Below, piece after piece: positions 1 to 64,000 of a stretch of 64,000 nt of DNA. The notes beneath the pieces are model-generated. The model was not told where the DNA came from and ran no database searches. It saw only the letters and a list, made by a program, of their open reading frames with translations. The stretch comes from Yuukianura sp. NJ FZ-2021. Its lineage: Eukaryota. Positions within the stretch are counted from its first letter, which is position 1. The number at the start of each line of letters is the position of its first letter. The stretch lies in NCBI GenBank assembly GCA_046563655.1, contig JAJCTO010000009.1, positions 868,001 to 932,000 on the forward strand. Direction: 5' to 3'. The position numbers and the translations under genes are program-made.

Positions 1-3000
1 CCATCACGTTTTTTGTGTAGGGGGACAAGTTTTCATATTCAATCATTCCTCGTTCTACTGCCAGTGGATAGTCATTGTGCTGATCATGCAGTTCATCTGG
101 ATAGTCCAAGTCAACTTCCAAAATGAGCCCTTCTCTCTCATCATCTCCCATCCTCAAAATTCTTGCAACTGCACTCTCCAAATCTGCGGTTCGTGCTTCA
201 AAGCTCGGATCCCAGCGGAAATTCTTCCAAGGAACAAAGCATCTCAAACATGTGCTGTAGAGAAGATTGGCGTCCAACAAGCACAAGTAGCTTAGTGGTT
301 TCGACGGGTCGTATTGAGCTCCCATGTAAGGATTGTTTGCTTTTGCATATCGAAGCCCCACAGCACAATTTCCACCACGAATTCCTTTCTCACACACAGT
401 GTTGCTGGATATCCACTTTTTCGACATTTCATCCACGGCTGGATATCCAGTGGAAGAAATGGACGAAATGGATGAATCCAAAGGGGCGGAGCTTTGCCCG
501 CGGGGTATGAATATTTTGATAAAAAGGGTGGAAACAAATTAAAAAGTCTACAAAAACAACCGCAAATAGTGCTAAATTAAGTTCTAAATAACGAAACCAA
601 TCAAACAAAAGTGGTTTAAATGCTTAATTAAACTATTTCATAATATTTAATTTAGATTTATTTGAAATCCGCGCTGAGTTTTTAAGCTCAGCTGATTTCA
701 TCCATCCACCGTCCAGTAGGACCCCATTTCTTCCACTGGATATCCAGTGGAAGTGGCAATTAAGCCACTGGACGTTTAAGCATCCAGCAACACTGCTCAC
801 ACCACATGTACATGTCATCCACTTTCAAGTAGTCATAATCGACTCTTCCAACCAACATTGCAGCATCGTATGCAATTCCTGGAAGGGTCACGTAATGAGC
901 GGGTCTAAGCGGAAATTTGTAATCATCGTATCTCTCAAGTCCTGGAAACAATCTGCCAACAAGCAAACGTCCAACTTCACATAAAGGTTGTGATAGTCTC
1001 TCAAGGTTCTACATCCAAACTCTTCCCACACCTTCAGTGCTCTTTCGTAATCTTCGTCGGAAATTCCTTCCCCTCTCAGTTCACTGTAGAAGGCTTCCTT
1101 GTCTGCCAGTCCAGTCTCATCCATCTTTTCAAAACTGTCCATGTACTCGTATTGGTAGACCCCCTTTTGAAGCAGAAAAGACATTGCTCTTGGATGATGA
1201 CGAAATGCACTTTTGGTCACTTGGAACTTGTTCACATCCTTTTTGGCCATCATCTCCACCAAGTCTGCCAAGCTGGAACTGATAAACTGATAAGAGTCTA
1301 TAAACTTGAGCGCATTTCCGGCATGAGTTGTACACTCCATTGATGTAAACTTTTCTTCTGACGTAGGTAGGGGTAAAACATGTTTGAACAAGTTGCTTTT
1401 CAACGCTTGAACTATAAAGTGAGAGTCATAGTTTCGAAAATTGTGAAAAACGATGGGGATTTTTTTGGTGACTTGAAGTTGTAAGTTGCAATTGTTACAA
1501 CTCACTCCTCGGATACGTCCCGTGAGATGACAGTGGTCAATCACTGTGTCTCTCACTATTTGAAACTGAACACCACAGTGGATGCAGTTTGTGGCTGCGG
1601 TTATCATATTATAAAAATCGATTTCAGTGTATGATGGGTCACGTCCAACATCTTGTTTCAATTTTATAAAATATGGTTCAGTAATGTTCACCAAATCTTC
1701 GAGTAAATGCTGAGCAGCGTTTCGACCACAAAAGGTCAATGGTTCCTCGCACATCCTCCCGGTTGGTCCTAGAACAACAAAACTGTAGCCACAGTCAACG
1801 TGTTCATTCAGCACATTTCCAATTCGCATTGTTCCACTTTCTTGTCGTAAAATGCACTCAAAGTCACAAACAATGACAAACGACACAGGTAGTGTGTGGC
1901 GAATGTGCTTAAATGTGTACTTGAATTCTGGTGGAAAGCACACACCCTGTGGTTCTACTGCGGCACAGAAAATTTGATGTCTGTCCAGTGTCTCCTTTGA
2001 TCGCCAGTAGTGCAGACAAAAATTGCAGATAAACTTTTCAGCACGCACTTGCTCTCTTCCCAGAAGGCGAGATAACCCAAAAGATGGATTTTCGTCCGTT
2101 TGTTTAAGCAAAACGAAATGCGAATCACTTCCGTCTATGAGTAATAGTAAATCAATGTGCTATTCCCTCTTTTCTTGACATACATGAAGTGGAAATACTT
2201 TCAGCTTTTGTTTCGCGTAATTCGGATCCAACTCATCTCTGTGTTCATACCCATACACATTCACTGACAATTTAGGATTAAAGTGGTGAAACTTGTCCAT
2301 TTGGTCTAGGCCCATTGGAAAGTTGACGCAGTCCCAGTCCACAGTGTTTGGAACATTGTCGTAGCTTCTGGGGTTAACGACATGGTACCACGGAGTTGAT
2401 CCATTCTTATATAACGGATATAATTCGGACAAAATGGCATACTTGAAGCAGAATTCGTCAACATTTCTAATATTTACAATGCAACACTTGTGTCTTATAC
2501 TTGCTGGCGTGGGGATCCAACCGCGTCCTCGTTGGATTTGGTAAACAGAAAACTTAAAGGTAATCCATTTGAACCGGCTAACTTTCCACCCAGATCCCTT
2601 CCGCAGAAATGCTGCTATTGTGTCTCCAATTTTGTTTGACATCAACCGATTTGCGTTTTCTATCATCCGTGGTTGCAGACAGACATGTGCAAAAGAACGA
2701 AATGGGAAGTCTTCCACCTGATGTTCATCCGGATTATCACGCAGTTCTCGAGTCATTTCTACAAGTGCAACACTTGTCACTAAATACGAGCCAATTTCAT
2801 CGTGAATCCTTGTCATCAACTCCCTCAAGGTCGCTGAGCAATGTGAAAACACGCCACGCACGTCCACAAACACATTTTCGTCAAATCTAGCCGTATACTC
2901 GCGAGTTGTACCTCCAAAAGCTACCACTTCATCAAAAGTTACGCGGTTGAATGCAGCACAACCACCCTGCTGATTTGGAGTAACATTTTGAACATAAATT

Positions 3001-3808
3001 TCGGGATGAACGTTGAATTGGTGTTCATCTAAATGTCCCGGAAATTCAAAGTTTATTCCGCATTGGGCGCAAAACCGCCTCTGGTAGTTTTGTAATTCCA
3101 AAACCTCAGGATCTGTCATCTCATACAAAACAAATATGTTTCACGAAAATTTAATACAAAATATAATAATTTGCAGCTTACCTTCTATTTCGTTCCGAAG
3201 GTGTTCAACAACCTGCTGCGGCCTCGAAATACCTGGTGACCTTGAACTTCTTGAACCAGCTGATCGTAAAATAAACAAGATGAATGTCATCTCAAACAAA
3301 AATTTCATATAATTACAACTTTTCTTACCTGGCAAATGAATGCTTGGATGAACTTGCTCCATATGACTTATAAAGTCTCGCTCTCTAAGTCCTCGTATGT
3401 TACAAGTTTCGCACCCGAACAGTCTTTCGCAAAATGTTTCCCTCGCGCGATTATCTTCAACTCGGACACCTTGTAACAAAAGGTATATTGTACAACCACA
3501 TTCTATCAACATTGGTTAATATTCATCGATTAGTCTGCTATTGTTCTAAACATACCTTGAATTTCAACATCCTGAAAAGTGCAACTAATGTGCGACAAAT
3601 CTTGAATCTGATCGTCTTGTAACAGTTCGCCTAATGTACAAAGATTTTGTTTTAACAATATCGTTCAACATGCTATTGTGCTAAAATTACCTGGGATTTC
3701 AATGTCAGGATGAGTCCTTTGGACATGATTCAAGAACTCTGGTGCACTTAAGTTTCCTAACGCACATCTTTCACACGTATACAAAATCGACTTATTGTAA
3801 CCCGACAT
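1..3808 (-). pseudogene. Polinton/Maverick-type family B DNA polymerase gene with N-terminal C2H2-like zinc fingers and an endonuclease VII-like insert; disrupted, and probably extends beyond the window start
   Basis: Motifs include KGSGW, CFKYAIL, CDFE (Exo I), CIHCG...DHCHLTGRIRGVSCNNCN, FHNFRNYDSH (Exo II), KGVYQYEYMDS and DVCLLAD. After removing the MITE the frame reads EKGIRGG...RYAKANNPY...YDPSKP...DANLLY...LEVDLDYPDELHD. Lesions: an in-frame TAG at 2160-2162 (2159-2112 continues HIDLLLL in frame), a frameshift near 900 (LDP/AHYVTLPG), the MITE at 397-795, and a TGA at 4-6. ATG at 3808 with four predicted GT-AG introns. Confidence 0.85.
397..795. mobile_element. hAT-like MITE (399 bp) inserted in the polB gene
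   Basis: Terminal inverted repeats CAGTGTTGCTGGAT at 397-410 and 782-795. Flanks CTCACACA (389-396) and CTCACACC (796-803) form an 8-bp TSD with one mismatch. Removing the element restores MYMWCE-KGIRGG. Confidence 0.85.
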
Positions 3809-4077
3809 TTTCGTTGTATATGTACACTGCTTCTAAGTTGGTAATCAACTAAACTCACCCACTTGCATGCATTTGCCTTTTGGTAAGTTTGGAGCAAAGT
3901 AATGAAAATGCAGTCAACCTCCCCTCCTAGTTTCCTCCCAACTCTTACAAAAGAATTTGTGTGATAGAGAAGATGGGGGATCTCACAGAGGCAGCCTCGT
4001 GTGGGAAAATTGATGACATCATAATCATTGTCTCGTCAACTCCATCAGTGCACATGTACTGACAGAGTTCATTTCGA

Positions 4078-5026
4078 AACAAGGTAGGGTGATGCTCAAG
4101 GGTTGAGCATTGGTCTTCTGGAGGGAGTTGGAAATTGATACGGCTTTTAGACCGGCTGTCCGCAAATCCGTTCAAGAAAAACTTTAAGAAACCGTTTTCA
4201 CGAGATTTTTGCAACGAAACGTCGCTCTAAATTTTCAGTGCAGATGTGGGGCCTTTTGTCCACAATTACATCAAAATGTGAAAAAACCGTTTACATCAAA
4301 ATGTTGTTCAACTTTGAACAGTTTTCACTCTCTTAAAAATTATTTTGCCGCATAATTGCTCCCAAATGTGCATAGATTTTGACATCACAAGGCCCATTAC
4401 CCATCGTCAAAATAACTGCACAATTTTACATTGATGTGCAATAAGTGTGCAACATGCACAAAATTGAACGTTGAAGAAAGTTTATCGAATATCGTTTCTT
4501 AAAATCAAAATCGGTTCAAATAAATGCACCATGTGTTATTAAGTGCATAAGCTGTGGAGTCGAATATCCCTTGTTCCAAATGAAAATTATAAAAATTTCT
4601 TGCAAAGGCAAATTTGAACCCTGCCAAACACTGTTTACGTATTAAGAATTTAAGCCGGAATTTCTAGCCTCTAACTAGGCTTAATTTAACAACGTAATTA
4701 AACTAACTGTCAGAAAATGACCAGATCAAAACTTCGTTGTTAAAAAATAATTTGAGTGTAATGCAGACCTAATTCAAGCATTTTGAGGACGTAAGAAGCA
4801 CCACTGCAGGAGTGACCGGCCATTCTCACGTTGTTAATATACCACTTTGAGTACAATGTAGACCTAATAAAAACACTTGAGCCATACATAACCCCCTGAA
4901 CGAGATTGGGCTCATGTTTCAGTAGAAAGGTTTCTAAAAAACAGGACAGACGGACGGACGGACGGACAAAGTCGTATCAATAGTCTTCTTCAGCATGTCG
5001 TAGACATGCGTCTCCAGAAGACTAAA
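4078..5026 (+). mobile_element. Non-autonomous Helentron/HINE (DINE-1-like) element, apparently complete
   Basis: Starts AACAAG. 5' hairpin ATGCTCAA-GGG-TTGAGCAT (4092-4110). Subterminal inverted repeats GTCTTCTGGAG (4113-4123) and CTCCAGAAGAC (5012-5022). (GACG)n microsatellite at about 4944-4968. 3' hairpin GCATGTC-GTA-GACATGC; ends in an A run. Confidence 0.65.
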
Positions 5027-5029
5027 ACG

Positions 5030-5819
5030 AGGTCATGTTTTGTTTACGTTTTTTGGTAGTAGTCCCTACGTGATTACTACTGGTGTCCTGTATCGCTCAA
5101 GTGTTTTCATTAGGTCTACATTGTACTCAAAGTGTTAAATTAACAACGTAGAAGTTGGCGGCTACTTTACGTACCCGCAGTATCGTGGCTCCGCAAAACT
5201 GTTTTGGTTTCGATTGCACTTAAAGTATTTATAAACAACGGAATTTTGATCTGGTCATTTTCTGACAGTTAGTTTAATTACGTTGTTAAATTAAGCCTGT
5301 TTAGAGGGTAGAAATTCTGACTTAAATTCGTAATATGTAAGCAGAGTTTCGCAGAGTTCAAATTTGCCTTTGCATGAAATTATTATAAACAAGCGATTTT
5401 CGGCAGAATAACTTATGCACTTAATTTAACACACTGTGCATCTTCATGAACCGTTTTCGATTTAAAAGAAGGCATATTCGACCCATCGTGCTCAGCGTTC
5501 AAATTTGTTGATCATCACAAATCTCAATTTCGATATCACTATTTTGATGCCGTTTGGTTTACGCTCTTTTCGCTAATAGTACATTGCCATGGCAACACCG
5601 ACAATACATTATGTGCATTTTGCTCAACAAATTAAGAACATCAATTCAGTGCACTATTTTGGGGTTCAAAACTGGAACATGATTTTGGTGCAATTTAATG
5701 GTAGAATTGCCAACCCAATTTTGGCTATACTTTTGAGGCAAACCGGTTTAAAGTCGTATCAATTGTCAACTCCCTCCAGAAGACCTATGCTCAACCCTTG
5801 AGCATCGCCCTACCTTGTT
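5030..5819 (-). mobile_element. Second, diverged copy of the same HINE-like family in opposite orientation, lacking the microsatellite and 3' end
   Basis: The reverse complement from 5819 reads AACAAGGTAGGGCGATGCTCAAGGGTTGAGCATAGGTCTTCTGGAGGGAG, matching 4078 onward. 5100-5470 is an inverted match to about 4500-4890. Confidence 0.65.
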
Positions 5820-7559
5820 GATATCGAGTTGTGTTGAGTTACTAAGCATACCTATTCGTAAGAAGTATTTGTAATGTCAAGCAACTAATTAGTCTCATAG
5901 GCAAGATAGAGCTACATATTTGCAAAGCATCCAGTAATGGGGCTCTCGATACTGGTGTTTAAATTTAGAGCCCCATGATTTCACCACAGTAAATAGTTAT
6001 CCCCCTAAGTTTTCGGATGAAGGTTTTTCATCTTGGAGCCCTAACATTAGAGGCTTGGCAGAGTTGTAGGTGTTGCTATAACTTCAATGTAACCTTTGCA
6101 TGTATTGTTGGCCACGATTTTAGTAAAGCATTTATTCCAAAGCAAATTGTGCTGATATTTGCCATCGTTACCAACTGGGAACAAATCCATCAAATATCCC
6201 TTTGTTATTTTTGAAAACTGCCTACTTTTGATATTAAGTTGCGTTGAGTTACTTAGCATACCTATTCGTAAGAAGTATTTATAATGTCAAGCAACTAATT
6301 AGTCTCATAGGCAAGATAGAGCTACATATTTGCAAAGCATCCAGTAATGGGGCTCTCGATACTGGTGTTTACATTTAGAGCCCCATGATTTCACTACAGT
6401 AAATAGCTATCCCCCTAAGTTATCTGATGAAGGTTTCTCATCTTGGAGCCCTAACATTAGAGGCTTGGTAGGGTTGTGGGTATTGCTATAACTTCAATGT
6501 AACCTTTGCATGTATTGTTGGATATGATTTTAGTAAAGCATTTATTCCAAAGCAAATTGTGCTGATATTTGCCATCGTTACCAACTGGGAACAAATCCAT
6601 CAAATATCCCTTTGTTATTTTTGAAAACTGCCTACTTTTGATATTAAGTTGCGTTGAGTTACTTAGCATACCTATTCGTAAGAAGTATTTATAATGTCAA
6701 GCAACTAATTAGTCTCATAGGCAAGATAGAGCTACATATTTGCAAAGCATCCAGTAATGGGGCTCTCGATACTGGTGTTTACATTTAGAGCCCCATGATT
6801 TCACTACAATAAATAGCTATCCCCCTAAGTTATCTGATGAAGGTTTCTCATCTTGGAGCCCTAACATTAGAGGCTTGGTAGGGTTGTGGGTATTGCTATA
6901 ACTTCAATGTAACCTTTGCATGTATTGTTGGATATGATTTTAGTAAAGCATTTATTCCAAAGCAAATTGTGCTGATATTTGCCATCGTTACCAACTGGGA
7001 ACAAATCCATCAAATATCCCATTGTCATTTTTGAAAACTGCCTACTTTTGATATTAAGTTGCGTTGAGTTACTTAGCATACCTATTCGTAAGAAGTATTT
7101 ATAATGTCAAGCAACTAATTAGTCTCATAGGCAAGATAGAGCTACATATTTGCAAAGCATCCAGTAATGGGGCTCTCGATACTGGTGTTTACATTTAGAG
7201 CCCCATGATTTCACTACAGTAAATAGCTATCCCCCTAAGTTATCTGATGAAGGTTTCTCATCTTGGAGCCCTAACATTAGAGGCTTGGTAGGGTTGTGGG
7301 TATTGCTATAACTTCAATGTAACCTTTGCATGTATTGTTAGATATGATTTTAGTAAAGCATTTATTCCAAAGCAAATTGTGCTGATATTTGCCATCGTTA
7401 CCAACTGGGAACAAATCCATCAAATATCCCTTTGTCATTTTTGAAAACTGCCTACTTTTGATATTAAGTTGCCTTGAGTTACTTAGCATACCTATTCGTA
7501 AGAAGTATTTATAATGTCAAGCAACTAATTAGTCTCATAGGCAAGATAGAGCTACATAT
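5820..7559. repeat. 410-bp satellite, left part (about 4 monomers)
   Basis: Exact 410-bp periodicity (recurrent ORFs at 6259, 6669, 7079, 7489). Each monomer contains an ATGGGGCTCT...AGAGCCCCAT inverted repeat. Confidence 0.97.
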
Positions 7560-8461
7560 TGCAAGGGTCAATTAGGTCAAAGGGGTCACTTCGAATAAGT
7601 GCCCTACCCGATTGGCCACTTAGCGAAGGAGCGTGGTCACTTGGCGCTAAAAAGGCCAATTGTAGTTGTAGGAATTGAAAGTTTGACCCTTAAGGGGTCC
7701 GTAGATCCGGCAGCAGACCCACTTCGCCACCCTGGGCAGTCAAAGACTACCCGCGTCGGTGGCGCGGAGTGGACGCTGAAGGGACTCCTAATAGATAAGG
7801 GCCCACTTAACTGTACGCCCCACCTCCTTGGGTCAGTCGCAACTGCCCGTGTCGGAGCTGCAAGGCGCACGAAGGGAATTTCGGTGGAGGGAGCCCTAAC
7901 CTTTTGACGGGTGAACGCGTCCAGGAGCCGACAGGCCCTGCACCCTTCCCAGTCCCGGTCCCTTCCCTTTTTATCAATAACTCAATTTTGCATTTTTGTT
8001 ATGTACCTTGGCTGTCGAATGCAGATGACGAAGGGTCCAAGTCTCGCTGAATCTTTCCCTGGCTTAGCTTAGCTCCTTGGCTGGTTGTAGATGAGAGACG
8101 GAAGTGAATCGAACTTTTGAATTTTTACTTTTTATTTGTCTTAAAAGAAATTAGGACTTAAAATTTTAAGGAGAAATTTAACTAAGAAGAAAACTTAATT
8201 TGAAATTCTAACTGAAGGAAATGATCGAATGTCTTCATGCTTGCACCCTATATTTATAGATGTTACTTTTGGTTGCTACCCTGCAATTCTTGACATTGTA
8301 TTTTTTCGCAAAATTTTGGGAAATTCGCAACTTTGTATTTTTATAATCTAAAACCATGTTCAAGCCAACAGCAATCTCAATTGCTGGTGACTTGAATCTG
8401 GTGTCTTCCCATGCACTCTAATGCATCTGCAACTTAGAGCTTAACCTTATTGATCCCATTA

Positions 8462-11061
8462 TATATATATGTTTATAAGAGGGGGCTCACTACCTATTAA
8501 TTAGGATAGTGAGGCCCACGCTGAGCATGCGCTATATGGCATATTTCAGTCTCTCCTAGAAAAACAGCGTTATTCTATCGGGGTATCCCTCTGCTTTCCC
8601 CGATTTAACCTTCCTGACCTCTTTGTAAAGTCAAGTAGGGAGGGCAGAGGGATGTCTGCAAGGTCTGTTCTATCTAGGAATGCTTTCCCAAACAGAACAA
8701 GCCTAGTACGGGCGTGCCCCTCGCATCCCAACAGAAAATGGTCTCTACTTTCCTCCTCCTTCCCACAGACACTGCAGGTTGGGGAGTCCGCAAGTCCTAT
8801 TCTGTATAGGTGCTTTGCTAGCAAGCAATGTCCGGTCACAATCATAGCCAGTAGACGCAAAGATCCTCGGCTGAGGTTTAGACAGAGCTTTGCCGTTTTC
8901 TTGCTGAAACTCGTCAGCAGTGTTTTTGCGTCTTTGCAGTCCTGGCTGTTTCTCCACCTTTCCTCGTGGCACTGCTTCCCCCATCTACTGATAGCAGTGT
9001 GTACAGTGCTCACAGGTACAGGTAGAGTAGGCGCAGGACCAACAAATGGTATTTCCGTTGCTTCCTTAGCTAACCCATCGACAGTCTCGTTCCCTTCGTA
9101 CCCGCTATGTGCTGGTATCCAGTGTACTGTGACTTGCCTGGTGTTGGCCAATGTGTTGAGCGCGTCAAAGCATTCTCTGACCATGCCAGCTTGTGGCCAA
9201 GGGCTAATTAGAGAGTCTAAAACGCTCTTTGAGTCTACGTAAATGTGCGCGGGGAAGACATTCCTTTGGAGTAATAGTCTTCTCGCTGCACATAAAAGAG
9301 CAAAAACCTCCGCCTGGGGCACGCTAGGGTGCTTTCCCAGGGGTAGTTTGTACCCTTTTGCTGGTCCATCCGGTGGTACGATGTAAAACGCTGCACCAGA
9401 TTTCCCGTCTATGCGTGAACCGTCAGTGTAGCAGTTTATCGCATCACTAGGAGGACCACGTTTTGCCCGTTCCTTCCACTGCTTCCTCGAGATCACTTCT
9501 ATCTCAAAGTATCTCTTAGTCGGCAGTATGTTATATCTCTCGCAAGGAAATCCCATTTCTGGGATATCGCATGCGAATGATTCGCAGACTTGTGCGTGAG
9601 TTTGGGTCTTCAGAAAGTTGACCCTAGCGGGAATCCAGTCACTAGAGATTCTAAGCCGGTGCATGGTCCGGAGTGCAACCTCCTTAAGATGGATGTCTAA
9701 CGGTCTTAGGTTCAATAGAGCCTCCATGGCTGCTGTCGGTGTAGATTTCATCACTCCGAAAGTCGCCAACAGGGCAGCTCTTTGAACCTTGACCAGAGGT
9801 TTTATGGTGTTGGGTTTATGAGCAGCCTCTGTCCAGACCAGCCCACCATAGGTTATGGCTGGTCTAACTACGGCCTCGTAAATCCAGTGTGTGTACTTTG
9901 GGGAGAGTCCTTACGTTTTTCCAATAGCGCGTTTGCATTGTGCTAACGCGATGGAGCCCGTGAGTGCTCTCCGTTTAATGTGTGCATTACAGTTCAGTTT
10001 GTCGTCTAAGGTCACCCCTAGATAACGTACAGCTTTGGAATATTTCACCTCCACACTCCCAATTTTGAGAGGTATTAGTTTTGTGTTTCGTTTGTTAGTG
10101 AACAAAATGGCTTCTGCCTTTTCCCCACATAGACCTAAGTCAATGTCTGGGCGGCGACACCATTCCATCACTAAATTAAGTGCCTGCTGCACTATATTTA
10201 CGATGGTGGGGTAGTCGACTCCAGAGTGGAGTAGTCCCACATCGTCAGCAAAGGCCTGGCTTAATACTTGTGGAAAGCGACTGTCTAATGACGTCAGCAC
10301 TTCACTTACAAGTAGGATCCAGAGTAAGGGGGAGAGCACACCACCTTGTGGGCATCCCCGTTCGACTTCACTTTCCACGGATTCGTCATGCAGTCCACCG
10401 ACGACCGTGCGGGACATGAGCATATGTTGTACCACTCGGATACAACCATCCTCTAGTCCCTCCCTGTGCATTGCAGCAATCATTGAGCGAAACGTCGCAT
10501 GGCTGAATGCTCCTTCAATGTCCAGGAGCACGGCCAGCGCGTACTTTTGATTGCGTAGTGCATGCTCTGCTAGACTGACGAATCTATGCAGGGCAAGTTC
10601 CGTAGAGCACCCCTTAGGTAGGCACATTGTCCAGCTCCTTTCAGTCTTTCCACTAGGGCGGGAGACCGTAGGTGCCAGTCAATTAGCCTCTCGAGGACCT
10701 TGAGCAGGAAGGAAGTCAGTGATATGGGCCTCCAGGAGTTGGCCCTGCAGTAACTGTCCTTCCCTGGCTTAGGGATGAAGACCGCTTGTGTCTTCCTCCA
10801 CTTTGTAGGAATGTATCCAAAACGTATACATCCTCGCATTATGGTGCCCAGTATGGGGGTAAGAACCTCTTGTCCTGCAATAAGCATTCCCGGAAATATT
10901 TCGTCCGGTCCAGCTGCCTTGTTTGGACTAAAAGTTCTGAGCACCCTACCCACTGTGGCGTCATTTGCAACCTCCGTAGCGATTGAATCACTAGCGGAGT
11001 GATCATGTACAATCTCCTGTCTTTGAGGATCAGGAGGATAATGTTTGTGAAGTTAGGTTAG
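8462..11061 (-). mobile_element. 5'-truncated non-LTR retrotransposon (LINE with RT and RNase H; LOA/Lian-like)
   Basis: TSD TTATTGATCCCATT(A) at 8447-8461 and 11062-11076; (TA)n 3' tail at 8461-8470; absent from the 5' LTR. Confidence 0.93.
8570..11040 (-). pseudogene. LINE ORF2 fragment: reverse transcriptase, RNase H and C-terminal CCHC-like motif
   Basis: Motifs KAAGPD, WRPISLTS, LDIEGAF, GCPQGGVLSPLLW, AFADD, YLGVTLD, YTDGS, AEVFA, DSKS, WIPAHSGYEGNETVD and CSVCGKEEESRDHFLLGC. Frameshift near 10620 and a stop at 9911-9913 (KT*GLSPK, where W is expected). Confidence 0.92.
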
Positions 11062-11247
11062 TTATTGATCCCATTAATGCCAACGCCTAAGTCTTTTCTA
11101 TCAAATTTACGACACTTTAAGTTTTTCTACAATTTGAATAAATGTTTGCAACATTTTGAAAACAGCAAAATGAATGAACTAATACAAACCGGTTAAAACC
11201 GGATCTCATTTTAAAACTACCTTCATGCACTTTTCCCAGGTGTAACA

Positions 11248-11260
11248 TCTTTCCCGGTTT
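11248..11260 (-). other. Polypurine tract (imperfect)
   Basis: Minus strand reads AAACCGGGAAAGA immediately before the TGTTACA start of the 3' LTR. Confidence 0.65.
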
Positions 11261-11264
11261 AATT

Positions 11265-13115
11265 TCAGACGTCCTCGTCGGAGCTGTAATCGGTTTCAGA
11301 GTCCGAAGCGCGATATATGGTGTCGTCATCGTCGGAGTCTATGATAACTACCGAGTTGGCTGCCGGAGGTTGTGCTGGCACTGGAGCTGGTCGTGAAGAA
11401 GGTCCAGCAACTGGCCCTGGAGTTGGCCTGGAAGATGGCCCTGCAACTGGCCCTGGAGTTGGAGTATGGCCAACTTGGTTTTGGGCACACATTGCCGTGA
11501 CTGCCATAACCGGCGTCTTGTTGGGACCAGGAGGCGTCCAGAGGGGAGGCAGCTTCACTTGAATGGCAGTAGGAACGGCTAAGGCAGAGGATCGTAGAGA
11601 GGATCGTTCAGAGGATCGGGGAGAGGATTTGTACAGGTCGAGCTCAATTTCTATGGTGCGGGCTTTGGCGGACATGGCAAGATATTTGATTTTGTATTTG
11701 TCCAATTCAGCTCTAAGTTCGGTTTCAATAGATGAGGGGGGAACATACGGCTCATCGATACATCCTTGAATCTCGCTGCTTGCAATTGTCGGAGTAGGTG
11801 CTGGGTCAACGGAAATGTGACTTGCAGTGAGCGGGGTAGTAGACTCTTCCTCCAATGGTCGCACAATGGTTGCTGACGGTTGTGGTTTGGTTAACGTGAG
11901 CACAGTTGAAGGCACTGCGGGAGGCCGAAAGGAATGATCCAGTGATGGTATGGGAATGCTGCTGCGTGAGGTACCGGCAATTGCTGGTGGAAGAGGAGCC
12001 GATAATCGCGGTGTTTTCGCAGGAGGAGGGCTATCTTCGGGTGAAGCGATTGGTTGTGGAGAGTGTCCAGTGGATGAAGCTACTGCACCGATGTCGTCCA
12101 TAAAGAGGTTGTTGATTTCGGCTATGACTTCCGTTTTAGTCAATGGGTGATCCGTAGGTAGCTTGAATGACTGGAGAAATCGATTCACACGTGCCTGAGC
12201 GTGACTTTGTTGGACGGTCGCCCATTCCCAATATCGAGTGCGAAAACTGGAGAGAGGTTGGTCAAGAATAACGCCGAGTCGAATAATAACATTGCTGACG
12301 AGTTTGTCCAAACGGCGGGAAGGAACGTCTGCTGGAACTATTAGCGGTCGAGAGCCTTTTACTAATCCAGGTGATTTAAGCTGCTTACTTGCAGCTTGTC
12401 CCGAGGCTTTTACCATGATTCTGATGACATCTGCAAAATCAGCTCGTTTTGTCAATCCAATCATCATACGTTTCCAGAGGCGAAGCAGAGTGTCTGTGTG
12501 TGCTTTCATGGCTGTATATAGCTTGAGGAGAGTGGGATCATGAAATTTCGGTTTTTGATGCGATTCTCCAAGGAATTGTTCGCATAAAAGGTTGAAACTG
12601 ATATCATGTGTCCAAGCTGGCGTGAGCTTGAGTTGAGTGATGTCAATGGCAGCTACTGTGTAAAGGCCGAAATCTCGAATGAGCCAAAGAATCTCACTGT
12701 AGGAGGCAAAAATTTTTGGCGTAGTGGCGTCCAGGAAAATTGGTTCTAAGAGCGGCTTGATTTGAAGATAAAGCTCCTTGGTTTCAATGACACATGACAT
12801 ACCTAATGAGCAGAGGCCAATAGCTGTAGTCTCCCCTAAGTAAGTCTCTTCGTTTTGGAAGCATGTGACTGCAATAGGTTCTTGCCTAGGTATGTGTGAA
12901 ATAAACTTTTGGACCTGCTCATGTCTATGGAAGTAGGAGTGGGGATGATGAATAGTTTTGGGAAGAGCAGAGGGATGTATGGAGGAAATTAAGGAGGCAC
13001 CCTGGACTGCCCGAATCTGAGACCGAATTTGGTGATTCAAAACAATGGTTCTGCGACGGTTAATTCGCAATCTCTCAGCCCATCGATCCTTAGCAGAAGT
13101 GTAAATTGAAGACAT
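11265..13115 (-). CDS. Accessory protein: degenerate Rrp6/EXOSC10-like DEDDy exonuclease domain plus a Pro/Ser-rich tail with a short coiled coil (616 aa)
   Basis: EPIAVTCF...YLGETTAIGLCS...VIETKEL...IFLDATTPKIF...ILWLIRDFGLYTVAAID parallels the Rrp6 pattern (IAVDLE...LGLTCLMQIS...IIDTLEL...DPAIVKVF...IEWLQKDFGLYVVNMFD). The acidic catalytic residues are replaced. Intact ORF, preceded by TTTCAG|ATG. Confidence 0.72.
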   Translation of the reverse strand: MSSIYTSAKDRWAERLRINRRRTIVLNHQIRSQIRAVQGASLISSIHPSALPKTIHHPHSYFHRHEQVQKFISHIPRQEPIAVTCFQNEETYLGETTAIGLCSLGMSCVIETKELYLQIKPLLEPIFLDATTPKIFASYSEILWLIRDFGLYTVAAIDITQLKLTPAWTHDISFNLLCEQFLGESHQKPKFHDPTLLKLYTAMKAHTDTLLRLWKRMMIGLTKRADFADVIRIMVKASGQAASKQLKSPGLVKGSRPLIVPADVPSRRLDKLVSNVIIRLGVILDQPLSSFRTRYWEWATVQQSHAQARVNRFLQSFKLPTDHPLTKTEVIAEINNLFMDDIGAVASSTGHSPQPIASPEDSPPPAKTPRLSAPLPPAIAGTSRSSIPIPSLDHSFRPPAVPSTVLTLTKPQPSATIVRPLEEESTTPLTASHISVDPAPTPTIASSEIQGCIDEPYVPPSSIETELRAELDKYKIKYLAMSAKARTIEIELDLYKSSPRSSERSSLRSSALAVPTAIQVKLPPLWTPPGPNKTPVMAVTAMCAQNQVGHTPTPGPVAGPSSRPTPGPVAGPSSRPAPVPAQPPAANSVVIIDSDDDDTIYRASDSETDYSSDEDV

Positions 13116-13281
13116 CTGAAATCAATTTGATTATTTCGGATTTATATTTTACAAATTTTTATTTAGAACTACGTTCCCTTATAATGTTTGTTACTATAAT
13201 TGAACTACAGTTTTCTCTACTGTTTTCTACGTGTGTAACAGGGACTACAGTGAATTTTTCTTTTAACAAGTTAGGATCCCC

Positions 13282-14160
13282 TTAATGTAGGAACCGATTA
13301 CTTCTAGGTCGGAGTTCGTAGTCTCCCCGGGATTTAAGTCTGATGTGGTACATCAATTCCTCTCGAATTGATCTACCATATCGACGATAACCCTCAAGCG
13401 TTTTTAACAATAGCCGAAATGAGGATTTTGCATCGCATTGAAGCAAATCAATGCAAATGATGTCTTTATATTTGAAATAGTAGCTCGGAGGATAAATTTG
13501 AAACCGAAGGCAAATGTTTTCGATATCCCGGGTAGCTAATTGTAAAAAGAAATCGCTCCGAACTCCGATCTGGCTCTGGGTCCGATCTCCCGATTTTTCA
13601 ATAAACTCCAAAACTGGAAATAATTTTCCTTCCGGGAAAACCTCATTGCCGCTATTGCCCAAAATTATTGGCCGTAAATCGAAGGTTCGCCGAGTGCGGC
13701 ATATCGTCGGGATAACGAGAAGGTTGAAGCGGACTTTCCTCATCCAAGCCGTCTCGGCAAAAGTTGCGCGCGGAACGTTTTCCTCTCGTCGCGGAAGCCG
13801 TGCGACTTCTTGCAACTCATACTTATCAAATCTTTCACAAATGATTTCAGCGACTTGTTGACCGCGCTTAATAATTCGGTTAGTATAATCATGAGAATAA
13901 AGGATAATCTCGATTGGTCCGCGCTGGTCCCGTTCAATTAAGTCCATTATTACGTTAATTAAATTTCCGAGTTCGCTGGATGGAACTATACGACCGTAAG
14001 TTCCTTCCGGGAGGTCAACTTCAATAAAGGTTCGAATTACTGCTGTTCCCTTGGCCGCTAAAACAGTATCAGCTGGACATAGAAACACAAATCCTGGAAG
14101 AATTCCAGAACTTGGTCGGAGTGGCAATGCAATGCTGGCACACCGTTTGAATCGCAACAT
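13282..14160 (-). CDS. Accessory protein: degenerate trimeric dUTPase-like N-terminal domain plus an unknown C-terminal domain (292 aa)
   Basis: LPEGTYGRIVPSS, LIERDQRGPIEIIL and IKRGQQVAEIICER correspond to dUTPase motifs 2-4. Motif 1 (AGYDL) and the motif 3 Asp/Tyr are altered; motif 5 (RGxGGFGS) is absent. Confidence 0.78.
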   Translation of the reverse strand: MLRFKRCASIALPLRPSSGILPGFVFLCPADTVLAAKGTAVIRTFIEVDLPEGTYGRIVPSSELGNLINVIMDLIERDQRGPIEIILYSHDYTNRIIKRGQQVAEIICERFDKYELQEVARLPRREENVPRATFAETAWMRKVRFNLLVIPTICRTRRTFDLRPIILGNSGNEVFPEGKLFPVLEFIEKSGDRTQSQIGVRSDFFLQLATRDIENICLRFQIYPPSYYFKYKDIICIDLLQCDAKSSFRLLLKTLEGYRRYGRSIREELMYHIRLKSRGDYELRPRSNRFLH

Positions 14161-14173
14161 AACGCCAATTTAG

Positions 14174-14872
14174 TTATAGAAATTCCCAAAGAGCTATATC
14201 AAGCCACTCGTCCGTTACGCCTAATCCGCGACGCGTGTAGTATCTTCGAGCGCGTTGCCGAGCTCTGCGTTGAGCGGTAGTAAAAGCCGATAAGTAGATA
14301 GGAAGTTCTCGCGCGTAAATTATTTCTAAATGAGTCGCTAAGTCTTCTCTATCTTTTGTATACTTTCGAATTTGTTTTGCTAATGTTTGAAAACGGTATG
14401 GTTTTGGGCGAGGCCCAAGAGGAACAAGTGTACAATAGTCGTGAAAGCTATAATATTCAATCCCGAATTTGCGCAAGATCCGTTCCAACTCTGCGGGAGC
14501 GAAGGTTACAATGGCCGGCCAGTGAAGCTGGAGTGGTTGATTGTAATCCAAAATAAATTGACTTAAGAGAATTGGAAAAACGTTAAGTGGTATTTTTGCC
14601 AAGAATTGTTCTATCTTTGTATGACTGTTGGGGTCAACTGTAAGTATTCCTGGGTAATACGAACGCTGGAGTATTACAATATTACTGAATATTTGATTTT
14701 GTTTGGCTCGAGCCCGTCTTTTCGTTTCCTCTATGTATTTTAACAATTTGGGGAACACGTCGACTACGTTTGTTAAATCGTTGACGCAACAGAACTGGAA
14801 GACTTTGTCCAAAACTAGCTCTGGCAACTCATAAAAGTGAAGGGTTCCAGGCTTCAGCGGGGCCGAGGTCAT
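14174..14872 (-). CDS. Accessory protein with an N-terminal F-box-like motif (232 aa)
   Basis: FYELPELVLDKVFQFCCVNDLTNVVDV fits the LPxEILxxIFxYLxxxDL F-box pattern; intact ORF. Confidence 0.65.
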   Translation of the reverse strand: MTSAPLKPGTLHFYELPELVLDKVFQFCCVNDLTNVVDVFPKLLKYIEETKRRARAKQNQIFSNIVILQRSYYPGILTVDPNSHTKIEQFLAKIPLNVFPILLSQFILDYNQPLQLHWPAIVTFAPAELERILRKFGIEYYSFHDYCTLVPLGPRPKPYRFQTLAKQIRKYTKDREDLATHLEIIYARELPIYLSAFTTAQRRARQRARRYYTRRGLGVTDEWLDIALWEFL

Positions 14873-16008
14873 ACGGACTTGGCGGTGTGACCTGGCAGGT
14901 CAAGAATTCGTCGTGAGCGCTGCTTTACAGCTAGCCAACTCAACAGTTTCCTTTTTGGGGAATTTGCAAGTGCTAACTCAGGAATTTTCTTTGTCTAAAG
15001 ATTTGAATAAAGCGAGATTTCCTTGTCAACCTAAAATTAAAAAGAGCTTCGTCGAACATGATGAATAGTTTTTCAATTTGATATTGAATATTAATTAATT
15101 ATGTGGCTGGTATGCCAAAACACGTCATGACGACCAGGTTAGAGGTCAAGGTCCTTGCTCTCATTCGAATTTGGATTTGGAAAATCTAAATAATCATGTG
15201 GCAATGCTGTTTCATTGTAGTGATTTCTAATCCGTGCTTACTAAGAATTCGCATTCTACGACAACCCGTGAAAGGTTCTTTGAATCTACGTAATAAATAC
15301 TCAATCATATTTGTTTACTAAAAATGGAAACATTCTTCTGCTCCGAATTTCAACCATGTTATGCAGGATTAATTGACGTGTACACTTTGGCCAAGGAGTA
15401 ATGGCTTAAGAAACAGGCAACATAGAACGATTCACCAACTGTAACCGTTCTAACTGCTTTGAAGAAATATTCCATGGAGTATTATAATTTTATACGTTAA
15501 GATCTAGTTTATTTTGACATTGTAGTCAAGGCAAGAAACGGTGTTAAACAACATTGTGTCTCCCGCATTTGGTGAAATTCAGTCAGTGCACTTTTGAACC
15601 AATGCTGAACTTTGCATTAGAAGACTGGGTCATTTCACAAAACAAATGTTTACGTTGGAATCGGCGACCGTGACAGAAGAACCTACAATTCTTCATGACA
15701 ATATGTCGATTGAATCTCAGTTTTAGAGGCTGAGGCGCTGGATGCTAACACTCCTCGAAGGCACAAATCCGAATTCATACCATTACTCTAATCAGAACGG
15801 AAGTCATTAACCTGACAGAATTTTCCAATACTGTAATCCGGACCGGAATTAACTGTATGGATTTTACCAAATTGACAAAATTGACAGATATTTTTAGCCT
15901 GTACCATAGGCATTAATAAGTGCAAAGGTCCCGTGGCACTATTAAATTGCAACACTACGTTTTTACTACGTTTTCTTTCACAAGGTAAAACAATGTAAAT
16001 CAACTTCG

Positions 16009-16191
16009 TTAATCATTTTCTTTATCTTCTTCAAGTTCTCTCTCCATAACCTCAATTCTAACAGTCAACTCCTGAATTTTTGCTTGACAGAAACAAAGTC
16101 TAGCGGTCTTATTTCGCCTGCGCTTGGCCAGTCGTATGGCGGCTAACATGAGAGCTCGTCGTCGCTTCCTAAGCTCGCGCTCTAAGTCCAT
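16009..16191 (-). CDS. Small basic/coiled-coil (bZIP-like) protein, 60 aa
   Basis: Basic stretch RKRRR...KRRRNK followed by a heptad-like IQELTVRIEVMERELEE; TTCTGTTTTAG|ATG acceptor directly at the start. Confidence 0.4.
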   Translation of the reverse strand: MDLERELRKRRRALMLAAIRLAKRRRNKTARLCFCQAKIQELTVRIEVMERELEEDKEND

Positions 16192-16330
16192 CTAAAACAG
16201 AATAGTTACACTAACAATTTCATTGTTGATTTAAAATTACAGGGCACAATTCAGTGTACACCTGATCAAAATTTATAATTCTACAATTCTCGACTACTAC
16301 TACAGTTCATATGAACATCTTTAGTCACTT

Positions 16331-18574
16331 TTAGACATAAGTTTCAACCGTAGTTTCTGACGTTGGATCAAGTTTGGGCTGGAAGCTTTTAAGGACGCGA
16401 GTTTCAGCATGACTCATTGTGAGTCGTAAAGGCATTCCTTCTGGGACTAAAAATTTCTTTGATTCTCCAATTCCCACTTCCAAATTAACTTCTGCAGATG
16501 CTTTGGGAATTTTAACTTTGGAGGCTCCGTCCTTAATCTCGGTGGCAGGCTTTACATCGGCTCCTTCTCTCTTTTTCTCTGGGGGAACGTTGAACTCGTT
16601 CTTTCTTTGCTCTGAGCAGATTCGATAAAGGTAAATATACCATACGAGAAGAACAAGTAGCAGTAGGAAAAACAAAATTCCAATTATGACAATGTTTGTG
16701 GTGTGATGGGCTTCCGAGCTTTGTGCTGCGACTCCTCTAATTCGGTCCATCAATCCGAGTCCTATGACTGGGCCGATTCCGTTGGTACAGCATTGTTTGT
16801 ACATCATGAATCCCAGAATGACGCTCAAAGCTATGTTCCACACTATCAGCATGGTATCTGTAGTGGGAGCAATGACGTGAATTAAATTTGGTACTACCAA
16901 TTGTTTAATTCTGCTGACTTCTGTCAAATTTAGGCGGGGTGAACCTAGGTCCCAAGTTTCATTGAAAACTGCATGGAGGTGGGGAAAAGTAACTGGTTCA
17001 CCTCGATTGTTGGCTTTTAGCATAACATCAATTTTTGACATGACGGTAGGAATTATAATATGGACTGTGGGAAAGTTTACGAGGTCGTCCGGGCAAGGAT
17101 ATGGAGGTCGAATTGGGGATCTTCCTGGAATTTTTACTGAGCAATCACAGCTTAATTTCACCTGAAGGCTTCCCACGCCTTCCGTCGGCGGACCCACGGA
17201 AAAGCTTTTGCTTTCACCACAATCTATTTTGGTGCCTTCAACTTTTCCAGTTAGAATAAAAGTATCATAGCTTAATTGGGTGACCGTTAATTCGTTGTTA
17301 CCCAACACACACTCAAAAATGCATACATCATTTAGTTCTCGAACGCTTGAACCTTTTAGCAGATGTTTGACGCAAAGGAAACCGACCATTGGATTGCTGT
17401 TCGTTTGAGGTACAAGACAGAGTCCGGAATGAGGCTGACATTGGTGCAGCTGAGTTCCCTGGATGGTGATGATGTTGTTAGCGGCAACAGCTACGTAAGT
17501 GGGTGCGTGCTGGATCATACAAATGCTTCCTTTGAAGCCAAATGGAATGTTGACCATCTCGAATAGCTTCCAATTTTCTTCAATTCGTCGAATAGGAATT
17601 TTAACCCGAAAAATTACTCTTCCTTCCGGAGTGAAGGTGCAGTCCGCTATTCGTAATTTATAGTATTTGGAAACGTCTTCTGCTGAAATGGCCAAGGTGT
17701 AACCATCATTTCTAATTTTTCGGTTGATGTTTCGTAAGTCTTTGGTGAGTCGTTGAGGATTAACGGCGAGCAAGGGAATTGTGTGGCTGCGACAATGGGA
17801 TTGAAGATCAGTGAACTGCATAATTTCGGCAATTGAATTCAGATGAAAATATGTTTGCATGAAACCTCTCTGGAACGTGCTGACTTCTCGTGACAATGCG
17901 TTCACCTGTCTAGCGATTTCGGTTTCTTCAGTGATGGTTTCATTCATTTCTTGGCTTAGTGATTCTAAGCTGCTATGGATTCGGCTAACAATTCGAGAAA
18001 CGTTGCCACGAAACAGTTCGTAACTTTCGTTGATGGTCATGACGTTTTGGTTGTTGGCCACCACTGAACCTTTCAAGGTTTCCAAGAACTTTTTAACTTC
18101 AACTTCATTTGAAAAGAGGCCCTTCATGTCTCTTTTGCTGACAAAGCCGCAACAGAATGAATAAAAATCGGAAACAAGATTGAGAGGATTGAGACTTTCT
18201 AAATCAAGAGAACGCTGTCCTCTGGCCAGGAACTCTCGTGCTGTTCCGGAGGATGGATCATGAAGGATGTCTTTCAAAATGTTTCTTAAAGTCTGGCTAA
18301 CATGATTAACCATATCGCGAATTGTGATCTGAAAACTGCATCCATCCGCGCTTGTTTCACAAATTTTGGAACGAAATAAATTTTGTGGGATTTCCGCAAA
18401 GGTTACATTTAAATCGTAGATGAGAGGAACAGTTGCCGTGTAAAGCTCCGCGTCCGTGATTTCTCGAACGAAGGCTCCAGAGGTGACTCGAACTTGAGTC
18501 GGAGTAATTGAGTATTTCTGGGAAGTGGTAATACTCGCAAAAGCCGCTACAATCAGTGCGACCTCGAGCTTCAT
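16331..18574 (-). CDS. env: Envelope glycoprotein (fusion protein, probably of the baculovirus-F/errantivirus type), 747 aa
   Basis: N-terminal signal peptide, RGQR/S furin-like site followed by LNLVSDFYSFCCG, heptad-rich region, Cys-rich ectodomain with N-glycosylation sequons, two C-terminal hydrophobic segments; lies directly downstream of the integrase. Confidence 0.85.
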   Translation of the reverse strand: MKLEVALIVAAFASITTSQKYSITPTQVRVTSGAFVREITDAELYTATVPLIYDLNVTFAEIPQNLFRSKICETSADGCSFQITIRDMVNHVSQTLRNILKDILHDPSSGTAREFLARGQRSLDLESLNPLNLVSDFYSFCCGFVSKRDMKGLFSNEVEVKKFLETLKGSVVANNQNVMTINESYELFRGNVSRIVSRIHSSLESLSQEMNETITEETEIARQVNALSREVSTFQRGFMQTYFHLNSIAEIMQFTDLQSHCRSHTIPLLAVNPQRLTKDLRNINRKIRNDGYTLAISAEDVSKYYKLRIADCTFTPEGRVIFRVKIPIRRIEENWKLFEMVNIPFGFKGSICMIQHAPTYVAVAANNIITIQGTQLHQCQPHSGLCLVPQTNSNPMVGFLCVKHLLKGSSVRELNDVCIFECVLGNNELTVTQLSYDTFILTGKVEGTKIDCGESKSFSVGPPTEGVGSLQVKLSCDCSVKIPGRSPIRPPYPCPDDLVNFPTVHIIIPTVMSKIDVMLKANNRGEPVTFPHLHAVFNETWDLGSPRLNLTEVSRIKQLVVPNLIHVIAPTTDTMLIVWNIALSVILGFMMYKQCCTNGIGPVIGLGLMDRIRGVAAQSSEAHHTTNIVIIGILFFLLLLVLLVWYIYLYRICSEQRKNEFNVPPEKKREGADVKPATEIKDGASKVKIPKASAEVNLEVGIGESKKFLVPEGMPLRLTMSHAETRVLKSFQPKLDPTSETTVETYV

Positions 18575-18630
18575 ATCTATATTACAACCTGAATTAATTT
18601 CTGTTCCATTCGATTTCCCTTTTAGAATAA

Positions 18631-21600
18631 CTATGAGTCTATTCCAAACCTAACAGGTTTCTTGACTTCTCTTCCAGCCCTAGTTCTAACAACATTTTCA
18701 AGTTTATCTTTTTCAATCTCCTCGTCTTCAGTTGACGATGCATTTTCACTACTTTCACTTTCAGATTCAGAGCCTAAGCTCACTTTATCTACAGTAGGTT
18801 CTTCAAACTCAAATTCTAACAGATCATCCGGAATCAACTTATCCGAAGGATCTGCTTCTGGGGTTTCCGTTATCTTTACCACTTCCATAGGAAGCTTTCC
18901 CGGTTTAGAATCTGCCCGTCCCGGGTCAGACAAACACAGCTTGTGACAAAGGTGGGTCATACCTTCACTGTCAATAAATTTCTTTAAATTAGAAATATGA
19001 ACGCGAATCGGATCTGAGTCATCTTGTTGCTTATGAGGCTTGCATTTGTAAGACAGAGCAGAGTTCTTTTGAACAATAACATAAGGACCGCGGTAACGGA
19101 AACACAATTTCCGTGACCTGCCAGGGTCCACCTTGGTCACTTTGACCAAAACCAAATCACCAATTTCAAATTCATCAAGGAGACGCTTGGCATCGCAGGA
19201 CTTGGCCTGACGAGCCTGCGCTCTTTCAATGCCAAGTTTGGCTAAATCTCTAGCTTCCTGCATTTTGCGTATGCGAGTGGGAATGTCGTCGTTGGATTGT
19301 ACAGTATCCCAGACAAGATCCAACGGATGGTTCGGGTGGCGACCGAACATTATGTAAAAACCGGAAAAACCAGTGCTTTCTTTGTGTTCCGCTGTATTTA
19401 GGCTGAAAACGGCAGACCCTAAATACTTGTCCCAATCTCGCTGAGACACGGAAGTGTAATTCGTTAAAACTTCTTCAATACTTCGGTTCTGGCGCTCACA
19501 GAGCCCGTTAGTTTGACTATGGTACGGACTGGAAAAGACGTTAATAATCCCAAGGGATTTGTGAAACTGTTTGAAAAAGTCAGACGTAAAAATTGAAGCA
19601 TTGTCGCTGAGAAGAGTTTTTGGTAGTGCATGAGTCTGAAAAATGTCAGTCAAGAAATCTAACATGACTTTAGTAGTTTGCTTTTTGATAGCCCGGGCGA
19701 AAACAAATTTAGAAAGAAATTCTACAGCAACGACAATGAATTTGTTACCTCGCTTTGACGATGGCAGCGGTCCAATGACATCTAAACTCATTCGATCGAA
19801 CATTTGACCTACGGAAATAGGGCACAATTTCCCCAAAGGTTTCGTATTTCTACTGCGCCGAAGCTGACACGTTTTGCAACAACGGACATAATTCACGACG
19901 ATCTTAGGCATTTTGAAAAAGAAGACACTGCGACGAACGCGCTCCAGAGTCCGCTCTACTCCCATGTGACCAGAATGAATGTCGTCATGGAAACGTGGCA
20001 GTATCTCAGGAATTGAAAGATGAGGAATTACGGGTAAAAGTTTCCCGGTTTTGATACATTTCCACTTGAGCAATTCATCATCAAGAATAAACTTTTTAGA
20101 GAATTTATGGTGAGGATGTGATTTAAGTTTTTGGATAATAAATTTCAATTTGGAGTCAGCCAATTGATTGCGCTGAAGATCGTCGGTAGAATCGGTAGGA
20201 GTGACAACCGTGGTAAGAAACCAAGGAATCGGAAAGTCATCTTTGAATTCTTGTTCATCGTCGATCGGAAAGCGGGATAGACAATCTGCCTGATAGTGAG
20301 TTTTTCCATTCACATGACGAATCTCGTAGTCTACGTCCTGCAAACGTAAGGCCCATCGAGCTAACCGACTATTTCTGAAATTCCTGCATGTTTTTAAATA
20401 ACAAAGACTATGATGATCGACCGCGATGATCAATGGCCCAAAGCCAATGTATTCACGATATTTTTCTAATCCCCAGACAACACTGAGAGCTTCTTTGTCC
20501 GTTGTGCTATAACGCTCTTCAGCACCCTTCAAAGTTCGACTAGCATACGCAACGACTTCTAATTTCCCGTCTAAATTTCTTTGATTTAAAATTGCCGAGA
20601 TACCTTTGTTAGAAGCATCCGTATGAAGCTCTAATTCAAAGTTTTCATTAAAGTAAGCTAAAATAGGAGCTGTCATAAGTTTACTTTTAAGTGTTTCAAA
20701 CGCTTCCTGACAATCTGAACTCCACTGAAATGGCTTATCTTTCTTTGTGAGGTCGGTGAGTGATTTAGCTACTTGACTATAATTTAAAATGAATCGACGG
20801 TAAAATCCGCATAAACCGAGAAATGTCCTGACTTCACCAACATTCCTAGGCGGAGGCATGAGAGATATCGCTTTTACCTTGGAATCAGAAACTGAAATGC
20901 CTTTGTCAGATATGACGTGACCTAACAACTCCAATTTACTTTTTCCAAAATGGCACTTTGCGGGATTGAAAGTGAGGTTAAATCTTTGAAATTGTTGAAA
21001 AACGTCTTCCAGATGTTCTAAATGAGTTTTGAAGTGCTTGGAGTGAATGCAAAGATCATCTAAATAAGCCTGAGCAAATTTATAAAGTCGCCGACCTAAC
21101 ACCTTCTTAATGACCGAATTGCAAAACGCGGGAGCATTCTTCATTCCGAAACTGACGTATTGATATTCATACGTTCCATTGTGTACTATAAAAGCTGTCT
21201 TTTCCACGTCATCCGGATGGACTTTAAGTTGGAAGTAGGTACAGAGTAGCAGACGCTAAATCCAAGGAAGAGAAAACTTTACATCCGGTAAAAGAAGAAA
21301 GAATCTCGTTAATGACGGGCATTGGATAAGACTGGCTTTTAGTTACATTGTTCAAGCGACGATAGTCAATCACCATTCGAACTTTGTCACTACCTGGACG
21401 TCTAACTAAGCTGACACCTGCACTCCAAGGGCTAGTACTTTCTCGAATTATCCCTGCGTTAAGTAATTTATCCACCTCCTCCTCAATAATGCGTTTTTCA
21501 TGAGGCGCCTTTTTGTAAGGAGCACTGGAAATGGGTGCTGCATCCCCCGTATCAATTTTGAAATATTCATCCTGCACCTTCCCTAACTGATCAAGGTCCC

Positions 21601-22600
21601 ATGCCATGGTATCCCCGTATTTAAGAATCAAATCTTTTAGTTGTTGCTGTTCTGCCATGGACAAATCAGGATTAATGATAATCTGATCAATATTTTCCTT
21701 CGTGGATTTAAACCTAGCTTGGCGAATATTGTCCTCTGCTTCAACCTCGCGGATTTGAACACGCGTCAAATTTCCTACGTGAACACCAGCATAAACAGTA
21801 GTTGGAACCGGCCTTGGGTTGTCGATTGGTAGTTCAAAACAGCCTTCTGGAATATGAGCTAAATATGGAATGCAGAGCCCAAGTCGATCTAAAAGATGCT
21901 GATTTGGTTCGAATGACAAGGTTCCTGTAATAGGAGTGACTGGCTTCACTAGAACTTTGGTTGTAGAAAATGGAGGCAAAATTTCCTCAGAAATGGTAAT
22001 GACCTTGGGGTATGATGGGTTCGATTTATTAGAACCTTGCCGCTAAAGGTGATGCAGATGAAGGGGTAGTCCTAAGCTGTCGTTGGAAAATAATTTGAAA
22101 GGTCGTGGAACTCTCATGCCGACGTATGAATAACTTCCGTATCCCTTTGGAGCGGAATTGAAACTAAGGGTGAGAAGATTTTTGGAATTGAAATCGTTTC
22201 CCAAAATTATATCAAAGAGACATTTCTCGATAACTAAAAAGGAATGACATAAAACTTGATCAGAAGATTTTGAGAAAACTAATGACTTTTTGACAGAACC
22301 TAAGATTGGGATTTTAGCCTGATTGGCGGATAATAGTTTAAGACCAGGAAGTTGAGGAACCAACTCGTGAGCTTGAACGTGCTGAGCCATAATTATACTA
22401 ACTGGACTTCCTGTATCAATTAATCCAGTAATACGACGTCGTTTATCGCCATCAACGAAATAGATTGTGGTAACCACGTTACCAAAATTTAATTCAGTAA
22501 AAGAATCTGAAGCTTCTACTGCATGACAACTATGTACTACGGAGGAATTAAGATTCAAATCGACGTCAGACCCTCCTACTGGCGTCGCTCCTCTTTTACC
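18631..22600 (-). pseudogene. pol: pol polyprotein (protease, RT, RNase H, integrase), interrupted in this copy
   Basis: LIDTGS (PR); SPWSA, RMVIDYRRLN, FGMKNAPA, YLDD (RT); HTDAS, YSTTDKEAL (RH); HDDIHSGHMG...CKTC, SLDVIGP, SDNAS, NGLCER, RGPY (IN). In-frame TAG at 22043-22045 and an apparent 10-bp insertion frameshift at about 21240-21250. Overlaps the end of gag in the -1 frame. Confidence 0.93.
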
Positions 22601-24165
22601 GCAACTTTCTTTTCCAACTGAGCTTCCGGTTTGGGTTTGTGCGGGCAGTCCTGAGTAGGATGAGCGCTTGACTTGCAGATTTGACAATTCATCTGCCGAG
22701 GACCTGGAGATTTCCGTTGAAGCTGCGGACATTGAGGCTTCATGTGATTCTCGGAGCCACACTGGTAACACGCACGGCGAGTTGCGATTTGTTCGCGATG
22801 AGGGCAGGTTCTACCGATGTGCATGGTAGACTCGCAGATACTACATCTGAGCCGTGCCGGAGTACGCAAAATCTTCTCTTCCGGGCATTGCCTGGTGGGG
22901 TGAGAGCTTGACCCACAGCTGTAACAATGAGCAACTTGTTGCGGAATTGGCTCAAATCCAACCGCATGAGCAGTGTGACGAGGTTGATAAGAGCGAGTGT
23001 AGACTGCCGTTGTACGGCTTCCTTGGCCACGGAGAATTCCAGATCCTTGACCGCTTCCCCGAGAATGCTGAGTTCCCGGTACTCGTCCTCGAGAAGCAGG
23101 AATAGTAGAACTCCGCTGATAACCCATTTGAGAAGTTTGAACCGTCATTGACTGCTTGTCATTACCTGATTCGTCGCTAATTGCCAGTGGAAAAATAGTC
23201 TGAATAGCCTCTTCTAATTCTCTATTTTGCATTAACGTTGTTTTACGTTTGAAGCTATAATCGAAGTTTTCTTTCCGAATTAATTCACTCAGAACCTCCT
23301 TAGTAGTCGATGGACTTTTCTGGTGGATGACCCAAGCTAACTCCGGGGTCAATCCTTTCAACAAATACAAAATCCGCTCATCTTCTTTAATCGAAGACCC
23401 TTGACTAGCCTCAAGCTGGTCACAGAGCTTCATCACGTTATAGTAATAGTCTTTAACAGTTTCATTTTTGTCCTTCTTGCGAGATGCTAATTTGTCCTCT
23501 AACGCGTCTTTAGTCAAACGAGATTTAAACTCGTCCCGAAAATTTGTTTCCAAGTCCGTCCAAGTCAAAACTTTAACGTCTCCTTGAGCGTTTTTGTTCA
23601 AAGGATTACGTTTCCATTCATTTTTAAATGTTGATAGCCACATCTTCGCAGGCCCAATTAAGTAAAGGCCAAAATGCTCAATTTTAGTTGCGTCATCCCA
23701 ATGTTGGGAGACAGCAATTGCTTTAAATTTGTCCAAAAATTCATTTGCCTTGGCACCCCGTTGACCTTTAAAGGTCAGTTCACCCGGAGGTGTCCAAATC
23801 GAAATCGCGCTAACCACAGGGGTTGAAGTAGCAGCCATGGCTGATTCACTTGAAATAACTTCAATTCGAGGAATTGGAACGTTAATTGCCGCTAATTCCT
23901 CTTCAGAGGAAGCGATGCTAAGCCAAGAAGCAACAGATCCGACCGCTAATATATCAGGAGTTCCTACAGACTCCGATCTTCCTACAAGTATTTTCCCTAC
24001 AATGCCTTCTGCTGTCTGTTCAGTGCTAACTTCTATCTCAACAGTACTGGGTGATCTTGATTTGCTTCTTTCTATTCTGATCTCTCTTTCTAAAACTTCT
24101 AAATCTTCTGGACCAAATTCTGGCGGTTTGTTTTGTAGACGACGACTGGATTTTTCTTCGCTCAT
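22576..24165 (-). CDS. gag: Gag with four CCHC zinc knuckles (529 aa)
   Basis: Retrotransposon capsid-like region (FLDKF...W...LIGPAKMW...TWTDLETNFRDEF...ETVKDY). Knuckles CYSCGSSSHPTRQC, CSICESTMHIGRTC, CYQCGSENHMKPQC and CQICKSSAHPTQDC. Confidence 0.92.
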   Translation of the reverse strand: MSEEKSSRRLQNKPPEFGPEDLEVLEREIRIERSKSRSPSTVEIEVSTEQTAEGIVGKILVGRSESVGTPDILAVGSVASWLSIASSEEELAAINVPIPRIEVISSESAMAATSTPVVSAISIWTPPGELTFKGQRGAKANEFLDKFKAIAVSQHWDDATKIEHFGLYLIGPAKMWLSTFKNEWKRNPLNKNAQGDVKVLTWTDLETNFRDEFKSRLTKDALEDKLASRKKDKNETVKDYYYNVMKLCDQLEASQGSSIKEDERILYLLKGLTPELAWVIHQKSPSTTKEVLSELIRKENFDYSFKRKTTLMQNRELEEAIQTIFPLAISDESGNDKQSMTVQTSQMGYQRSSTIPASRGRVPGTQHSRGSGQGSGILRGQGSRTTAVYTRSYQPRHTAHAVGFEPIPQQVAHCYSCGSSSHPTRQCPEEKILRTPARLRCSICESTMHIGRTCPHREQIATRRACYQCGSENHMKPQCPQLQRKSPGPRQMNCQICKSSAHPTQDCPHKPKPEAQLEKKVAVKEERRQ

Positions 24166-24347
24166 GAGCTATTACAGCCTCAAGGCAATCTATTAAAAGT
24201 TAAAAAGGGTTGAAAACTTTTTGGAATTGGAACAATCGAAGTTCATTCAATCCCATCAATTCATGAAATTCATTTCATTTACGATGATGTGGTAAAGCCA
24301 ATCAATTGTGCTCAACTATGACACTTTTAATGGAGAATTAACGTATC

Positions 24348-25687
24348 TCACAAGAGGTATAAAATAATAAATAGAGCTGCACAAAGAATCCACCATTGCG
24401 GCTGTGCCTCGGCACTTCCAGCCACAGTATTTTCGACACAAGGAATTTTTAGAAATTCCATCAATGGTTCAGAAGAAAGCTTCACAAAGTCCAAGGAAAA
24501 AGTTAGAACTTCATTGCCATTAAGTAAGCTAAAATTCATAGCATTTCTTCCAATTTGTGTGACAGGGGTCGTGAACTGTGCCAATTGCTGAGTGACCTTC
24601 GCGTCCCAACAAGATTCGAATAACTCGCGCTGGTGGTGATAGTAACACCGCCATCCGCTTGCTGTTTGCAAATAGAGTCGTCGCTCAATTTCCATGGCTC
24701 CAATGATGCTTGCATTGGCTGCTAAATTGAGCTTTGACATGCTACGCGGGTAGCCTGTATCCAAAGTTGCGCCAAAAATGTACTTAAAATATTCCCCTTC
24801 AGAGAAAATGTAAGTCATTCGATCGTATTGAAACACAAAGTCAGGTTTTAAATGTTCTGGGAAATATTGAAAATATTTGTGATTATAAATTCGCTGGGAG
24901 AGAAAAACTTCTCCGTTTTCGATTCGATAATGATAGTTGTCCGCGAAAAGGTAGATTTCGTTATAAATTTGGCAATAGTTCGGTAATTTGTTTGGCATAA
25001 GCTCTTTTCCAAATTGTCATCATTTGTCCAACTACTTTTTCGAATTGGCGCGTATTTAGGTGCATTTTTATAGAGAAATTGTAGAGCTCGTTTATCCTCG
25101 TCACTGATCCGAATTGAATAGTCATACTCGCGGTAAAATGCTGTCATAATCGCATCACGGACGTCGGAATGACGTAGTCCAATAGCATGTCCGAATTCGT
25201 GTAATAGTACAGAAAAGAAACTAACTCCCTTTCCATTTTTACCAACGATCCAATTTTCTGCAAGGTCAAAGTGTATATCGCCTCCAAGCAGACTTTCACT
25301 TGGAAAGAAAGCGTGAGCCAACACTCCACCTCTTCCATCAAATGGAGCAGAATCATTGTGGCTTAACTTTTCAAAACTGATTCGAATGTCCGCTTGCGCT
25401 GGTTTCTCGAGTTCTTCGAACTTGAGGTTGGACGCTGCTTGCCACTTAGCAATTGCCAGTCGAGCTTCAAGCTTAACAATGCTAAGATTTAGATGTAATG
25501 GGACGTTAGCAATGGACCAAGTAATGTTCCGTTTGATCCAAGGGGTATTTGAAGGAATGTATCTTTTGATACGTGGTGGATTCTTGCTACGCTCATTATC
25601 GTGACAGTGAATGGTAGTGGGATTTTCCCACTTAATGTAACTACAGTAACCTGAAACAATAAATAGTAGTAGCACGAACAGACGCAT
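24348..25687 (-). CDS. Matrix metalloproteinase (M10A matrixin) with a hemopexin-like domain and C-terminal hydrophobic anchor; split by one frameshift near 24970
   Basis: Signal peptide, RIKR furin site, W.KRNITWSI, ADIRISF, H.D..PFDGRGGVLAHAFFP, GDIHFD.AE.W, HEFGHAIGLRHS zinc motif, AIM Met-turn. The second ORF (24348-24998) has hemopexin-like EIYLF, TYIFSEGEYFKY, GYPRSM and ends WWILCAALFIILYLL. Confidence 0.9.
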
Positions 25688-27170
25688 GGTTGAGCTGGGA
25701 GTTGAGGGAGTTTTCGTATTCCTTTCTCTAGGAAGTTAGGTTTTGCCAGTGAGTGGAATTATCAAGGGACTTCCGGGAGGTCAATTCCCTGTTATTCTTT
25801 CAAACAAATACAATGAGTGCCACAATCCCATTCTGGGATGTGCAGATAACAATAAAACTTCTCAAATTATATACAATTTTAAATTTAATAAGATTTCAGC
25901 AACATGAAGGGATGCAGCCCACACACGGCAATGCAATTCCCATGCACAAGTTACTAGAAGCAGCCCACCCATGGCAATGCTTCAAATAAAATCCCTAGGC
26001 AATTTCAAAGTAGTTAGCTCGTATCTCCCCAGTTCATGGCCCTCTGGAGAAACGTGTCACCACTCACGGCAAAAAAATTGTTATTCATTGACACGGGATT
26101 TGTTTCTCCAGGAAAAAGGGTCTGTGACCCGGCCAGACCACAAAACAGGGAGCTTAATCCTGGTGCATTGATTCTGACCTGAATTTAAATAACGCGGCCT
26201 TCATGAACTGTAGCAAACCCCTTTTTATGAAATAATTTTGGAAAGAGCTACCTCTCCTGACCTGTTTAACATCTTTACTAAATTGTGAGTCCTCGCTGGA
26301 TCCTTAGCTAGCTCACGCCGTTGAAAGAGATACCTACTATTGAAATTCCTTCATAAATTGACTTAATTATGCGTTAAGATTAATAGATTCGGCAGAGCCA
26401 TTGCTACTCTAAACCCTAACCGTGACCTAGTGCTAGCTTGATCTCACAAATGAGCCTACCTCACTCCGAAGTTTCCGCCTGAGGGCCTATTTCAGTATCC
26501 ACTTCGATTCGGATTATTTGTTGAAGGGGCAGCTGGTAGGCATCACGCCCAAATACCAGCCCCGTCATTCTAGACAGTTGCCTAAGGTCACCCCGACCTT
26601 GACCTAACCTTTCGGATCTAAGTCTCCTTCGTAAACGCGGCATCACCTTTGCGCAAATCCTTGCTACACCTAATATTACATTCTAGCCAGTCCGCGCTAA
26701 GAATGGGATCATTTCCTAAAGCTATGAGTGGCGCCTTATAACCTAATATGACCTATCTGTAAGCTATTTTATGTACAAGGAATACCTGAGGTAGAACCGG
26801 GTGTTGAGCCCAAGTGGAGCCTATTTCTGACCTGGGTCGACCGACTACTTAACCCGTATGAACCATGCTTAACTATCGTACTTAACCTAAAATTCTTAGT
26901 AAACTTCAATTCACTAAGTGCCAAAGAGACAAAGAGAAAGCTGAACGCCATTCTATCCTGCGTGTACGCATAATTTTAAACGGAACGCTTCATTTTTAGA
27001 CAACCTCACTATTTCAAAATTCAAACAGAATATGATCATGGGGTTCAATTATCGACGTACCAACTTGGGTTGTCATTGAAACTTATTGTGACGGAAACAA
27101 AAGTAAAGACGACAACGACGTCAAAACTGACATCGTTAATTTCCATGTCACAGGGTAAATTTGAATGAAA

Positions 27171-27716
27171 TTATTGATAATGATAAATCCCAGAGTGAGC
27201 CTCTGGGTTATGACGATGATTAGTCAAACAATTGTGTGTGATTATTTGATTGTTGGAATCGACTTTGCGTTCCAAGCATACGAGAACATCAATCCTATTA
27301 TTACATAAATGCTTCCAAACGAGCTTTTCGACTTCCACCCAGCACCCGCGCCCACAGCCAGTGCCTATTAAGGGCATCTGAACAATGGCCTTTGTATTTT
27401 TAGCTAATTCGCCTAACTTCTCAAGACTTTTATCTAACGAATAATAGGAAATAGGAACAGGATGCCAAGGATCGCGTTGAGCGAACAAATTAACAACCTG
27501 AAGCCCTTGACCAATTGGAACAGTCTGTATATCTCCTAGGCTGGCCTTCCAGCCTTCAGCTCTAAAATGCAATTCTACAAGCGGGTATCGCCATGATAAT
27601 TGACTGCAAAATCCCTTACCCCAGGCTCCGTAATTATTAGTGACGTGTGCAATTATTAAGGGTCTCTGATCTGATTGCGGGAGAGTCCCGTCACAAGTCC
27701 TAAACAGAATACTCAT
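27171..27716 (-). CDS. Macrodomain protein (Poa1p/TARG1-like Appr-1-p processing family)
   Basis: IIAHVTNNYGAWGKGF, SLGDIQ, VVNLFAQ and VQMPLIGTGCGRGCW are macrodomain motifs. The likely ATG is at 27716 (the ORF is open from 27818). Confidence 0.85.
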   Translation of the reverse strand: MSILFRTCDGTLPQSDQRPLIIAHVTNNYGAWGKGFCSQLSWRYPLVELHFRAEGWKASLGDIQTVPIGQGLQVVNLFAQRDPWHPVPISYYSLDKSLEKLGELAKNTKAIVQMPLIGTGCGRGCWVEVEKLVWKHLCNNRIDVLVCLERKVDSNNQIITHNCLTNHRHNPEAHSGIYHYQ

Positions 27717-28046
27717 AATGAATGTAAAATGGAGATGCCTAACTACATCAATTGGATCCAGAAATTGTTCCAAAAGCGAAGGGCGCAGTTTATCCCAAAC
27801 AAAATAGAGACAAGACAAGAAAGAGTTGGAATGTATCGAAGTGATCGACTTAATGTCAGATTTGTTTTAACTATGGTTTAGCTTAATTTAGAATTGAATG
27901 AATTTTAATTTAGAAAGTTTGTGTAACTTTAAAAATTTTTAGAACTTAATTGCAAAAAAAAAATGAATTTAAACTAAAGGTCAAGGATCACTGACCTGAC
28001 CTGCGCTGATTTTAAGTCTACGTGCTTAAAGGGATGCTTAAATGGA

Positions 28047-28156
28047 TGAGGATGACGAAGGTTTTCATGAGGTTTACATGAGGATGAAGTGAGGATTACT
28101 TGAGGATTACCGGAGGATTACAGGAGGATTACTGGAGGATGACCGGAGGATTACTG
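28047..28156. repeat. Short tandem repeat (about 11-bp GGAGGATTACY units) in the retroelement 5' UTR
   Basis: gaggattactt gaggattaccg gaggattacag gaggattactg gaggatgaccg gaggattact, plus degenerate upstream units. Confidence 0.8.
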
Positions 28157-28539
28157 CCCGTATCCAAAATTTAACTTGAATTTACGAGTTAAATTTTAAT
28201 TATTTAGTTATTATATTAATTTTAAAAATATTTTCAGCTTCTCTAAACAGAGTACGCGTTTCTAATGCATGGCCCTACAATTTAGTGCAAGAAAGTCAAA
28301 TTTTTCGTTCTGCGCATGCGTCGCGTAGACCTTGGGCATGTGCTGGTAATGAGTGGAAAATGGTGCCTAGAACCTGCCTAACTACTCCTGCTCGTTTGGA
28401 ACACTTATGCAAAATACTTTTTGAATTATGACGATTTTAATTATTCAGAATTTTGAAAGTTCGCTTAAAACTGAATCAAAATGTTTTGAAGACAAGTTAC
28501 GTAATGCTTCATGACCGAAATTTCGTTTTGACCATATAA

Positions 28540-28557
28540 CCCCTGCATCGGGCACCA
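28540..28557 (-). other. tRNA primer binding site
   Basis: TGGTGCCCGATGCAGGGG, 2 nt downstream of the CA end of the 5' LTR; resembles Lys-type PBS sequences, but the tRNA is not assigned with confidence. Confidence 0.85.
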
Positions 28558-28559
28558 TT

Positions 28560-29632
28560 TGTAAGGGTCAATTAGGTCAAAGGGGTCACTTCGAATAAGT
28601 GCCCTACCCGATTGGCCACTTAGCGAAGGAGCGTGGTCACTTGGCGCTAAAAAGGCCAATTGTAGTTGTAGGAATTGAAAGTTTGACCCTTAAGGGGTCC
28701 GTAGATCCGGCAGCAGACCCACTTCGCCACCCTGGGCAGTCAAAGACTACCCGCGTCGGTGGCGCGGAGTGGACGCTGAAGGGACTCCTAATAGATAAGG
28801 GCCCACTTAACTGTACGCCCCACCTCCTTGGGTCAGTCGCAACTGCCCGTGTCGGAGCTGCAAGGCGCACGAAGGGAATTTCGGTGGAGGGAGCCCTAAC
28901 CTTTTGACGGGTGAACGCGTCCAGGAGCCGACAGGCCCTGCACCCTTCCCAGTCCCGGTCCCTTCCCTTTTTATCAATAACTCAATTTTGCATTTTTGTT
29001 ATGTACCTTGGCTGTCGAATGCAGATGACGAAGGGTCCAAGTCTCGCTGAATCTTTCCCTGGCTTAGCTTAGCTCCTTGGCTGGTTGTAGATGAGAGACG
29101 GAAGTGAATCGAACTTTTGAATTTTTACTTTTTATTTGTCTTAAAAGAAATTAGGACTTAAAATTTTAAGGAGAAATTTAACTAAGAAGAAAACTTAATT
29201 TGAAATTCTAACTGAAGGAAATGATCGAATGTCTTCATGCTTGCACCCTATATTTATAGATGTTACTTTTGGTTGCTACCCTGCAATTCTTGACATTGTA
29301 TTTTTTCGCAAAATTTTGGGAAATTCGCAACTTTGTATTTTTATAATCTAAAACCATGTTCAAGCCAACAGCAATCTCAATTGCTGGTGACTTGAATCTG
29401 GTGTCTTCCCATGCACTCTAATGCATCTGCAACTTAGAGCTTAACCTTATTGATCCCATTAATGCCAACGCCAAAGTCTTTTCTATCAAATTTACGACAC
29501 TTTAAGTTTTTCTACAATTTGAATAAATGTTTGCAACATTTTGAAAACAGCAAAATGAATGAACTAATACAAACCGGTTAAAACCGGATCTCATTTTAAA
29601 ACTACCTTCATGCACTTTTCCCAGGTGTAACA
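28560..29632 (-). repeat. 5' LTR, 1073 bp
   Basis: Minus strand TGTTACA...CTTACA; adjacent to the PBS; near-identical to the 3' LTR. Confidence 0.96.
29225..29258 (-). promoter_or_regulatory. LTR core promoter: TATA box and Inr-like start
   Basis: TATAAATA at 29258-29251, ACATTC Inr-like motif about 29 nt downstream, and AATAAA at 29136-29131, giving the expected U3-R-U5 order. Confidence 0.6.
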
Positions 29633-32600
29633 ATATTTGCAAAGCATCCAGTAATGGGGCTCTCGATACTGGTGTTTACATTTAGAGCCCCATGATTTCA
29701 CTACAGTAAATAGCTATCCCCCCTAAGTTATCTGATGAAGGTTTCTCATCTTGGAGCCCTAACATTAGAGGCTTGGTAGGGTTGTGGGTATTGCTATAAC
29801 TTCAATGTAACCTTTGCATGTATTGTTGGATATGATTTTAGTAAAGCATTTATTCCAAAGCAAATTGTGCTGATATTTGCCATCGTTACCAACTGGGAAC
29901 AAATCCATCAAATATCCCATTGTCATTTTTGAAAACTGCCTACTTTTGATATTAAGTTGCGTTGAGTTACTTAGCATACCTATTCGTAAGAAGTATTTAT
30001 AATGTCAAGCAACTAATTAGTCTCATAGGCAAGATAGAGCTACATATTTGCAAAGCATCCAGTAATGGGGCTCTCGATACTGGTGTTTACATTTAGAGCC
30101 CCATGATTTCACTACAGTAAATAGCTATCCCCCTAAGTTATCTGATGAAGGTTTCTCATCTTCGAGCCCTAACATTAGAGGCTTGGTAGGGTTGTGGGTA
30201 TTGCTATAACTTCAATGTAACCTTTGCATGTATTGTTGGATATGATTTTAGTAAAGCATTTATTCCAAAGCAAATTGTGCTGATATTTGCCATCGTTACC
30301 AACTGGGAACAAATCCATCAAATATCCCATTGTCATTTTTGAAAACTGCCTACTTTTGATATTAAGTTGCGTTGAGTTACTTAGCATACCTATTCGTAAG
30401 AAGTATTTATAATGTCAAGCAACTAATTAGTCTCATAGGCAAGATAGAGCTACATATTTGCAAAGCATCCAGTAATGGGGCTCTCGATAATGGTGTTTAC
30501 ATTTAGAGCCCCATGATTTCACTACAGTAAATAGCTATCCCCCCTAAGTTATCTGATGAAGGTTTCTCATCTTCGAGCCCTAACATTAGAGGCTTGGTAG
30601 GGTTGTGGGTATTGCTATAACTTCAATGTAACCTTTGCATGTATTGTTGGATATGATTTTAGTAAAGCATTTATTCCAAAGCAAATTGTGCTGATATTTG
30701 CCATCGTTACCAACTGGGAACAAATCCATCAAATATCCCAAGGTGGGTAAACAATAATTAAAGCTACATCAGGTTGTCCAGTAACTGGAACTTTTAAAAT
30801 TTGTTTGAACAAAAAATTTTGACTTTCCATGGTAATTTTTTGCATGTGATGCAAATGGGATTGGTGCAGAATTGGTGCAGAAATTTGTTTGGAGTAAGAT
30901 TTTTGGAAACCATGAGGTACTGGATAACCTCCTGTAGATTAATTGCAAATTGGTTGCTATAGCAACCTTGAAATATCCCATTGTCATTTTTGAAAACTGC
31001 CTACTTTTGATATTAAGTTGCGTTGAGTTACTTAGCATACCTATTCGTAAGAAGTATTTATAATGTCAAGCAACTAATTAGTCTCATAGGCAAGATAGAG
31101 CTACATATTTGCAAAGCATCCAGTAATGGGGCTCTCGATACTGGTGTTTACATTTAGAGCCCCATGATTTCACTACAGTAAATAGCTATCCCCCCTAAGT
31201 TATCTGATGAAGGTTTCTCATCTTCGAGCCCTAACATTAGAGGCTTGGTAGGGTTGTGGGTATTGCTATAACTTCAATGTAACCTTTGCATGTATTGTTG
31301 GATATGATTTTAGTAAAGCATTTATTCCAAAGCAAATTGTGCTGATATTTGCCATCGTTACCAACTGGGAACAAATCCATCAAATATCCCATTGTCATTT
31401 TTGAAAAGTGCCTACTTTTGATATTAAGTTGCGTTGAGTTACTTAGCATACCTATTCGTAAGAAGTATTTATAATGTCAAGCAACTAATTAGTCTCATAG
31501 GCAAGATAGACCTACATATTTGCAAAGCATCCAGTAATGGGGCTCTCGATACTGGTGTTTACATTTAGAGCCCCATGATTTCACTACAGTAAATAGCTAT
31601 CCCCCTAAGTTATCTGATGAAGGTTTCTCATCTTGGAGCCCTAACATTAGAGGCTTGGTAGGGTTGTGGGTATTGCTATAACTTCAATGTAACCTTTGCA
31701 TGTATTGTTGGATATGATTTTAGTAAAGCATTTATTCCAAAGCAAATTGTGCTGATATTTGCCATCGTTACCAACTGGGAACAAATCCATCAAATATCCC
31801 ATTGTCATTTTTGAAAACTGCCTACTTTTGATATTAAGTTGCGTTGAGTTACTTAGCATACCTATTCGTAAGAAGTATTTATAATGTCAAGCAACTAATT
31901 AGTCTCATAGGCAAGATAGAGCTACATATTTGCAAAGCATCCAGTAATGGGGCTCTCGATACTGGTGTTTACATTTAGAGCCCCATGATTTCACTACAGT
32001 AAATAGCTATCCCCCTAAGTTATCTGATGAAGGTTTCTCATCTTCGAGCCCTAACATTAGAGGCTTGGTAGGGTTGTGGGTATTGCTATAACTTCAATGT
32101 AACCTTTGCATGTATTGTTGGATATGATTTTAGTAAAGCATTTATTCCAAAGCAAATTGTGCTGATATTTGCCATCGTTACCAACTGGGAACAAATCCAT
32201 CAAATATCCCAAGGTGGGTAAACAATAATTAAAGCTACATCAGGTTGTCCAGTAACTGGAACTTTTAAAATTTGTTTGAACAAAAAATTTTGACTTTCCA
32301 TGGTAATTTTTTGCATGTGATGCAAATGGGATTGGTGCAGAATTGGTGCAGAAATTTGTTTGGAGTAAGATTTTTGGAAACCATGAGGTACTGGATAACC
32401 TCCTGTAGATTAATTGCAAATTGGTTGCTATAGCAACCTTGAAATATCCCATTGTCATTTTTGAAAACTGCCTACTTTTGATATTAAGTTGCGTTGAGTT
32501 ACTTAGCATACCTATTCGTAAGAAGTATTTATAATGTCAAGCAACTAATTAGTCTCATAGGCAAGATAGAGCTACATATTTGCAAAGCATCCAGTAATGG

Positions 32601-35600
32601 GGCTCTCGATACTGGTGTTTGCATTTAGAGCCCCATGATTTCACTACAGTAAATAGCTATCCCCCTAAGTTATCTGATGAAGGTTTCTCATCTTCGAGCC
32701 CTAACATTAGAGGCTTGGTAGGGTTGTGGGTATTGCTATAACTTCAATGTAACCTTTGCATGTATTGTTGGATATGATTTTAGTAAAGCATTTATTCCAA
32801 AGCAAATTGTGCTGATATTTGCCATCGTTACCAACTGGGAACAAATCCATCAAATATCCCATTGTCATTTTTGAAAAGTGCCTACTTTTGATATTAAGTT
32901 GCGTTGAGTTACTTAGCATACCTATTCGTAAGAAGTATTTATAATGTCAAGCAACTAATTAGTCTCATAGGCAAGATAGAGCTACATATTTGCAAAGCAT
33001 CCAGTAATGGGGCTCTCGATACTGGTGTTTACATTTAGAGCCCCATGATTTCACTACAGTAAATAGCTATCCCCCTAAGTTATCTGATGAAGGTTTCTCA
33101 TCTTGGAGCCCTAACATTAGAGGCTTGGTAGGGTTGTGGGTATTGCTATAACTTCAATGTAACCTTTGCATGTATTGTTGGATATGATTTTAGTAAAGCA
33201 TTTATTCCAAAGCAAATTGTGCTGATATTTGCCATCGTTACCAACTGGGAACAAATCCATCAAATATCCCATTGTCATTTTTGAAAACTGCCTACTTTTG
33301 ATATTAAGTTGCGTTGAGTTACTTAGCATACCTATTCGTAAGAAGTATTTATAATGTCAAGCAACTAATTAGTCTCATAGGCAAGATAGAGCTACATATT
33401 TGCAAAGCATCCAGTAATGGGGCTCTCGATACTGGTGTTTACATTTAGAGCCCCATGATTTCACTACAGTAAATAGCTATCCCCCTAAGTTATCTGATGA
33501 AGGTTTCTCATCTTCGAGCCCTAACATTAGAGGCTTGGTAGGGTTGTGGGTATTGCTATAACTTCAATGTAACCTTTGCATGTATTGTTGGATATGATTT
33601 TAGTAAAGCATTTATTCCAAAGCAAATTGTGCTGATATTTGCCATCGTTACCAACTGGGAACAAATCCATCAAATATCCCAAGGTGGGTAAACAATAATT
33701 AAAGCTACATCAGGTTGTCCAGTAACTGGAACTTTTAAAATTTGTTTGAACAAAAAATTTTGACTTTCCATGGTAATTTTTTGCATGTGATGCAAATGGG
33801 ATTGGTGCAGAATTGGTGCAGAAATTTGTTTGGAGTAAGATTTTTGGAAACCATGAGGTACTGGATAACCTCCTGTAGATTAATTGCAAATTGGTTGCTA
33901 TAGCAACCTTGAAATATCCCATTGTCATTTTTGAAAACTGCCTACTTTTGATATTAAGTTGCGTTGAGTTACTTAGCATACCTATTCGTAAGAAGTATTT
34001 ATAATGTCAAGCAACTAATTAGTCTCATAGGCAAGATAGAGCTACATATTTGCAAAGCATCCAGTAATGGGGCTCTCGATACTGGTGTTTACATTTAGAG
34101 CCCCATGATTTCACTACAGTAAATAGCTATCCCCCTTAAGTTATCTGATGAAGGTTTCTCATCTTCGAGCCCTAACATTAGAGGCTTGGTAGGGTTGTGG
34201 GTATTGCTATAACTTCAATGTAACCTTTGCATGTATTGTTGGATATGATTTTAGTAAAGCATTTATTCCAAAGCAAATTGTGCTGATATTTGCCATCGTT
34301 ACCAACTGGGAACAAATCCATCAAATATCCCATTGTCATTTTTGAAAAGTGCCTACTTTTGATATTAAGTTGCGTTGAGTTACTTAGCATACCTATTCGT
34401 AAGAAGTATTTATAATGTCAAGCAACTAATTAGTCTCATAGGCAAGATAGAGCTACATATTTGCAAAGCATCCAGTAATGGGGCTCTCGATACTGGTGTT
34501 TACATTTAGAGCCCCATGATTTCACTACAGTAAATAGCTATCCCCGCTAAGTTATCTGATGAAGGTTTCTCATCTTGGAGCCCTAACATTAGAGGCTTGG
34601 TAGGGTTGTGGGTATTGCTATAGCTTCAATGTAACCTTTGCATGTATTGTTGGATATGATTTTAGTAAAGCATTTATTCCAAAGCAAATTGTGCTGATAT
34701 ATGCCATCGTTACCAACTGGGAACAAATCCATCAAATATCCCATTGTCATTTTTGAAAACTGCCTACTTTTGATATTAAGTTGCGTTGAGTTACTTAGCA
34801 TACCTATTCGTAAGAAGTATTTATAATGTCAAGCAACTAATTAGTCTCATAGGCAAGATAGAGCTACATATTTGCAAAGCATCCAGTAATGGGGCTCTCG
34901 ATACTGGTGTTTACATTTAGAGCCCCATGATTTCACTACAGTAAATAGCTATCCCCCTAAGTTATCTGATGAAGGTTTCTCATCTTCGAGCCCTAACATT
35001 AGAGGCTTGGTAGGGTTGTGGGTATTGCTATAACTTCAATGTAACCTTTGCATGTATTGTTGGATATGATTTTAGTAAAGCATTTATTCCAAAGCAAATT
35101 GTGCTGATATTTGCCATCGTTACCAACTGGGAACAAATCCATCAAATATCCCATTGTCATTTTTGAAAAGTGCCTACTTTTGATATTAAGTTGCGTTGAG
35201 TTACTTAGCATACCTATTCGTAAGAAGTATTTATAATGTCAAGCAACTAATTAGTCTCATAGGCAAGATAGAGCTACATATTTGCAAAGCATCCAGTAAT
35301 GGGGCTCTCGATACTGGTGTTTACATTTAGAGCCCCATGATTTCACTACAGTAAATAGCTATCCCCCTTAAGTTATCTGATGAAGGTTTCTCATCTTGGA
35401 GCCCTAACATTAGAGGCTTGGTAGGGTTGTGGGTATTGCTATAGCTTCAATGTAACCTTTGCATGTATTGTTGGATATGATTTTAGTAAAGCATTTATTC
35501 CAAAGCAAATTGTGCTGATATATGCCATCGTTACCAACTGGGAACAAATCCATCAAATATCCCATTGTCATTTTTGAAAACTGCCTACTTTTGATATTAA

Positions 35601-38600
35601 GTTGCGTTGAGTTACTTAGCATACCTATTCGTAAGAAGTATTTATAATGTCAAGCAACTAATTAGTCTCATAGGCAAGATAGAGCTACATATTTGCAAAG
35701 CATCCAGTAATGGGGCTCTCGATACTGGTGTTTACATTTAGAGCCCCATGATTTCACTACAGTAAATAGCTATCCCCCTAAGTTATCTGATGAAGGTTTC
35801 TCATCTTGGAGCCCTAACATTAGAGGCTTGGTAGGGTTGTGGGTATTGCTATAACTTCAATGTAACCTTTGCATGTATTGTTGGATATGATTTTAGTAAA
35901 GCATTTATTCCAAAGCAAATTGTGCTGATATTTGCCATCGTTACCAACTGGGAACAAATCCATCAAATATCCCATTGTCATTTTTGAAAACTGCCTACTT
36001 TTGATATTAAGTTGCGTTGAGTTACTTAGCATACCTATTCGTAAGAAGTATTTATAATGTCAAGCAACTAATTAGTCTCATAGGCAAGATAGAGCTACAT
36101 ATTTGCAAAGCATCCAGTAATGGGGCTCTCGATACTGGTGTTTACATTTAGAGCCCCATGATTTCACTACAGTAAATAGCTATCCCCCTAAGTTATCTGA
36201 TGAAGGTTTCTCATCTTCGAGCCCTAACATTAGAGGCTTGGTAGGGTTGTGGGTATTGCTATAACTTCAATGTAACCTTTGCATGTATTGTTGGATATGA
36301 TTTTAGTAAAGCATTTATTCCAAAGCAAATTGTGCTGATATTTGCCATCGTTACCAACTGGGAACAAATCCATCAAATATCCCATTGTCATTTTTGAAAA
36401 CTGCCTACTTTTGATATTAAGTTGCGTTGAGTTACTTAGCATACCTATTCGTAAGAAGTATTTATAATGTCAAGCAACTAATTAGTCTCATAGGCAAGAT
36501 AGAGCTACATATTTGCAAAGCATCCAGTAATGGGGCTCTCGATACTGGTGTTTGCATTTAGAGCCCCATGATTTCACTACAGTAAATAGCTATCCCCCCT
36601 AAGTTATCTGATGAAGGTTTCTCATCTTCGAGCCCTAACATTAGAGGCTTGGTAGGGTTGTGGGTATTGCTATAACTTCAATGTAACCTTTGCATGTATT
36701 GTTGGATATGATTTTAGTAAAGCATTTATTCCAAAGCAAATTGTGCTGATATTTGCCATCGTTACCAACTGGGAACAAATCCATCAAATATCCCAAGGTG
36801 GGTAAACAATAATTAAAGCTACATCAGGTTGTCCAGTAACTGGAACTTTTAAAATTTGTTTGAACAAAAAATTTTGACTTTCCATGGTAATTTTTTGCAT
36901 GTGATGCAAATGGGATTGGTGCAGAATTGGCGCAGAAATTTGTTTGGAGTAAGATTTTTGGAAACCATGAGGTACTGGATAACCTCCTGTAGATTAATTG
37001 CAAATTGGTTGCTATAGCAACCTTGAAATATCCCATTGTCATTTTTGAAAACTGCCTACTTTTGATATTAAGTTGCGTTGAGTTACTTAGCATACCTATT
37101 CGTAAGAAGTATTTATAATGTCAAGCAACTAATTAGTCTCATAGGCAAGATAGAGCTACATATTTGCAAAGCATCCAGTAATGGGGCTCTCGATACTGGT
37201 GTTTACATTTAGAGCCCCATGATTTCACTACAGTAAATAGCTATCCCCCTAAGTTATCTGATGAAGGTTTCTCATCTTCGAGCCCTAACATTAGAGGCTT
37301 GGTAGGGTTGTGGGTATTGCTATAACTTCAATGTAACCTTTGCATGTATTGTTGGATATGATTTTAGTAAAGCATTTATTCCAAAGCAAATTGTGCTGAT
37401 ATTTGCCATCGTTACCAACTGGGAACAAATCCATCAAATATCCCATTGTCATTTTTGAAAAGTGCCTACTTTTGATATTAAGTTGCGTTGAGTTACTTAG
37501 CATACCTATTCGTAAGAAGTATTTATAATGTCAAGCAACTAATTAGTCTCATAGGCAAGATAGAGCTACATATTTGCAAAGCATCCAGTAATGGGGCTCT
37601 CGATACTGGTGTTTACATTTAGAGCCCCATGATTTCACTACAGTAAATAGCTATCCCCCTAAGTTATCTGATGAAGGTTTCTCATCTTGGAGCCCTAACA
37701 TTAGAGGCTTGGTAGGGTTGTGGGTATTGCTATAGCTTCAATGTAACCTTTGCATGTATTGTTGGATATGATTTTAGTAAAGCATTTATTCCAAAGCAAA
37801 TTGTGCTGATATATGCCATCGTTACCAACTGGGAACAAATCCATCAAATATCCCATTGTCATTTTTGAAAACTGCCTACTTTTGATATTAAGTTGCGTTG
37901 AGTTACTTAGCATACCTATTCGTAAGAAGTATTTATAATGTCAAGCAACTAATTAGTCTCATAGGCAAGATAGAGCTACATATTTGCAAAGCATCCAGTA
38001 ATGGGGCTCTCGATACTGGTGTTTACATTTAGAGCCCCATGATTTCACTACAGTAAATAGCTATCCCCCTAAGTTATCTGATGAAGGTTTCTCATCTTGG
38101 AGCCCTAACATTAGAGGCTTGGTAGGGTTGTGGGTATTGCTATAACTTCAATGTAACCTTTGCATGTATTGTTGGATATGATTTTAGTAAAGCATTTATT
38201 CCAAAGCAAATTGTGCTGATATTTGCCATCGTTACCAACTGGGAACAAATCCATCAAATATCCCATTGTCATTTTTGAAAACTGCCTACTTTTGATATTA
38301 AGTTGCGTTGAGTTACTTAGCATACCTATTCGTAAGAAGTATTTATAATGTCAAGCAACTAATTAGTCTCATAGGCAAGATAGAGCTACATATTTGCAAA
38401 GCATCCAGTAATGGGGCTCTCGATACTGGTGTTTACATTTAGAGCCCCATGATTTCACTACAGTAAATAGCTATCCCCCTTAAGTTATCTGATGAAGGTT
38501 TCTCATCTTCGAGCCCTAACATTAGAGGCTTGGTAGGGTTGTGGGTATTGCTATAACTTCAATGTAACCTTTGCATGTATTGTTGGATATGATTTTAGTA

Positions 38601-41600
38601 AAGCATTTATTCCAAAGCAAATTGTGCTGATATTTGCCATCGTTACCAACTGGGAACAAATCCATCAAATATCCCAAGGTGGGTAAACAATAATTAAAGC
38701 TACATCAGGTTGTCCAGTAACTGGAACTTTTAAAATTTGTTTGAACAAAAAATTTTGACTTTCCATGGTAATTTTTTGCATGTGATGCAAATGGGATTGG
38801 TGCAGAATTGGTGCAGAAATTTGTTTGGAGTAAGATTTTTGGAAACCATGAGGTACTGGATAACCTCCTGTAGATTAATTGCAAATTGGTTGCTATAGCA
38901 ACCTTGAAATATCCCATTGTCATTTTTGAAAACTGCCTACTTTTGATATTAAGTTGCGTTGAGTTACTTAGCATACCTATTCGTAAGAAGTATTTATAAT
39001 GTCAAGCAACTAATTAGTCTCATAGGCAAGATAGAGCTACATATTTGCAAAGCATCCAGTAATGGGGCTCTCGATACTGGTGTTTGCATTTAGAGCCCCA
39101 TGATTTCACTACAGTAAATAGCTATCCCCCTAAGTTATCTGATGAAGGTTTCTCATCTTCGAGCCCTAACATTAGAGGCTTGGTAGGGTTGTGGGTATTG
39201 CTATAACTTCAATGTAACCTTTGCATGTATTGTTGGATATGATTTTAGTAAAGCATTTATTCCAAAGCAAATTGTGCTGATATTTGCCATCGTTACCAAC
39301 TGGGAACAAATCCATCAAATATCCCATTGTCATTTTTGAAAAGTGCCTACTTTTGATATTAAGTTGCGTTGAGTTACTTAGCATACCTATTCGTAAGAAG
39401 TATTTATAATGTCAAGCAACTAATTAGTCTCATAGGCAAGATAGAGCTACATATTTGCAAAGCATCCAGTAATGGGGCTCTCGATACTGGTGTTTACATT
39501 TAGAGCCCCATGATTTCACTACAGTAAATAGCTATCCCCCTAAGTTATCTGATGAAGGTTTCTCATCTTGGAGCCCTAACATTAGAGGCTTGGTAGGGTT
39601 GTGGGTATTGCTATAGCTTCAATGTAACCTTTGCATGTATTGTTGGATATGATTTTAGTAAAGCATTTATTCCAAAGCAAATTGTGCTGATATTTGCCAT
39701 CGTTACCAACTGGGAACAAATCCATCAAATATCCCATTGTCATTTTTGAAAACTGCCTACTTTTGATATTAAGTTGCGTTGAGTTACTTAGCATACCTAT
39801 TCGTAAGAAGTATTTATAATGTCAAGCAACTAATTAGTCTCATAGGCAAGATAGAGCTACATATTTGCAAAGCATCCAGTAATGGGGCTCTCGATACTGG
39901 TGTTTACATTTAGAGCCCCATGATTTCACTACAGTAAATAGCTATCCCCCTAAGTTATCTGATGAAGGTTTCTCATCTTGGAGCCCTAACATTAGAGGCT
40001 TGGTAGGGTTGTGGGTATTGCTATAACTTCAATGTAACCTTTGCATGTATTGTTGGATATGATTTTAGTAAAGCATTTATTCCAAAGCAAATTGTGCTGA
40101 TATTTGCCATCGTTACCAACTGGGAACAAATTCATCAAATATCCCTTTGTCATTTTTGAAAACTGCCTACTTTTGATATTAAGTTGCGTTGAGTTACTTA
40201 GCATACCTATTTGTAAGAAGTATTTATAATGTCAAGCAACTAATTAGTCTCATAGGCAAGATAGAGCAACATATTTGCAAAGCATCCAGTAATGGGGCTC
40301 TCGATACTGGTGTTTACATTTAGAGCCCCATGATTTCACTACAGTAAATAGCTATCCCCCTAAGTTATCTGATGAAGGTTTTTCATCTTGGAGCCCTAAC
40401 ATTAGAGGCTTGGCAGAGTTGTGGGTGTTGCTATAACTTCAATGTAACCTTTGCATGTATTGTTGGCCACGATTTTAGTAAAACATTTATTCCAAAGCAA
40501 ATTGTGCTGATATTTGCCATCGTTACCAACTGGGAACAAATCCATCAAATATCCCTTTGTCATTTTTGAAAACTGCCTACTTTTGATATTAAGTTGCGTT
40601 GAGTTACTTAGCATACCTATTTGTAAGAAGTATTTATAATGTCAAGCAACTAATTAGTCTCATAGGCAAGATAGAGCTACATATTTGCAAAGCATGCAGT
40701 AATGGGGCTCTCGATACTGGTGTTTACATTTAGAGCCCCATGATTTCACTACAGTAAATAGCTATCCCCCCTAAGTTATCTGATGAAGGTTTCTCATCTT
40801 GGAGCCCTAACATTAGAGGCTTGGCAGAGTTGTGGGTGTTGCTATAACTTCAATGTAACCTTTGCATGTATTGTTGGCCACGATTTTAGTAAAACATTTA
40901 TTCCAAAGCAAATTGTGCTGATATTTGCCATCGTTACCAACTGGGAACAAATCCATCAAATATCCCTTTGTCATTTTTGAAAACTGCCTACTTTTGATAT
41001 TAAGTTGCGTTGAGTTACTTAGCATACCTATTCGTAAGAAGTATTTATAATGTCAAGCAACTAATTAGTCTCATAGGCAAGATAGACCTACATATTTGCA
41101 AAGCATCCAGTAATGGGGCTCTCGATACTGGTTTTTACATTTAGAGCCCCATGATTTCACTACAGTAAATAGCTATCCCCCCTAAGTTATCTGATGAAGG
41201 TTTCTCATCTTGGAGCCCTAACATTAGAGGCTTGGTAGGGTTGTGGGTATTGCTATAACTTCAATGTAACCTTTGCATGTATTGTTGGATATGATTTTAG
41301 TAAAGCATTTATTCCAAAGCAAATTGTGCTGATATTTGCCATCGTTACCAACTGGGAACAAATCCATCAAATATCCCATTGTCATTTTTGAAAACTGCCT
41401 ACTTTTGATATTAAGTTGCGTTGAGTTACTTAGCATATATATTTGTAAGAAGTATTTATAATGTCAAGCAACTAATTAGTCTCATAGGCAAGATAGAGCT
41501 ACATATTTGCAAAGCATCCAGTAATGGGGCTCTCGATACTGGTGTTTACATTTAGAGCCCCATGATTTCACTACAGTAAATAGCTATCCCCCCTAAGTTA

Positions 41601-42614
41601 TCTGATGAAGGTGTCTCATCTTGGAACCCTAACATTAGAGGCTTGGTAGGGTTGTGGGTATTGCTATAACTTCAATGTAACCTTTGCATGTATTGTTGGA
41701 TATGATTTTAGTAAAGCATTTATTCCAAAGCAAATTGTGCTGATATTTGCCATCGTTACCAACTGGGAACAAATCCATCAAATATCCCTTTGTCATTTTT
41801 GAAAACTGCCTACTTTTGGTATTAAGTTGCGTTGAGTTACTTAGCATATATATTTGTAAGAAGTATTTATAATGTCAAGCAACTAGTTAGTCTCATAGGC
41901 AAGATAGAGCTACATATTTGCAAAGCATCCAGTAATGGGGCTCTCGATACTGGTGTTTACATTTAGAGCCCCATGATTTCACTACAGTAAATAGCTATCC
42001 CCCCTAAGTTATCTGATGAAGGTTTCTCATCTTCGAGCCCTAACATTAGAGGCTTGGCAGAGTTGTGGGTGTTGCTATAACTTCAATGTAACCTTTGCAT
42101 GTATTGTTGGCCACGATTTTAGTAAAGCATTTATTCCAAAGCAAATTGTGCTGATATTTGCCATCGTTACCAACTGGGAACAAATCCATCAAATATCCCT
42201 TTGTCATTTTTGAAAAGTGCCTACTTTTGATATCGAGTTGTGTTGAGTTACTTAGCATACCTATTCGTAAGAAGTATTTATAATGTCAAGCAACTAATTA
42301 GTCTCATAGGCAAGATAGAGCTACATATTTGCAAAGCATAAAGTAATGGGGCTCTCGATACTGGTGTATAAATTTAGAGCCATATGATTTCACTACAGTA
42401 AATAGCTATCCGCCCTAAGTTATCTGATGAAGATTTTTCATCTTGGAGCGCTAACATTAGAGGCTTGGCAGAGTTGTGGGTATTGCTATAACTTCAATGT
42501 AACCTTTGCATGTATTGTTGGCCACGATTTTAGTAAAGCATTTATTCCAAAGCAAATTGTGCTGATATTTGCCATCGTTACCAACTGGGAACAAATCCAT
42601 CAAATATCCCTTTG
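29633..42614. repeat. 410-bp satellite, right part (about 29 monomers, five of them 650 bp because of a MITE)
   Basis: 410/411-bp periodicity, in register with the left part across the ATAT TSD. Confidence 0.97.
30739..30970. mobile_element. 232-bp MITE (hAT- or P-like) in a satellite monomer; same-site copies at 32210-32441, 33680-33911, 36794-37025 and 38675-38906
   Basis: Termini CAAGGT...ACCTTG; perfect 8-bp TSD AAATATCC on both sides; empty monomers have a single AAATATCC. Confidence 0.88.
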
Positions 42615-45600
42615 TAATGATTTGTTTTGAAACAAATTTTCATAAAAAAAAGTCACGAGATGAGGGACGACACAGCAAGTGAAAGTGGGTTCCTGTAGCC
42701 CTTTTTATGAGGATTTCAAAAATATAGTTGACTTTTATCCAGCATCGTTCTGGAATGCATTTCTTTTGAATTCTTGTTTCTGAAACATGAATTTTCATAA
42801 ATAAAGGTAACAAGATGAGAAACGACACAGCAAGTGACAGAGGGTTCCTGTAGCACTTTTTATGAGGATTTCAAAAATGTAATTTACTTTCTGTTCATTC
42901 TCACATTTGCATGTTCATTCTCACAAATTTAAGTTGTTTTGCGTCAAAATGGTGCTCGACATTACCCTGGGTGCCGTATTCCAACCCAAGATAAAATCTG
43001 AGGCAGAGCGGTTCATTCAGACTTTTAAGTACGCTCTAACCAGATTTAATTGCGATCTATCCACGCCAATTAAACTTGTGTTCCTGTAGTACTTTTCAGG
43101 AGGATTTCAGAAAAGTAACTCCTTTTCACCCGGCATCGCTCCGCATGGAGGTATTTTGAATGATTTGTTTTGAAACAAATTTTCATAAAACAAAGTCACG
43201 AGATGAGGGACGACACAGCAAGTGAAAGTGGGTTCCTGTAGCCCTTTTTATGAGGATTTCAAAAATATACTTGACTTTTACCCAGCATCGTTCAGGAATG
43301 CATTTCTTTTGAATTTTTTGTTTTGAAACATGAATTTTCATAAATAAAGGTAACAAGATGAGAAACGACACAGCAAGTGAAAGTGGGTTCCTGTAGCACT
43401 TTTTATGAGGATTTCAAAAATGTAATTTACTTTCTGTTCATTCTCACATTTGCATGTTCATTCTCACAAAATTTAAGTCGTTTTGCGTCAAAATGGTGCT
43501 CGACATTACCCTGGGTGCCGTATTCCAACCCAAGATAAAATCTGAGGCAGAGCGGTTCATTCAGACTTTTAAGTACGCTCTAACCAGATTTAATTGCGAT
43601 ATATCCACACCAATTAAACTTGGGTTCCTGTAGTACTTTTCAGGAGGTTTTCAGAAAAGTAACTCATTTTCACCAGGCATCGCTCCGCGTGGAGTTTTTT
43701 TGAATGATTTGTTTTGAAACAAATTTTCATTAAAAAAAGTCACGAGATGAGGGACGACACAGCAAGTGAAAGTGGGTTCCTGTAGCCCTTTTTATGAGGA
43801 TTTCAAAAATATACTTGACTTTTACCCAGCATCGTTCAGGAATGCATTTCTTTTGAATTCTTTGTTTTGAAACATGAATTTTCATAAATAAAGGTAACAA
43901 GATGAGAAACGACACAGCAAGTGAAAGTGGGTTCCTGTAGCACTTTTTATGAGGATTTCAAAAATGTAATTTACTTTCTGTTCATTCTCACATTTGCATG
44001 TTCATTCTCACAAAATTTAAGTCGTTTTGCGTCAAAATGGTGCTCGACGTTACCCTGGGTGCCGTATTCCAACCCAAGATAAAATCTGAGGCAGAGCGGT
44101 TCATTCAGACTTTTAAGTACGCTCTAACCAGATTTAATTGCGATTTATCCACACCAATTAAACTTGGGTTCCTGTAGTACTTTTCAGGAGGTTTTCAGAA
44201 AAGTAACTCATTTTCACCCGGCATCGCTCCGCGTGGAGTTTTTTTGAATGATTTGTTTTGATACAAATTTTCATAAAAAAAAGTCACGAGATGAGGGACG
44301 ACACAGCAAGTGAAAGTGGGTTCCTGTAGCCCTTTTTATGAGGATTTCAAAAATATAGTTGACTTTTATCCAGCATCGTTCTGGAATGCATTTCTTTTGA
44401 ATTCTTTTTTCTGAAACATGAATTTTCATAAATAAAGGTAACAAGATGAGAAACGACACAGCAAGTGACAGAGGGTTCCTGTAGCACTTTTTATGAGGAT
44501 TTCAAAAATGTAATTTACTTTCTGTTCATTCTCACATTTGCATGTTCATTCTCACAAATTTAAGTTGTTTTGCGTCAAAATGGTGCTCGACATTACCCTG
44601 GGTGCCGTATTCCAACCCAAGATAAAATCTGAGGCAGAGCGGTTCATTCAGACTTTTATGTACGCTCTAACCAGATTTAATTGCGATCTATCCACGCCAA
44701 TTAAACTTGTGTTCCTGTAGTACTTTTCAGGAGGATTTCAGAAAAGTAACTCCTTTTCACCCGGCATCGCTCCGCGTGGAGGTTTTTTGAATGATTTGTT
44801 TTGAAACAAATTTTCATAAAACAAAGTCACGAGATGAGGGACGACACAGCAAGTGAAAGTGGGTTCCTGTAGCCCTTTTTATGAGGATTTCAAAAATATA
44901 CTTGACTTTTACCCAGCATCGTTCAGGAATGCATTTCTTTTGAATTCTTTGTTTTGAAACATGAATTTTCATAAATAAAGGTAACAAGATGAGAAACGAC
45001 ACAGCAAGTGAAAGTGGGTTCCTGTAGCACTTTTTATGAGGATTTCAAAAATGTAATTTACTTTCTGTTCATTCTCACATTTGCATGTTCATTCTCACAA
45101 AATTTAAGTCGTTTTGCGTCAAAATGGTGCTCGACGTTACCCTGGGTGCCGTATTCCAACCCAAGATAAAATCTGAGGCAGAGCGGTTCATTCAGACTTT
45201 TAAGTACGCTCTAACCAGATTTAATTGCGATCTATCCACTCCAATTAAACTTGGGTTCCTGTAGTACTTTTCAGGAGGATTTCAGAAAAGTAACTCATTT
45301 TCACCTGGCATCGCTCCGCGTGGAGGTTTTTTCAATGATTTGTTTTGAAACAAATTTTCATAAAAAAAAGTCACGAGATGAGGGACGACACAGCAAGTGA
45401 AAGTGGGTTCCTGTAGCCCTTTTTATGAGTATTTCAAAAATATAGTTGACTTTTACCTAGCATCGTTCTGGAATGTATTTCTTTTGAATTCTTTGTTTTG
45501 AAACATGAATTTTCATAAATAAAGGTAACAAGATGAGAAACGACACAGCAAGTGAAAGTGGGTTCCTGTAGCACTTTTTATGAGGATTTCAAAAATGTAA

Positions 45601-48600
45601 TTTACTTTCTGTTCATTCTCACATTTGCATGTTCATTCTCACAAATTTAAGTCGTTTTGCGTCAAAATGGTGCTCGACATTACCCTGGGTGCCGTATTCC
45701 AACCCAAGATAAAATCTGAGGCAGAGCGGTTCATTCAGACTTTTAAGTACGCTCTAACCAGATTTAATTGCGATCTATCCACTCCAATTAAACTTGGGTT
45801 CCTGTAGTACTTTTCAGGAGGATTTCAGAAAAGTAACTCATTTTCACCTGGCATCGCTCCGCGTGGAGGTTTTTCGAATGATTTGTTTTGAAACAAATTT
45901 TCATAAAAAAAGTCACGAGATGAGGGACGACACAGCAAGTGAAAGTGGGTTCCTGTAGCCCTTTTTATGAGTATTTCAAAAATATAGTTGACTTTTACCC
46001 AGCATCGTTCTGGAATGTATTTCTTTTGAATTCTTTGTTTTGAAACATGAATTTTCATAAATAAAGGTAACAAGATGAGAAACGACACAGCAAGTGAAAG
46101 TGGGTTCCTGTAGCACTTTTTATGAGGATTTCAAAAATGTAATTTACTTTCTGTTCATTCTCACATTTGCATGTTCATTCTCACAAAATTTAAGTCGTTT
46201 TGCGTCAAAATGGTGCTCGACATTACCCTGGGTGCCGTATTCCAACCCAAGATAAAATCTGAGGCAGAGCGGTTCATTCAGACTTTTAAGTACGCTCTAA
46301 CCAGATTTAATTGCGATTTATCCACACCAATTAAACTTGGGTTCCTGTAGTACTTTTCAGGAGGATTTCAGAAAAGTAACTCATTTTCACCTGGCATCGC
46401 TCCGCGTGGAGGTTTTTCGAATGATTTGTTTTGAAACAAATTTTCATAAAAAAAAGTCACGAGATGAGGGACGACACAGCAAGTGAAAGTGGGTTCCTGT
46501 AGCCCTTTTTATGAGTATTTCAAAAATATAGTTGACTTTTACCCAGCATCGTTCTGGAATGTATTTCTTTTGAATTCTTTGTTTTGAAACATGAATTTTC
46601 ATAAATAAAGGTAACAAGATGAGAAACGACACAGCAAGTGAAAGTGGGTTCCTGTAGCACTTTTTATGAGGATTTCAAAAATGTAATTTACTTTCTGTTC
46701 ATTCTCACATTTGCATGTTCATTCTCACAAAATTTAAGTCGTTTTGCGTCAAAATGGTGCTCGACATTACCCTGGGTGCCGTATTCCAACCCAAGATAAA
46801 ATCTGAGGCAGAGCGGTTCATTCAGACTTTTAAGTACGCTCTAACCAGATTTAATTGCGATCTATCCACTCCAATTAAACTTGGGTTCCTGTAGTACTTT
46901 TCAGGAGGATTTCAGAAAAGTAACTCATTTTCACCTGGCATCGCTCCGCGTGGAGGTTTTTCGAATGATTTGTTTTGAAACAAATTTTCATAAAAAAAAA
47001 GTCACGAGATGAGGGACGACACAGCAAGTGAAAGTGGGTTCCTGTAGCCCTGTTTATGAGGATTTCAAAAATATAGTTGACTTTTACCCAGCATCGTTCT
47101 GGAATGTATTTCTTTTGAATTCTTTGTTTTGAAACATGAATTTTCATAAATAAAGGTAACAAGATGAGAAACGACACAGCAAGTGAAAGTGGGTTCCTGT
47201 AGCACTTTTTATGAGGATTTCAAAAATGTAATTTACTTTCTGTTCATTCTCACATTTGCATGTTCATTCTCACAAATTTAAGTTGTTTTGCGTCAAAATG
47301 GTGCTCGACATTACCCTGGGTGCCGTATTCCAACCCAAGATAAAATCTGAGGCAGAGCGGTTCATTCAGACTTTTATGTACGCTCTAACCAGATTTAATT
47401 GCGATCTATCCACGCCAATTAAACTTGTGTTCCTGTAGTACTTTTCAGGAGGATTTCAGAAAAGTAACTCCTTTTCACCCGGCATCGCTCCGCGTGGAGG
47501 TTTTTTGAATGATTTGTTTTGAAACAAATTTTCATAAAACAAAGTCACGAGATGAGGGACGACACAGCAAGTGAAAGTGGGTTCCTGTAGCCCTTTTTAT
47601 GAGGATTTCAAAAATATACTTGACTTTTACCCAGCATCGTTCAGGAATGCATTTCTTTTGAATTTTTTGTTTTGAAACATGAATTTTCATAAATAAAGGT
47701 AACAAGATGAGAAACGACACAGCAAGTGAAAGTGGGTTCCTGTAGCACTTTTTATGAGGATTTCAAAAATGTAATTTACTTTCTGTTCATTCTCACATTT
47801 GCATGTTCATTCTCACAAAATTTAAGTCGTTTTGCGTCAAAATGGTGCTCGACATTACCCTGGGTGCCGTATTCCAACCCAAGATAAAATCTGAGGCAGA
47901 GCGGTTCATTCAGACTTTTAAGTACGCTCTAACCAGATTTAATTGCGATTTATCCACACCAATTAAACTTGGGTTCCTGTAGTACTTTTCAGGAGGTTTT
48001 CAGAAAAGTAACTCATTTTCACCAGGCATCGCTCCGCGTGGAGTTTTTTTGAATGATTTGTTTTGAAACAAATTTTCATAAAAAAAGTCACGAGATGAGG
48101 GACGACACAGCAAGTGAAAGTGGGTTCCTGTAGCCCTTTTTATGAGGATTTCAAAAATATACTTGACTTTTACCCAGCATCGTTCAGGAATGCATTTCTT
48201 TTGAATTCTTTGTTTTGAAACATGAATTTTCATAAATAAAGGTAACAAGATGAGAAACGACACAGCAAGTGAAAGTGGGTTCCTGTAGCACTTTTTATGA
48301 GGATTTCAAAAATGTAATTTACTTTCTGTTCATTCTCACATTTGCATGTTCATTCTCACAAAATTTAAGTCGTTTTGCGTCAAAATGGTGCTCGACGTTA
48401 CCCTGGGTGCCGTATTCCAACCCAAGATAAAATCTGAGGCAGAGCGGTTCATTCAGACTTTTAAGTACGCTCTAACCAGATTTAATTGCGATTTATCCAC
48501 ACCAATTAAACTTGGGTTCCTGTAGTACTTTTCAGGAGGTTTTCAGAAAAGTAACTCATTTTCACCCGGCATCGCTCCGCGTGGAGTTTTTTTGAATGAT

Positions 48601-51600
48601 TTGTTTTGATACAAATTTTCATAAAAAAAGTCACGAGATGAGGGACGACACAGCAAGTGAAAGTGGGTTCCTGTAGCCCTTTTTATGAGGATTTCAAAAA
48701 TATAGTTGACTTTTATCCAGCATCGTTCTGGAATGCATTTCTTTTGAATTCTTTTTTCTGAAACATGAATTTTCATAAATAAAGGTAACAAGATGAGAAA
48801 CGACACAGCAAGTGACAGAGGGTTCCTGTAGCACTTTTTATGAGGATTTCAAAAATGTAATTTACTTTCTGTTCATTCTCACATTTGCATGTTCATTCTC
48901 ACAAATTTAAGTTGTTTTGCGTCAAAATGGTGCTCGACATTACCCTGGGTGCCGTATTCCAACCCAAGATAAAATCTGAGGCAGAGCGGTTCATTCAGAC
49001 TTTTATGTACGCTCTAACCAGATTTAATTGCGATCTATCCACGCCAATTAAACTTGTGTTCCTGTAGTACTTTTCAGGAGGATTTCAGAAAAGTAACTCC
49101 TTTTCACCCGGCATCGCTCCGCGTGGAGGTTTTTTGAATGATTTGTTTTGAAACAAATTTTCATAAAACAAAGTCACGAGATGAGGGACGACACAGCAAG
49201 TGAAAGTGGGTTCCTGTAGCCCTTTTTATGAGGATTTCAAAAATATACTTGACTTTTACCCAGCATCGTTCAGGAATGCATTTCTTTTGAATTCTTTGTT
49301 TTGAAACATGAATTTTCATAAATAAAGGTAACAAGATGAGAAACGACACAGCAAGTGAAAGTGGGTTCCTGTAGCACTTTTTATGAGGATTTCAAAAATG
49401 TAATTTACTTTCTGTTCATTCTCACATTTGCATGTTCATTCTCACAAATTTAAGTTGTTTTGCGTCAAAATGGTGCTCGACATTACCCTGGGTGCCGTAT
49501 TCCAACCCAAGATAAAATCTGAGGCAGAGCGGTTCATTCAGACTTTTATGTACGCTCTAACCAGATTTAATTGCGATCTATCCACGCCAATTAAACTTGT
49601 GTTCCTGTAGTACTTTTCAGGAGGATTTCAGAAAAGTAACTCCTTTTCACCCGGCATCGCTCCGCGTGGAGTTTTTTTGAATGATTTGTTTTGAAACAAA
49701 TTTTCATAAAACAAAGTCACGAGATGAGGGACGACACAGCAAGTGAAAGTGGGTTCCTGTAGCCCTTTTTATGAGGATTTCAAAAATATACTTGACTTTT
49801 ACCCAGCATCGTTCAGGAATGCATTTCTTTTGAATTTTTTGTTTTGAAACATGAATTTTCATAAATAAAGGTAACAAGATGAGAAACGACACAGCAAGTG
49901 AAAGTGGGTTCCTGTAGCACTTTTTATGAGGATTTCAAAAATGTAATTTACTTTCTGTTCATTCTCACATTTGCATGTTCATTCTCACAAAATTTAAGTC
50001 GTTTTGCGTCAAAATGGTGCTCGACATTACCCTGGGTGCCGTATTCCAACCCAAGATAAAATCTGAGGCAGAGCGGTTCATTCAGACTTTTAAGTACGCT
50101 CTAACCAGATTTAATTGCGATCTATCCACGCCAATTAAACTTGTGTTCCTGTAGTACTTTTCAGGAGGTTTTCAGAAAAGTAACTCATTTTCACCCGGCA
50201 TCGCTCCGCGTGGAGTTTTTTTGAATGATTTGTTTTGATACAAATTTTCATAAAAAAAAGTCACGAGATGAGGGACGACACAGCAAGTGAAAGTGGGTTC
50301 CTGTAGCCCTTTTTATGAGGATTTCAAAAATATAGTTGACTTTTATCCAGCATCGTTCTGGAATGCATTTCTTTTGAATTCTTTTTCTGAAACATGAATT
50401 TTCATAAATAAAGGTAACAAGATGAGAAACGACACAGCAAGTGACAGAGGGTTCCTGTAGCACTTTTTATGAGGATTTCAAAAATGTAATTTACTTTCTG
50501 TTCATTCTCACATTTGCATGTTCATTCTCACAAAATTTAAGTCGTTTTGCGTCAAAATGGTGCTCGACGTTACCCTGGGTGCCGTATTCCAACCCAAGAT
50601 AAAATCTGAGGCAGAGCGGTTCATTCAGACTTTTAAGTACGCTCTAACCAGATTTAATTGCGATTTATCCACACCAATTAAACTTGGGTTCCTGTAGTAC
50701 TTTTCAGGAGGTTTTCAGAAAAGTAACTCATTTTCACCCGGCATCGCTCCGCGTGGAGTTTTTTGAATGATTTGTTTTGATACAAATTTTCATAAAAAAA
50801 GTCACGAGATGAGGGACGACACAGCAAGTGAAAGTGGGTTCCTGTAGCCCTTTTTATGAGGATTTCAAAAATATAGTTGACTTTTATCCAGCATCGTTCT
50901 GGAATGCATTTCTTTTGAATTCTTTTTTCTGAAACATGAATTTTCATAAATAAAGGTAACAAGATGAGAAACGACACAGCAAGTGACAGAGGGTTCCTGT
51001 AGCACTTTTTATGAGGATTTCAAAAATGTAATTTACTTTCTGTTCATTCTCACATTTGCATGTTCATTCTCACAAATTTAAGTTGTTTTGCGTCAAAATG
51101 GTGCTCGACATTACCCTGGGTGCCGTATTCCAACCCAAGATAAAATCTGAGGCAGAGCGGTTCATTCAGACTTTTATGTACGCTCTAACCAGATTTAATT
51201 GCGATCTATCCACGCCAATTAAACTTGTGTTCCTGTAGTACTTTTCAGGAGGATTTCAGAAAAGTAACTCCTTTTCACCCGGCATCGCTCCGCGTGGAGG
51301 TTTTTTGAATGATTTGTTTTGAAACAAATTTTCATAAAACAAAGTCACGAGATGAGGGACGACACAGCAAGTGAAAGTGGGTTCCTGTAGCCCTTTTTAT
51401 GAGGATTTCAAAAATATACTTGACTTTTACCCAGCATCGTTCAGGAATGCATTTCTTTTGAATTCTTTGTTTTGAAACATGAATTTTCATAAATAAAGGT
51501 AACAAGATGAGAAACGACACAGCAAGTGACAGAGGGTTCCTGTAGCACTTTTTATGAGGATTTCAAAAATGTAATTTACTTTCTGTTCATTCTCACATTT

Positions 51601-54600
51601 GCATGTTCATTCTCACAAATTTAAGTTGTTTTGCGTCAAAATGGTGCTCGACATTACCCTGGGTGCCGTATTCCAACCCAAGATAAAATCTGAGGCAGAG
51701 CGGTTCATTCAGACTTTTATGTACGCTCTAACCAGATTTAATTGCGATCTATCCACGCCAATTAAACTTGTGTTCCTGTAGTACTTTTCAGGAGGATTTC
51801 AGAAAAGTAACTCCTTTTCACCCGGCATCGCTCCGCGTGGAGGTTTTTTGAATGATTTGTTTTGAAACAAATTTTCATAAAACAAAGTCACGAGATGAGG
51901 GACGACACAGCAAGTGAAAGTGGGTTCCTGTAGCCCTTTTTATGAGGATTTCAAAAATATACTTGACTTTTACCCAGCATCGTTCAGGAATGCATTTCTT
52001 TTGAATTCTTTGTTTTGAAACATGAATTTTCATAAATAAAGGTAACAAGATGAGAAACGACACAGCAAGTGAAAGTGGGTTCCTGTAGCACTTTTTATGA
52101 GGATTTCAAAAATGTAATTTACTTTCTGTTCATTCTCACATTTGCATGTTCATTCTCACAAATTTAAGTTGTTTTGCGTCAAAATGGTGCTCGACATTAC
52201 CCTGGGTGCCGTATTCCAACCCAAGATAAAATCTGAGGCAGAGCGGTTCATTCAGACTTTTATGTACGCTCTAACCAGATTTAATTGCGATCTATCCACG
52301 CCAATTAAACTTGTGTTCCTGTAGTACTTTTCAGGAGGATTTCAGAAAAGTAACTCCTTTTCACCCGGCATCGCTCCGCGTGGAGGATTTTTGAATGATT
52401 TGTTTTGAAACAAATTTTTATAAAAAAAAAGTCACGAGATGAGGGACGACACAGCAAGTGAAAGTGGGTTCCTGTAGCCCTTTTTATGAGGATTTCAAAA
52501 ATATACTTGACTTTTACCCAGCATCGTTCAGGAATGCATTTCTTTTGAATTCTTTGTTTTGAAACATGAATTTTCATAAATAAAGGTAACAAGATGAGAA
52601 ACGACACAGCAAGTGAAAGTGGGTTCCTGTAGCACTTTTTATGAGGATTTCAAAAATGTAATTTACTTTCTGTTCATTCTCACATTTGCATGTTCATTCT
52701 CACAAAATTTAAGTCGTTTTGCGTCAAAATGGTGCTCGACATTACCCTGGGTGCCGTATTCCAACCCAAGATAAAATCTGAGGCAGAGCGGTTCATTCAG
52801 ACTTTTAAGTACGCTCTAACCAGATTTAATTGCGATTTATCCACACCAATTAAACTTGGGTTCCTGTAGTACTTTTCAGGAGGTTTTCAGAAAAGTAACT
52901 CATTTTCACCCGGCATCGCTCCGCGTGGAGTTTTTTTGAATGATTTGTTTTGAAACAAATTTTCATAAAAAAAGTCACGAGATGAGGGACGACACAGCAA
53001 GTGAAAGTGGGTTCCTGTAGCCCTTTTTATGAGGATTTCAAAAATATACTTGACTTTTACCCAGCATCGTTCAGGAATGCATTTCTTTTGAATTCTTTGT
53101 TTTGAAACATGAATTTTCATAAATAAAGGTAACAAGATGAGAAACGACACAGCAAGTGAAAGTGGGTTCCTGTAGCACTTTTTATGAGGATTTCAAAAAT
53201 GTAATTTACTTTCTGTTCATTCTCACATTTGCATGTTCATTCTCACAAAATTTAAGTCGTTTTGCGTCAAAATGGTGCTCGACATTACCCTGGGTGCCGT
53301 ATTCCAACCCAAGATAAAATCTGAGGCAGAGCGGTTCATTCAGACTTTTAAGTACGCTCTAACCAGATTTAATTGCGATTTATCCACACCAATTAAACTT
53401 GGGTTCCTGTAGTACTTTTCAGGAGGTTTTCAGAAAAGTAACTCATTTTCACCCGGCATCGCTCCGCGTGGAGTTTTTTTGAATGATTTGTTTTGAAACA
53501 AATTTTCATAAAAAAAGTCACGAGATGAGGGACGACACAGCAAGTGAAAGTGGGTTCCTGTAGCCCTTTTTATGAGTATTTCAAAAATATAGTTGACTTT
53601 TACCCAGCATCGTTCTGGAATGTATTTCTTTTGAATTCTTTGTTTTGAAACATGAATTTTCATAAATAAAGGTAACAAGATGAGAAACGACACAGCAAGT
53701 GACAGAGGGTTCCTGTAGCACTTTTTATGAGGATTTCAAAAATGTAATTTACTTTCTGTTCATTCTCACATTTGCATGTTCATTCTCACAAATTTAAGTT
53801 GTTTTGCGTCAAAATGGTGCTCGACATTACCCTGGGTGCCGTATTCCAACCCAAGATAAAATCTGAGGCAGAGCGGTTCATTCAGACTTTTATGTACGCT
53901 CTAACCAGATTTAATTGCGATCTATCCACGCCAATTAAACTTGTGTTCCTGTAGTACTTTTCAGGAGGATTTCAGAAAAGTAACTCCTTTTCACCCGGCA
54001 TCGCTCCGCGTGGAGGTTTTTTGAATGATTTGTTTTGAAACAAATTTTCATAAAACAAAGTCACGAGATGAGGGACGACACAGCAAGTGAAAGTGGGTTC
54101 CTGTAGCCCTTTTTATGAGGATTTCAAAAATATACTTGACTTTTACCCAGCATCGTTCAGGAATGCATTTCTTTTGAATTCTTTGTTTTGAAACATGAAT
54201 TTTCATAAATAAAGGTAACAAGATGAGAAACGACACAGCAAGTGAAAGTGGGTTCCTGTAGCACTTTTTATGAGGATTTCAAAAATGTAATTTACTTTCT
54301 GTTCATTCTCACATTTGCATGTTCATTCTCACAAATTTAAGTTGTTTTGCGTCAAAATGGTGCTCGACATTACCCTGGGTGCCGTATTCCAACCCAAGAT
54401 AAAATCTGAGGCAGAGCGGTTCATTCAGACTTTTATGTACGCTCTAACCAGATTTAATTGCGATCTATCCACGCCAATTAAACTTGTGTTCCTGTAGTAC
54501 TTTTCAGGAGGATTTCAGAAAAGTAACTCCTTTTCACCCGGCATCGCTCCGCGTGGAGGTTTTTTGAATGATTTGTTTTGAAACAAATTTTCATAAAACA

Positions 54601-57600
54601 AAGTCACGAGATGAGGGACGACACAGCAAGTGAAAGTGGGTTCCTGTAGCCCTTTTTATGAGGATTTCAAAAATATACTTGACTTTTACCCAGCATCGTT
54701 CAGGAATGCATTTCTTTTGAATTTTTTGTTTTGAAACATGAATTTTCATAAATAAAGGTAACAAGATGAGAAACGACACAGCAAGTGAAAGTGGGTTCCT
54801 GTAGCACTTTTTATGAGGATTTCAAAAATGTAATTTACTTTCTGTTCATTCTCACATTTGCATGTTCATTCTCACAAAATTTAAGTCGTTTTGCGTCAAA
54901 ATGGTGCTCGACATTACCCTGGGTGCCGTATTCCAACCCAAGATAAAATCTGAGGCAGAGCGGTTCATTCAGACTTTTAAGTACGCTCTAACCAGATTTA
55001 ATTGCGATTTATCCACACCAATTAAACTTGGGTTCCTGTAGTACTTTTCAGGAGGTTTTCAGAAAAGTAACTCATTTTCACCAGGCATCGCTCCGCGTGG
55101 AGTTTTTTGAATGATTTGTTTTGAAACAAATTTTCATAAAAAAAGTCACGAGATGAGGGACGACACAGCAAGTGAAAGTGGGTTCCTGTAGCCCTTTTTA
55201 TGAGGATTTCAAAAATATACTTGACTTTTACCCAGCATCGTTCAGGAATGCATTTCTTTTGAATTCTTTGTTTTGAAACATGAATTTTCATAAATAAAGG
55301 TAACAAGATGAGAAACGACACAGCAAGTGAAAGTGGGTTCCTGTAGCACTTTTTATGAGGATTTCAAAAATGTAATTTACTTTCTGTTCATTCTCACATT
55401 TGCATGTTCATTCTCACAAAATTTAAGTCGTTTTGCGTCAAAATGGTGCTCGACATTACCCTGGGTGCCGTATTCCAACCCAAGATAAAATCTGAGGCAG
55501 AGCGGTTCATTCAGACTTTTAAGTACGCTCTAACCAGATTTAATTGCGATTTATCCACACCAATTAAACTTGGGTTCCTGTAGTACTTTTCAGGAGGTTT
55601 TCAGAAAAGTAACTCATTTTCACCCGGCATCGCTCCGCGTGGAGTTTTTTTGAATGATTTGTTTTGAAACAAATTTTCATAAAAAAAAGTCACGAGATGA
55701 GGGACGACACAGCAAGTGAAAGTGGGTTCCTGTAGCCCTTTTTATGAGTATTTCAAAAATATAGTTGACTTTTACCCAGCATCGTTCTGGAATGTATTTC
55801 TTTTGAATTCTTTGTTTTGAAACATGAATTTTCATAAATAAAGGTAACAAGATGAGAAACGACACAGCAAGTGAAAGTGGGTTCCTGTAGCACTTTTTAT
55901 GAGGATTTCAAAAATGTAATTTACTTTCTGTTCATTCTCACATTTGCATGTTCATTCTCACAAAATTTAAGTCGTTTTGCGTCAAAATGGTGCTCGACAT
56001 TACCCTGGGTGCCGTATTCCAACCCAAGATAAAATCTGAGGCAGAGCGGTTCATTCAGACTTTTATGTACGCTCTAACCAGATTTAATTGCGATCTATCC
56101 ACGCCAATTAAACTTGTGTTCCTGTAGTACTTTTCAGGAGGATTTCAGAAAAGTAACTCCTTTTCACCCGGCATCGCTCCGCGTGGAGGTTTTTTGAATG
56201 ATTTGTTTTGAAACAAATTTTCATAAAACAAAGTCACGAGATGAGGGACGACACAGCAAGTGAAAGTGGGTTCCTGTAGCCCTTTTTATGAGGATTTCAA
56301 AAATATACTTGACTTTTACCCAGCATCGTTCAGGAATGCATTTCTTTTGAATTCTTTGTTTTGAAACATGAATTTTCATAAATAAAGGTAACAAGATGAG
56401 AAACGACACAGCAAGTGAAAGTGGGTTCCTGTAGCACTTTTTATGAGGATTTCAAAAATGTAATTTACTTTCTGTTCATTCTCACATTTGCATGTTCATT
56501 CTCACAAAATTTAAGTCGTTTTGCGTCAAAATGGTGCTCGACATTACCCTGGGTGCCGTATTCCAACCCAAGATAAAATCTGAGGCAGAGCGGTTCATTC
56601 AAACTTTTAAGTACGCTCTAACCAGATTTAATTGCGATCTATCCACTCCAATTAAACTTGGGTTCCTGTAGTACTTTTCAGGAGGATTTCAGAAAAGTAA
56701 CTCATTTTCACCTGGCATCGCTCCGCGTGGAGGTTTTTTGAATGATTTGTTTTGAAACAAATTTTCATAAAAAAAAAGTCACGAGATGAGGGACGACACA
56801 GCAAGTGAAAGTGGGTTCCTGTAGCCCTTTTTATGAGTATTTCAAAAATATAGTTGACTTTTACCCAGCATCGTTCTGGAATGTATTTCTTTTGAATTCT
56901 TTGTTTTGAAACATGAATTTTCATAAATAAAGGTAACAAGATGAGAAACGACACAGCAAGTGAAAGTGGGTTCCTGTAGCACTTTTTATGAGGATTTCAA
57001 AAATGTAATTTACTTTCTGTTCATTCTCACATTTGCATGTTCATTCTCACAAATTTAAGTTGTTTTGCGTCAAAATGGTGCTCGACATTACCCTGGGTGC
57101 CGTATTCCAACCCAAGATAAAATCTGAGGCAGAGCGGTTCATTCAGACTTTTAAGTACGCTCTAACCAGATTTAATTGCGATTTATCCACACCAATTAAA
57201 CTTGGGTTCCTGTAGTACTTTTCAGGAGGTTTTCAGAAAAGTAACTCATTTTCACCAGGCATCGCTCCGCGTGGAGTTTTTTTGAATGATTTGTTTTGAA
57301 ACAAATTTTCATAAAAAAAGTCACGAGATGAGGGACGACACAGCAAGTGAAAGTGGGTTCCTGTAGCCCTTTTTATGAGGATTTCAAAAATATACTTGAC
57401 TTTTACCCAGCATCGTTCTGGAATGCATTTCTTTTGAATTCTTTGTTTTGAAACATGAATTTTCATAAATAAAGGTAACAAGATGAGAAACGACACAGCA
57501 AGTGAAAGTGGGTTCCTGTAGCACTTTTTATGAGGATTTCAAAAATGTAATTTACTTTCTGTTCATTCTCACATTTGCATGTTCATTCTCACAAAATTTA

Positions 57601-60600
57601 AGTCGTTTTGCGTCAAAATGGTGCTCGACGTTACCCTGGGTGCCGTATTCCAACCCAAGATAAAATCTGAGGCAGAGCGGTTCATTCAGACTTTTATGTA
57701 CGCTCTAACCAGATTTAATTGCGATCTATCCACGCCAATTAAACTTGTGTTCCTGTAGTACTTTTCAGGAGGATTTCAGAAAAGTAACTCCTTTTCACCC
57801 GGCATCGCTCCGCGTGGAGGTTTTTTGAATGATTTGTTTTGAAACAAATTTTCATAAAACAAAGTCACGAGATGAGGGACGACACAGCAAGTGAAAGTGG
57901 GTTCCTGTAGCCCTTTTTATGAGGATTTCAAAAATATACTTGACTTTTACCCAGCATCGTTCAGGAATGCATTTCTTTTGAATTCTTTGTTTTGAAACAT
58001 GAATTTTCATAAATAAAGGTAACAAGATGAGAAACGACACAGCAAGTGAAAGTGGGTTCCTGTAGCACTTTTTATGAGGATTTCAAAAATGTAATTTACT
58101 TTCTGTTCATTCTCACATTTGCATGTTCATTCTCACAAAATTTAAGTCGTTTTGCGTCAAAATGGTGCTCGACGTTACCCTGGGTGCCGTATTCCAACCC
58201 AAGATAAAATCTGAGGCAGAGCGGTTCATTCAGACTTTTAAGTACGCTCTAACCAGATTTAATTGCGATTTATCCACACCAATTAAACTTGGGTTCCTGT
58301 AGTACTTTTCAGGAGGTTTTCAGAAAAGTAACTCATTTTCACCCGGCATCGCTCCGCGTGGAGTTTTTTTGAATGATTTGTTTTGAAACAAATTTTCATA
58401 AAAAAAAGTCACGAGATGAGGGACGACACAGCAAGTGAAAGTGGGTTCCTGTAGCCCTTTTTATGAGGATTTCAAAAATATACTTGACTTTTACCCAGCA
58501 TCGTTCAGGAATGCATTTCTTTTGAATTCTTTGTTTTGAAACATGAATTTTCATAAATAAAGGTAACAAGATGAGAAACGACACAGCAAGTGAAAGTGGG
58601 TTCCTGTAGCACTTTTTATGAGGATTTCAAAAATGTAATTTACTTTCTGTTCATTCTCACATTTGCATGTTCATTCTCACAAAATTTAAGTCGTTTTGCG
58701 TCAAAATGGTGCTCGACATTACCCTGGGTGCCGTATTCCAACCCAAGATAAAATCTGAGGCAGAGCGGTTCATTCAGACTTTTAAGTACGCTCTAACCAG
58801 ATTTAATTGCGATTTATCCACACCAATTAAACTTGGGTTCCTGTAGTACTTTTCAGGAGGTTTTCAGAAAAGTAACTCATTTTCACCCGGCATCGCTCCG
58901 CGTGGAGTTTTTTTGAATGATTTGTTTTGAAACAAATTTTCATAAAAAAAGTCACGAGATGAGGGACGACACAGCAAGTGAAAGTGGGTTCCTGTAGCCC
59001 TTTTTATGAGGATTTCAAAAATATACTTGACTTTTACCCAGCATCGTTCTGGAATGCATTTCTTTTGAATTCTTTGTTTTGAAACATGAATTTTCATAAA
59101 TAAAGGTAACAAGATGAGAAACGACACAGCAAGTGAAAGTGGGTTCCTGTAGCACTTTTTATGAGGATTTCAAAAATGTAATTTACTTTCTGTTCATTCT
59201 CACATTTGCATGTTCATTCTCACAAAATTTAAGTCGTTTTGCGTCAAAATGGTGCTCGACATTACCCTGGGTGCCGTATTCCAACCCAAGATAAAATCTG
59301 AGGCAGAGCGGTTCATTCAGACTTTTAAGTACGCTCTAACCAGATTTAATTGCGATTTATCCACACCAATTAAACTTGGGTTCCTGTAGTACTTTTCAGG
59401 AGGTTTTCAGAAAAGTAACTCATTTTCACCCGGCATCGCTCCGCGTGGAGTTTTTTTTGAATGATTTGTTTTGAAACAAATTTTCATAAAAAAAAGTCAC
59501 GAGATGAGGGACGACACAGCAAGTGAAAGTGGGTTCCTGTAGCCCTTTTTATGAGGATTTCAAAAATATACTTGACTTTTACCCAGCATCGTTCTGGAAT
59601 GCATTTCTTTTGAATTCTTTGTTTTGAAACATGAATTTTCATAAATAAAGGTAACAAGATGAGAAACGACACAGCAAGTGAAAGTGGGTTCCTGTAGCAC
59701 TTTTTATGAGGATTTCAAAAATGTAATTTACTTTCTGTTCATTCTCACATTTGCATGTTCATTCTCACAAAATTTAAGTCGTTTTGCGTCAAAATGGTGC
59801 TCGACGTTACCCTGGGTGCCGTATTCCAACCCAAGATAAAATCTGAGGCAGAGCGGTTCATTCAGACTTTTAAGTACGCTCTAACCAGATTTAATTGCGA
59901 TTTATCCACACCAATTAAACTTGGGTTCCTGTAGTACTTTTCAGGAGGTTTTCAGAAAAGTAACTCATTTTCACCCGGCATCGCTCCGCGTGGAGTTTTT
60001 TTGAATGATTTGTTTTGATACAAATTTTCATAAAAAAAGTCACGAGATGAGGGACGACACAGCAAGTGAAAGTGGGTTCCTGTAGCCCTTTTTATGAGGA
60101 TTTCAAAAATATACTTGACTTTTACCCAGCATCGTTCTGGAATGCATTTCTTTTGAATTCTTTGTTTTGAAACATGAATTTTCATAAATAAAGGTAACAA
60201 GATGAGAAACGACACAGCAAGTGAAAGTGGGTTCCTGTAGCACTTTTTATGAGGATTTCAAAAATGTAATTTACTTTCTGTTCATTCTCACATTTGCATG
60301 TTCATTCTCACAAAATTTAAGTCGTTTTGCGTCAAAATGGTGCTCGACATTACCCTGGGTGCCGTATTCCAACCCAAGATAAAATCTGAGGCAGAGCGGT
60401 TCATTCAGACTTTTAAGTACGCTCTAACCAGATTTAATTGCGATTTATCCACACCAATTAAACTTGGGTTCCTGTAGTACTTTTCAGGAGGTTTTCAGAA
60501 AAGTAACTCATTTTCACCCGGCATCGCTCCGCGTGGAGTTTTTTTGAATGATTTGTTTTGAAACAAATTTTCATAAAAAAAAGTCACGAGATGAGGGACG

Positions 60601-63600
60601 ACACAGCAAGTGAAAGTGGGTTCCTGTAGCCCTTTTTATGAGTATTTCAAAAATATAGTTGACTTTTACCCAGCATCGTTCTGGAATGTATTTCTTTTGA
60701 ATTCTTTGTTTTGAAACATGAATTTTCATAAATAAAGGTAACAAGATGAGAAACGACACAGCAAGTGAAAGTGGGTTCCTGTAGCACTTTTTATGAGGAT
60801 TTCAAAAATGTAATTTACTTTCTGTTCATTCTCACATTTGCATGTTCATTCTCACAAAATTTAAGTCGTTTTGCGTCAAAATGGTGCTCGACATTACCCT
60901 GGGTGCCGTATTCCAACCCAAGATAAAATCTGAGGCAGAGCGGTTCATTCAGACTTTTAAGTACGCTCTAACCAGATTTAATTGCGATTTATCCACACCA
61001 ATTAAACTTGGGTTCCTGTAGTACTTTTCAGGAGGTTTTCAGAAAAGTAACTCATTTTCACCCGGCATCGCTCCGCGTGGAGTTTTTTTGAATGATTTGT
61101 TTTGAAACAAATTTTCATAAAAAAAGTCACGAGATGAGGGACGACACAGCAAGTGAAAGTGGGTTCCTGTAGCCCTTTTTATGAGGATTTCAAAAATATA
61201 CTTGACTTTTACCCAGCATCGTTCAGGAATGCATTTCTTTTGAATTCTTTGTTTTGAAACATGAATTTTCATAAATAAAGGTAACAAGATGAGAAACGAC
61301 ACAGCAAGTGAAAGTGGGTTCCTGTAGCACTTTTTATGAGGATTTCAAAAATGTAATTTACTTTCTGTTCATTCTCACATTTGCATGTTCATTCTCACAA
61401 AATTTAAGTCGTTTTGCGTCAAAATGGTGCTCGACGTTACCCTGGGTGCCGTATTCCAACCCAAGATAAAATCTGAGGCAGAGCGGTTCATTCAGACTTT
61501 TAAGTACGCTCTAACCAGATTTAATTGCGATTTATCCACACCAATTAAACTTGGGTTCCTGTAGTACTTTTCAGGAGGTTTTCAGAAAAGTAACTCATTT
61601 TCACCCGGCATCGCTCCGCGTGGAGTTTTTTTGAATGATTTGTTTTGATACAAATTTTCATAAAAAAAGTCACGAGATGAGGGACGACACAGCAAGTGAA
61701 AGTGGGTTCCTGTAGCCCTTTTTATGAGGATTTCAAAAATATAGTTGACTTTTATCCAGCATCGTTCTGGAATGCATTTCTTTTGAATTCTTTGTTCTGA
61801 AACATGAATTTTCATAAATAAAGGTAACAAGATGAGAAACGACACAGCAAGTGAAAGTGGGTTCCTGTAGCACTTTTTATGAGGATTTCAAAAATGTAAT
61901 TTACTTTCTGTTCATTCTCACATTTGCATGTTCATTCTCACAAAATTTAAGTCGTTTTGCGTCAAAATGGTGCTCGACATTACCCTGGGTGCCGTATTCC
62001 AACCCAAGATAAAATCTGAGGCAGAGCGGTTCATTCAGACTTTTAAGTACGCTCTAACCAGATTTAATTGCGATTTATCCACACCAATTAAACTTGGGTT
62101 CCTGTAGTACTTTTCAGGAGGTTTTCAGAAAAGTAACTCATTTTCACCCGGCATCGCTCCGCGTGGAGTTTTTTTGAATGATTTGTTTTGAAACAAATTT
62201 TCATAAAAAAAAGTCACGAGATGAGGGACGACACAGCAAGTGAAAGTGGGTTCCTGTAGCCCTTTTTATGAGGATTTCAAAAATATACTTGACTTTTACC
62301 CAGCATCGTTCTGGAATGCATTTCTTTTGAATTCTTTGTTTTGAAACATGAATTTTCATAAATAAAGGTAACAAGATGAGAAACGACACAGCAAGTGAAA
62401 GTGGGTTCCTGTAGCACTTTTTATGAGGATTTCAAAAATGTAATTTACTTTCTGTTCATTCTCACATTTGCATGTTCATTCTCACAAAATTTAAGTCGTT
62501 TTGCGTCAAAATGGTGCTCGACATTACCCTGGGTGCCGTATTCCAACCCAAGATAAAATCTGAGGCAGAGCGGTTCATTCAGACTTTTAAGTACGCTCTA
62601 ACCAGATTTAATTGCGATCTATCCACTCCAATTAAACTTGGGTTCCTGTAGTACTTTTCAGGAGGATTTCAGAAAAGTAACTCATTTTCACCCGGCATCG
62701 CTCCGCGTGGAGTTTTTTTGAATGATTTGTTTTGAAACAAATTTTCATAAAAAAAAGTCACGAGATGAGGGACGACACAGCAAGTGAAAGTGGGTTCCTG
62801 TAGCCCTTTTTATGAGGATTTCAAAAATATACTTGACTTTTACCCAGCATCGTTCAGGAATGCATTTCTTTTGAATTCTTTGTTTTGAAACATGAATTTT
62901 CATAAATAAAGGTAACAAGATGAGAAACGACACAGCAAGTGAAAGTGGGTTCCTGTAGCACTTTTTATGAGGATTTCAAAAATGTAATTTACTTTCTGTT
63001 CATTCTCACATTTGCATGTTCATTCTCACAAAATTTAAGTCGTTTTGCGTCAAAATGGTGCTCGACATTACCCTGGGTGCCGTATTCCAACCCAAGATAA
63101 AATCTGAGGCAGAGCGGTTCATTCAGACTTTTAAGTACGCTCTAACCAGATTTAATTGCGATTTATCCACACCAATTAAACTTGGGTTCCTGTAGTACTT
63201 TTCAGGAGGTTTTCAGAAAAGTAACTCATTTTCACCCGGCATCGCTCCGCGTGGAGTTTTTTTGAATGATTTGTTTTGAAACAAATTTTCATAAAAAAAG
63301 TCACGAGATGAGGGACGACACAGCAAGTGAAAGTGGGTTCCTGTAGCCCTTTTTATGAGGATTTCAAAAATATACTTGACTTTTACCCAGCATCGTTCTG
63401 GAATGCATTTCTTTTGAATTCTTTGTTTTGAAACATGAATTTTCATAAATAAAGGTAACAAGATGAGAAACGACACAGCAAGTGAAAGTGGGTTCCTGTA
63501 GCACTTTTTATGAGGATTTCAAAAATGTAATTTACTTTCTGTTCATTCTCACATTTGCATGTTCATTCTCACAAAATTTAAGTCGTTTTGCGTCAAAATG

Positions 63601-64000
63601 GTGCTCGACATTACCCTGGGTGCCGTATTCCAACCCAAGATAAAATCTGAGGCAGAGCGGTTCATTCAGACTTTTAAGTACGCTCTAACCAGATTTAATT
63701 GCGATCTATCCACTCCAATTAAACTTGGGTTCCTGTAGTACTTTTCAGGAGGATTTCAGAAAAGTAACTCATTTTCACCTGGCATCGCTCCGCGTGGAGG
63801 TTTTTCGAATGATTTGTTTTGAAACAAATTTTCATAAAAAAAGTCACGAGATGAGGGACGACACAGCAAGTGAAAGTGGGTTCCTGTAGCCCTTTTTATG
63901 AGTATTTCAAAAATATAGTTGACTTTTACCCAGCATCGTTCTGGAATGTATTTCTTTTGAATTCTTTGTTTTGAAACATGAATTTTCATAAATAAAGGTA
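42615..64000. repeat. 543/544-bp satellite (about 39 monomers, runs off the window end)
   Basis: 543-545-bp periodicity; internal sub-repeats GGGTTCCTGTAG...GAGGATTTCA occur three times per monomer. Confidence 0.97.

Follow-up and report, generated by a model that had tools for sequence, protein, structure and literature searches.

A 19.5-kb retrovirus-like element with accessory genes on both sides of gag-pol-env in the satellite DNA of an invertebrate genome

In a window of 64,000 nucleotides, the whole stretch of DNA analysed, two direct repeats at positions 7560 to 29632 enclose a set of ORFs in which extra genes flank gag-pol-env on both sides. The question raised by this locus is whether these genes belong to a single retrovirus-like element, were gained from an unrelated source, or came together by accident of insertion or assembly. 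We consider it likely that the locus holds a complex endogenous retrovirus of the Ty3/gypsy (errantivirus-like) type, present as a recently integrated but defective provirus.

Boundaries of the element and its insertion site

The element is oriented on the minus strand. Its 5' LTR (28560 to 29632, minus strand) is 1,073 bp long and carries a TATA-like box and AATAAA, while its 3' LTR (7560 to 11247, minus strand) is interrupted by a LINE. The LTR termini are TG...CA, and alignment of the two LTRs by BLAST gave one mismatch in 186 bp and one in 903 bp, amounting to two differences over 1,073 bp. A PBS-like sequence beginning with TGG (28540 to 28557, minus strand), for which no tRNA partner was found, lies 2 nt past the 5' LTR, and a purine-rich, polypurine-tract-like sequence (11248 to 11260, minus strand) adjoins the 3' LTR. 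The target site duplication (TSD), ATAT (7556 to 7559 and 29633 to 29636), is 4 bp long, as is the AT-rich duplication preferred by gypsy. It lies inside a 410-bp satellite and matches the phase of that repeat exactly, with a D3 spacing of 22,487 (410 + 22,073 + 4). The LTRs, TSD, PBS and PPT that the sequence-only reading had placed around about 19.5 kb were thus all found.

The insert in the 3' LTR (8462 to 11061, minus strand) encodes RVT_1, RNase_H and zf-RVT and is therefore a 5'-truncated non-LTR retrotransposon. It measures 2,600 bp and is flanked by a 15-bp duplication (8447 to 8461 and 11062 to 11076), giving the total of 2,615 bp previously proposed, and it entered the LTR after the element had integrated. 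Without this insert, the element is 19,458 bp long. Every ORF lacks introns and reads along the minus strand, and the gene order is the one originally described; the core and accessory ORFs that could be read in frame have a GC3 of 0.36 to 0.43. Apart from the LTRs, no direct repeats of 40 nt or more were detected inside the element.

Core genes, lesions and accessory genes

Pfam calls in the core comprised gag, PR, RT, RH, IN and Baculo_F, with the domain order PR-RT-RH-IN. The gag gene (22576 to 24165, minus strand) encodes Retrotrans_gag and zinc knuckles, and pro-pol (18631 to 22810, minus strand) encodes PR with a DTG motif, RT, RNase H and integrase. The env gene (16331 to 18574, minus strand) is of the baculovirus F type, with a signal peptide, an RGQR site and a C-terminal TM segment; its match to Baculo_F had an E value of 3.3e-8 and a score of 33 bits (Pfam cut-off, 24.1). 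All 120 of the best matches listed for pol were Ty3/gypsy-type, but identity was just 31 to 38%, and assignment to the errantivirus genus is therefore putative.

Three lesions were identified: an in-frame TAG between PR and RT (22043 to 22045), a frameshift breaking RT near 21224 to 21255, and a frameshift in the linker of the metalloproteinase gene near 24990 to 25020. None of them appears in the sequence-only reading. Because of the RT frameshift and the PR-RT stop codon, the present copy cannot replicate alone.

Two long ORFs and ∼4.4 kb of sequence precede gag, and their presence counts against the preferred explanation with regard to the translation of gag. The first (27171 to 27716, minus strand) is intact and encodes 181 aa of an ALC1/SCO6735-like macrodomain; it had no Pfam match above threshold, and its assignment was confirmed by PDB matches to 5e3b (1.7e-13) and the CHD1L macrodomain (2.7e-4). 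The second (24348 to 25687, minus strand) encodes a matrix metalloproteinase (MMP) of the matrixin type, consisting of a signal peptide, an RIKR site, a catalytic domain with the sequence HEFGHAIGLRH, a hemopexin domain and a hydrophobic C-terminus. As claimed earlier, its identity is clear (Peptidase_M10, 4.6e-46; HExxHxxGxxH intact), and it shares at most 44% identity with any of 63 matches.

Downstream of env, a dUTPase-derived ORF of 292 aa (13282 to 14160, minus strand) has an arthropod-type fold in which motifs 1 to 4 are substituted and motif 5 is missing, in agreement with its earlier description as a pseudo-dUTPase, and it bears a conserved C-terminal domain (CTD) of 160 aa. It was recognized by Pfam (4.4e-14), with shrimp dUTPase as its best PDB match (3.3e-21). 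The last ORF (616 aa; 11265 to 13115, minus strand) has its stop codon 17 nt short of the LTR and encodes an Rrp6/RNase D-like pseudo-exonuclease whose C-terminal half is Pro/Ser-rich and acidic and includes a coiled coil. Both the Rrp6-like fold (profile, 2.3e-10; Foldseek, 2.7e-9, probability 1.0) and the proposed pseudo status, with the DEDD-Y residues absent, were borne out. Only eight relatives were found at E values of ≤1e-3 among 1.84 billion representatives, and the DxE motif has also been lost in the relatives P0064 and P0066.

The remaining two candidates fared less well. The gene previously called an F-box gene, here ORF-X (232 aa, intact; 14174 to 14872, minus strand), had no F-box match in Pfam even at an E value of 10, and the PDB profile search returned no F-box protein, an Atlas lead (0.87 to 0.89) being the sole pointer to this fold. 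ORF-X is a conserved ORF with a syntenic homologue in another organism (see below), its F-box identity being unconfirmed. Like the macrodomain and exonuclease-like ORFs, it did not reach Pfam thresholds. The supposed basic coiled-coil gene, a 60-aa ORF preceded by ttttag (16009 to 16191, minus strand), is one of 22 ORFs with a length of 35 aa or more within 1.5 kb, has no protein-family match and does not exceed chance expectation. Of the six accessory genes originally counted, four therefore have domain support.

Relatives of the accessory genes and rival explanations

Co-oriented homologues of the accessory genes, at ∼23 to 35% protein identity, were found on two metagenome contigs, L002 and L003, from another organism. 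On L002, three abutting plus-strand ORFs with open frames correspond to ORF-X (23% identity over the full length; local E value, 6e-5), to the dUTPase with its CTD (35% over 292 aa, including the CTD; 1e-49) and to the exonuclease-like gene (27%; 2e-29). On L003, also on the plus strand, an MMP-hemopexin remnant (33.5% over 176 aa; 9e-25) is followed by the dUTPase and exonuclease-like genes in a decayed copy that carries stops; here the MMP adjoins the dUTPase, unlike in the present element. With gene order in other copies read from contig fragments, the MMP-hemopexin, ORF-X, dUTPase-CTD and exonuclease-like genes stay together and co-oriented in distant relatives, which argues that they are genes of the lineage rather than a one-off capture. 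Neither contig contains gag, pol, env or an LTR, and the retroviral setting of the cassette there is therefore putative.

Closer copies were represented among Logan contigs, of which those that follow the window probably come from the sample used for the assembly. One contig from X1 covers 13366 to 19605 without a break, linking the dUTPase ORF to IN by way of ORF-X, the spacer and env, with three differences, and the MMP-gag spacer is bridged by a variant contig with a 104-nt skip (runs X1 and X2). Many variant contigs fell in the two LTR bins, and at most 10 contigs covered any one listed position. In X3, which has a second organism label and comes from another study, env and pol pieces were 98 to 99% identical, the env/ORF-X spacer 94% and the exonuclease ORF 86%. 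Among variants of the exonuclease ORF, 16 of 30 listed positions were synonymous and 17 were at third codon positions (expected synonymous share, 0.247; p = 7e-4; rough dN/dS, 0.29), a count to be read with 1,035 further differences lying outside these positions and several positions sharing contigs. Synonymous change thus appears to be in excess among diverged copies.

These data bear on where the accessory genes came from. It is possible, though unlikely, that they form a cassette of another mobile element or large DNA virus, of the kind seen in L002 and L003, which was gained through recombination and may not be retrovirus-specific. The lack of a retroviral core on both contigs and the position of the MMP immediately upstream of the dUTPase in L003 fit this origin, as does the common occurrence of MMP, dUTPase, macrodomain and DEDDy genes in large DNA viruses; the BFVD matches of the exonuclease-like structure model were giant-virus exonucleases, and the dUTPase ORF matched that of WSSV at 7e-5. 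Rotifer LTR elements and Penelope-like Terminons likewise share DEDDy and other ORF3 types (PMC5408684). However, L002 is only 3 kb long and L003 begins within the MMP, so that the missing core may reflect contig ends or internal deletion, and once gag-pol-env is removed, the present gene order is collinear with the MMP-dUTPase-exonuclease order of L003. The equal GC3 of accessory and core ORFs, the stops in L003, which resemble the decay of a transposable element, and the closeness of the dUTPase to cellular arthropod enzymes rather than viral ones also speak against such an origin.

Still less probable is a single transduction, in which host cDNAs entered an ordinary errantivirus through read-through or template switching and the extra ORFs are functionless passengers, still open because the insertion is young. 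Intronless, co-oriented ORFs are what retro-captured mRNAs would give, the copy is defective, the dUTPase and exonuclease have lost their catalytic residues, and no RNA run was among those listed with matches. Against this, the genes co-occur in the contigs of another organism, with open frames in L002, and no close cellular source was found for genes as diverged as the MMP or as short of relatives as the exonuclease. The non-catalytic CTD has been kept, synonymous change is in excess in the exonuclease ORF, and the DxE loss common to P0064 and P0066 points to an old loss that was retained. An assembly artefact, or independent insertions nested in the satellite array, is very improbable. The long 410-bp satellite is hard to assemble and the LINE is one genuine nested insertion, but the LINE alone has its own TSD, no further internal direct repeats of 40 nt or more were found, the satellite phase is regained exactly past the element, and the Logan contigs, albeit probably of the same sample, cross gene borders as the window does. 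Positions 7560 to 29632 are one LTR-bounded unit of ∼19.5 kb, neither a nest of unrelated insertions nor an assembly artefact.

Proposed mechanism and comparison with known systems

For a complex errantivirus-like provirus, transcription would begin in the 5' LTR, and the unspliced RNA would serve as both genome and gag-pro-pol mRNA. The env and 3' genes may be expressed from spliced subgenomic RNAs, with splice sites taken solely from a consensus scan: a donor-like site in the leader (27995 to 28000, minus strand), the only one scoring at least 8/9 across the whole element, and acceptor-like sites at two ATGs. The macrodomain might bind or reverse antiviral ADP-ribosylation, and the MMP, secreted or membrane-anchored, could open the basal lamina and allow spread between tissues. 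The dUTPase would once have been active, as it apparently still is in L002, limiting uracil in cDNA; in the present lineage it may have lost catalysis and act through its conserved CTD. The catalytically dead Rrp6-like protein might bind RNA or exosome/small-RNA partners, so that viral RNA is protected or silencing blunted. The counter-defence and tissue-spread toolkit suggested by the sequence-only reading is thus one whose functions we infer in every case.

The literature search found neither an MMP in any retroelement nor the present gene combination, in keeping with the earlier statement that no such LTR element has been described; as each part has precedent, however, this claim of novelty needs to be qualified. 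The errantiviruses (gypsy, ZAM, 17.6; Metaviridae) share the Ty3/gypsy gag-pro-pol with its PR-RT-RH-IN order, a separate baculovirus-F-related env, LTRs with TG...CA ends and a 4-bp AT-rich TSD, but the present element is more than twice their size and has at least four additional genes, two of them before gag. Baculoviruses (granuloviruses) and entomopoxviruses, which infect arthropods and likewise have an F-type fusion protein, encode matrixins that, like the present MMP, lack a cysteine-switch propeptide. Those are large DNA viruses, whereas the present MMP, in which a hemopexin domain is followed by a hydrophobic tail, is encoded by a retroelement.

Accessory genes around a retroviral core are also known from vertebrates. 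In WDSV (Epsilonretrovirus), as described in PMC3185748, orf c lies 5' of gag, its translation from genomic RNA being presumed, and there are two more accessory ORFs, orf a and orf b; WDSV is one of the vertebrate Retroviridae, however, with 12.7 kb and unrelated accessory proteins. Fish epsilon-like ERVs, also vertebrate Retroviridae, carry macrodomain or CNPase proteins as additional ORFs (PMC4977317, citing Basta et al. 2009), the likeness lying in the macrodomain ORF itself. Among invertebrates, the planarian Burro/GYPSM1 is likewise a gypsy-like provirus of giant size, which shows homology to env and carries several host-manipulation-type modules and, in one species, an upstream accessory ORF. 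Its BIR, BCL2, MATH, SUMO-like, dUTPase and env modules are fused in a single huge polyprotein (PMC6431247), whereas the present element has separate small ORFs of different families. The bdelloid rotifer LTR elements Vesta and Juno (PMC5408684) carry a dUTPase and, past pol, an RNase D/Rrp6-like DEDDy exonuclease ORF, with ORF types common to several elements. Their dUTPase is a pol domain between PR and RT and their exonuclease keeps DEED, whereas in the present element both are separate post-env ORFs with degenerate catalytic residues, to which an F-type env, an MMP and a macrodomain are added.

Boundaries, core genes and classification of the provirus

The element was bounded on the minus strand by a 5′ LTR at 28560-29632, which was 1,073 bp long, had TG...CA ends and contained a TATA-like box and AATAAA, and by a 3′ LTR at 7560-11247, likewise TG...CA and 1,073 bp after removal of a nested insert. 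The pair showed 2 differences in 1,073 bp (by BLAST, one mismatch in 186 bp and one in 903 bp). The target-site duplication ATAT was present at both element ends (7556-7559 and 29633-29636). The surrounding 410-bp satellite array, which extends from 5809 to at least 42615 and is interrupted by the element, was restored in exact register across it, the spacing of 22,487 being equal to one 410-bp unit plus 22,073 plus 4. A TGG-initiated, primer-binding-site (PBS)-like 18-mer was located 2 nt past the 5′ LTR; its partner was sought among tRNA genes, none of which occurred in the window. A purine-rich 13-mer adjoined the 3′ LTR. The nested insert, 2,600 bp at 8462-11061 with a 15-bp duplication on either side, encoded RVT_1 (1.1e-18), RNase_H (7.4e-13) and zf-RVT and is thus a 5′-truncated non-LTR retrotransposon (LINE), inserted once the provirus was already in place. 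Excluding the LINE, the element measured 19,458 bp. The coordinates, sizes and boundary features proposed in the sequence-only reading were therefore correct. Apart from the LINE, no segment between the LTRs had duplications or repeats of its own, and the whole was therefore inserted as a single reverse-transcribed unit. No Rfam families were detected in 7000-30200.

The satellite units were 97 to 99% identical, with breaks of ∼230 bp every 3 to 9 units, a pattern that suggests a higher-order structure. To the left of the satellite, three consecutive ORFs in the same frame were found at 888-3515 (minus strand), the first of which (888-2159) matched Endonuclease_7 (7.9e-9) and, weakly, the protein-primed DNA_pol_B_2 (2.9e-4). 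Part of a DNA element, Polinton/Maverick-like or of another kind, may lie here.

With Pfam, gag was identified by Retrotrans_gag (6e-10) and zinc knuckles, and the protease frame by a weak Asp_protease_2 match (3.3e-3), with DTG visible in the sequence. The pol region contained reverse transcriptase (RT; RVT_1, 4e-17), RNase H (RT_RNaseH_2, 2.5e-32) and integrase (IN; Integrase_H2C2, 1.2e-15; rve, 9e-10) domains, together with SH3_Tf2-1. The order PR-RT-RNase H-IN, the gypsy-type RNase H, the integrase zinc-binding domain and the paired TG...CA LTRs with a short target-site duplication are those of Metaviridae, and the best relatives carried the same domains. Downstream of pol, as in Errantivirus, was an env related to the baculovirus F protein (Baculo_F, 3.3e-8; score 33 bits, cut-off 24.1). 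Its ORF encodes a signal peptide, an RGQR site followed by hydrophobic residues and, at the C terminus, a membrane segment. When pol was used as the query in a word-indexed search, 3,344 of 8,000 candidate proteins scored at E ≤ 1e-30; the 120 relatives listed were all Ty3/gypsy-type Pol at 31 to 38% identity, most of them from chelicerates and many from spiders, a pseudoscorpion and ticks. From these domain matches, the element is classified as gypsy-type with an errantivirus-like env and a pol that has no close relative in the searched collection. Errantivirus genomes comprise three ORFs in about 7 to 9 kb; at 19,458 bp and with at least four further genes, this element departs from that plan.

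The frames of gag, env, IN and four accessory genes were open in this copy, and GC3 was 0.36 to 0.43 among those core and accessory ORFs for which the frame was read. Three breaks were observed: an RT frameshift near 21224-21255, within a conserved motif; an in-frame TAG between PR and RT (22043-22045), which may represent either a lesion or a site of read-through; and a frame change in the matrix metalloproteinase (MMP) gene near 24990-25020, in the linker between its two domains. Logan contigs from sequencing run X1 (records 5 and 7) matched the window without gaps over all three breaks; X1 and the assembly probably derive from one sample, so that these matches do not corroborate the breaks independently. 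At positions 14173, 15153 and 21546, every covering X1 contig differed from the window, as did those of a second run, X2, at 15153 and 21546. These differences could reflect a second near-identical copy or assembly consensus errors.

Accessory genes

The macrodomain ORF (27171-27716, minus strand; 181 aa) matched no Pfam family even at E 10. A phmmer search of PDB gave 5e3b (1.7e-13), 2afc/2fg1 (1.4e-12) and the CHD1L macro domain (2.7e-4), and both glycine-rich loops aligned, NNYGAWGKGF and MPLIGTGCGRG, corresponding to GxGF and IGxG...G. The ORF is thus a genuine, if divergent, macrodomain.

For the MMP gene (24348-25687, minus strand), the catalytic domain was recognized as Peptidase_M10 (4.6e-46, profile positions 2-158 of 159), with HEFGHAIGLRH intact and, as in matrixins, HExxHxxGxxH accompanied by a Met-turn. 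A signal peptide and RIKR preceded the catalytic domain. The 65 residues upstream of the catalytic domain lacked PRCGxPD, the cysteine-switch propeptide motif of matrixins, and Pfam returned no PG_binding_1 match. In the next frame, Hemopexin matched weakly (20.2 bits; cut-off 21.3), ahead of a hydrophobic C terminus. The best of 63 database relatives, which were animal MMPs, was 44% identical, and the gene was therefore not copied recently from any host gene sampled.

The dUTPase-derived ORF (13282-14160, minus strand; 292 aa) consists of a dUTPase domain and a 160-aa C-terminal domain (CTD). The domain has the dUTPase fold by Pfam (4.4e-14), and its nearest relatives were the shrimp (3.3e-21) and Drosophila (1.1e-16) enzymes, with feline immunodeficiency virus dUTPase far behind (4.2e-3). 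In motifs 1 to 4, the conserved Asp, Arg, Asp/Tyr and Arg/Gln residues were substituted, and there was no motif 5, which justifies the earlier designation "pseudo-dUTPase." All five motifs were canonical in the homologue on L002, a contig from another organism. When viral contigs were scanned with this ORF, 15 loci (L004-L018) matched at 28 to 32% over the dUTPase domain only (within residues 1-147) and were set aside as ordinary viral dUTPases.

The identity of the 616-aa exonuclease-like ORF (11265-13115, minus strand) emerged from profiles and structure. Single-sequence searches gave weak Rrp6/EXOSC10 matches by phmmer (about 1e-3) and DNA_pol_A_exo1 by Pfam (0.014), and a word-indexed protein search found nothing. 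Only 8 proteins reached E ≤ 1e-3 in a HMMER scan of 1.84 billion representatives, among them P0064, a full-length relative (3.4e-24, 29% identity). A profile built from three sequences matched Rrp6 at 2.3e-10. An AlphaFold model from eight sequences (mean pLDDT 62, core 70 to 88) placed Rrp6 catalytic cores first in Foldseek (E 2.7e-9, probability 1.0, TM about 0.5), so that both profile and model support the DEDDy fold of Rrp6/RNase D. In the Atlas, the ORF fell among 3′-5′ exonuclease clusters (0.92-0.93), with 26 of 30 matches in one family set. The top cluster there was EXD1, but an EXD1-like identity was rejected because the PDB profile and fold searches put Rrp6 first. The catalytic D-E-D-Y-D set was not intact: the DxE motif was replaced in the window protein, in P0064 and in a further relative, P0066, and the motif III Tyr and Asp were also replaced in the window protein. 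The term "pseudo-Rrp6" was accordingly well chosen, and catalytic loss, as read from these residues, is common to the relatives. Scans of viral contigs with env, this ORF and two further accessory queries (A2 and A3) gave nothing usable; L001 was discounted as a 32-residue match to the low-complexity tail. The protein ends (11265-11340, minus strand) in a short hydrophobic run and an acidic, serine-rich tail, a pattern that we take to resemble a SUMO-interaction motif.

Two further gene calls were not borne out. ORF-X (14174-14872, minus strand; 232 aa), previously read as an F-box gene, had no Pfam match at E 10 and no PDB match by phmmer; a two-sequence profile reached at best E 0.11 against PDB, with no F-box chain, and a single-sequence AlphaFold model was unusable (pLDDT 36). 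The leads are F-box clusters in the Atlas at 0.87-0.89, ranked under unnamed clusters, and the stretch LPELVLDKVF..., which is F-box-like by eye. The 60-aa basic ORF (16009-16191, minus strand), formerly called a basic coiled-coil gene, matched no Pfam family and is at chance level, since 22 ORFs of 35 aa or longer, itself included, lie in 1.5 kb. Two minus-strand spacers contained no long ORFs, 25688-27170 (1.5 kb) and 14873-16008 (1.1 kb), and had no Rfam match. Possible identities are decayed genes, internal promoters and RNA elements. Spacer pieces were kept in related contigs at 86% in run X4 and 94% in run X3.

Accessory genes in related sequences

The strongest evidence for the accessory genes as part of the virus came from a metagenome scan with the exonuclease-like profile, which identified two contigs from another organism, L002 and L003. 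L002 (3,041 bp) carried three plus-strand ORFs, abutting or overlapping. The first (289 aa) aligned over its whole length to ORF-X at 23%, with a C-terminal motif at a local E of 6e-5; the second (356 aa; Pfam dUTPase, 9.8e-38) was 35% identical to the dUTPase-derived protein over 292 aa including the CTD (E 1e-49); and the third was exonuclease-like (27%, E 2e-29). Like the exonuclease-like protein of the element, the first L002 ORF ended in an acidic Asp/Ser run. On L003 (9,075 bp), the order along the plus strand was an MMP-hemopexin remnant, a dUTPase (2.2e-29) and an exonuclease-like piece. The remnant aligned at 33.5% over 176 aa (E 9e-25), was interrupted by several stops and carried the same hydrophobic tail as the window gene. 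The dUTPases of the two contigs were 59% identical to each other. Of the six accessory genes originally proposed, four (MMP, ORF-X, dUTPase-derived and exonuclease-like) are thus kept together and collinear in a lineage as distant as 23 to 35% protein identity.

Neither L002 nor L003 contained gag, pol, env or paired repeats, and the cassette there could therefore belong to another kind of element. In L003, the MMP adjoins the dUTPase, unlike the split arrangement in the window element, and this contig may be an internally deleted derivative. Logan contigs from the source organism included diverged copies of the exonuclease, dUTPase and macrodomain regions and many variant LTR contigs; one variant contig bridged the spacer between MMP and gag. 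For the exonuclease-like ORF, 16 of 30 listed variant positions were synonymous (p = 7e-4 against an expected share of 0.247; rough dN/dS 0.29) and 17 of 30 fell at third codon positions, the 30 being a small, tool-chosen subset in which several share a contig, with 1,035 further differences outside it. Low-depth pieces from X3, a run from a different study labeled as another organism, matched env and pol at 98 to 99% identity, the env/ORF-X spacer at 94% and the exonuclease-like ORF at 86%. Element parts without cover in X3 and X4 were left out of the evidence. One X4 contig (record 26) had a macrodomain-like segment about 1.4 kb upstream of an LTR start and aligned to 26564-26796, 27478-27697 and 29272-29632, with 86 to 87% identity in the macrodomain region and 95% in the LTR. 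This arrangement hints at varied positions of the macrodomain gene, and the contig represents either a related family with that gene at its 3′ end or a deletion derivative.

Possible functions and comparison with known systems

A consensus scan of the 18.4-kb element found a single donor-like site scoring at least 8/9, at 27995 in the leader. The ATG of the basic ORF directly follows ttttag and that of the exonuclease-like ORF directly follows tttcag. With these acceptor-like sequences, a full-length genomic RNA and spliced subgenomic RNAs would be expected, a set like that of complex retroviruses. A sequencing-run search with a 10-kb query listed no RNA run. With respect to gag translation, the 4.4 kb and two ORFs that precede gag count against the proposed explanation.

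By analogy with known protein families, the macrodomain would be a binder or eraser of ADP-ribose marks made by antiviral poly(ADP-ribose) polymerases (PARPs), and the MMP, whether secreted or anchored, would break down basal lamina in the manner proposed for baculovirus MMPs. The dUTPase may first have been retained to limit uracil in cDNA; judged by its motifs, catalysis has since been lost in this lineage, with the CTD conserved. The dead Rrp6-like protein may bind RNA 3′ ends or partners in the exosome or small-RNA machinery. Taken jointly, an invertebrate retrovirus lineage would have kept enzyme-derived genes over deep divergence, two of them catalytically dead here, as a counter-defense module, a reading that we consider possible but rather unlikely. 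Within it, the Rrp6-like and dUTPase-derived proteins would be decoys or antagonists of RNA surveillance or of piRNA/heterochromatin silencing, with ORF-X perhaps an adaptor and the acidic tail of the exonuclease-like protein SUMO-interaction-like; the macrodomain would counter ADP-ribosylation; and the MMP, as the first encoded by a retroelement, would open the basal lamina for soma-to-germ line spread. Overall, the original observation was largely confirmed, and its interpretation is supported in structure and open in function.

Complex retroviruses with regulatory and counter-defense genes are a textbook trait of vertebrate viruses, and gypsy-type elements of invertebrates are generally seen as parasites with three genes, restrained by piRNAs. 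The macrodomain, the MMP, the two conserved pseudo-enzymes and the occurrence of the same genes together in relatives suggest that some invertebrate endogenous retroviruses (ERVs) fight back via dedicated proteins. If the joint reading is true, there is a "complex retrovirus" outside the vertebrates, with a counter-defense module that can be tested protein by protein. The pseudo-Rrp6 and the dUTPase-CTD protein are candidate antagonists of RNA decay or small-RNA silencing, and the MMP is a candidate for tissue spread; each can be expressed and assayed singly. The element also illustrates retroelement recruitment of cellular enzymes and their repurposing after catalytic loss.

Literature searches pairing errantivirus with metalloproteinase, and LTR retrotransposon with macrodomain, found no retroelement-encoded MMP and no retroelement-encoded macrodomain, respectively, in the text portions returned. 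A term search of the main text of a metazoan errantivirus survey gave no mention of a dUTPase, a metalloprotease, macro or accessory genes; the supplementary transposable-element catalogues of that survey could list similar elements (PMC13524379). Other reports describe precedents for individual parts. The rotifer elements Vesta and Juno have a dUTPase in pol and DEDDy exonuclease ORF3s, the latter shared between retroelement classes (PMC5408684); the giant gypsy-like provirus Burro of planarians combines BIR, BCL2, MATH, SUMO-like, dUTPase and env modules (PMC6431247); coding capacity for macro-domain proteins is known from fish epsilon-like ERVs (PMC4977317); and walleye dermal sarcoma virus has orf c 5′ proximal to gag as well as orf a and orf b (PMC3185748). 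The statement of the sequence-only reading that no described LTR element with this combination was known needs qualifying by these precedents for the parts; the literature searches returned neither the combination nor an MMP in a retroelement. The element belongs with the giant or complex gypsy-type ERVs, among which its gene set is unusual and partly conserved.

Follow-up and report, generated by a model that had tools for sequence, protein, structure and literature searches.

Rrp6/EXOSC10 is the nuclease with which the nuclear RNA-surveillance machinery degrades the transcripts of transposons. Among mobile elements, the closest described parallel to the gene considered here comes from bdelloid rotifers, in which the LTR retrotransposons Juno and Vesta, as well as the Athena/Terminon retroelements, carry a DEDDy-type ORF3 (Rodriguez et al. 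2017, PMC5408684); going by the available text of that report, its invariant residues are intact (with DEDD changed to DEED), and the rotifer DEDDy genes do not cluster with cellular Rrp6. Exonuclease folds have also repeatedly become RNA binders, as described for Egalitarian, Exuperantia and Exd1, partly via added positive surfaces (bioRxiv 10.1101/2025.08.03.668247), and Egalitarian also binds the RNA signal of a retrotransposon, the I factor (bioRxiv 10.1101/2025.08.03.668247, PMC5408684). In these proteins and in Maelstrom, as far as the accessible portions of both sources go, the DEDDy/DnaQ fold serves as an RNA-binding platform for which catalysis is unneeded (bioRxiv 10.1101/2025.08.03.668247, PMC5408684). 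Within open-access PMC and bioRxiv, we found no description of an Rrp6-derived gene in a retroelement.

Such a gene is very probably present in the window (the whole 64,000-nucleotide stretch that was analysed), where it comes last in an LTR element of 22 kb on the minus strand (7555-29632) that is of Ty3/gypsy type and has an env, the LTR copies of which are 99.8% identical over 907 bp (28556-29632 vs 7555-8461 plus 11062-11247) and which shows a 4-bp target duplication, ATAT. The errantivirus-like Ty3/gypsy features (LTRs, target duplication, gag, PR-RT-RH-IN and an F-type env) are all present, the errantivirus-like assignment being made by gene content. From the 5' end of the element to its 3' end, the following features can be outlined:

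28556..29632, minus strand: 5' LTR of 1077 bp, followed by the primer-binding-site-like TGGTGCCCGATGCAGGGG
22576..24168, minus strand: gag (Retrotrans_gag, zinc knuckle)
18631..22810, minus strand: pol region, with the protease at 22043-22810 and RT, RNase H and integrase at 18631-21255
16331..18574, minus strand: env-like gene of the Baculovirus F protein family
14174..14872, minus strand: 232-aa ORF, the C-terminal 74 aa of which weakly resemble an ORF upstream of the dUTPase gene at a related locus (L001, see below)
13282..14160, minus strand: dUTPase-like gene that also encodes a conserved C-terminal extension (~150 aa), the upstream neighbour of the Rrp6-like gene
11265..13115, minus strand: Rrp6-like pseudo-nuclease gene (product P0001), 616 codons plus stop, ATG start
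7555..11247, minus strand: 3' LTR, present as two parts (7555-8461 and 11062-11247)

The 3' LTR is split by a 5'-truncated non-LTR retrotransposon of 2.6 kb (8462-11061), which has a target duplication of 15 bp, the 232-aa ORF matched no Pfam family, and a search of positions 1-30000 of the window against Rfam at gathering scores returned nothing. A feature search with pol pointed to mixed phyla, Arthropoda being the most frequent in its first row, which we do not take as an assignment to a host taxon.

The 616-aa frame at 11265..13115, reported in the preliminary description as carried by a retroelement and ending 17 nt from its 3' LTR, was recovered on the minus strand with just these boundaries, and the LTRs, target duplication and gag/pol/env genes bear out the nature of the carrier. 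Two codons before the ATG there is a stop codon, and the TGA that ends the frame occupies 11265-11267, whereas the 3' LTR copy ends at 11247; the spacer in between terminates in a purine run, GGGAAAGA, that is polypurine-tract-like, after which the LTR opens with TG. A splice-acceptor-like, pyrimidine-rich stretch touches the ATG, and the same position in L001 holds CTCCCTTCCAG directly before the ATG. Because of these junctions (TTTCAG|ATG in the window and TTCCAG|ATG in L001), a spliced subgenomic mRNA, with its acceptor at the ATG, probably serves as the template for the protein. The gene and its immediate borders are organized as follows:

13116..13130, minus strand: pyrimidine-rich TTGATTTCAG touching the ATG, splice-acceptor-like
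12942..13115, minus strand: N-terminal segment (residues 1-58), pI 12, net charge +8, low model confidence
12366..12941, minus strand: DEDDy-fold exonuclease-like domain (residues 59-250), pLDDT 70-87, supported by fold matches, HMMER and hhalign
12858..12866, minus strand: former Exo I, T84-C85-F86 replacing D-x-E
12693..12695, minus strand: Exo II position, aspartate replaced by E141 (both relatives, P0002 and P0004, have Q)
12498..12512, minus strand: Exo III position, Y-x-x-x-D replaced by A202...H206 (P0002 has Q...H)
12096..12365, minus strand: basic helical region (residues 251-340), pI 10.1, common to P0002, at the location of the Rrp6 HRDC
11346..12095, minus strand: Pro/Ser/Ala/Thr-rich, probably disordered half (residues 341-590)
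11268..11345, minus strand: acidic tail (residues 591-616), net charge -10, VVII followed by DSDDDD and Ser/Asp/Glu clusters
11248..11264, minus strand: spacer of 17 nt between stop codon and 3' LTR, AATTAAACCGGGAAAGA

The affinity to Rrp6 emerges from several sequence comparisons. A phmmer search with the whole protein against PDB (177,635 distinct sequences) gave 14 matches at E<=10, 13 of them Rrp6/EXOSC10 (best E 0.0013, query 58-227), and residues 1-340 gave eight matches at E<=1e-3 among 1.84 billion proteins: two family members, four bona fide Rrp6 proteins (all with HRDC, one of the four with PMC2NT above the cut-off), one divergent Rrp6-like protein (P0008) and one chimeric plant protein containing Rrp6-type exonuclease pieces. 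This exhaustive search thus left the family with two members besides P0001, everything else being Rrp6-type, and the family as known comprises three members, one of them a truncated fragment. Both relatives stem from contigs of one and the same metagenome: P0002, at locus L001, has an open frame of 337 codons and 29% identity to the window protein, and P0004, at locus L002, is a fragment. A word-index search of 5.8 billion proteins gave no match to the whole window protein and P0004 alone when the family profile was used; no relative of the window protein was found among the IMG/VR viral contigs. With the three-member family profile, the top 13 of 16 PDB matches were Rrp6 (E 2.3e-10 to 1.5e-7), the next family being RNase D of T. 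brucei (E 5e-3), and there was no Exd1, WRN, EXD2, Nibbler or Egalitarian match at E<=1, even though the Exd1 chains 5fiq and 5fis are included in the library searched. An hhalign comparison to five Rrp6-type sequences reached 99% (E 8.2e-18, query 23-252), and the scores for Pfam PF01612 (DNA_pol_A_exo1; cut-off 23.6 bits) were above the cut-off for P0002 (32.9) and below it for P0001 (15.7) and P0004 (19.3). Judged by these alignments, homology to the exonuclease core of Rrp6/EXOSC10 spans residues ~23-252, and the EXO domain is nearer to Rrp6 than to other DEDDy families. We infer that the gene was captured from a host; as family members and the four bona fide Rrp6 proteins are just 17-21% identical, any such capture would be old.

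According to the models, the protein has the DEDDy/RNase H-like alpha/beta exonuclease fold on which the preliminary description had staked its claim, and this fold was obtained also when the model was made without any Rrp6 row. For the model built from the three family members only, Foldseek gave 95 matches at E<=0.001, all among those listed being DEDDy domains, and placed Rrp6 at each of ranks 1-10 (E 3.4e-9 to 1.5e-7). By geometry, residues 58-255 of this model tie with all DEDDy families at Z 16-19 (Z ~20 for the model built with Rrp6 rows), and the Rrp6-specific origin thus rests on sequence and on the mixed score of Foldseek. Non-catalytic core motifs are retained (K134, L145, D148 in RDFG and D158 in (F/I)D).

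All five residues of the DEDDy set (D, E, D, Y, D) are substituted, by T84, F86, E141, A202 and H206, the Exo II change (D to E) leaving an acidic residue; none of the five is kept in P0002 either (S, Y, Q, Q, H), nor any of the three covered by P0004 (S, F, Q), which ends before Exo III, whereas the divergent P0008 and the four bona fide Rrp6 proteins retain all five. The substitutions recur, with S/T-C-F/Y at Exo I in all three members and H in place of the Exo III aspartate in both members that span it, and E95 is invariant in the family. The loss of the Exo I DxE and the Exo III YxxxD claimed in the preliminary description is therefore real, the Exo II substitution adds to it, and the strings quoted there are found at residues 80-95 (PIAVTCFQNEETYLGE), 142-158 (ILWLIRDFGLYTVAAID) and 200-211 (YTAMKAHTDTLL). 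The term pseudo-enzyme suits both known relatives as well, and the Rrp6 pattern, then placed at residues 75-220, exceeds chance likeness, with a range that had been drawn somewhat narrowly (58-227 by HMMER, 23-252 by hhalign). Since the metal-binding DEDDy residues are gone in every known member, the window protein cannot act as a DEDD exonuclease, and no exoribonuclease activity is predicted for it.

A separate observation concerns the residues with which Rrp6 holds the 3' end of its substrate (HH after Exo I, Q-I-S and D-W-R-x-R-P-L): these pocket residues are replaced as well, because of which an Rrp6-style binding of RNA 3' ends is not assured.

Compared with host-encoded Rrp6/EXOSC10, the retroelement-encoded protein thus shares the linker and the EXO domain, and differs by having none of the five catalytic residues, no PMC2NT, sequence-detectable HRDC or Rrp6-like C-terminal region that could be found, and a reversed domain charge. 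What it shares with the rotifer ORF3 is being a DEDDy-fold, non-env auxiliary ORF downstream of pol in an element that also has a dUTPase (PMC5408684). The differences, as far as the available text of that report reaches and with the rotifer ORFs compared by description only, are that the site is dead here and reported as intact there, that the rotifer dUTPase is encoded within pol, between PR and RT, whereas here it is a separate 3' gene, that the sequence affinity here is to Rrp6, and that the window element, unlike the rotifer elements with a DEDDy ORF3, has a true F-type env (PMC5408684). Egalitarian and Exd1 chains are among the fold matches of our models; Egalitarian, Exuperantia, Exd1 and Maelstrom, on the other hand, are host genes, and none of them was matched in sequence at E<=1. 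RNA binding by the window protein is something we infer.

That this gene is Rrp6-derived, catalytically dead and under selection, all three together, we regard as very probable. As to what it does, the best explanation overall, which we would hold at about an even chance, is that of an accessory gene with a dead Rrp6 core acting as a non-catalytic nucleic-acid binder. The accessory gene of an env-bearing element very probably descends from the Rrp6/EXOSC10 catalytic core (the linker and the EXO domain) and, together with the dUTPase gene, has very probably been maintained by selection as the 3' module of the element family. Its neutral-to-basic dead nuclease fold and two strongly basic flanks may hold RNA, the most plausible ligand being unspliced or 3'-end RNA of the element itself, which would thereby be protected, exported or routed past nuclear 3'-5' surveillance, while host partners might be recruited by the C-terminal half, which is probably disordered and ends in an acidic, SIM-like tail. 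The specific part of this proposal, RNA binding by a mechanism other than a decoy, is plausible to us at a little under an even chance. The charge of the domain is shifted from acidic to slightly basic relative to Rrp6: the family EXO domains have pI 8.35 and 8.02 (net +2 and +1), those of five Rrp6-type proteins pI 4.98-6.78 (net -1 to -11), and the EXO flanks are at pI 10-12 in both full-length members. The N-terminal flank contains the Arg-rich ERLRINRRR (ERLRLN in P0002).

A narrower, Rev-like form of the RNA-binding explanation, in which the dead Rrp6 core with its basic, RNA-gripping flanks, sitting on unspliced or 3'-end RNA of the element or in the place of Rrp6 on it, would shield or escort that RNA by blocking the nuclear exosome, seems unlikely. 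A related possibility, the one raised in the preliminary description, that of a decoy competing against the host's Rrp6 for the exosome core or for its cofactors (Rrp47/C1D, Mtr4, Mpp6) and so disabling surveillance of element RNA, would draw on the nearest relatives being specifically Rrp6, on the catalytic loss being conserved across the family and on the degradation of retrotransposon-derived RNA by the nuclear exosome, as stated in the accessible portion of one report (PMC13465009). The modules expected of a decoy could not be located, neither a PMC2NT nor a certain HRDC nor a region for docking to the exosome: the 58 residues preceding the EXO domain align with the Rrp6 linker and not with PMC2NT, no PMC2NT or HRDC match was seen in Pfam at E<=10 (the exonuclease family alone appearing), the hhalign alignment ends at residue 252, and helices 267-338 overlay the HRDC region solely in the model built with Rrp6 rows and not in the family-only one. 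Residues 341-590, which contain one helix-like heptad stretch (ELRAELDKYKIKYLAMSAKARTIEIELDLYK) and the tandem TPGPVAGPSSRP x2, have no counterpart in the 337-aa P0002, and residues 341-616, compared by hhalign with the five Rrp6-type sequences, showed no likeness to any part of them (probability 0.05%). Exosome-docking regions are poorly conserved in sequence, and their absence is hence unproven by a sequence search. An accessory protein that binds RNA without catalysis, in the manner of Egalitarian, Exd1 or Exuperantia, would fit better than the decoy, to which we assign a rather low probability.

Could the gene instead be a passenger, that is, a captured nuclease gene decaying in an element that has no use for it? 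The missing catalytic residues would agree with this, as would the state of some of the copies: contigs of the same organism include some with frame breaks (+GG behind 12468, skips of 94-278 nt), L002 holds just a 171-codon piece of the Rrp6-like gene, and pol of the window copy itself is interrupted by an in-frame stop (22043-22045) and a frame change near 21224-21255. Open frames of 616 and 337 codons nevertheless survive at 29% identity, a divergence at which synonymous sites between the window and L001 are saturated, the same substitutions recur in the catalytic columns, and the gene order from dUTPase to Rrp6-like gene is conserved in three of three loci (the window, L001 and L002). Furthermore, among the 40 differences shown of 255, 30 fall within the ORF and 16 of these are synonymous vs 14 nonsynonymous (binomial p 7e-4 at a share by chance of ~25%, 0.017 if 33% is assumed), a count that derives from ~5 contig pieces, in a comparison covering the DNA of one sample and a metagenome with 3 small pieces, and for which the runs may include the window's own assembly sample. 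There are, then, signs of purifying selection on this gene at the level of its sequence, which speaks for the purifying selection that the preliminary description had made its claim depend on, and a mere relic appears improbable.

The acidic tail invites another reading, in which the disordered C-terminal half would be the working part, its tail binding SUMO and bringing the protein to SUMO-dependent silencing bodies, and the dead fold would be a scaffold. Its VVII with the adjoining acidic cluster (VVIIDSDDDD...SDSETDYSSDEDV, net charge -10) bears what we take to be a resemblance to a SUMO-interaction motif; P0002 stops before any such tail, which would thus not be a family feature, although the L001 contig ends ~100 nt past the P0002 stop. 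We consider a SUMO- or chromatin-directed antagonist of this kind to be a poor prospect as the main role.

An origin other than Rrp6, the source being some different DEDDy lineage that is inactive or mobile (Exd1, for example, or the DEDDy pool of rotifer retroelements), might be argued from the geometric tie, from a language-model feature search that ranked an arthropod "Exd1 homolog" cluster first (0.93) and from the rotifer genes being closer to each other than to cellular ones in the available text of their description (PMC5408684). It is opposed by the family profile retrieving no Exd1 chain at E<=1 and by all non-family matches in 1.84 billion proteins being Rrp6-type, and we hold it to be quite improbable. 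Kinship with Exd1 itself, raised by that feature search, found no support in the family-profile search, and the fold match is no better than that of other DEDDy families.

That the protein retains enzymatic activity, its active site having been rebuilt into that of a nuclease or another hydrolase, is barely credible despite E141 being still acidic, H206 being conserved in P0002 and E95 being invariant, as two-metal DEDD chemistry requires four acidic ligands and none of the five columns is acidic in the relatives, in which Exo II is Q.

That mobile elements acquire genes of their hosts is known, and the DEDDy genes of rotifer elements, with their intact residues, have no clear cellular source in what their available description states (PMC5408684). 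The gene described here would be a DEDDy gene of a retroelement with an identifiable source, Rrp6/EXOSC10, kept as a conserved pseudo-enzyme, and would extend to mobile elements the list of nuclease folds that have turned into RNA binders (Egalitarian, Exuperantia, Exd1, Maelstrom). It offers a concrete, testable candidate for the way in which a retroelement might handle nuclear RNA decay and, if the shielding or escorting of element RNA were true, it would be the first case of a transposable element that encodes a countermeasure against the exosome at the protein level.

The 616-codon frame at 11265-13115 (minus strand), which the preliminary description had read as a catalytically dead Rrp6/EXOSC10 mimic on a retroelement, is well supported by sequence searches, site alignment and LTR context as a retroelement gene that is Rrp6-like and has a dead catalytic site. 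When its whole product (P0001) was compared with PDB sequences using phmmer (E<=10), 13 of the 14 entries were Rrp6/EXOSC10 from human, yeast and Trypanosoma brucei, the best match (E 0.0013) covering residues 58-227; this alignment is the same as the one previously made by eye, and the strings quoted with it are present in the frame. Pfam returned DNA_pol_A_exo1 alone, below its cut-off (15.7 vs. 23.6 bits), and a word-index protein search gave no match; an exhaustive phmmer search with residues 1-340, covering 1.84 billion representatives, retrieved eight proteins at E<=1e-3. Four of these are bona fide Rrp6 (exonuclease plus HRDC, with PMC2NT above cut-off in one of the four), two more are a chimeric plant protein containing stretches of Rrp6-type exonuclease and P0008, a divergent Rrp6-like protein of 548 aa in which HRDC is weak and PMC2NT was not found, and the other two, P0002 (337 aa, E 3.4e-24, 29% identity over residues 9-304) and the 168-aa fragment P0004, form a family with P0001. 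A profile of this three-member family had Rrp6 chains in the first 13 of 16 rows (E 2.3e-10 to 1.5e-7), followed by T. brucei RNase D (E 5e-3), and no Exd1, WRN, EXD2, Nibbler or Egalitarian chain at E<=1, and an hhalign comparison of the family with five Rrp6-type sequences gave 99% probability (E 8.2e-18) over query residues 23-252, a range taking in the linker that precedes the exonuclease (EXO) domain.

The catalytic columns were read from an alignment of eight sequences, in which the D, E, D, Y and D of the DEDDy site are all kept in the four bona fide Rrp6 and in P0008. At the same positions P0001 has T84, F86, E141, A202 and H206, P0002 has S, Y, Q, Q and H, and P0004 has S, F and Q before its sequence stops short of Exo III. 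Pocket residues that do not vary in Rrp6 (HH after Exo I, Q-I-S and D-W-R-x-R-P-L) are also replaced in the family, and the core residues K134, L145, D148 and D158 are invariant in the alignment. Since two-metal DEDD chemistry requires four acidic ligands, and all four positions are substituted, P0001 should not, judging by its sequence, be a DEDD nuclease.

An AlphaFold2 model built from an alignment including Rrp6 rows reached pLDDT 70-87 over residues 59-245; Foldseek placed Rrp6 at ranks 1-16, and VIA matched Rrp6 across residues 4-340 (Z ~20-22) and RNase D only across the EXO domain (Z ~19-20). Because this model could merely copy Rrp6, a second one (mean pLDDT 54) was built on just the three family members, for which Foldseek ranks 1-10 were again Rrp6 (E 3.4e-9 to 1.5e-7), and a geometry-only aligner, covering residues 58-255 only, left the DEDDy families tied (RNase D 18.9, Pol I exo 18.7, Rrp6 17.8, Nibbler 17.6, Exd1 17.5). 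The predicted DEDDy fold is thus robust, and an Rrp6-specific origin of the domain rests on sequence. A putative HRDC domain would lie in the part matched with Rrp6, up to residue 340, in the first model only; the geometry match of the family-only model stops at 255.

The carrier is an LTR element of ~22 kb (7555-29632, minus strand) inserted in a satellite array and flanked by a 4-bp ATAT duplication:
28556-29632, minus, 5' LTR
7555-8461 and 11062-11247, minus, 3' LTR, split by a non-LTR retrotransposon
8462-11061, minus, 5'-truncated non-LTR retrotransposon of 2.6 kb (RVT_1, RNase_H, zf-RVT) inside the 3' LTR
5809-7564 and 29633-64000, 410-bp satellite, array of >34 kb on one side, with the element inside
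13282-14160, minus (911-1981 in L001, the metagenome contig encoding P0002), dUTPase-like ORF

Over 907 bp the LTRs show 99.8% identity, a primer-binding-site-like TGGTGCCCGATGCAGGGG follows the 5' LTR, and a 15-bp target duplication (TTATTGATCCCATTA) accompanies the non-LTR insertion, whose 3' end is TA-rich. In 5'-to-3' order, the element carries a 231-codon ORF without a Pfam family, a matrixin plus hemopexin repeat, gag, protease, RT/RNase H/integrase, an env of baculovirus F type, a 232-codon ORF, the dUTPase-like ORF and the frame in question, whose stop lies 17 nt from the LTR edge, with a purine run at the end of those 17 nt. The pol region (18631-22810, minus) has an in-frame stop at 22043-22045 and a frame change near 21224-21255, within or just before the RT domain, pointing either to recoding or to a defect in this copy, which is young judging by the similarity of its LTRs. 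The matrixin (Peptidase_M10, E 4.6e-46; 24348-25735, minus, hemopexin repeat included) lies between the LTRs upstream of gag, starts with a signal-peptide-like MRLFVLLLFIVSGYCS, and is followed by the hemopexin repeat in a different frame with ~170 nt of overlap; a secreted metalloproteinase within a retroelement is unusual, and the combination of F protein, metalloproteinase and dUTPase recalls, in the part of the literature covered, the betabaculovirus gene set. Two stretches of ~1.4 kb each within the element (14900-16330 and 25736-27170, minus) have no ORF of at least 80 codons on the coding strand. Outside it, the satellite array is interrupted at intervals by ~230-bp stretches (e.g., 30741-30970 and 32212-32441), an inverted repeat of ~300 bp (82% identity; 4587-4888 and 5089-5388, 200 bp between) lies just before the satellite, and an ORF at 888-1829 (minus), matching Endonuclease_7 (E 5.9e-9) and then, weakly and below cut-off, a type-B (organellar/viral) DNA polymerase (E 4.2e-4), could be a remnant of a Polinton/Maverick-like element or of a virus.

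P0002 and P0004 are both encoded on contigs of one metagenome, the former as a full 337-codon frame from ATG to stop (L001) and the latter as a 171-codon piece only (L002), and in both, as in the window, a dUTPase ORF lies immediately upstream. Between the dUTPase proteins, identity is 35% across 292 residues, a non-dUTPase C-terminal part included, and the ORF preceding them shows a weak likeness, too (E 6e-5 for the pair). The usual dUTPase motif residues are kept in L001 and lost in the window (AAGVDL vs. LPGFVF, PRSG vs. PSS, GVIDPDYTGE vs. DLIERDQRGP), so the window ORF may also be a pseudo-enzyme in this lineage; both ORFs have a conserved C-terminal extension of ~150 aa without a Pfam family. 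Many diverged copies were seen in DNA contigs of the window's organism, with 15, 3, 8 and 16 pieces in contig set X1 and 25, 13, 9 and 15 in X2 in the identity classes 99+, 95-99, 90-95 and under 90, respectively. Of 255 differences, 40 were displayed, 30 of them within the frame (16 synonymous, 14 nonsynonymous), a synonymous share above the 24.7% that random single changes would give (binomial p 7e-4; 0.017 assuming 33%). Against constraint on the frame, some copies are broken, as +GG stands behind 12468 in one X1 and one X2 contig and 94-278 nt of the frame are skipped in several contigs, and the window's own copy has the interrupted pol. X1, X2 and a further set, X4, come from one sample, from which the assembly may itself have been made, and are therefore not independent of the window.

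DEDDy genes are known from other retroelements: the text drawn on from Rodriguez et al. 2017 (PMC5408684), with the same account in passages of a review (PMC6431247), describes RNase D-like DEDDy ORF3s in the Juno and Vesta LTR retrotransposons and Athena/Terminon elements of bdelloid rotifers. In these passages the ORF3 invariant residues are reported intact (DEDD to DEED), whereas the P0001 site is dead; the retroelement genes are nearer to one another than to cellular Rrp6, RNase D, mut-7 or WRN, whereas the affinity of P0001 is with Rrp6; and the rotifer dUTPase lies within pol, whereas that of the window is a separate 3' gene. Unlike the rotifer elements as described there, P0001 shares its element with a true F-type env. 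The same text reports no within-genome departure from neutrality and cites Maelstrom and Exd1 as inactive precedents. No report of an Rrp6-derived retroelement gene was found in open PMC/bioRxiv full texts.

The reading with the best support is that P0001 would be a non-catalytic accessory protein that binds RNA. The EXO domain of the family is neutral to basic (pI 8.35 and 8.02), whereas those of the five Rrp6-type sequences are acidic (pI 4.98-6.78), and in the two full-length members the domain has strongly basic flanks, with pI 12.0 and 10.4 for the N-terminal 58-60 residues and 10.1 and 10.0 for the helical region that follows it. In passages of a 2026 preprint on Egalitarian, this protein, Exuperantia and Exd1 are presented as nuclease folds turned RNA binders, partly via added positive surfaces, and mutation of all five catalytic residues left RNA binding of Egalitarian unaffected. 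Residues 341-616 of P0001 are Pro/Ser/Ala/Thr-rich, have no likeness to Rrp6 or counterpart in P0002, and end in VVIIDSDDDD...SSDEDV, which looks like a candidate SUMO-interaction motif. In retrovirus-like elements, spliced mRNAs usually serve to express env-type and accessory genes, and the sequences abutting the ATG (TTGATTTCAG in the window, CTCCCTTCCAG in L001) look like splice acceptors, suggesting spliced expression. As the decoy envisaged in the preliminary description, P0001 would compete for exosome proteins; Rrp6, however, docks via PMC2NT and a C-terminal exosome-associating region, and because neither PMC2NT (Pfam) nor an Rrp6-like C-terminal region was found in P0001, such competition ranks below binding of RNA as the role of this dead Rrp6 relative.

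Follow-up and report, generated by a model that had tools for sequence, protein, structure and literature searches.

Envelope-bearing Ty3/gypsy elements are known across animals and are described as gag-pol-env, and to our knowledge it is only in Drosophila that their exit from producer cells and entry into the germline are understood. The matrix metalloproteinases (MMPs) of granuloviruses act on basement membrane or tissue, and the macrodomain fold is used by other viruses against ADP-ribosylation defences. The errantiviruses of metazoans are envelope-carrying Ty3/gypsy elements (Chary & Hayashi, eLife 2026, PMC13524379); the terms metalloprote-, dUTPase, accessory, peptidase and macro are absent from the main text of that paper, and its supplements may list elements with extra ORFs. 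The texts of two other papers describe retrovirus-like elements with dUTPase, DEDDy exonuclease, env and other modules, namely Juno, Vesta and TelKA of bdelloids (PMC5408684) and Burro of planarians (PMC6431247), and metalloprotease has 0 occurrences in these texts. Among large DNA viruses, ORF Hz2V068 of HzNV-2 is reported to have MMP and hemopexin domains (PMC3280521). No report of a retroelement-borne MMP was found in the literature searched. Large insect DNA viruses are known to carry MMP genes of their own, but such a gene is apparently undescribed for a retroelement.

The window analysed here, a stretch of 64,000 nucleotides from a Yuukianura sp. contig, contains a retrovirus-like provirus on the minus strand (29632..7560) with an MMP gene inside it. 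Its 5' LTR (28560..29632, minus strand; 1,073 bp, TGTTAC...CTTACA) was aligned with the 3' LTR (7560..11247, minus strand), which lies in two pieces (7560-8461 and 11062-11247) split by the later insertion of a non-LTR retrotransposon (8462-11061) with a 15-bp duplication. Apart from 1 mismatch near its end, one run of 899 columns is identical in this alignment; the 186-nt second piece shows 99% identity between the two LTRs, and the identity of the pair is at least 99.7%. Before the LINE insertion the element was 19.5 kb long. A PBS (28540..28557, minus strand) begins with TGG two bases past the 5' LTR as delimited by the LTR alignment, and a short polypurine tract (11248..11255, minus strand) lies directly before the 3' LTR. 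The host site is a 410-bp satellite, and comparison with its monomers places an ATAT target-site duplication on the right (29633..29636) and left (7556..7559) sides of the provirus; an uninterrupted monomer, equivalent to the empty site, reads ...CTACATATTTGCAAAG.... Since the duplication and the empty monomer are both present, the whole unit was inserted together. This means that the provirus integrated into the satellite as one unit, MMP included, which bears out the original prediction of an intronless MMP upstream of gag. With its LTRs, target duplication (4 bp, a length that we take to fit the gypsy group), PBS and polypurine tract, the provirus is a young, envelope-bearing Ty3/gypsy element of errantivirus-like type.

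The genes of the element, all on the minus strand, are in the order macrodomain ORF, MMP, gag, PR, RT-RH-IN, baculovirus-F-type env, ORF241, dUTPase and a possible DEDDy-like exonuclease. The macrodomain ORF (27171..27866 from stop to stop, first Met at 27716) matched the macrodomain protein 5e3b of the PDB by phmmer at 1.9e-13 and two further chains at about 1e-12, and its protein-atlas feature matches were to Macro clusters (0.86); neither this ORF nor ORF241 (14174..14899; 241 codons, no family found) had a Pfam match. No ORF with a recognisable product occurs in the 1.4-kb spacer that separates the macrodomain ORF from the MMP, and only 183 nt separate the MMP stop from the gag ATG, with no poly(A) remnant between them. 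Gag (22576..24165) has CCHC knuckles and a Retrotrans_gag Pfam match at 6e-10. The protease ORF (22043..22810), in the -1 frame relative to gag, contains LIDTGS and ends in an in-frame TAG, with Asp_protease_2 below the cut-off. RT, RNase H and integrase follow (18631..22042), the RT being in two pieces with the frame break inside its LDLAS/YFQ motif (21224-21255). By their Pfam domains, gag and then PR-RT-RH-IN are in Ty3/gypsy order, and the Pol is 33-38% identical to the nearest library proteins, the nearest named ones being arachnid Ty3/gypsy Pol proteins. The env gene downstream of pol (16331..18649) is of the baculovirus-F type, with a Baculo_F score of 33 bits (3.3e-8; cut-off 24.1), and encodes a membrane span at its C-terminus. 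Downstream of env, a separate ORF (13282..14169) encodes a dUTPase (Pfam 4.4e-14), and a 618-codon ORF (11265..13121) is weakly like DEDDy 3'-5' exonucleases of the Rrp6/EXOSC10 kind, with PDB matches of 1.3e-3 to 1e-2 and a Pfam DNA_pol_A_exo1 match of 0.014, which is below the cut-off.

It is confirmed that 25687..24348 on the minus strand encodes an animal-type, intronless MMP. The 0-frame ORF (24848..25687, minus strand; stop to stop 25735..24848, 295 codons, with the ATG at 25687) comprises a putative signal peptide, a mini-propeptide, RIKR, the catalytic domain, the hinge and an out-of-frame tail of 52 codons. The Pfam match to Peptidase_M10 is strong (E 4.6e-46, 157 bits against a cut-off of 24), and the closest solved structures are MMP-11 (1hv5, 4.3e-33), MMP-20 and MMP-14. 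The furin site, HExGHxxGLxH and Met-turn that had been predicted are all present, as RIKR at residues 39-42, HEFGHAIGLRH at 163-173 and M181. Solved catalytic domains align starting at residues 42-44, matching cleavage after RIKR and a mature end from Y43. In an alignment of 14 sequences, H163, E164, H167, H173 and M181 are invariant columns, as are the structural zinc and calcium ligands H110, D112, H125, H139, D117, G120, D141 and E144. The predicted signal peptide stands as a signal-peptide-like N-terminus, M-R followed by a hydrophobic stretch, judged by reading the pattern. As had been stated, the propeptide is very short (about 26 aa) and lacks PRCGxPD. Its single cysteine, Cys28, is in the nearest feature to a cysteine switch, ...IHCHDNE..., 14 residues before the cleavage site, and aligns approximately where the switch cysteine sits in furin-activated MMPs. 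The assignment to the matrixin catalytic family is independent of PRCGxPD.

The second half of the gene is in the -1 frame (24348..25016, minus strand; 222 codons) and consists of the remainder of the hinge, a hemopexin-like domain and a hydrophobic GPI-type tail. The hemopexin-like domain of the original prediction is supported for blades 1-3, and the first and last cysteines of the domain are present; a fourth blade was not detectable by hhalign or in the fold model. The Pfam Hemopexin match was just below threshold (E 5.6e-4, 20.2 bits against 21.3), phmmer matched the MMP-14 hemopexin domain in the PDB at 3.1e-5, and hhalign gave a hemopexin match (75% probability, E 2.5e-5) restricted to residues 18-119. 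An AlphaFold model made with a 20-row alignment had a pLDDT of 64; three of its blades scored 70-88 and the fourth was poor. The 20 Foldseek matches listed for it at E <= 1e-3 were all hemopexin folds; this model leans toward hemopexin because the input alignment itself consisted of MMPs, and a single-sequence fold of the same part had a pLDDT of 41. The C-terminus was correctly foreseen as hydrophobic: in AGSAEAQPQ the small residues AGSA and a short spacer precede 15 hydrophobic residues that run to the terminus without a cytoplasmic tail, AlphaFold places a helix at 208-221, and the tail fits the pattern of a putative GPI signal. Similar hydrophobic tails are found at the end of several cellular homologues in the alignment.

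Sequencing reads support the assembled structure. Contigs built from the reads of runs X1 and X2 cover 30/30 bins, interior depth is flat at about 120-290, and one of the contigs that tile the interior is 6,240 nt long. The frame break in the MMP, for which a check in the reads had been proposed, is the same in independently assembled contigs: one from X1 spans 24357-25475 with 1 substitution and no gap, and a gapless read contig over the MMP has substitutions relative to the window at 25097 and 25623, each at 100% of depth. The contig over 21140-22794, which includes the RT break and the PR-RT TAG, likewise has no gap. A variant MMP-gag junction (24220/24325) has a depth of 34 against about 150, a hint that more than one version of the element is present in the reads. 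Run X3, which carries a second organism label (organism B), contained 5% of the words and covered 24/30 bins at low depth, with values of only 0.13-0.39 in the MMP bins, too thin to place the MMP in organism B; run X4, which shares its sample with X1, contained next to no words and covered 11/30 bins with diverged pieces. Since its RT is broken, this copy cannot replicate on its own. In this copy the first frame of the MMP gives only the soluble catalytic part, and the hemopexin domain and anchor need a -1 shift. With the RT frame break and the in-frame TAG between PR and RT, the copy is defective, and the frame change in the MMP could therefore be one more lesion.

There is one such change, of -1, and the catalytic frame remains open, as had been predicted; it had been placed near 24970 and is actually between 25016 and about 24985. 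At this point lies the 10-mer TTGGAAAAGA, with G GAA AAG in phase (25003..25012, minus strand), and the identical 10-mer in the identical phase lies 37 nt ahead of the gag stop, within the gag-pro -1 overlap (22608..22617, minus strand). The chance of an in-phase 10-mer coincidence at both sites is about 0.2%. Neither the broken RT nor this overlap with the gag-pro shift motif had been seen in the original prediction. A canonical X XXY YYZ heptamer in phase is absent from both the MMP hinge and the gag-pro overlap, and no stable downstream structure was found (minimum free energy -3.8 kcal/mol in the 74 nt after the MMP site; folding Z-scores of 0.1 to 1.3 at both sites, from a tool that predicts without pseudoknots). 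In the papers examined for it, GGAAAAG occurred only as a primer or as a flavivirus 3' element. A small intron at the frame change was considered, the sole GT..AG pair seen by eye in the hinge being 32 nt apart, and was dropped because 32 nt is too short for an animal intron.

Since the frame change falls on the gag-pro 10-mer, a programmed frameshift is a live possibility. We tentatively consider, as a rather unlikely proposal, that the MMP functions as an accessory gene in a retrovirus-like lineage of infectious type, and that a programmed -1 shift on the gag-pro TTGGAAAAGA site gives two isoforms. The majority product would be a short, soluble, furin-activated catalytic form, and the minority product a long form that also carries the hemopexin domain and a GPI anchor and could be placed on the membranes of producer cells and possibly on particles too. 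If this were true, a retroelement would control two isoforms of a captured matrix protease via its own recoding signal, and the shared motif, should it be genuine, would add a novel non-canonical -1 frameshift site, employed twice within one genome.

The MMP was searched against two very large protein libraries. A word-indexed search gave 142 matches, of which the best reached 38-41% identity with at least 55% of the query covered; an exhaustive search gave 7,950 matches at no more than 48% identity; and a search of longer proteins gave 28 matches at no more than 45%. The nearest library proteins include P0249, P0255, P0305 and P0262. Near-identity to a host mRNA, named in the original prediction as the mark of a recent passive retrocopy, was thus not seen in any library searched, where the best of the 7,950 matches was 48%. 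Because identity is no higher than this in the two libraries, the MMP has not been copied recently from any sampled gene, and since it is far from every sampled MMP it was acquired either long ago or from an unsampled donor.

The MMP is cargo of a young, envelope-bearing Ty3/gypsy provirus, and on balance we favour the reading that it may aid the spread of the enveloped particles. Cells expressing the element would secrete the MMP or carry it on the cell surface. In the secretory pathway the mini-propeptide would be cut off by furin, and the enzyme would therefore be active with little latency. Reduced latency control, claimed earlier, is plausible; as worded it was overstated because the mini-propeptide retains one cysteine at approximately the switch position. 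The active MMP would cut extracellular matrix or surface proteins near the producer cells, which by analogy with the role ascribed to baculovirus-type MMPs would ease the spread of enveloped particles; that particles cross basement membranes from soma to germline is speculation. Lying ahead of gag, the MMP would impede gag translation if neither splicing nor internal initiation took place. This position, the defective copy, the undetected fourth blade and the lack of a second MMP-carrying element were counted against the favoured reading.

A somewhat unlikely alternative is that a host MMP cDNA was gained by template switching during reverse transcription, was never useful and is eroding as a passenger, the cut-down propeptide, degenerate hemopexin domain and frameshift being signs of erosion. 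The broken RT and in-frame stop of the same copy are in keeping with decay, as is the undetectable fourth hemopexin blade. Single-protein scans of viral contigs with the MMP and with the env, and a metagenome scan, found no second MMP-carrying element and no relative with the same layout. In rotifers, too, the extra ORFs of LTR elements are reported not to deviate clearly from neutral evolution (Rodriguez et al., PMC5408684). However, all catalytic and metal-binding residues of the MMP are intact and both of its frames are open end to end. The signal peptide, furin site, first and last hemopexin cysteines and tail have been retained despite an identity of no more than 48%, and the frame change coincides with the gag-pro shift motif.

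It is distinctly unlikely that the MMP came from a large DNA virus of baculovirus or nudivirus type and not from a host, as has been proposed for the F-type env. For comparison we used baculovirus-type and nudivirus loci (L002-L016 and L076); baculovirus-type contigs carry MMPs, and in L014 a PIF-2 gene (1.9e-196) adjoins the MMP. The baculovirus-type MMPs, too, are without PRCG, have RxKR before the catalytic domain and have a weak hemopexin-like end, and the env of the provirus is itself of the Baculo_F type. The first alignment left out 4 multi-domain proteins and L034, and nine short rows were removed and then restored for FastTree, which placed the MMP in a 26-row group with 10 baculovirus-type MMPs (support 84). 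The quick tree, careful tree and AU test used 62 of the 180 rows, namely the 57-row clade minus the long branches L017, L033 and P0324 and a few others, plus 11 from elsewhere. On these rows the AU test did not reject one clade of the window MMP and baculovirus-type MMPs (p 0.384), whereas the quick tree put the MMP beside a cellular clade (support 82), and in the careful mixture-model tree it had no supported sister, was unplaced relative to MT-MMPs and was excluded from the viral clade (100/97). Identity to viral MMPs is 34-39%, against 44-48% for the best cellular ones. In the comparison set, 20 of the 165 cellular proteins had a match to the hemopexin part, against 0 of the 20 viral ORFs, and because of this the evidence leans toward a cellular rather than baculoviral origin. 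In the phylogeny the MMP is an orphan among animal-type MMPs, and capture from the host, as claimed earlier, is a putative origin, given a tree that does not place the gene and a baculovirus-type grouping that is not rejected.

That the MMP lies outside the mobile unit, through a chimeric assembly or as a host gene trapped between two elements, is highly improbable and close to refuted, since although satellite DNA is hard to assemble, the junctions are precise, flanked by a 4-bp duplication and matched by an empty monomer, the PBS and polypurine tract are correctly placed, and read contigs, including that of 6,240 nt and one across the MMP, tile the interior.

An active MMP would show that retroelements recruit matrix proteases from their hosts for spread, as large insect DNA viruses do, and would offer a concrete handle on the crossing of tissue barriers, through an enzyme class with standard assays and inhibitors.

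In comparison with known systems, the element shares with metazoan errantiviruses, as the main text on these describes them, the LTRs, gag, PR-RT-RH-IN and an F-type fusion glycoprotein gene downstream of pol, and differs from them in having roughly double the usual coding content, with five ORFs in addition. These are the macrodomain ORF and the MMP ahead of gag, and ORF241, the dUTPase and the exonuclease-like ORF after env. In Juno, Vesta, TelKA and Burro, as presented in the texts on these elements, extra ORFs follow pol or lie between gag and pol in frame, whereas the window element has two extra genes in a 4.3-kb leader before gag. The MMP of the window resembles those of baculovirus-type viruses and nudiviruses in being virus-borne and intronless, with a signal peptide, a basic site before the catalytic domain and a weak C-terminal hemopexin-like domain, and like baculovirus-type MMPs it has no classical cysteine switch. 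Those MMPs are in large dsDNA viruses, while the window MMP is in a retroelement, has a GPI-type hydrophobic tail and has no supported sister relation to them. With animal MMPs of the MMP-11, MMP-14 and MMP-17/25 type it has in common RX[K/R]R, the catalytic-hinge-hemopexin order and a putative hydrophobic C-terminal signal, and it departs from the furin-activated and GPI-anchored animal enzymes in lacking the three-helix propeptide and PRCGxPD, in its strongly diverged hemopexin domain and in its two frames. Since a matrix protease is combined here with a macrodomain, a dUTPase and an exonuclease-like gene, the provirus looks like an invertebrate "complex retrovirus".

The MMP lies inside an LTR element. 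Two LTRs of 1,073 bp (29632..28560 and 11247..7560), located by direct repeats and LTR alignment, differ at approximately 2-3 positions, and the 3' LTR contains a fragment of a non-LTR retrotransposon (8462-11061, minus strand; RVT_1, RNase_H and zf-RVT) that inserted once the provirus was integrated, duplicating 15 bp of target. Internally, a primer-binding site beginning with TGG comes after the 5' LTR, and a short polypurine tract lies just before the 3' LTR. Since ATAT is found at both ends of the provirus and an uninterrupted 410-bp satellite monomer represents the empty site, the whole 19.5 kb, MMP included, was integrated as a single unit. The MMP is thus located, upstream of gag as originally predicted, within a mobile, envelope-bearing retroelement.

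The gene order is macrodomain ORF, MMP, gag, PR, RT-RH-IN, env, unknown ORF, dUTPase and DEDDy-like ORF. The macrodomain ORF (27171-27866, minus strand), the first after the 5' LTR, has no Pfam match and was recognised through PDB 5e3b (1.9e-13). Macrodomains of RNA viruses counter ADP-ribosylation defences, and our targeted literature search found no macro domain in an LTR element. The gag gene starts 183 nt past the MMP stop, with PR in the -1 frame, and env is of the baculovirus-F type (3.3e-8). Downstream of env are three ORFs (11265-14899, minus strand), comprising a 241-codon ORF with no assigned family, a stand-alone dUTPase (4.4e-14) and a 618-codon ORF with weak likeness to Rrp6/EXOSC10 DEDDy exonucleases (about 1e-3). 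Pol shares 33-38% identity with its best library matches, the named ones being arachnid Ty3/gypsy proteins. We have filed the element as an errantivirus-like provirus with an unusual accessory gene set headed by the MMP.

The provirus is surrounded by a long array of the 410-bp satellite (5809-7559 and 29633-64000) with a higher-order period of ~1,471 bp. Separately, a run of ORFs lies at 2-3515 (minus strand); one of them has an Endonuclease_7 domain (7.9e-9), and there is a match below threshold to protein-primed DNA polymerase B (2.9e-4). The run may be what is left of a Maverick/Polinton-like element or of a virus.

Reads of four sequencing runs were compared over 11300-29400 in 30 bins. 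Runs X1 and X2, which represent one sample of organism A, covered all 30 bins; word depth was flat across the interior at ~120-290 and stood at 540-1,590 in the LTR. Since the read depth matching the LTR is 5-10x that of the interior, solo LTRs or related elements are suggested to be present elsewhere. An X1 contig spanning 24357-25475 has one substitution and no gap, so the single frameshift predicted within the MMP recurs, with the same frame structure, in sequence assembled from the reads. At 25097 and 25623, both in the MMP, 100% of the X1 and X2 depth differs from the window; by our own reading both changes are non-synonymous, and at 25097 the window has Glu in place of the Asp, almost invariant among MMPs, that the reads encode. 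The element is therefore represented by two slightly different versions, one in the window and one in the reads, with a common frame structure. A variant MMP-gag junction was found at a depth of ~34, and low-depth pieces of 95-99% likeness in X3, a run with a second organism label, hint at additional versions, the MMP region being too thinly covered there to count. The RT frame is broken within the LDLAS/YFQ motif (21224-21255, minus strand) and an in-frame TAG lies between PR and RT (22043-22045, minus strand), both confirmed by a gap-free read contig (21140-22794). This copy is therefore defective and not autonomous, although its LTRs are near-identical.

The 0-frame ORF of the MMP (25735..24848, minus strand, ATG at 25687) is that of a matrixin (Pfam Peptidase_M10 at E 4.6e-46; 157 bits, cut-off 24), and among solved structures it comes closest to the catalytic domains of MMP-11 (4.3e-33), MMP-20, karilysin and MMP-14. 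By inspection of the sequence, the protein opens with M-R and a hydrophobic stretch, ~26 residues separate the signal peptide from RIKR (39-42), and the mature end begins at Y43. The predicted motifs are intact (HEFGHAIGLRH at 163-173, Met-turn at M181), and the zinc and calcium ligands occupy invariant columns in an alignment with 13 homologues. At the sequence level, this establishes the identity of the gene, an intact catalytic machinery, and secretory and furin signals. The short prodomain was likewise found as predicted, and PRCGxPD is not present in it. Reduced latency control, also predicted, holds in part: PRCGxPD is absent but the single Cys, C28, located 14 residues ahead of the cleavage site, is close to the switch Cys position of furin-activated MMPs, so that control of latency is reduced, though perhaps not abolished.

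The -1-frame ORF, one base back (25016..24348, minus strand), falls slightly under the threshold of Pfam Hemopexin. A phmmer search against PDB matched the hemopexin domains of MMP-14 (3.1e-5) and MMP-2 (1.2e-3), and hhalign against 17 full-length MMPs aligned residues 18-119 (probability 75%, E 2.5e-5). The single-sequence fold reached a pLDDT of only 41, while a model from a 20-row alignment reached 64, in which three blades of four strands each scored 70-88 and the fourth blade was unmodelled; all 20 Foldseek matches listed at E <= 1e-3 were hemopexin folds, an outcome biased by the input alignment. The domain retains its first and last Cys, and the C-terminus runs from small residues through a short spacer into 15 hydrophobic residues, a tail with counterparts in several aligned cellular homologues. 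The second frame thus reads as a diverged hemopexin domain plus tail, in agreement with the original prediction.

An identical 10-mer in the same reading phase (25003-25012 and 22608-22617, minus strand) is found at the element's only two -1 frame transitions, the MMP hinge and the gag-pro overlap. Among 2,413 control windows within the element, only 5 have a word of at least 10 nt in common with that overlap. In the overlap (235 nt, -1) no canonical slippery heptamer was found, the only in-phase N NNA AAN sites being G GAA AAG and G GUA AAA. The former, of which the 17.3 kb interior has only four copies, is also in phase in the MMP hinge, inside the ~30-nt segment within which the -1 change has to take place. 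However, this heptamer is non-canonical, no stable nested structure was found downstream (pseudoknots being outside the scope of the method), the literature yielded no precedent and the same copy has other lesions. A programmed -1 shift at the MMP frame change is a possibility that we consider rather unlikely.

A word-indexed search returned 142 proteins among 1,205 candidates, the best with 38-41% identity over at least 55% of the query and the first being a soft-coral MMP-14-like protein. A search of longer proteins gave 28 at up to 45% identity, the named ones including an octocoral MMP-24 (41%) and springtail MMPs (38-40%), and an exhaustive search of 1.84 billion representatives gave 7,950 at E <= 1e-3, none above 48% identity, the best full-domain matches reaching 46%. 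Among sampled proteins there was accordingly no near-identity to a host mRNA of the kind that a recent passive retrocopy would show. Since the libraries searched held no self-match, the proteome of the element's host is probably missing from them, so the finding that the MMP is no recent host-gene copy applies only to the genes sampled.

Viral contigs scanned by alignment yielded 80 loci, among them a clade from 10 contigs (101-177 kb); in one of these, L014, PIF-2 adjoins the MMP. The C-terminal domain of this baculovirus-type MMP (2653-4290, plus strand) may be a degenerate hemopexin fold too, because it has a sub-threshold Hemopexin match (9.7e-4). For HzNV-2, ORF Hz2V068 is reported to combine an MMP with a hemopexin domain (PMC3280521).

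FastTree, run on 180 catalytic domains, grouped the window gene with both the baculovirus-type clade and a cellular clade (26 rows in all, support 84). In a quick mixture-model tree of 62 selected rows, its neighbour was the cellular clade (82). The careful tree left it in a polytomy outside the viral (100/97) and cellular (100/99) clades. Forcing it into the viral clade cost 2.98 log-likelihood units (AU p 0.384), so a viral grouping is not rejected; the careful tree gives no supported placement. Since the hemopexin part matches 20 of 165 cellular proteins versus 0 of 20 viral ORFs in the comparison set, we lean towards a cellular rather than a viral donor.

The product would be secreted or membrane-anchored and could be activated in the secretory pathway with little latency. 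By analogy with the MMPs of large insect DNA viruses, it might then remodel matrix or cut surface proteins around producer cells; passage from soma to germline, as originally proposed, would be a speculative further step. Lying ahead of gag, the gene might be expressed from unspliced RNA, with re-initiation further downstream, or through spliced forms. A retroelement-borne MMP did not turn up in our targeted literature searches. Chary & Hayashi (PMC13524379) show that Ty3/gypsy elements with env occur widely among animals, and their main text mentions no metalloproteases, dUTPase, macro domains or accessory genes. Unlike the window provirus, the elements in Rodriguez et al. (PMC5408684) and in Arkhipova & Yushenova (PMC6431247) are not described with a metalloprotease; their extra ORFs are dUTPase, DEDDy exonuclease, GDSL lipase and, in Burro, others. 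Modules of the dUTPase and DEDDy types are reported by Rodriguez et al. (PMC5408684) from rotifer LTR elements.
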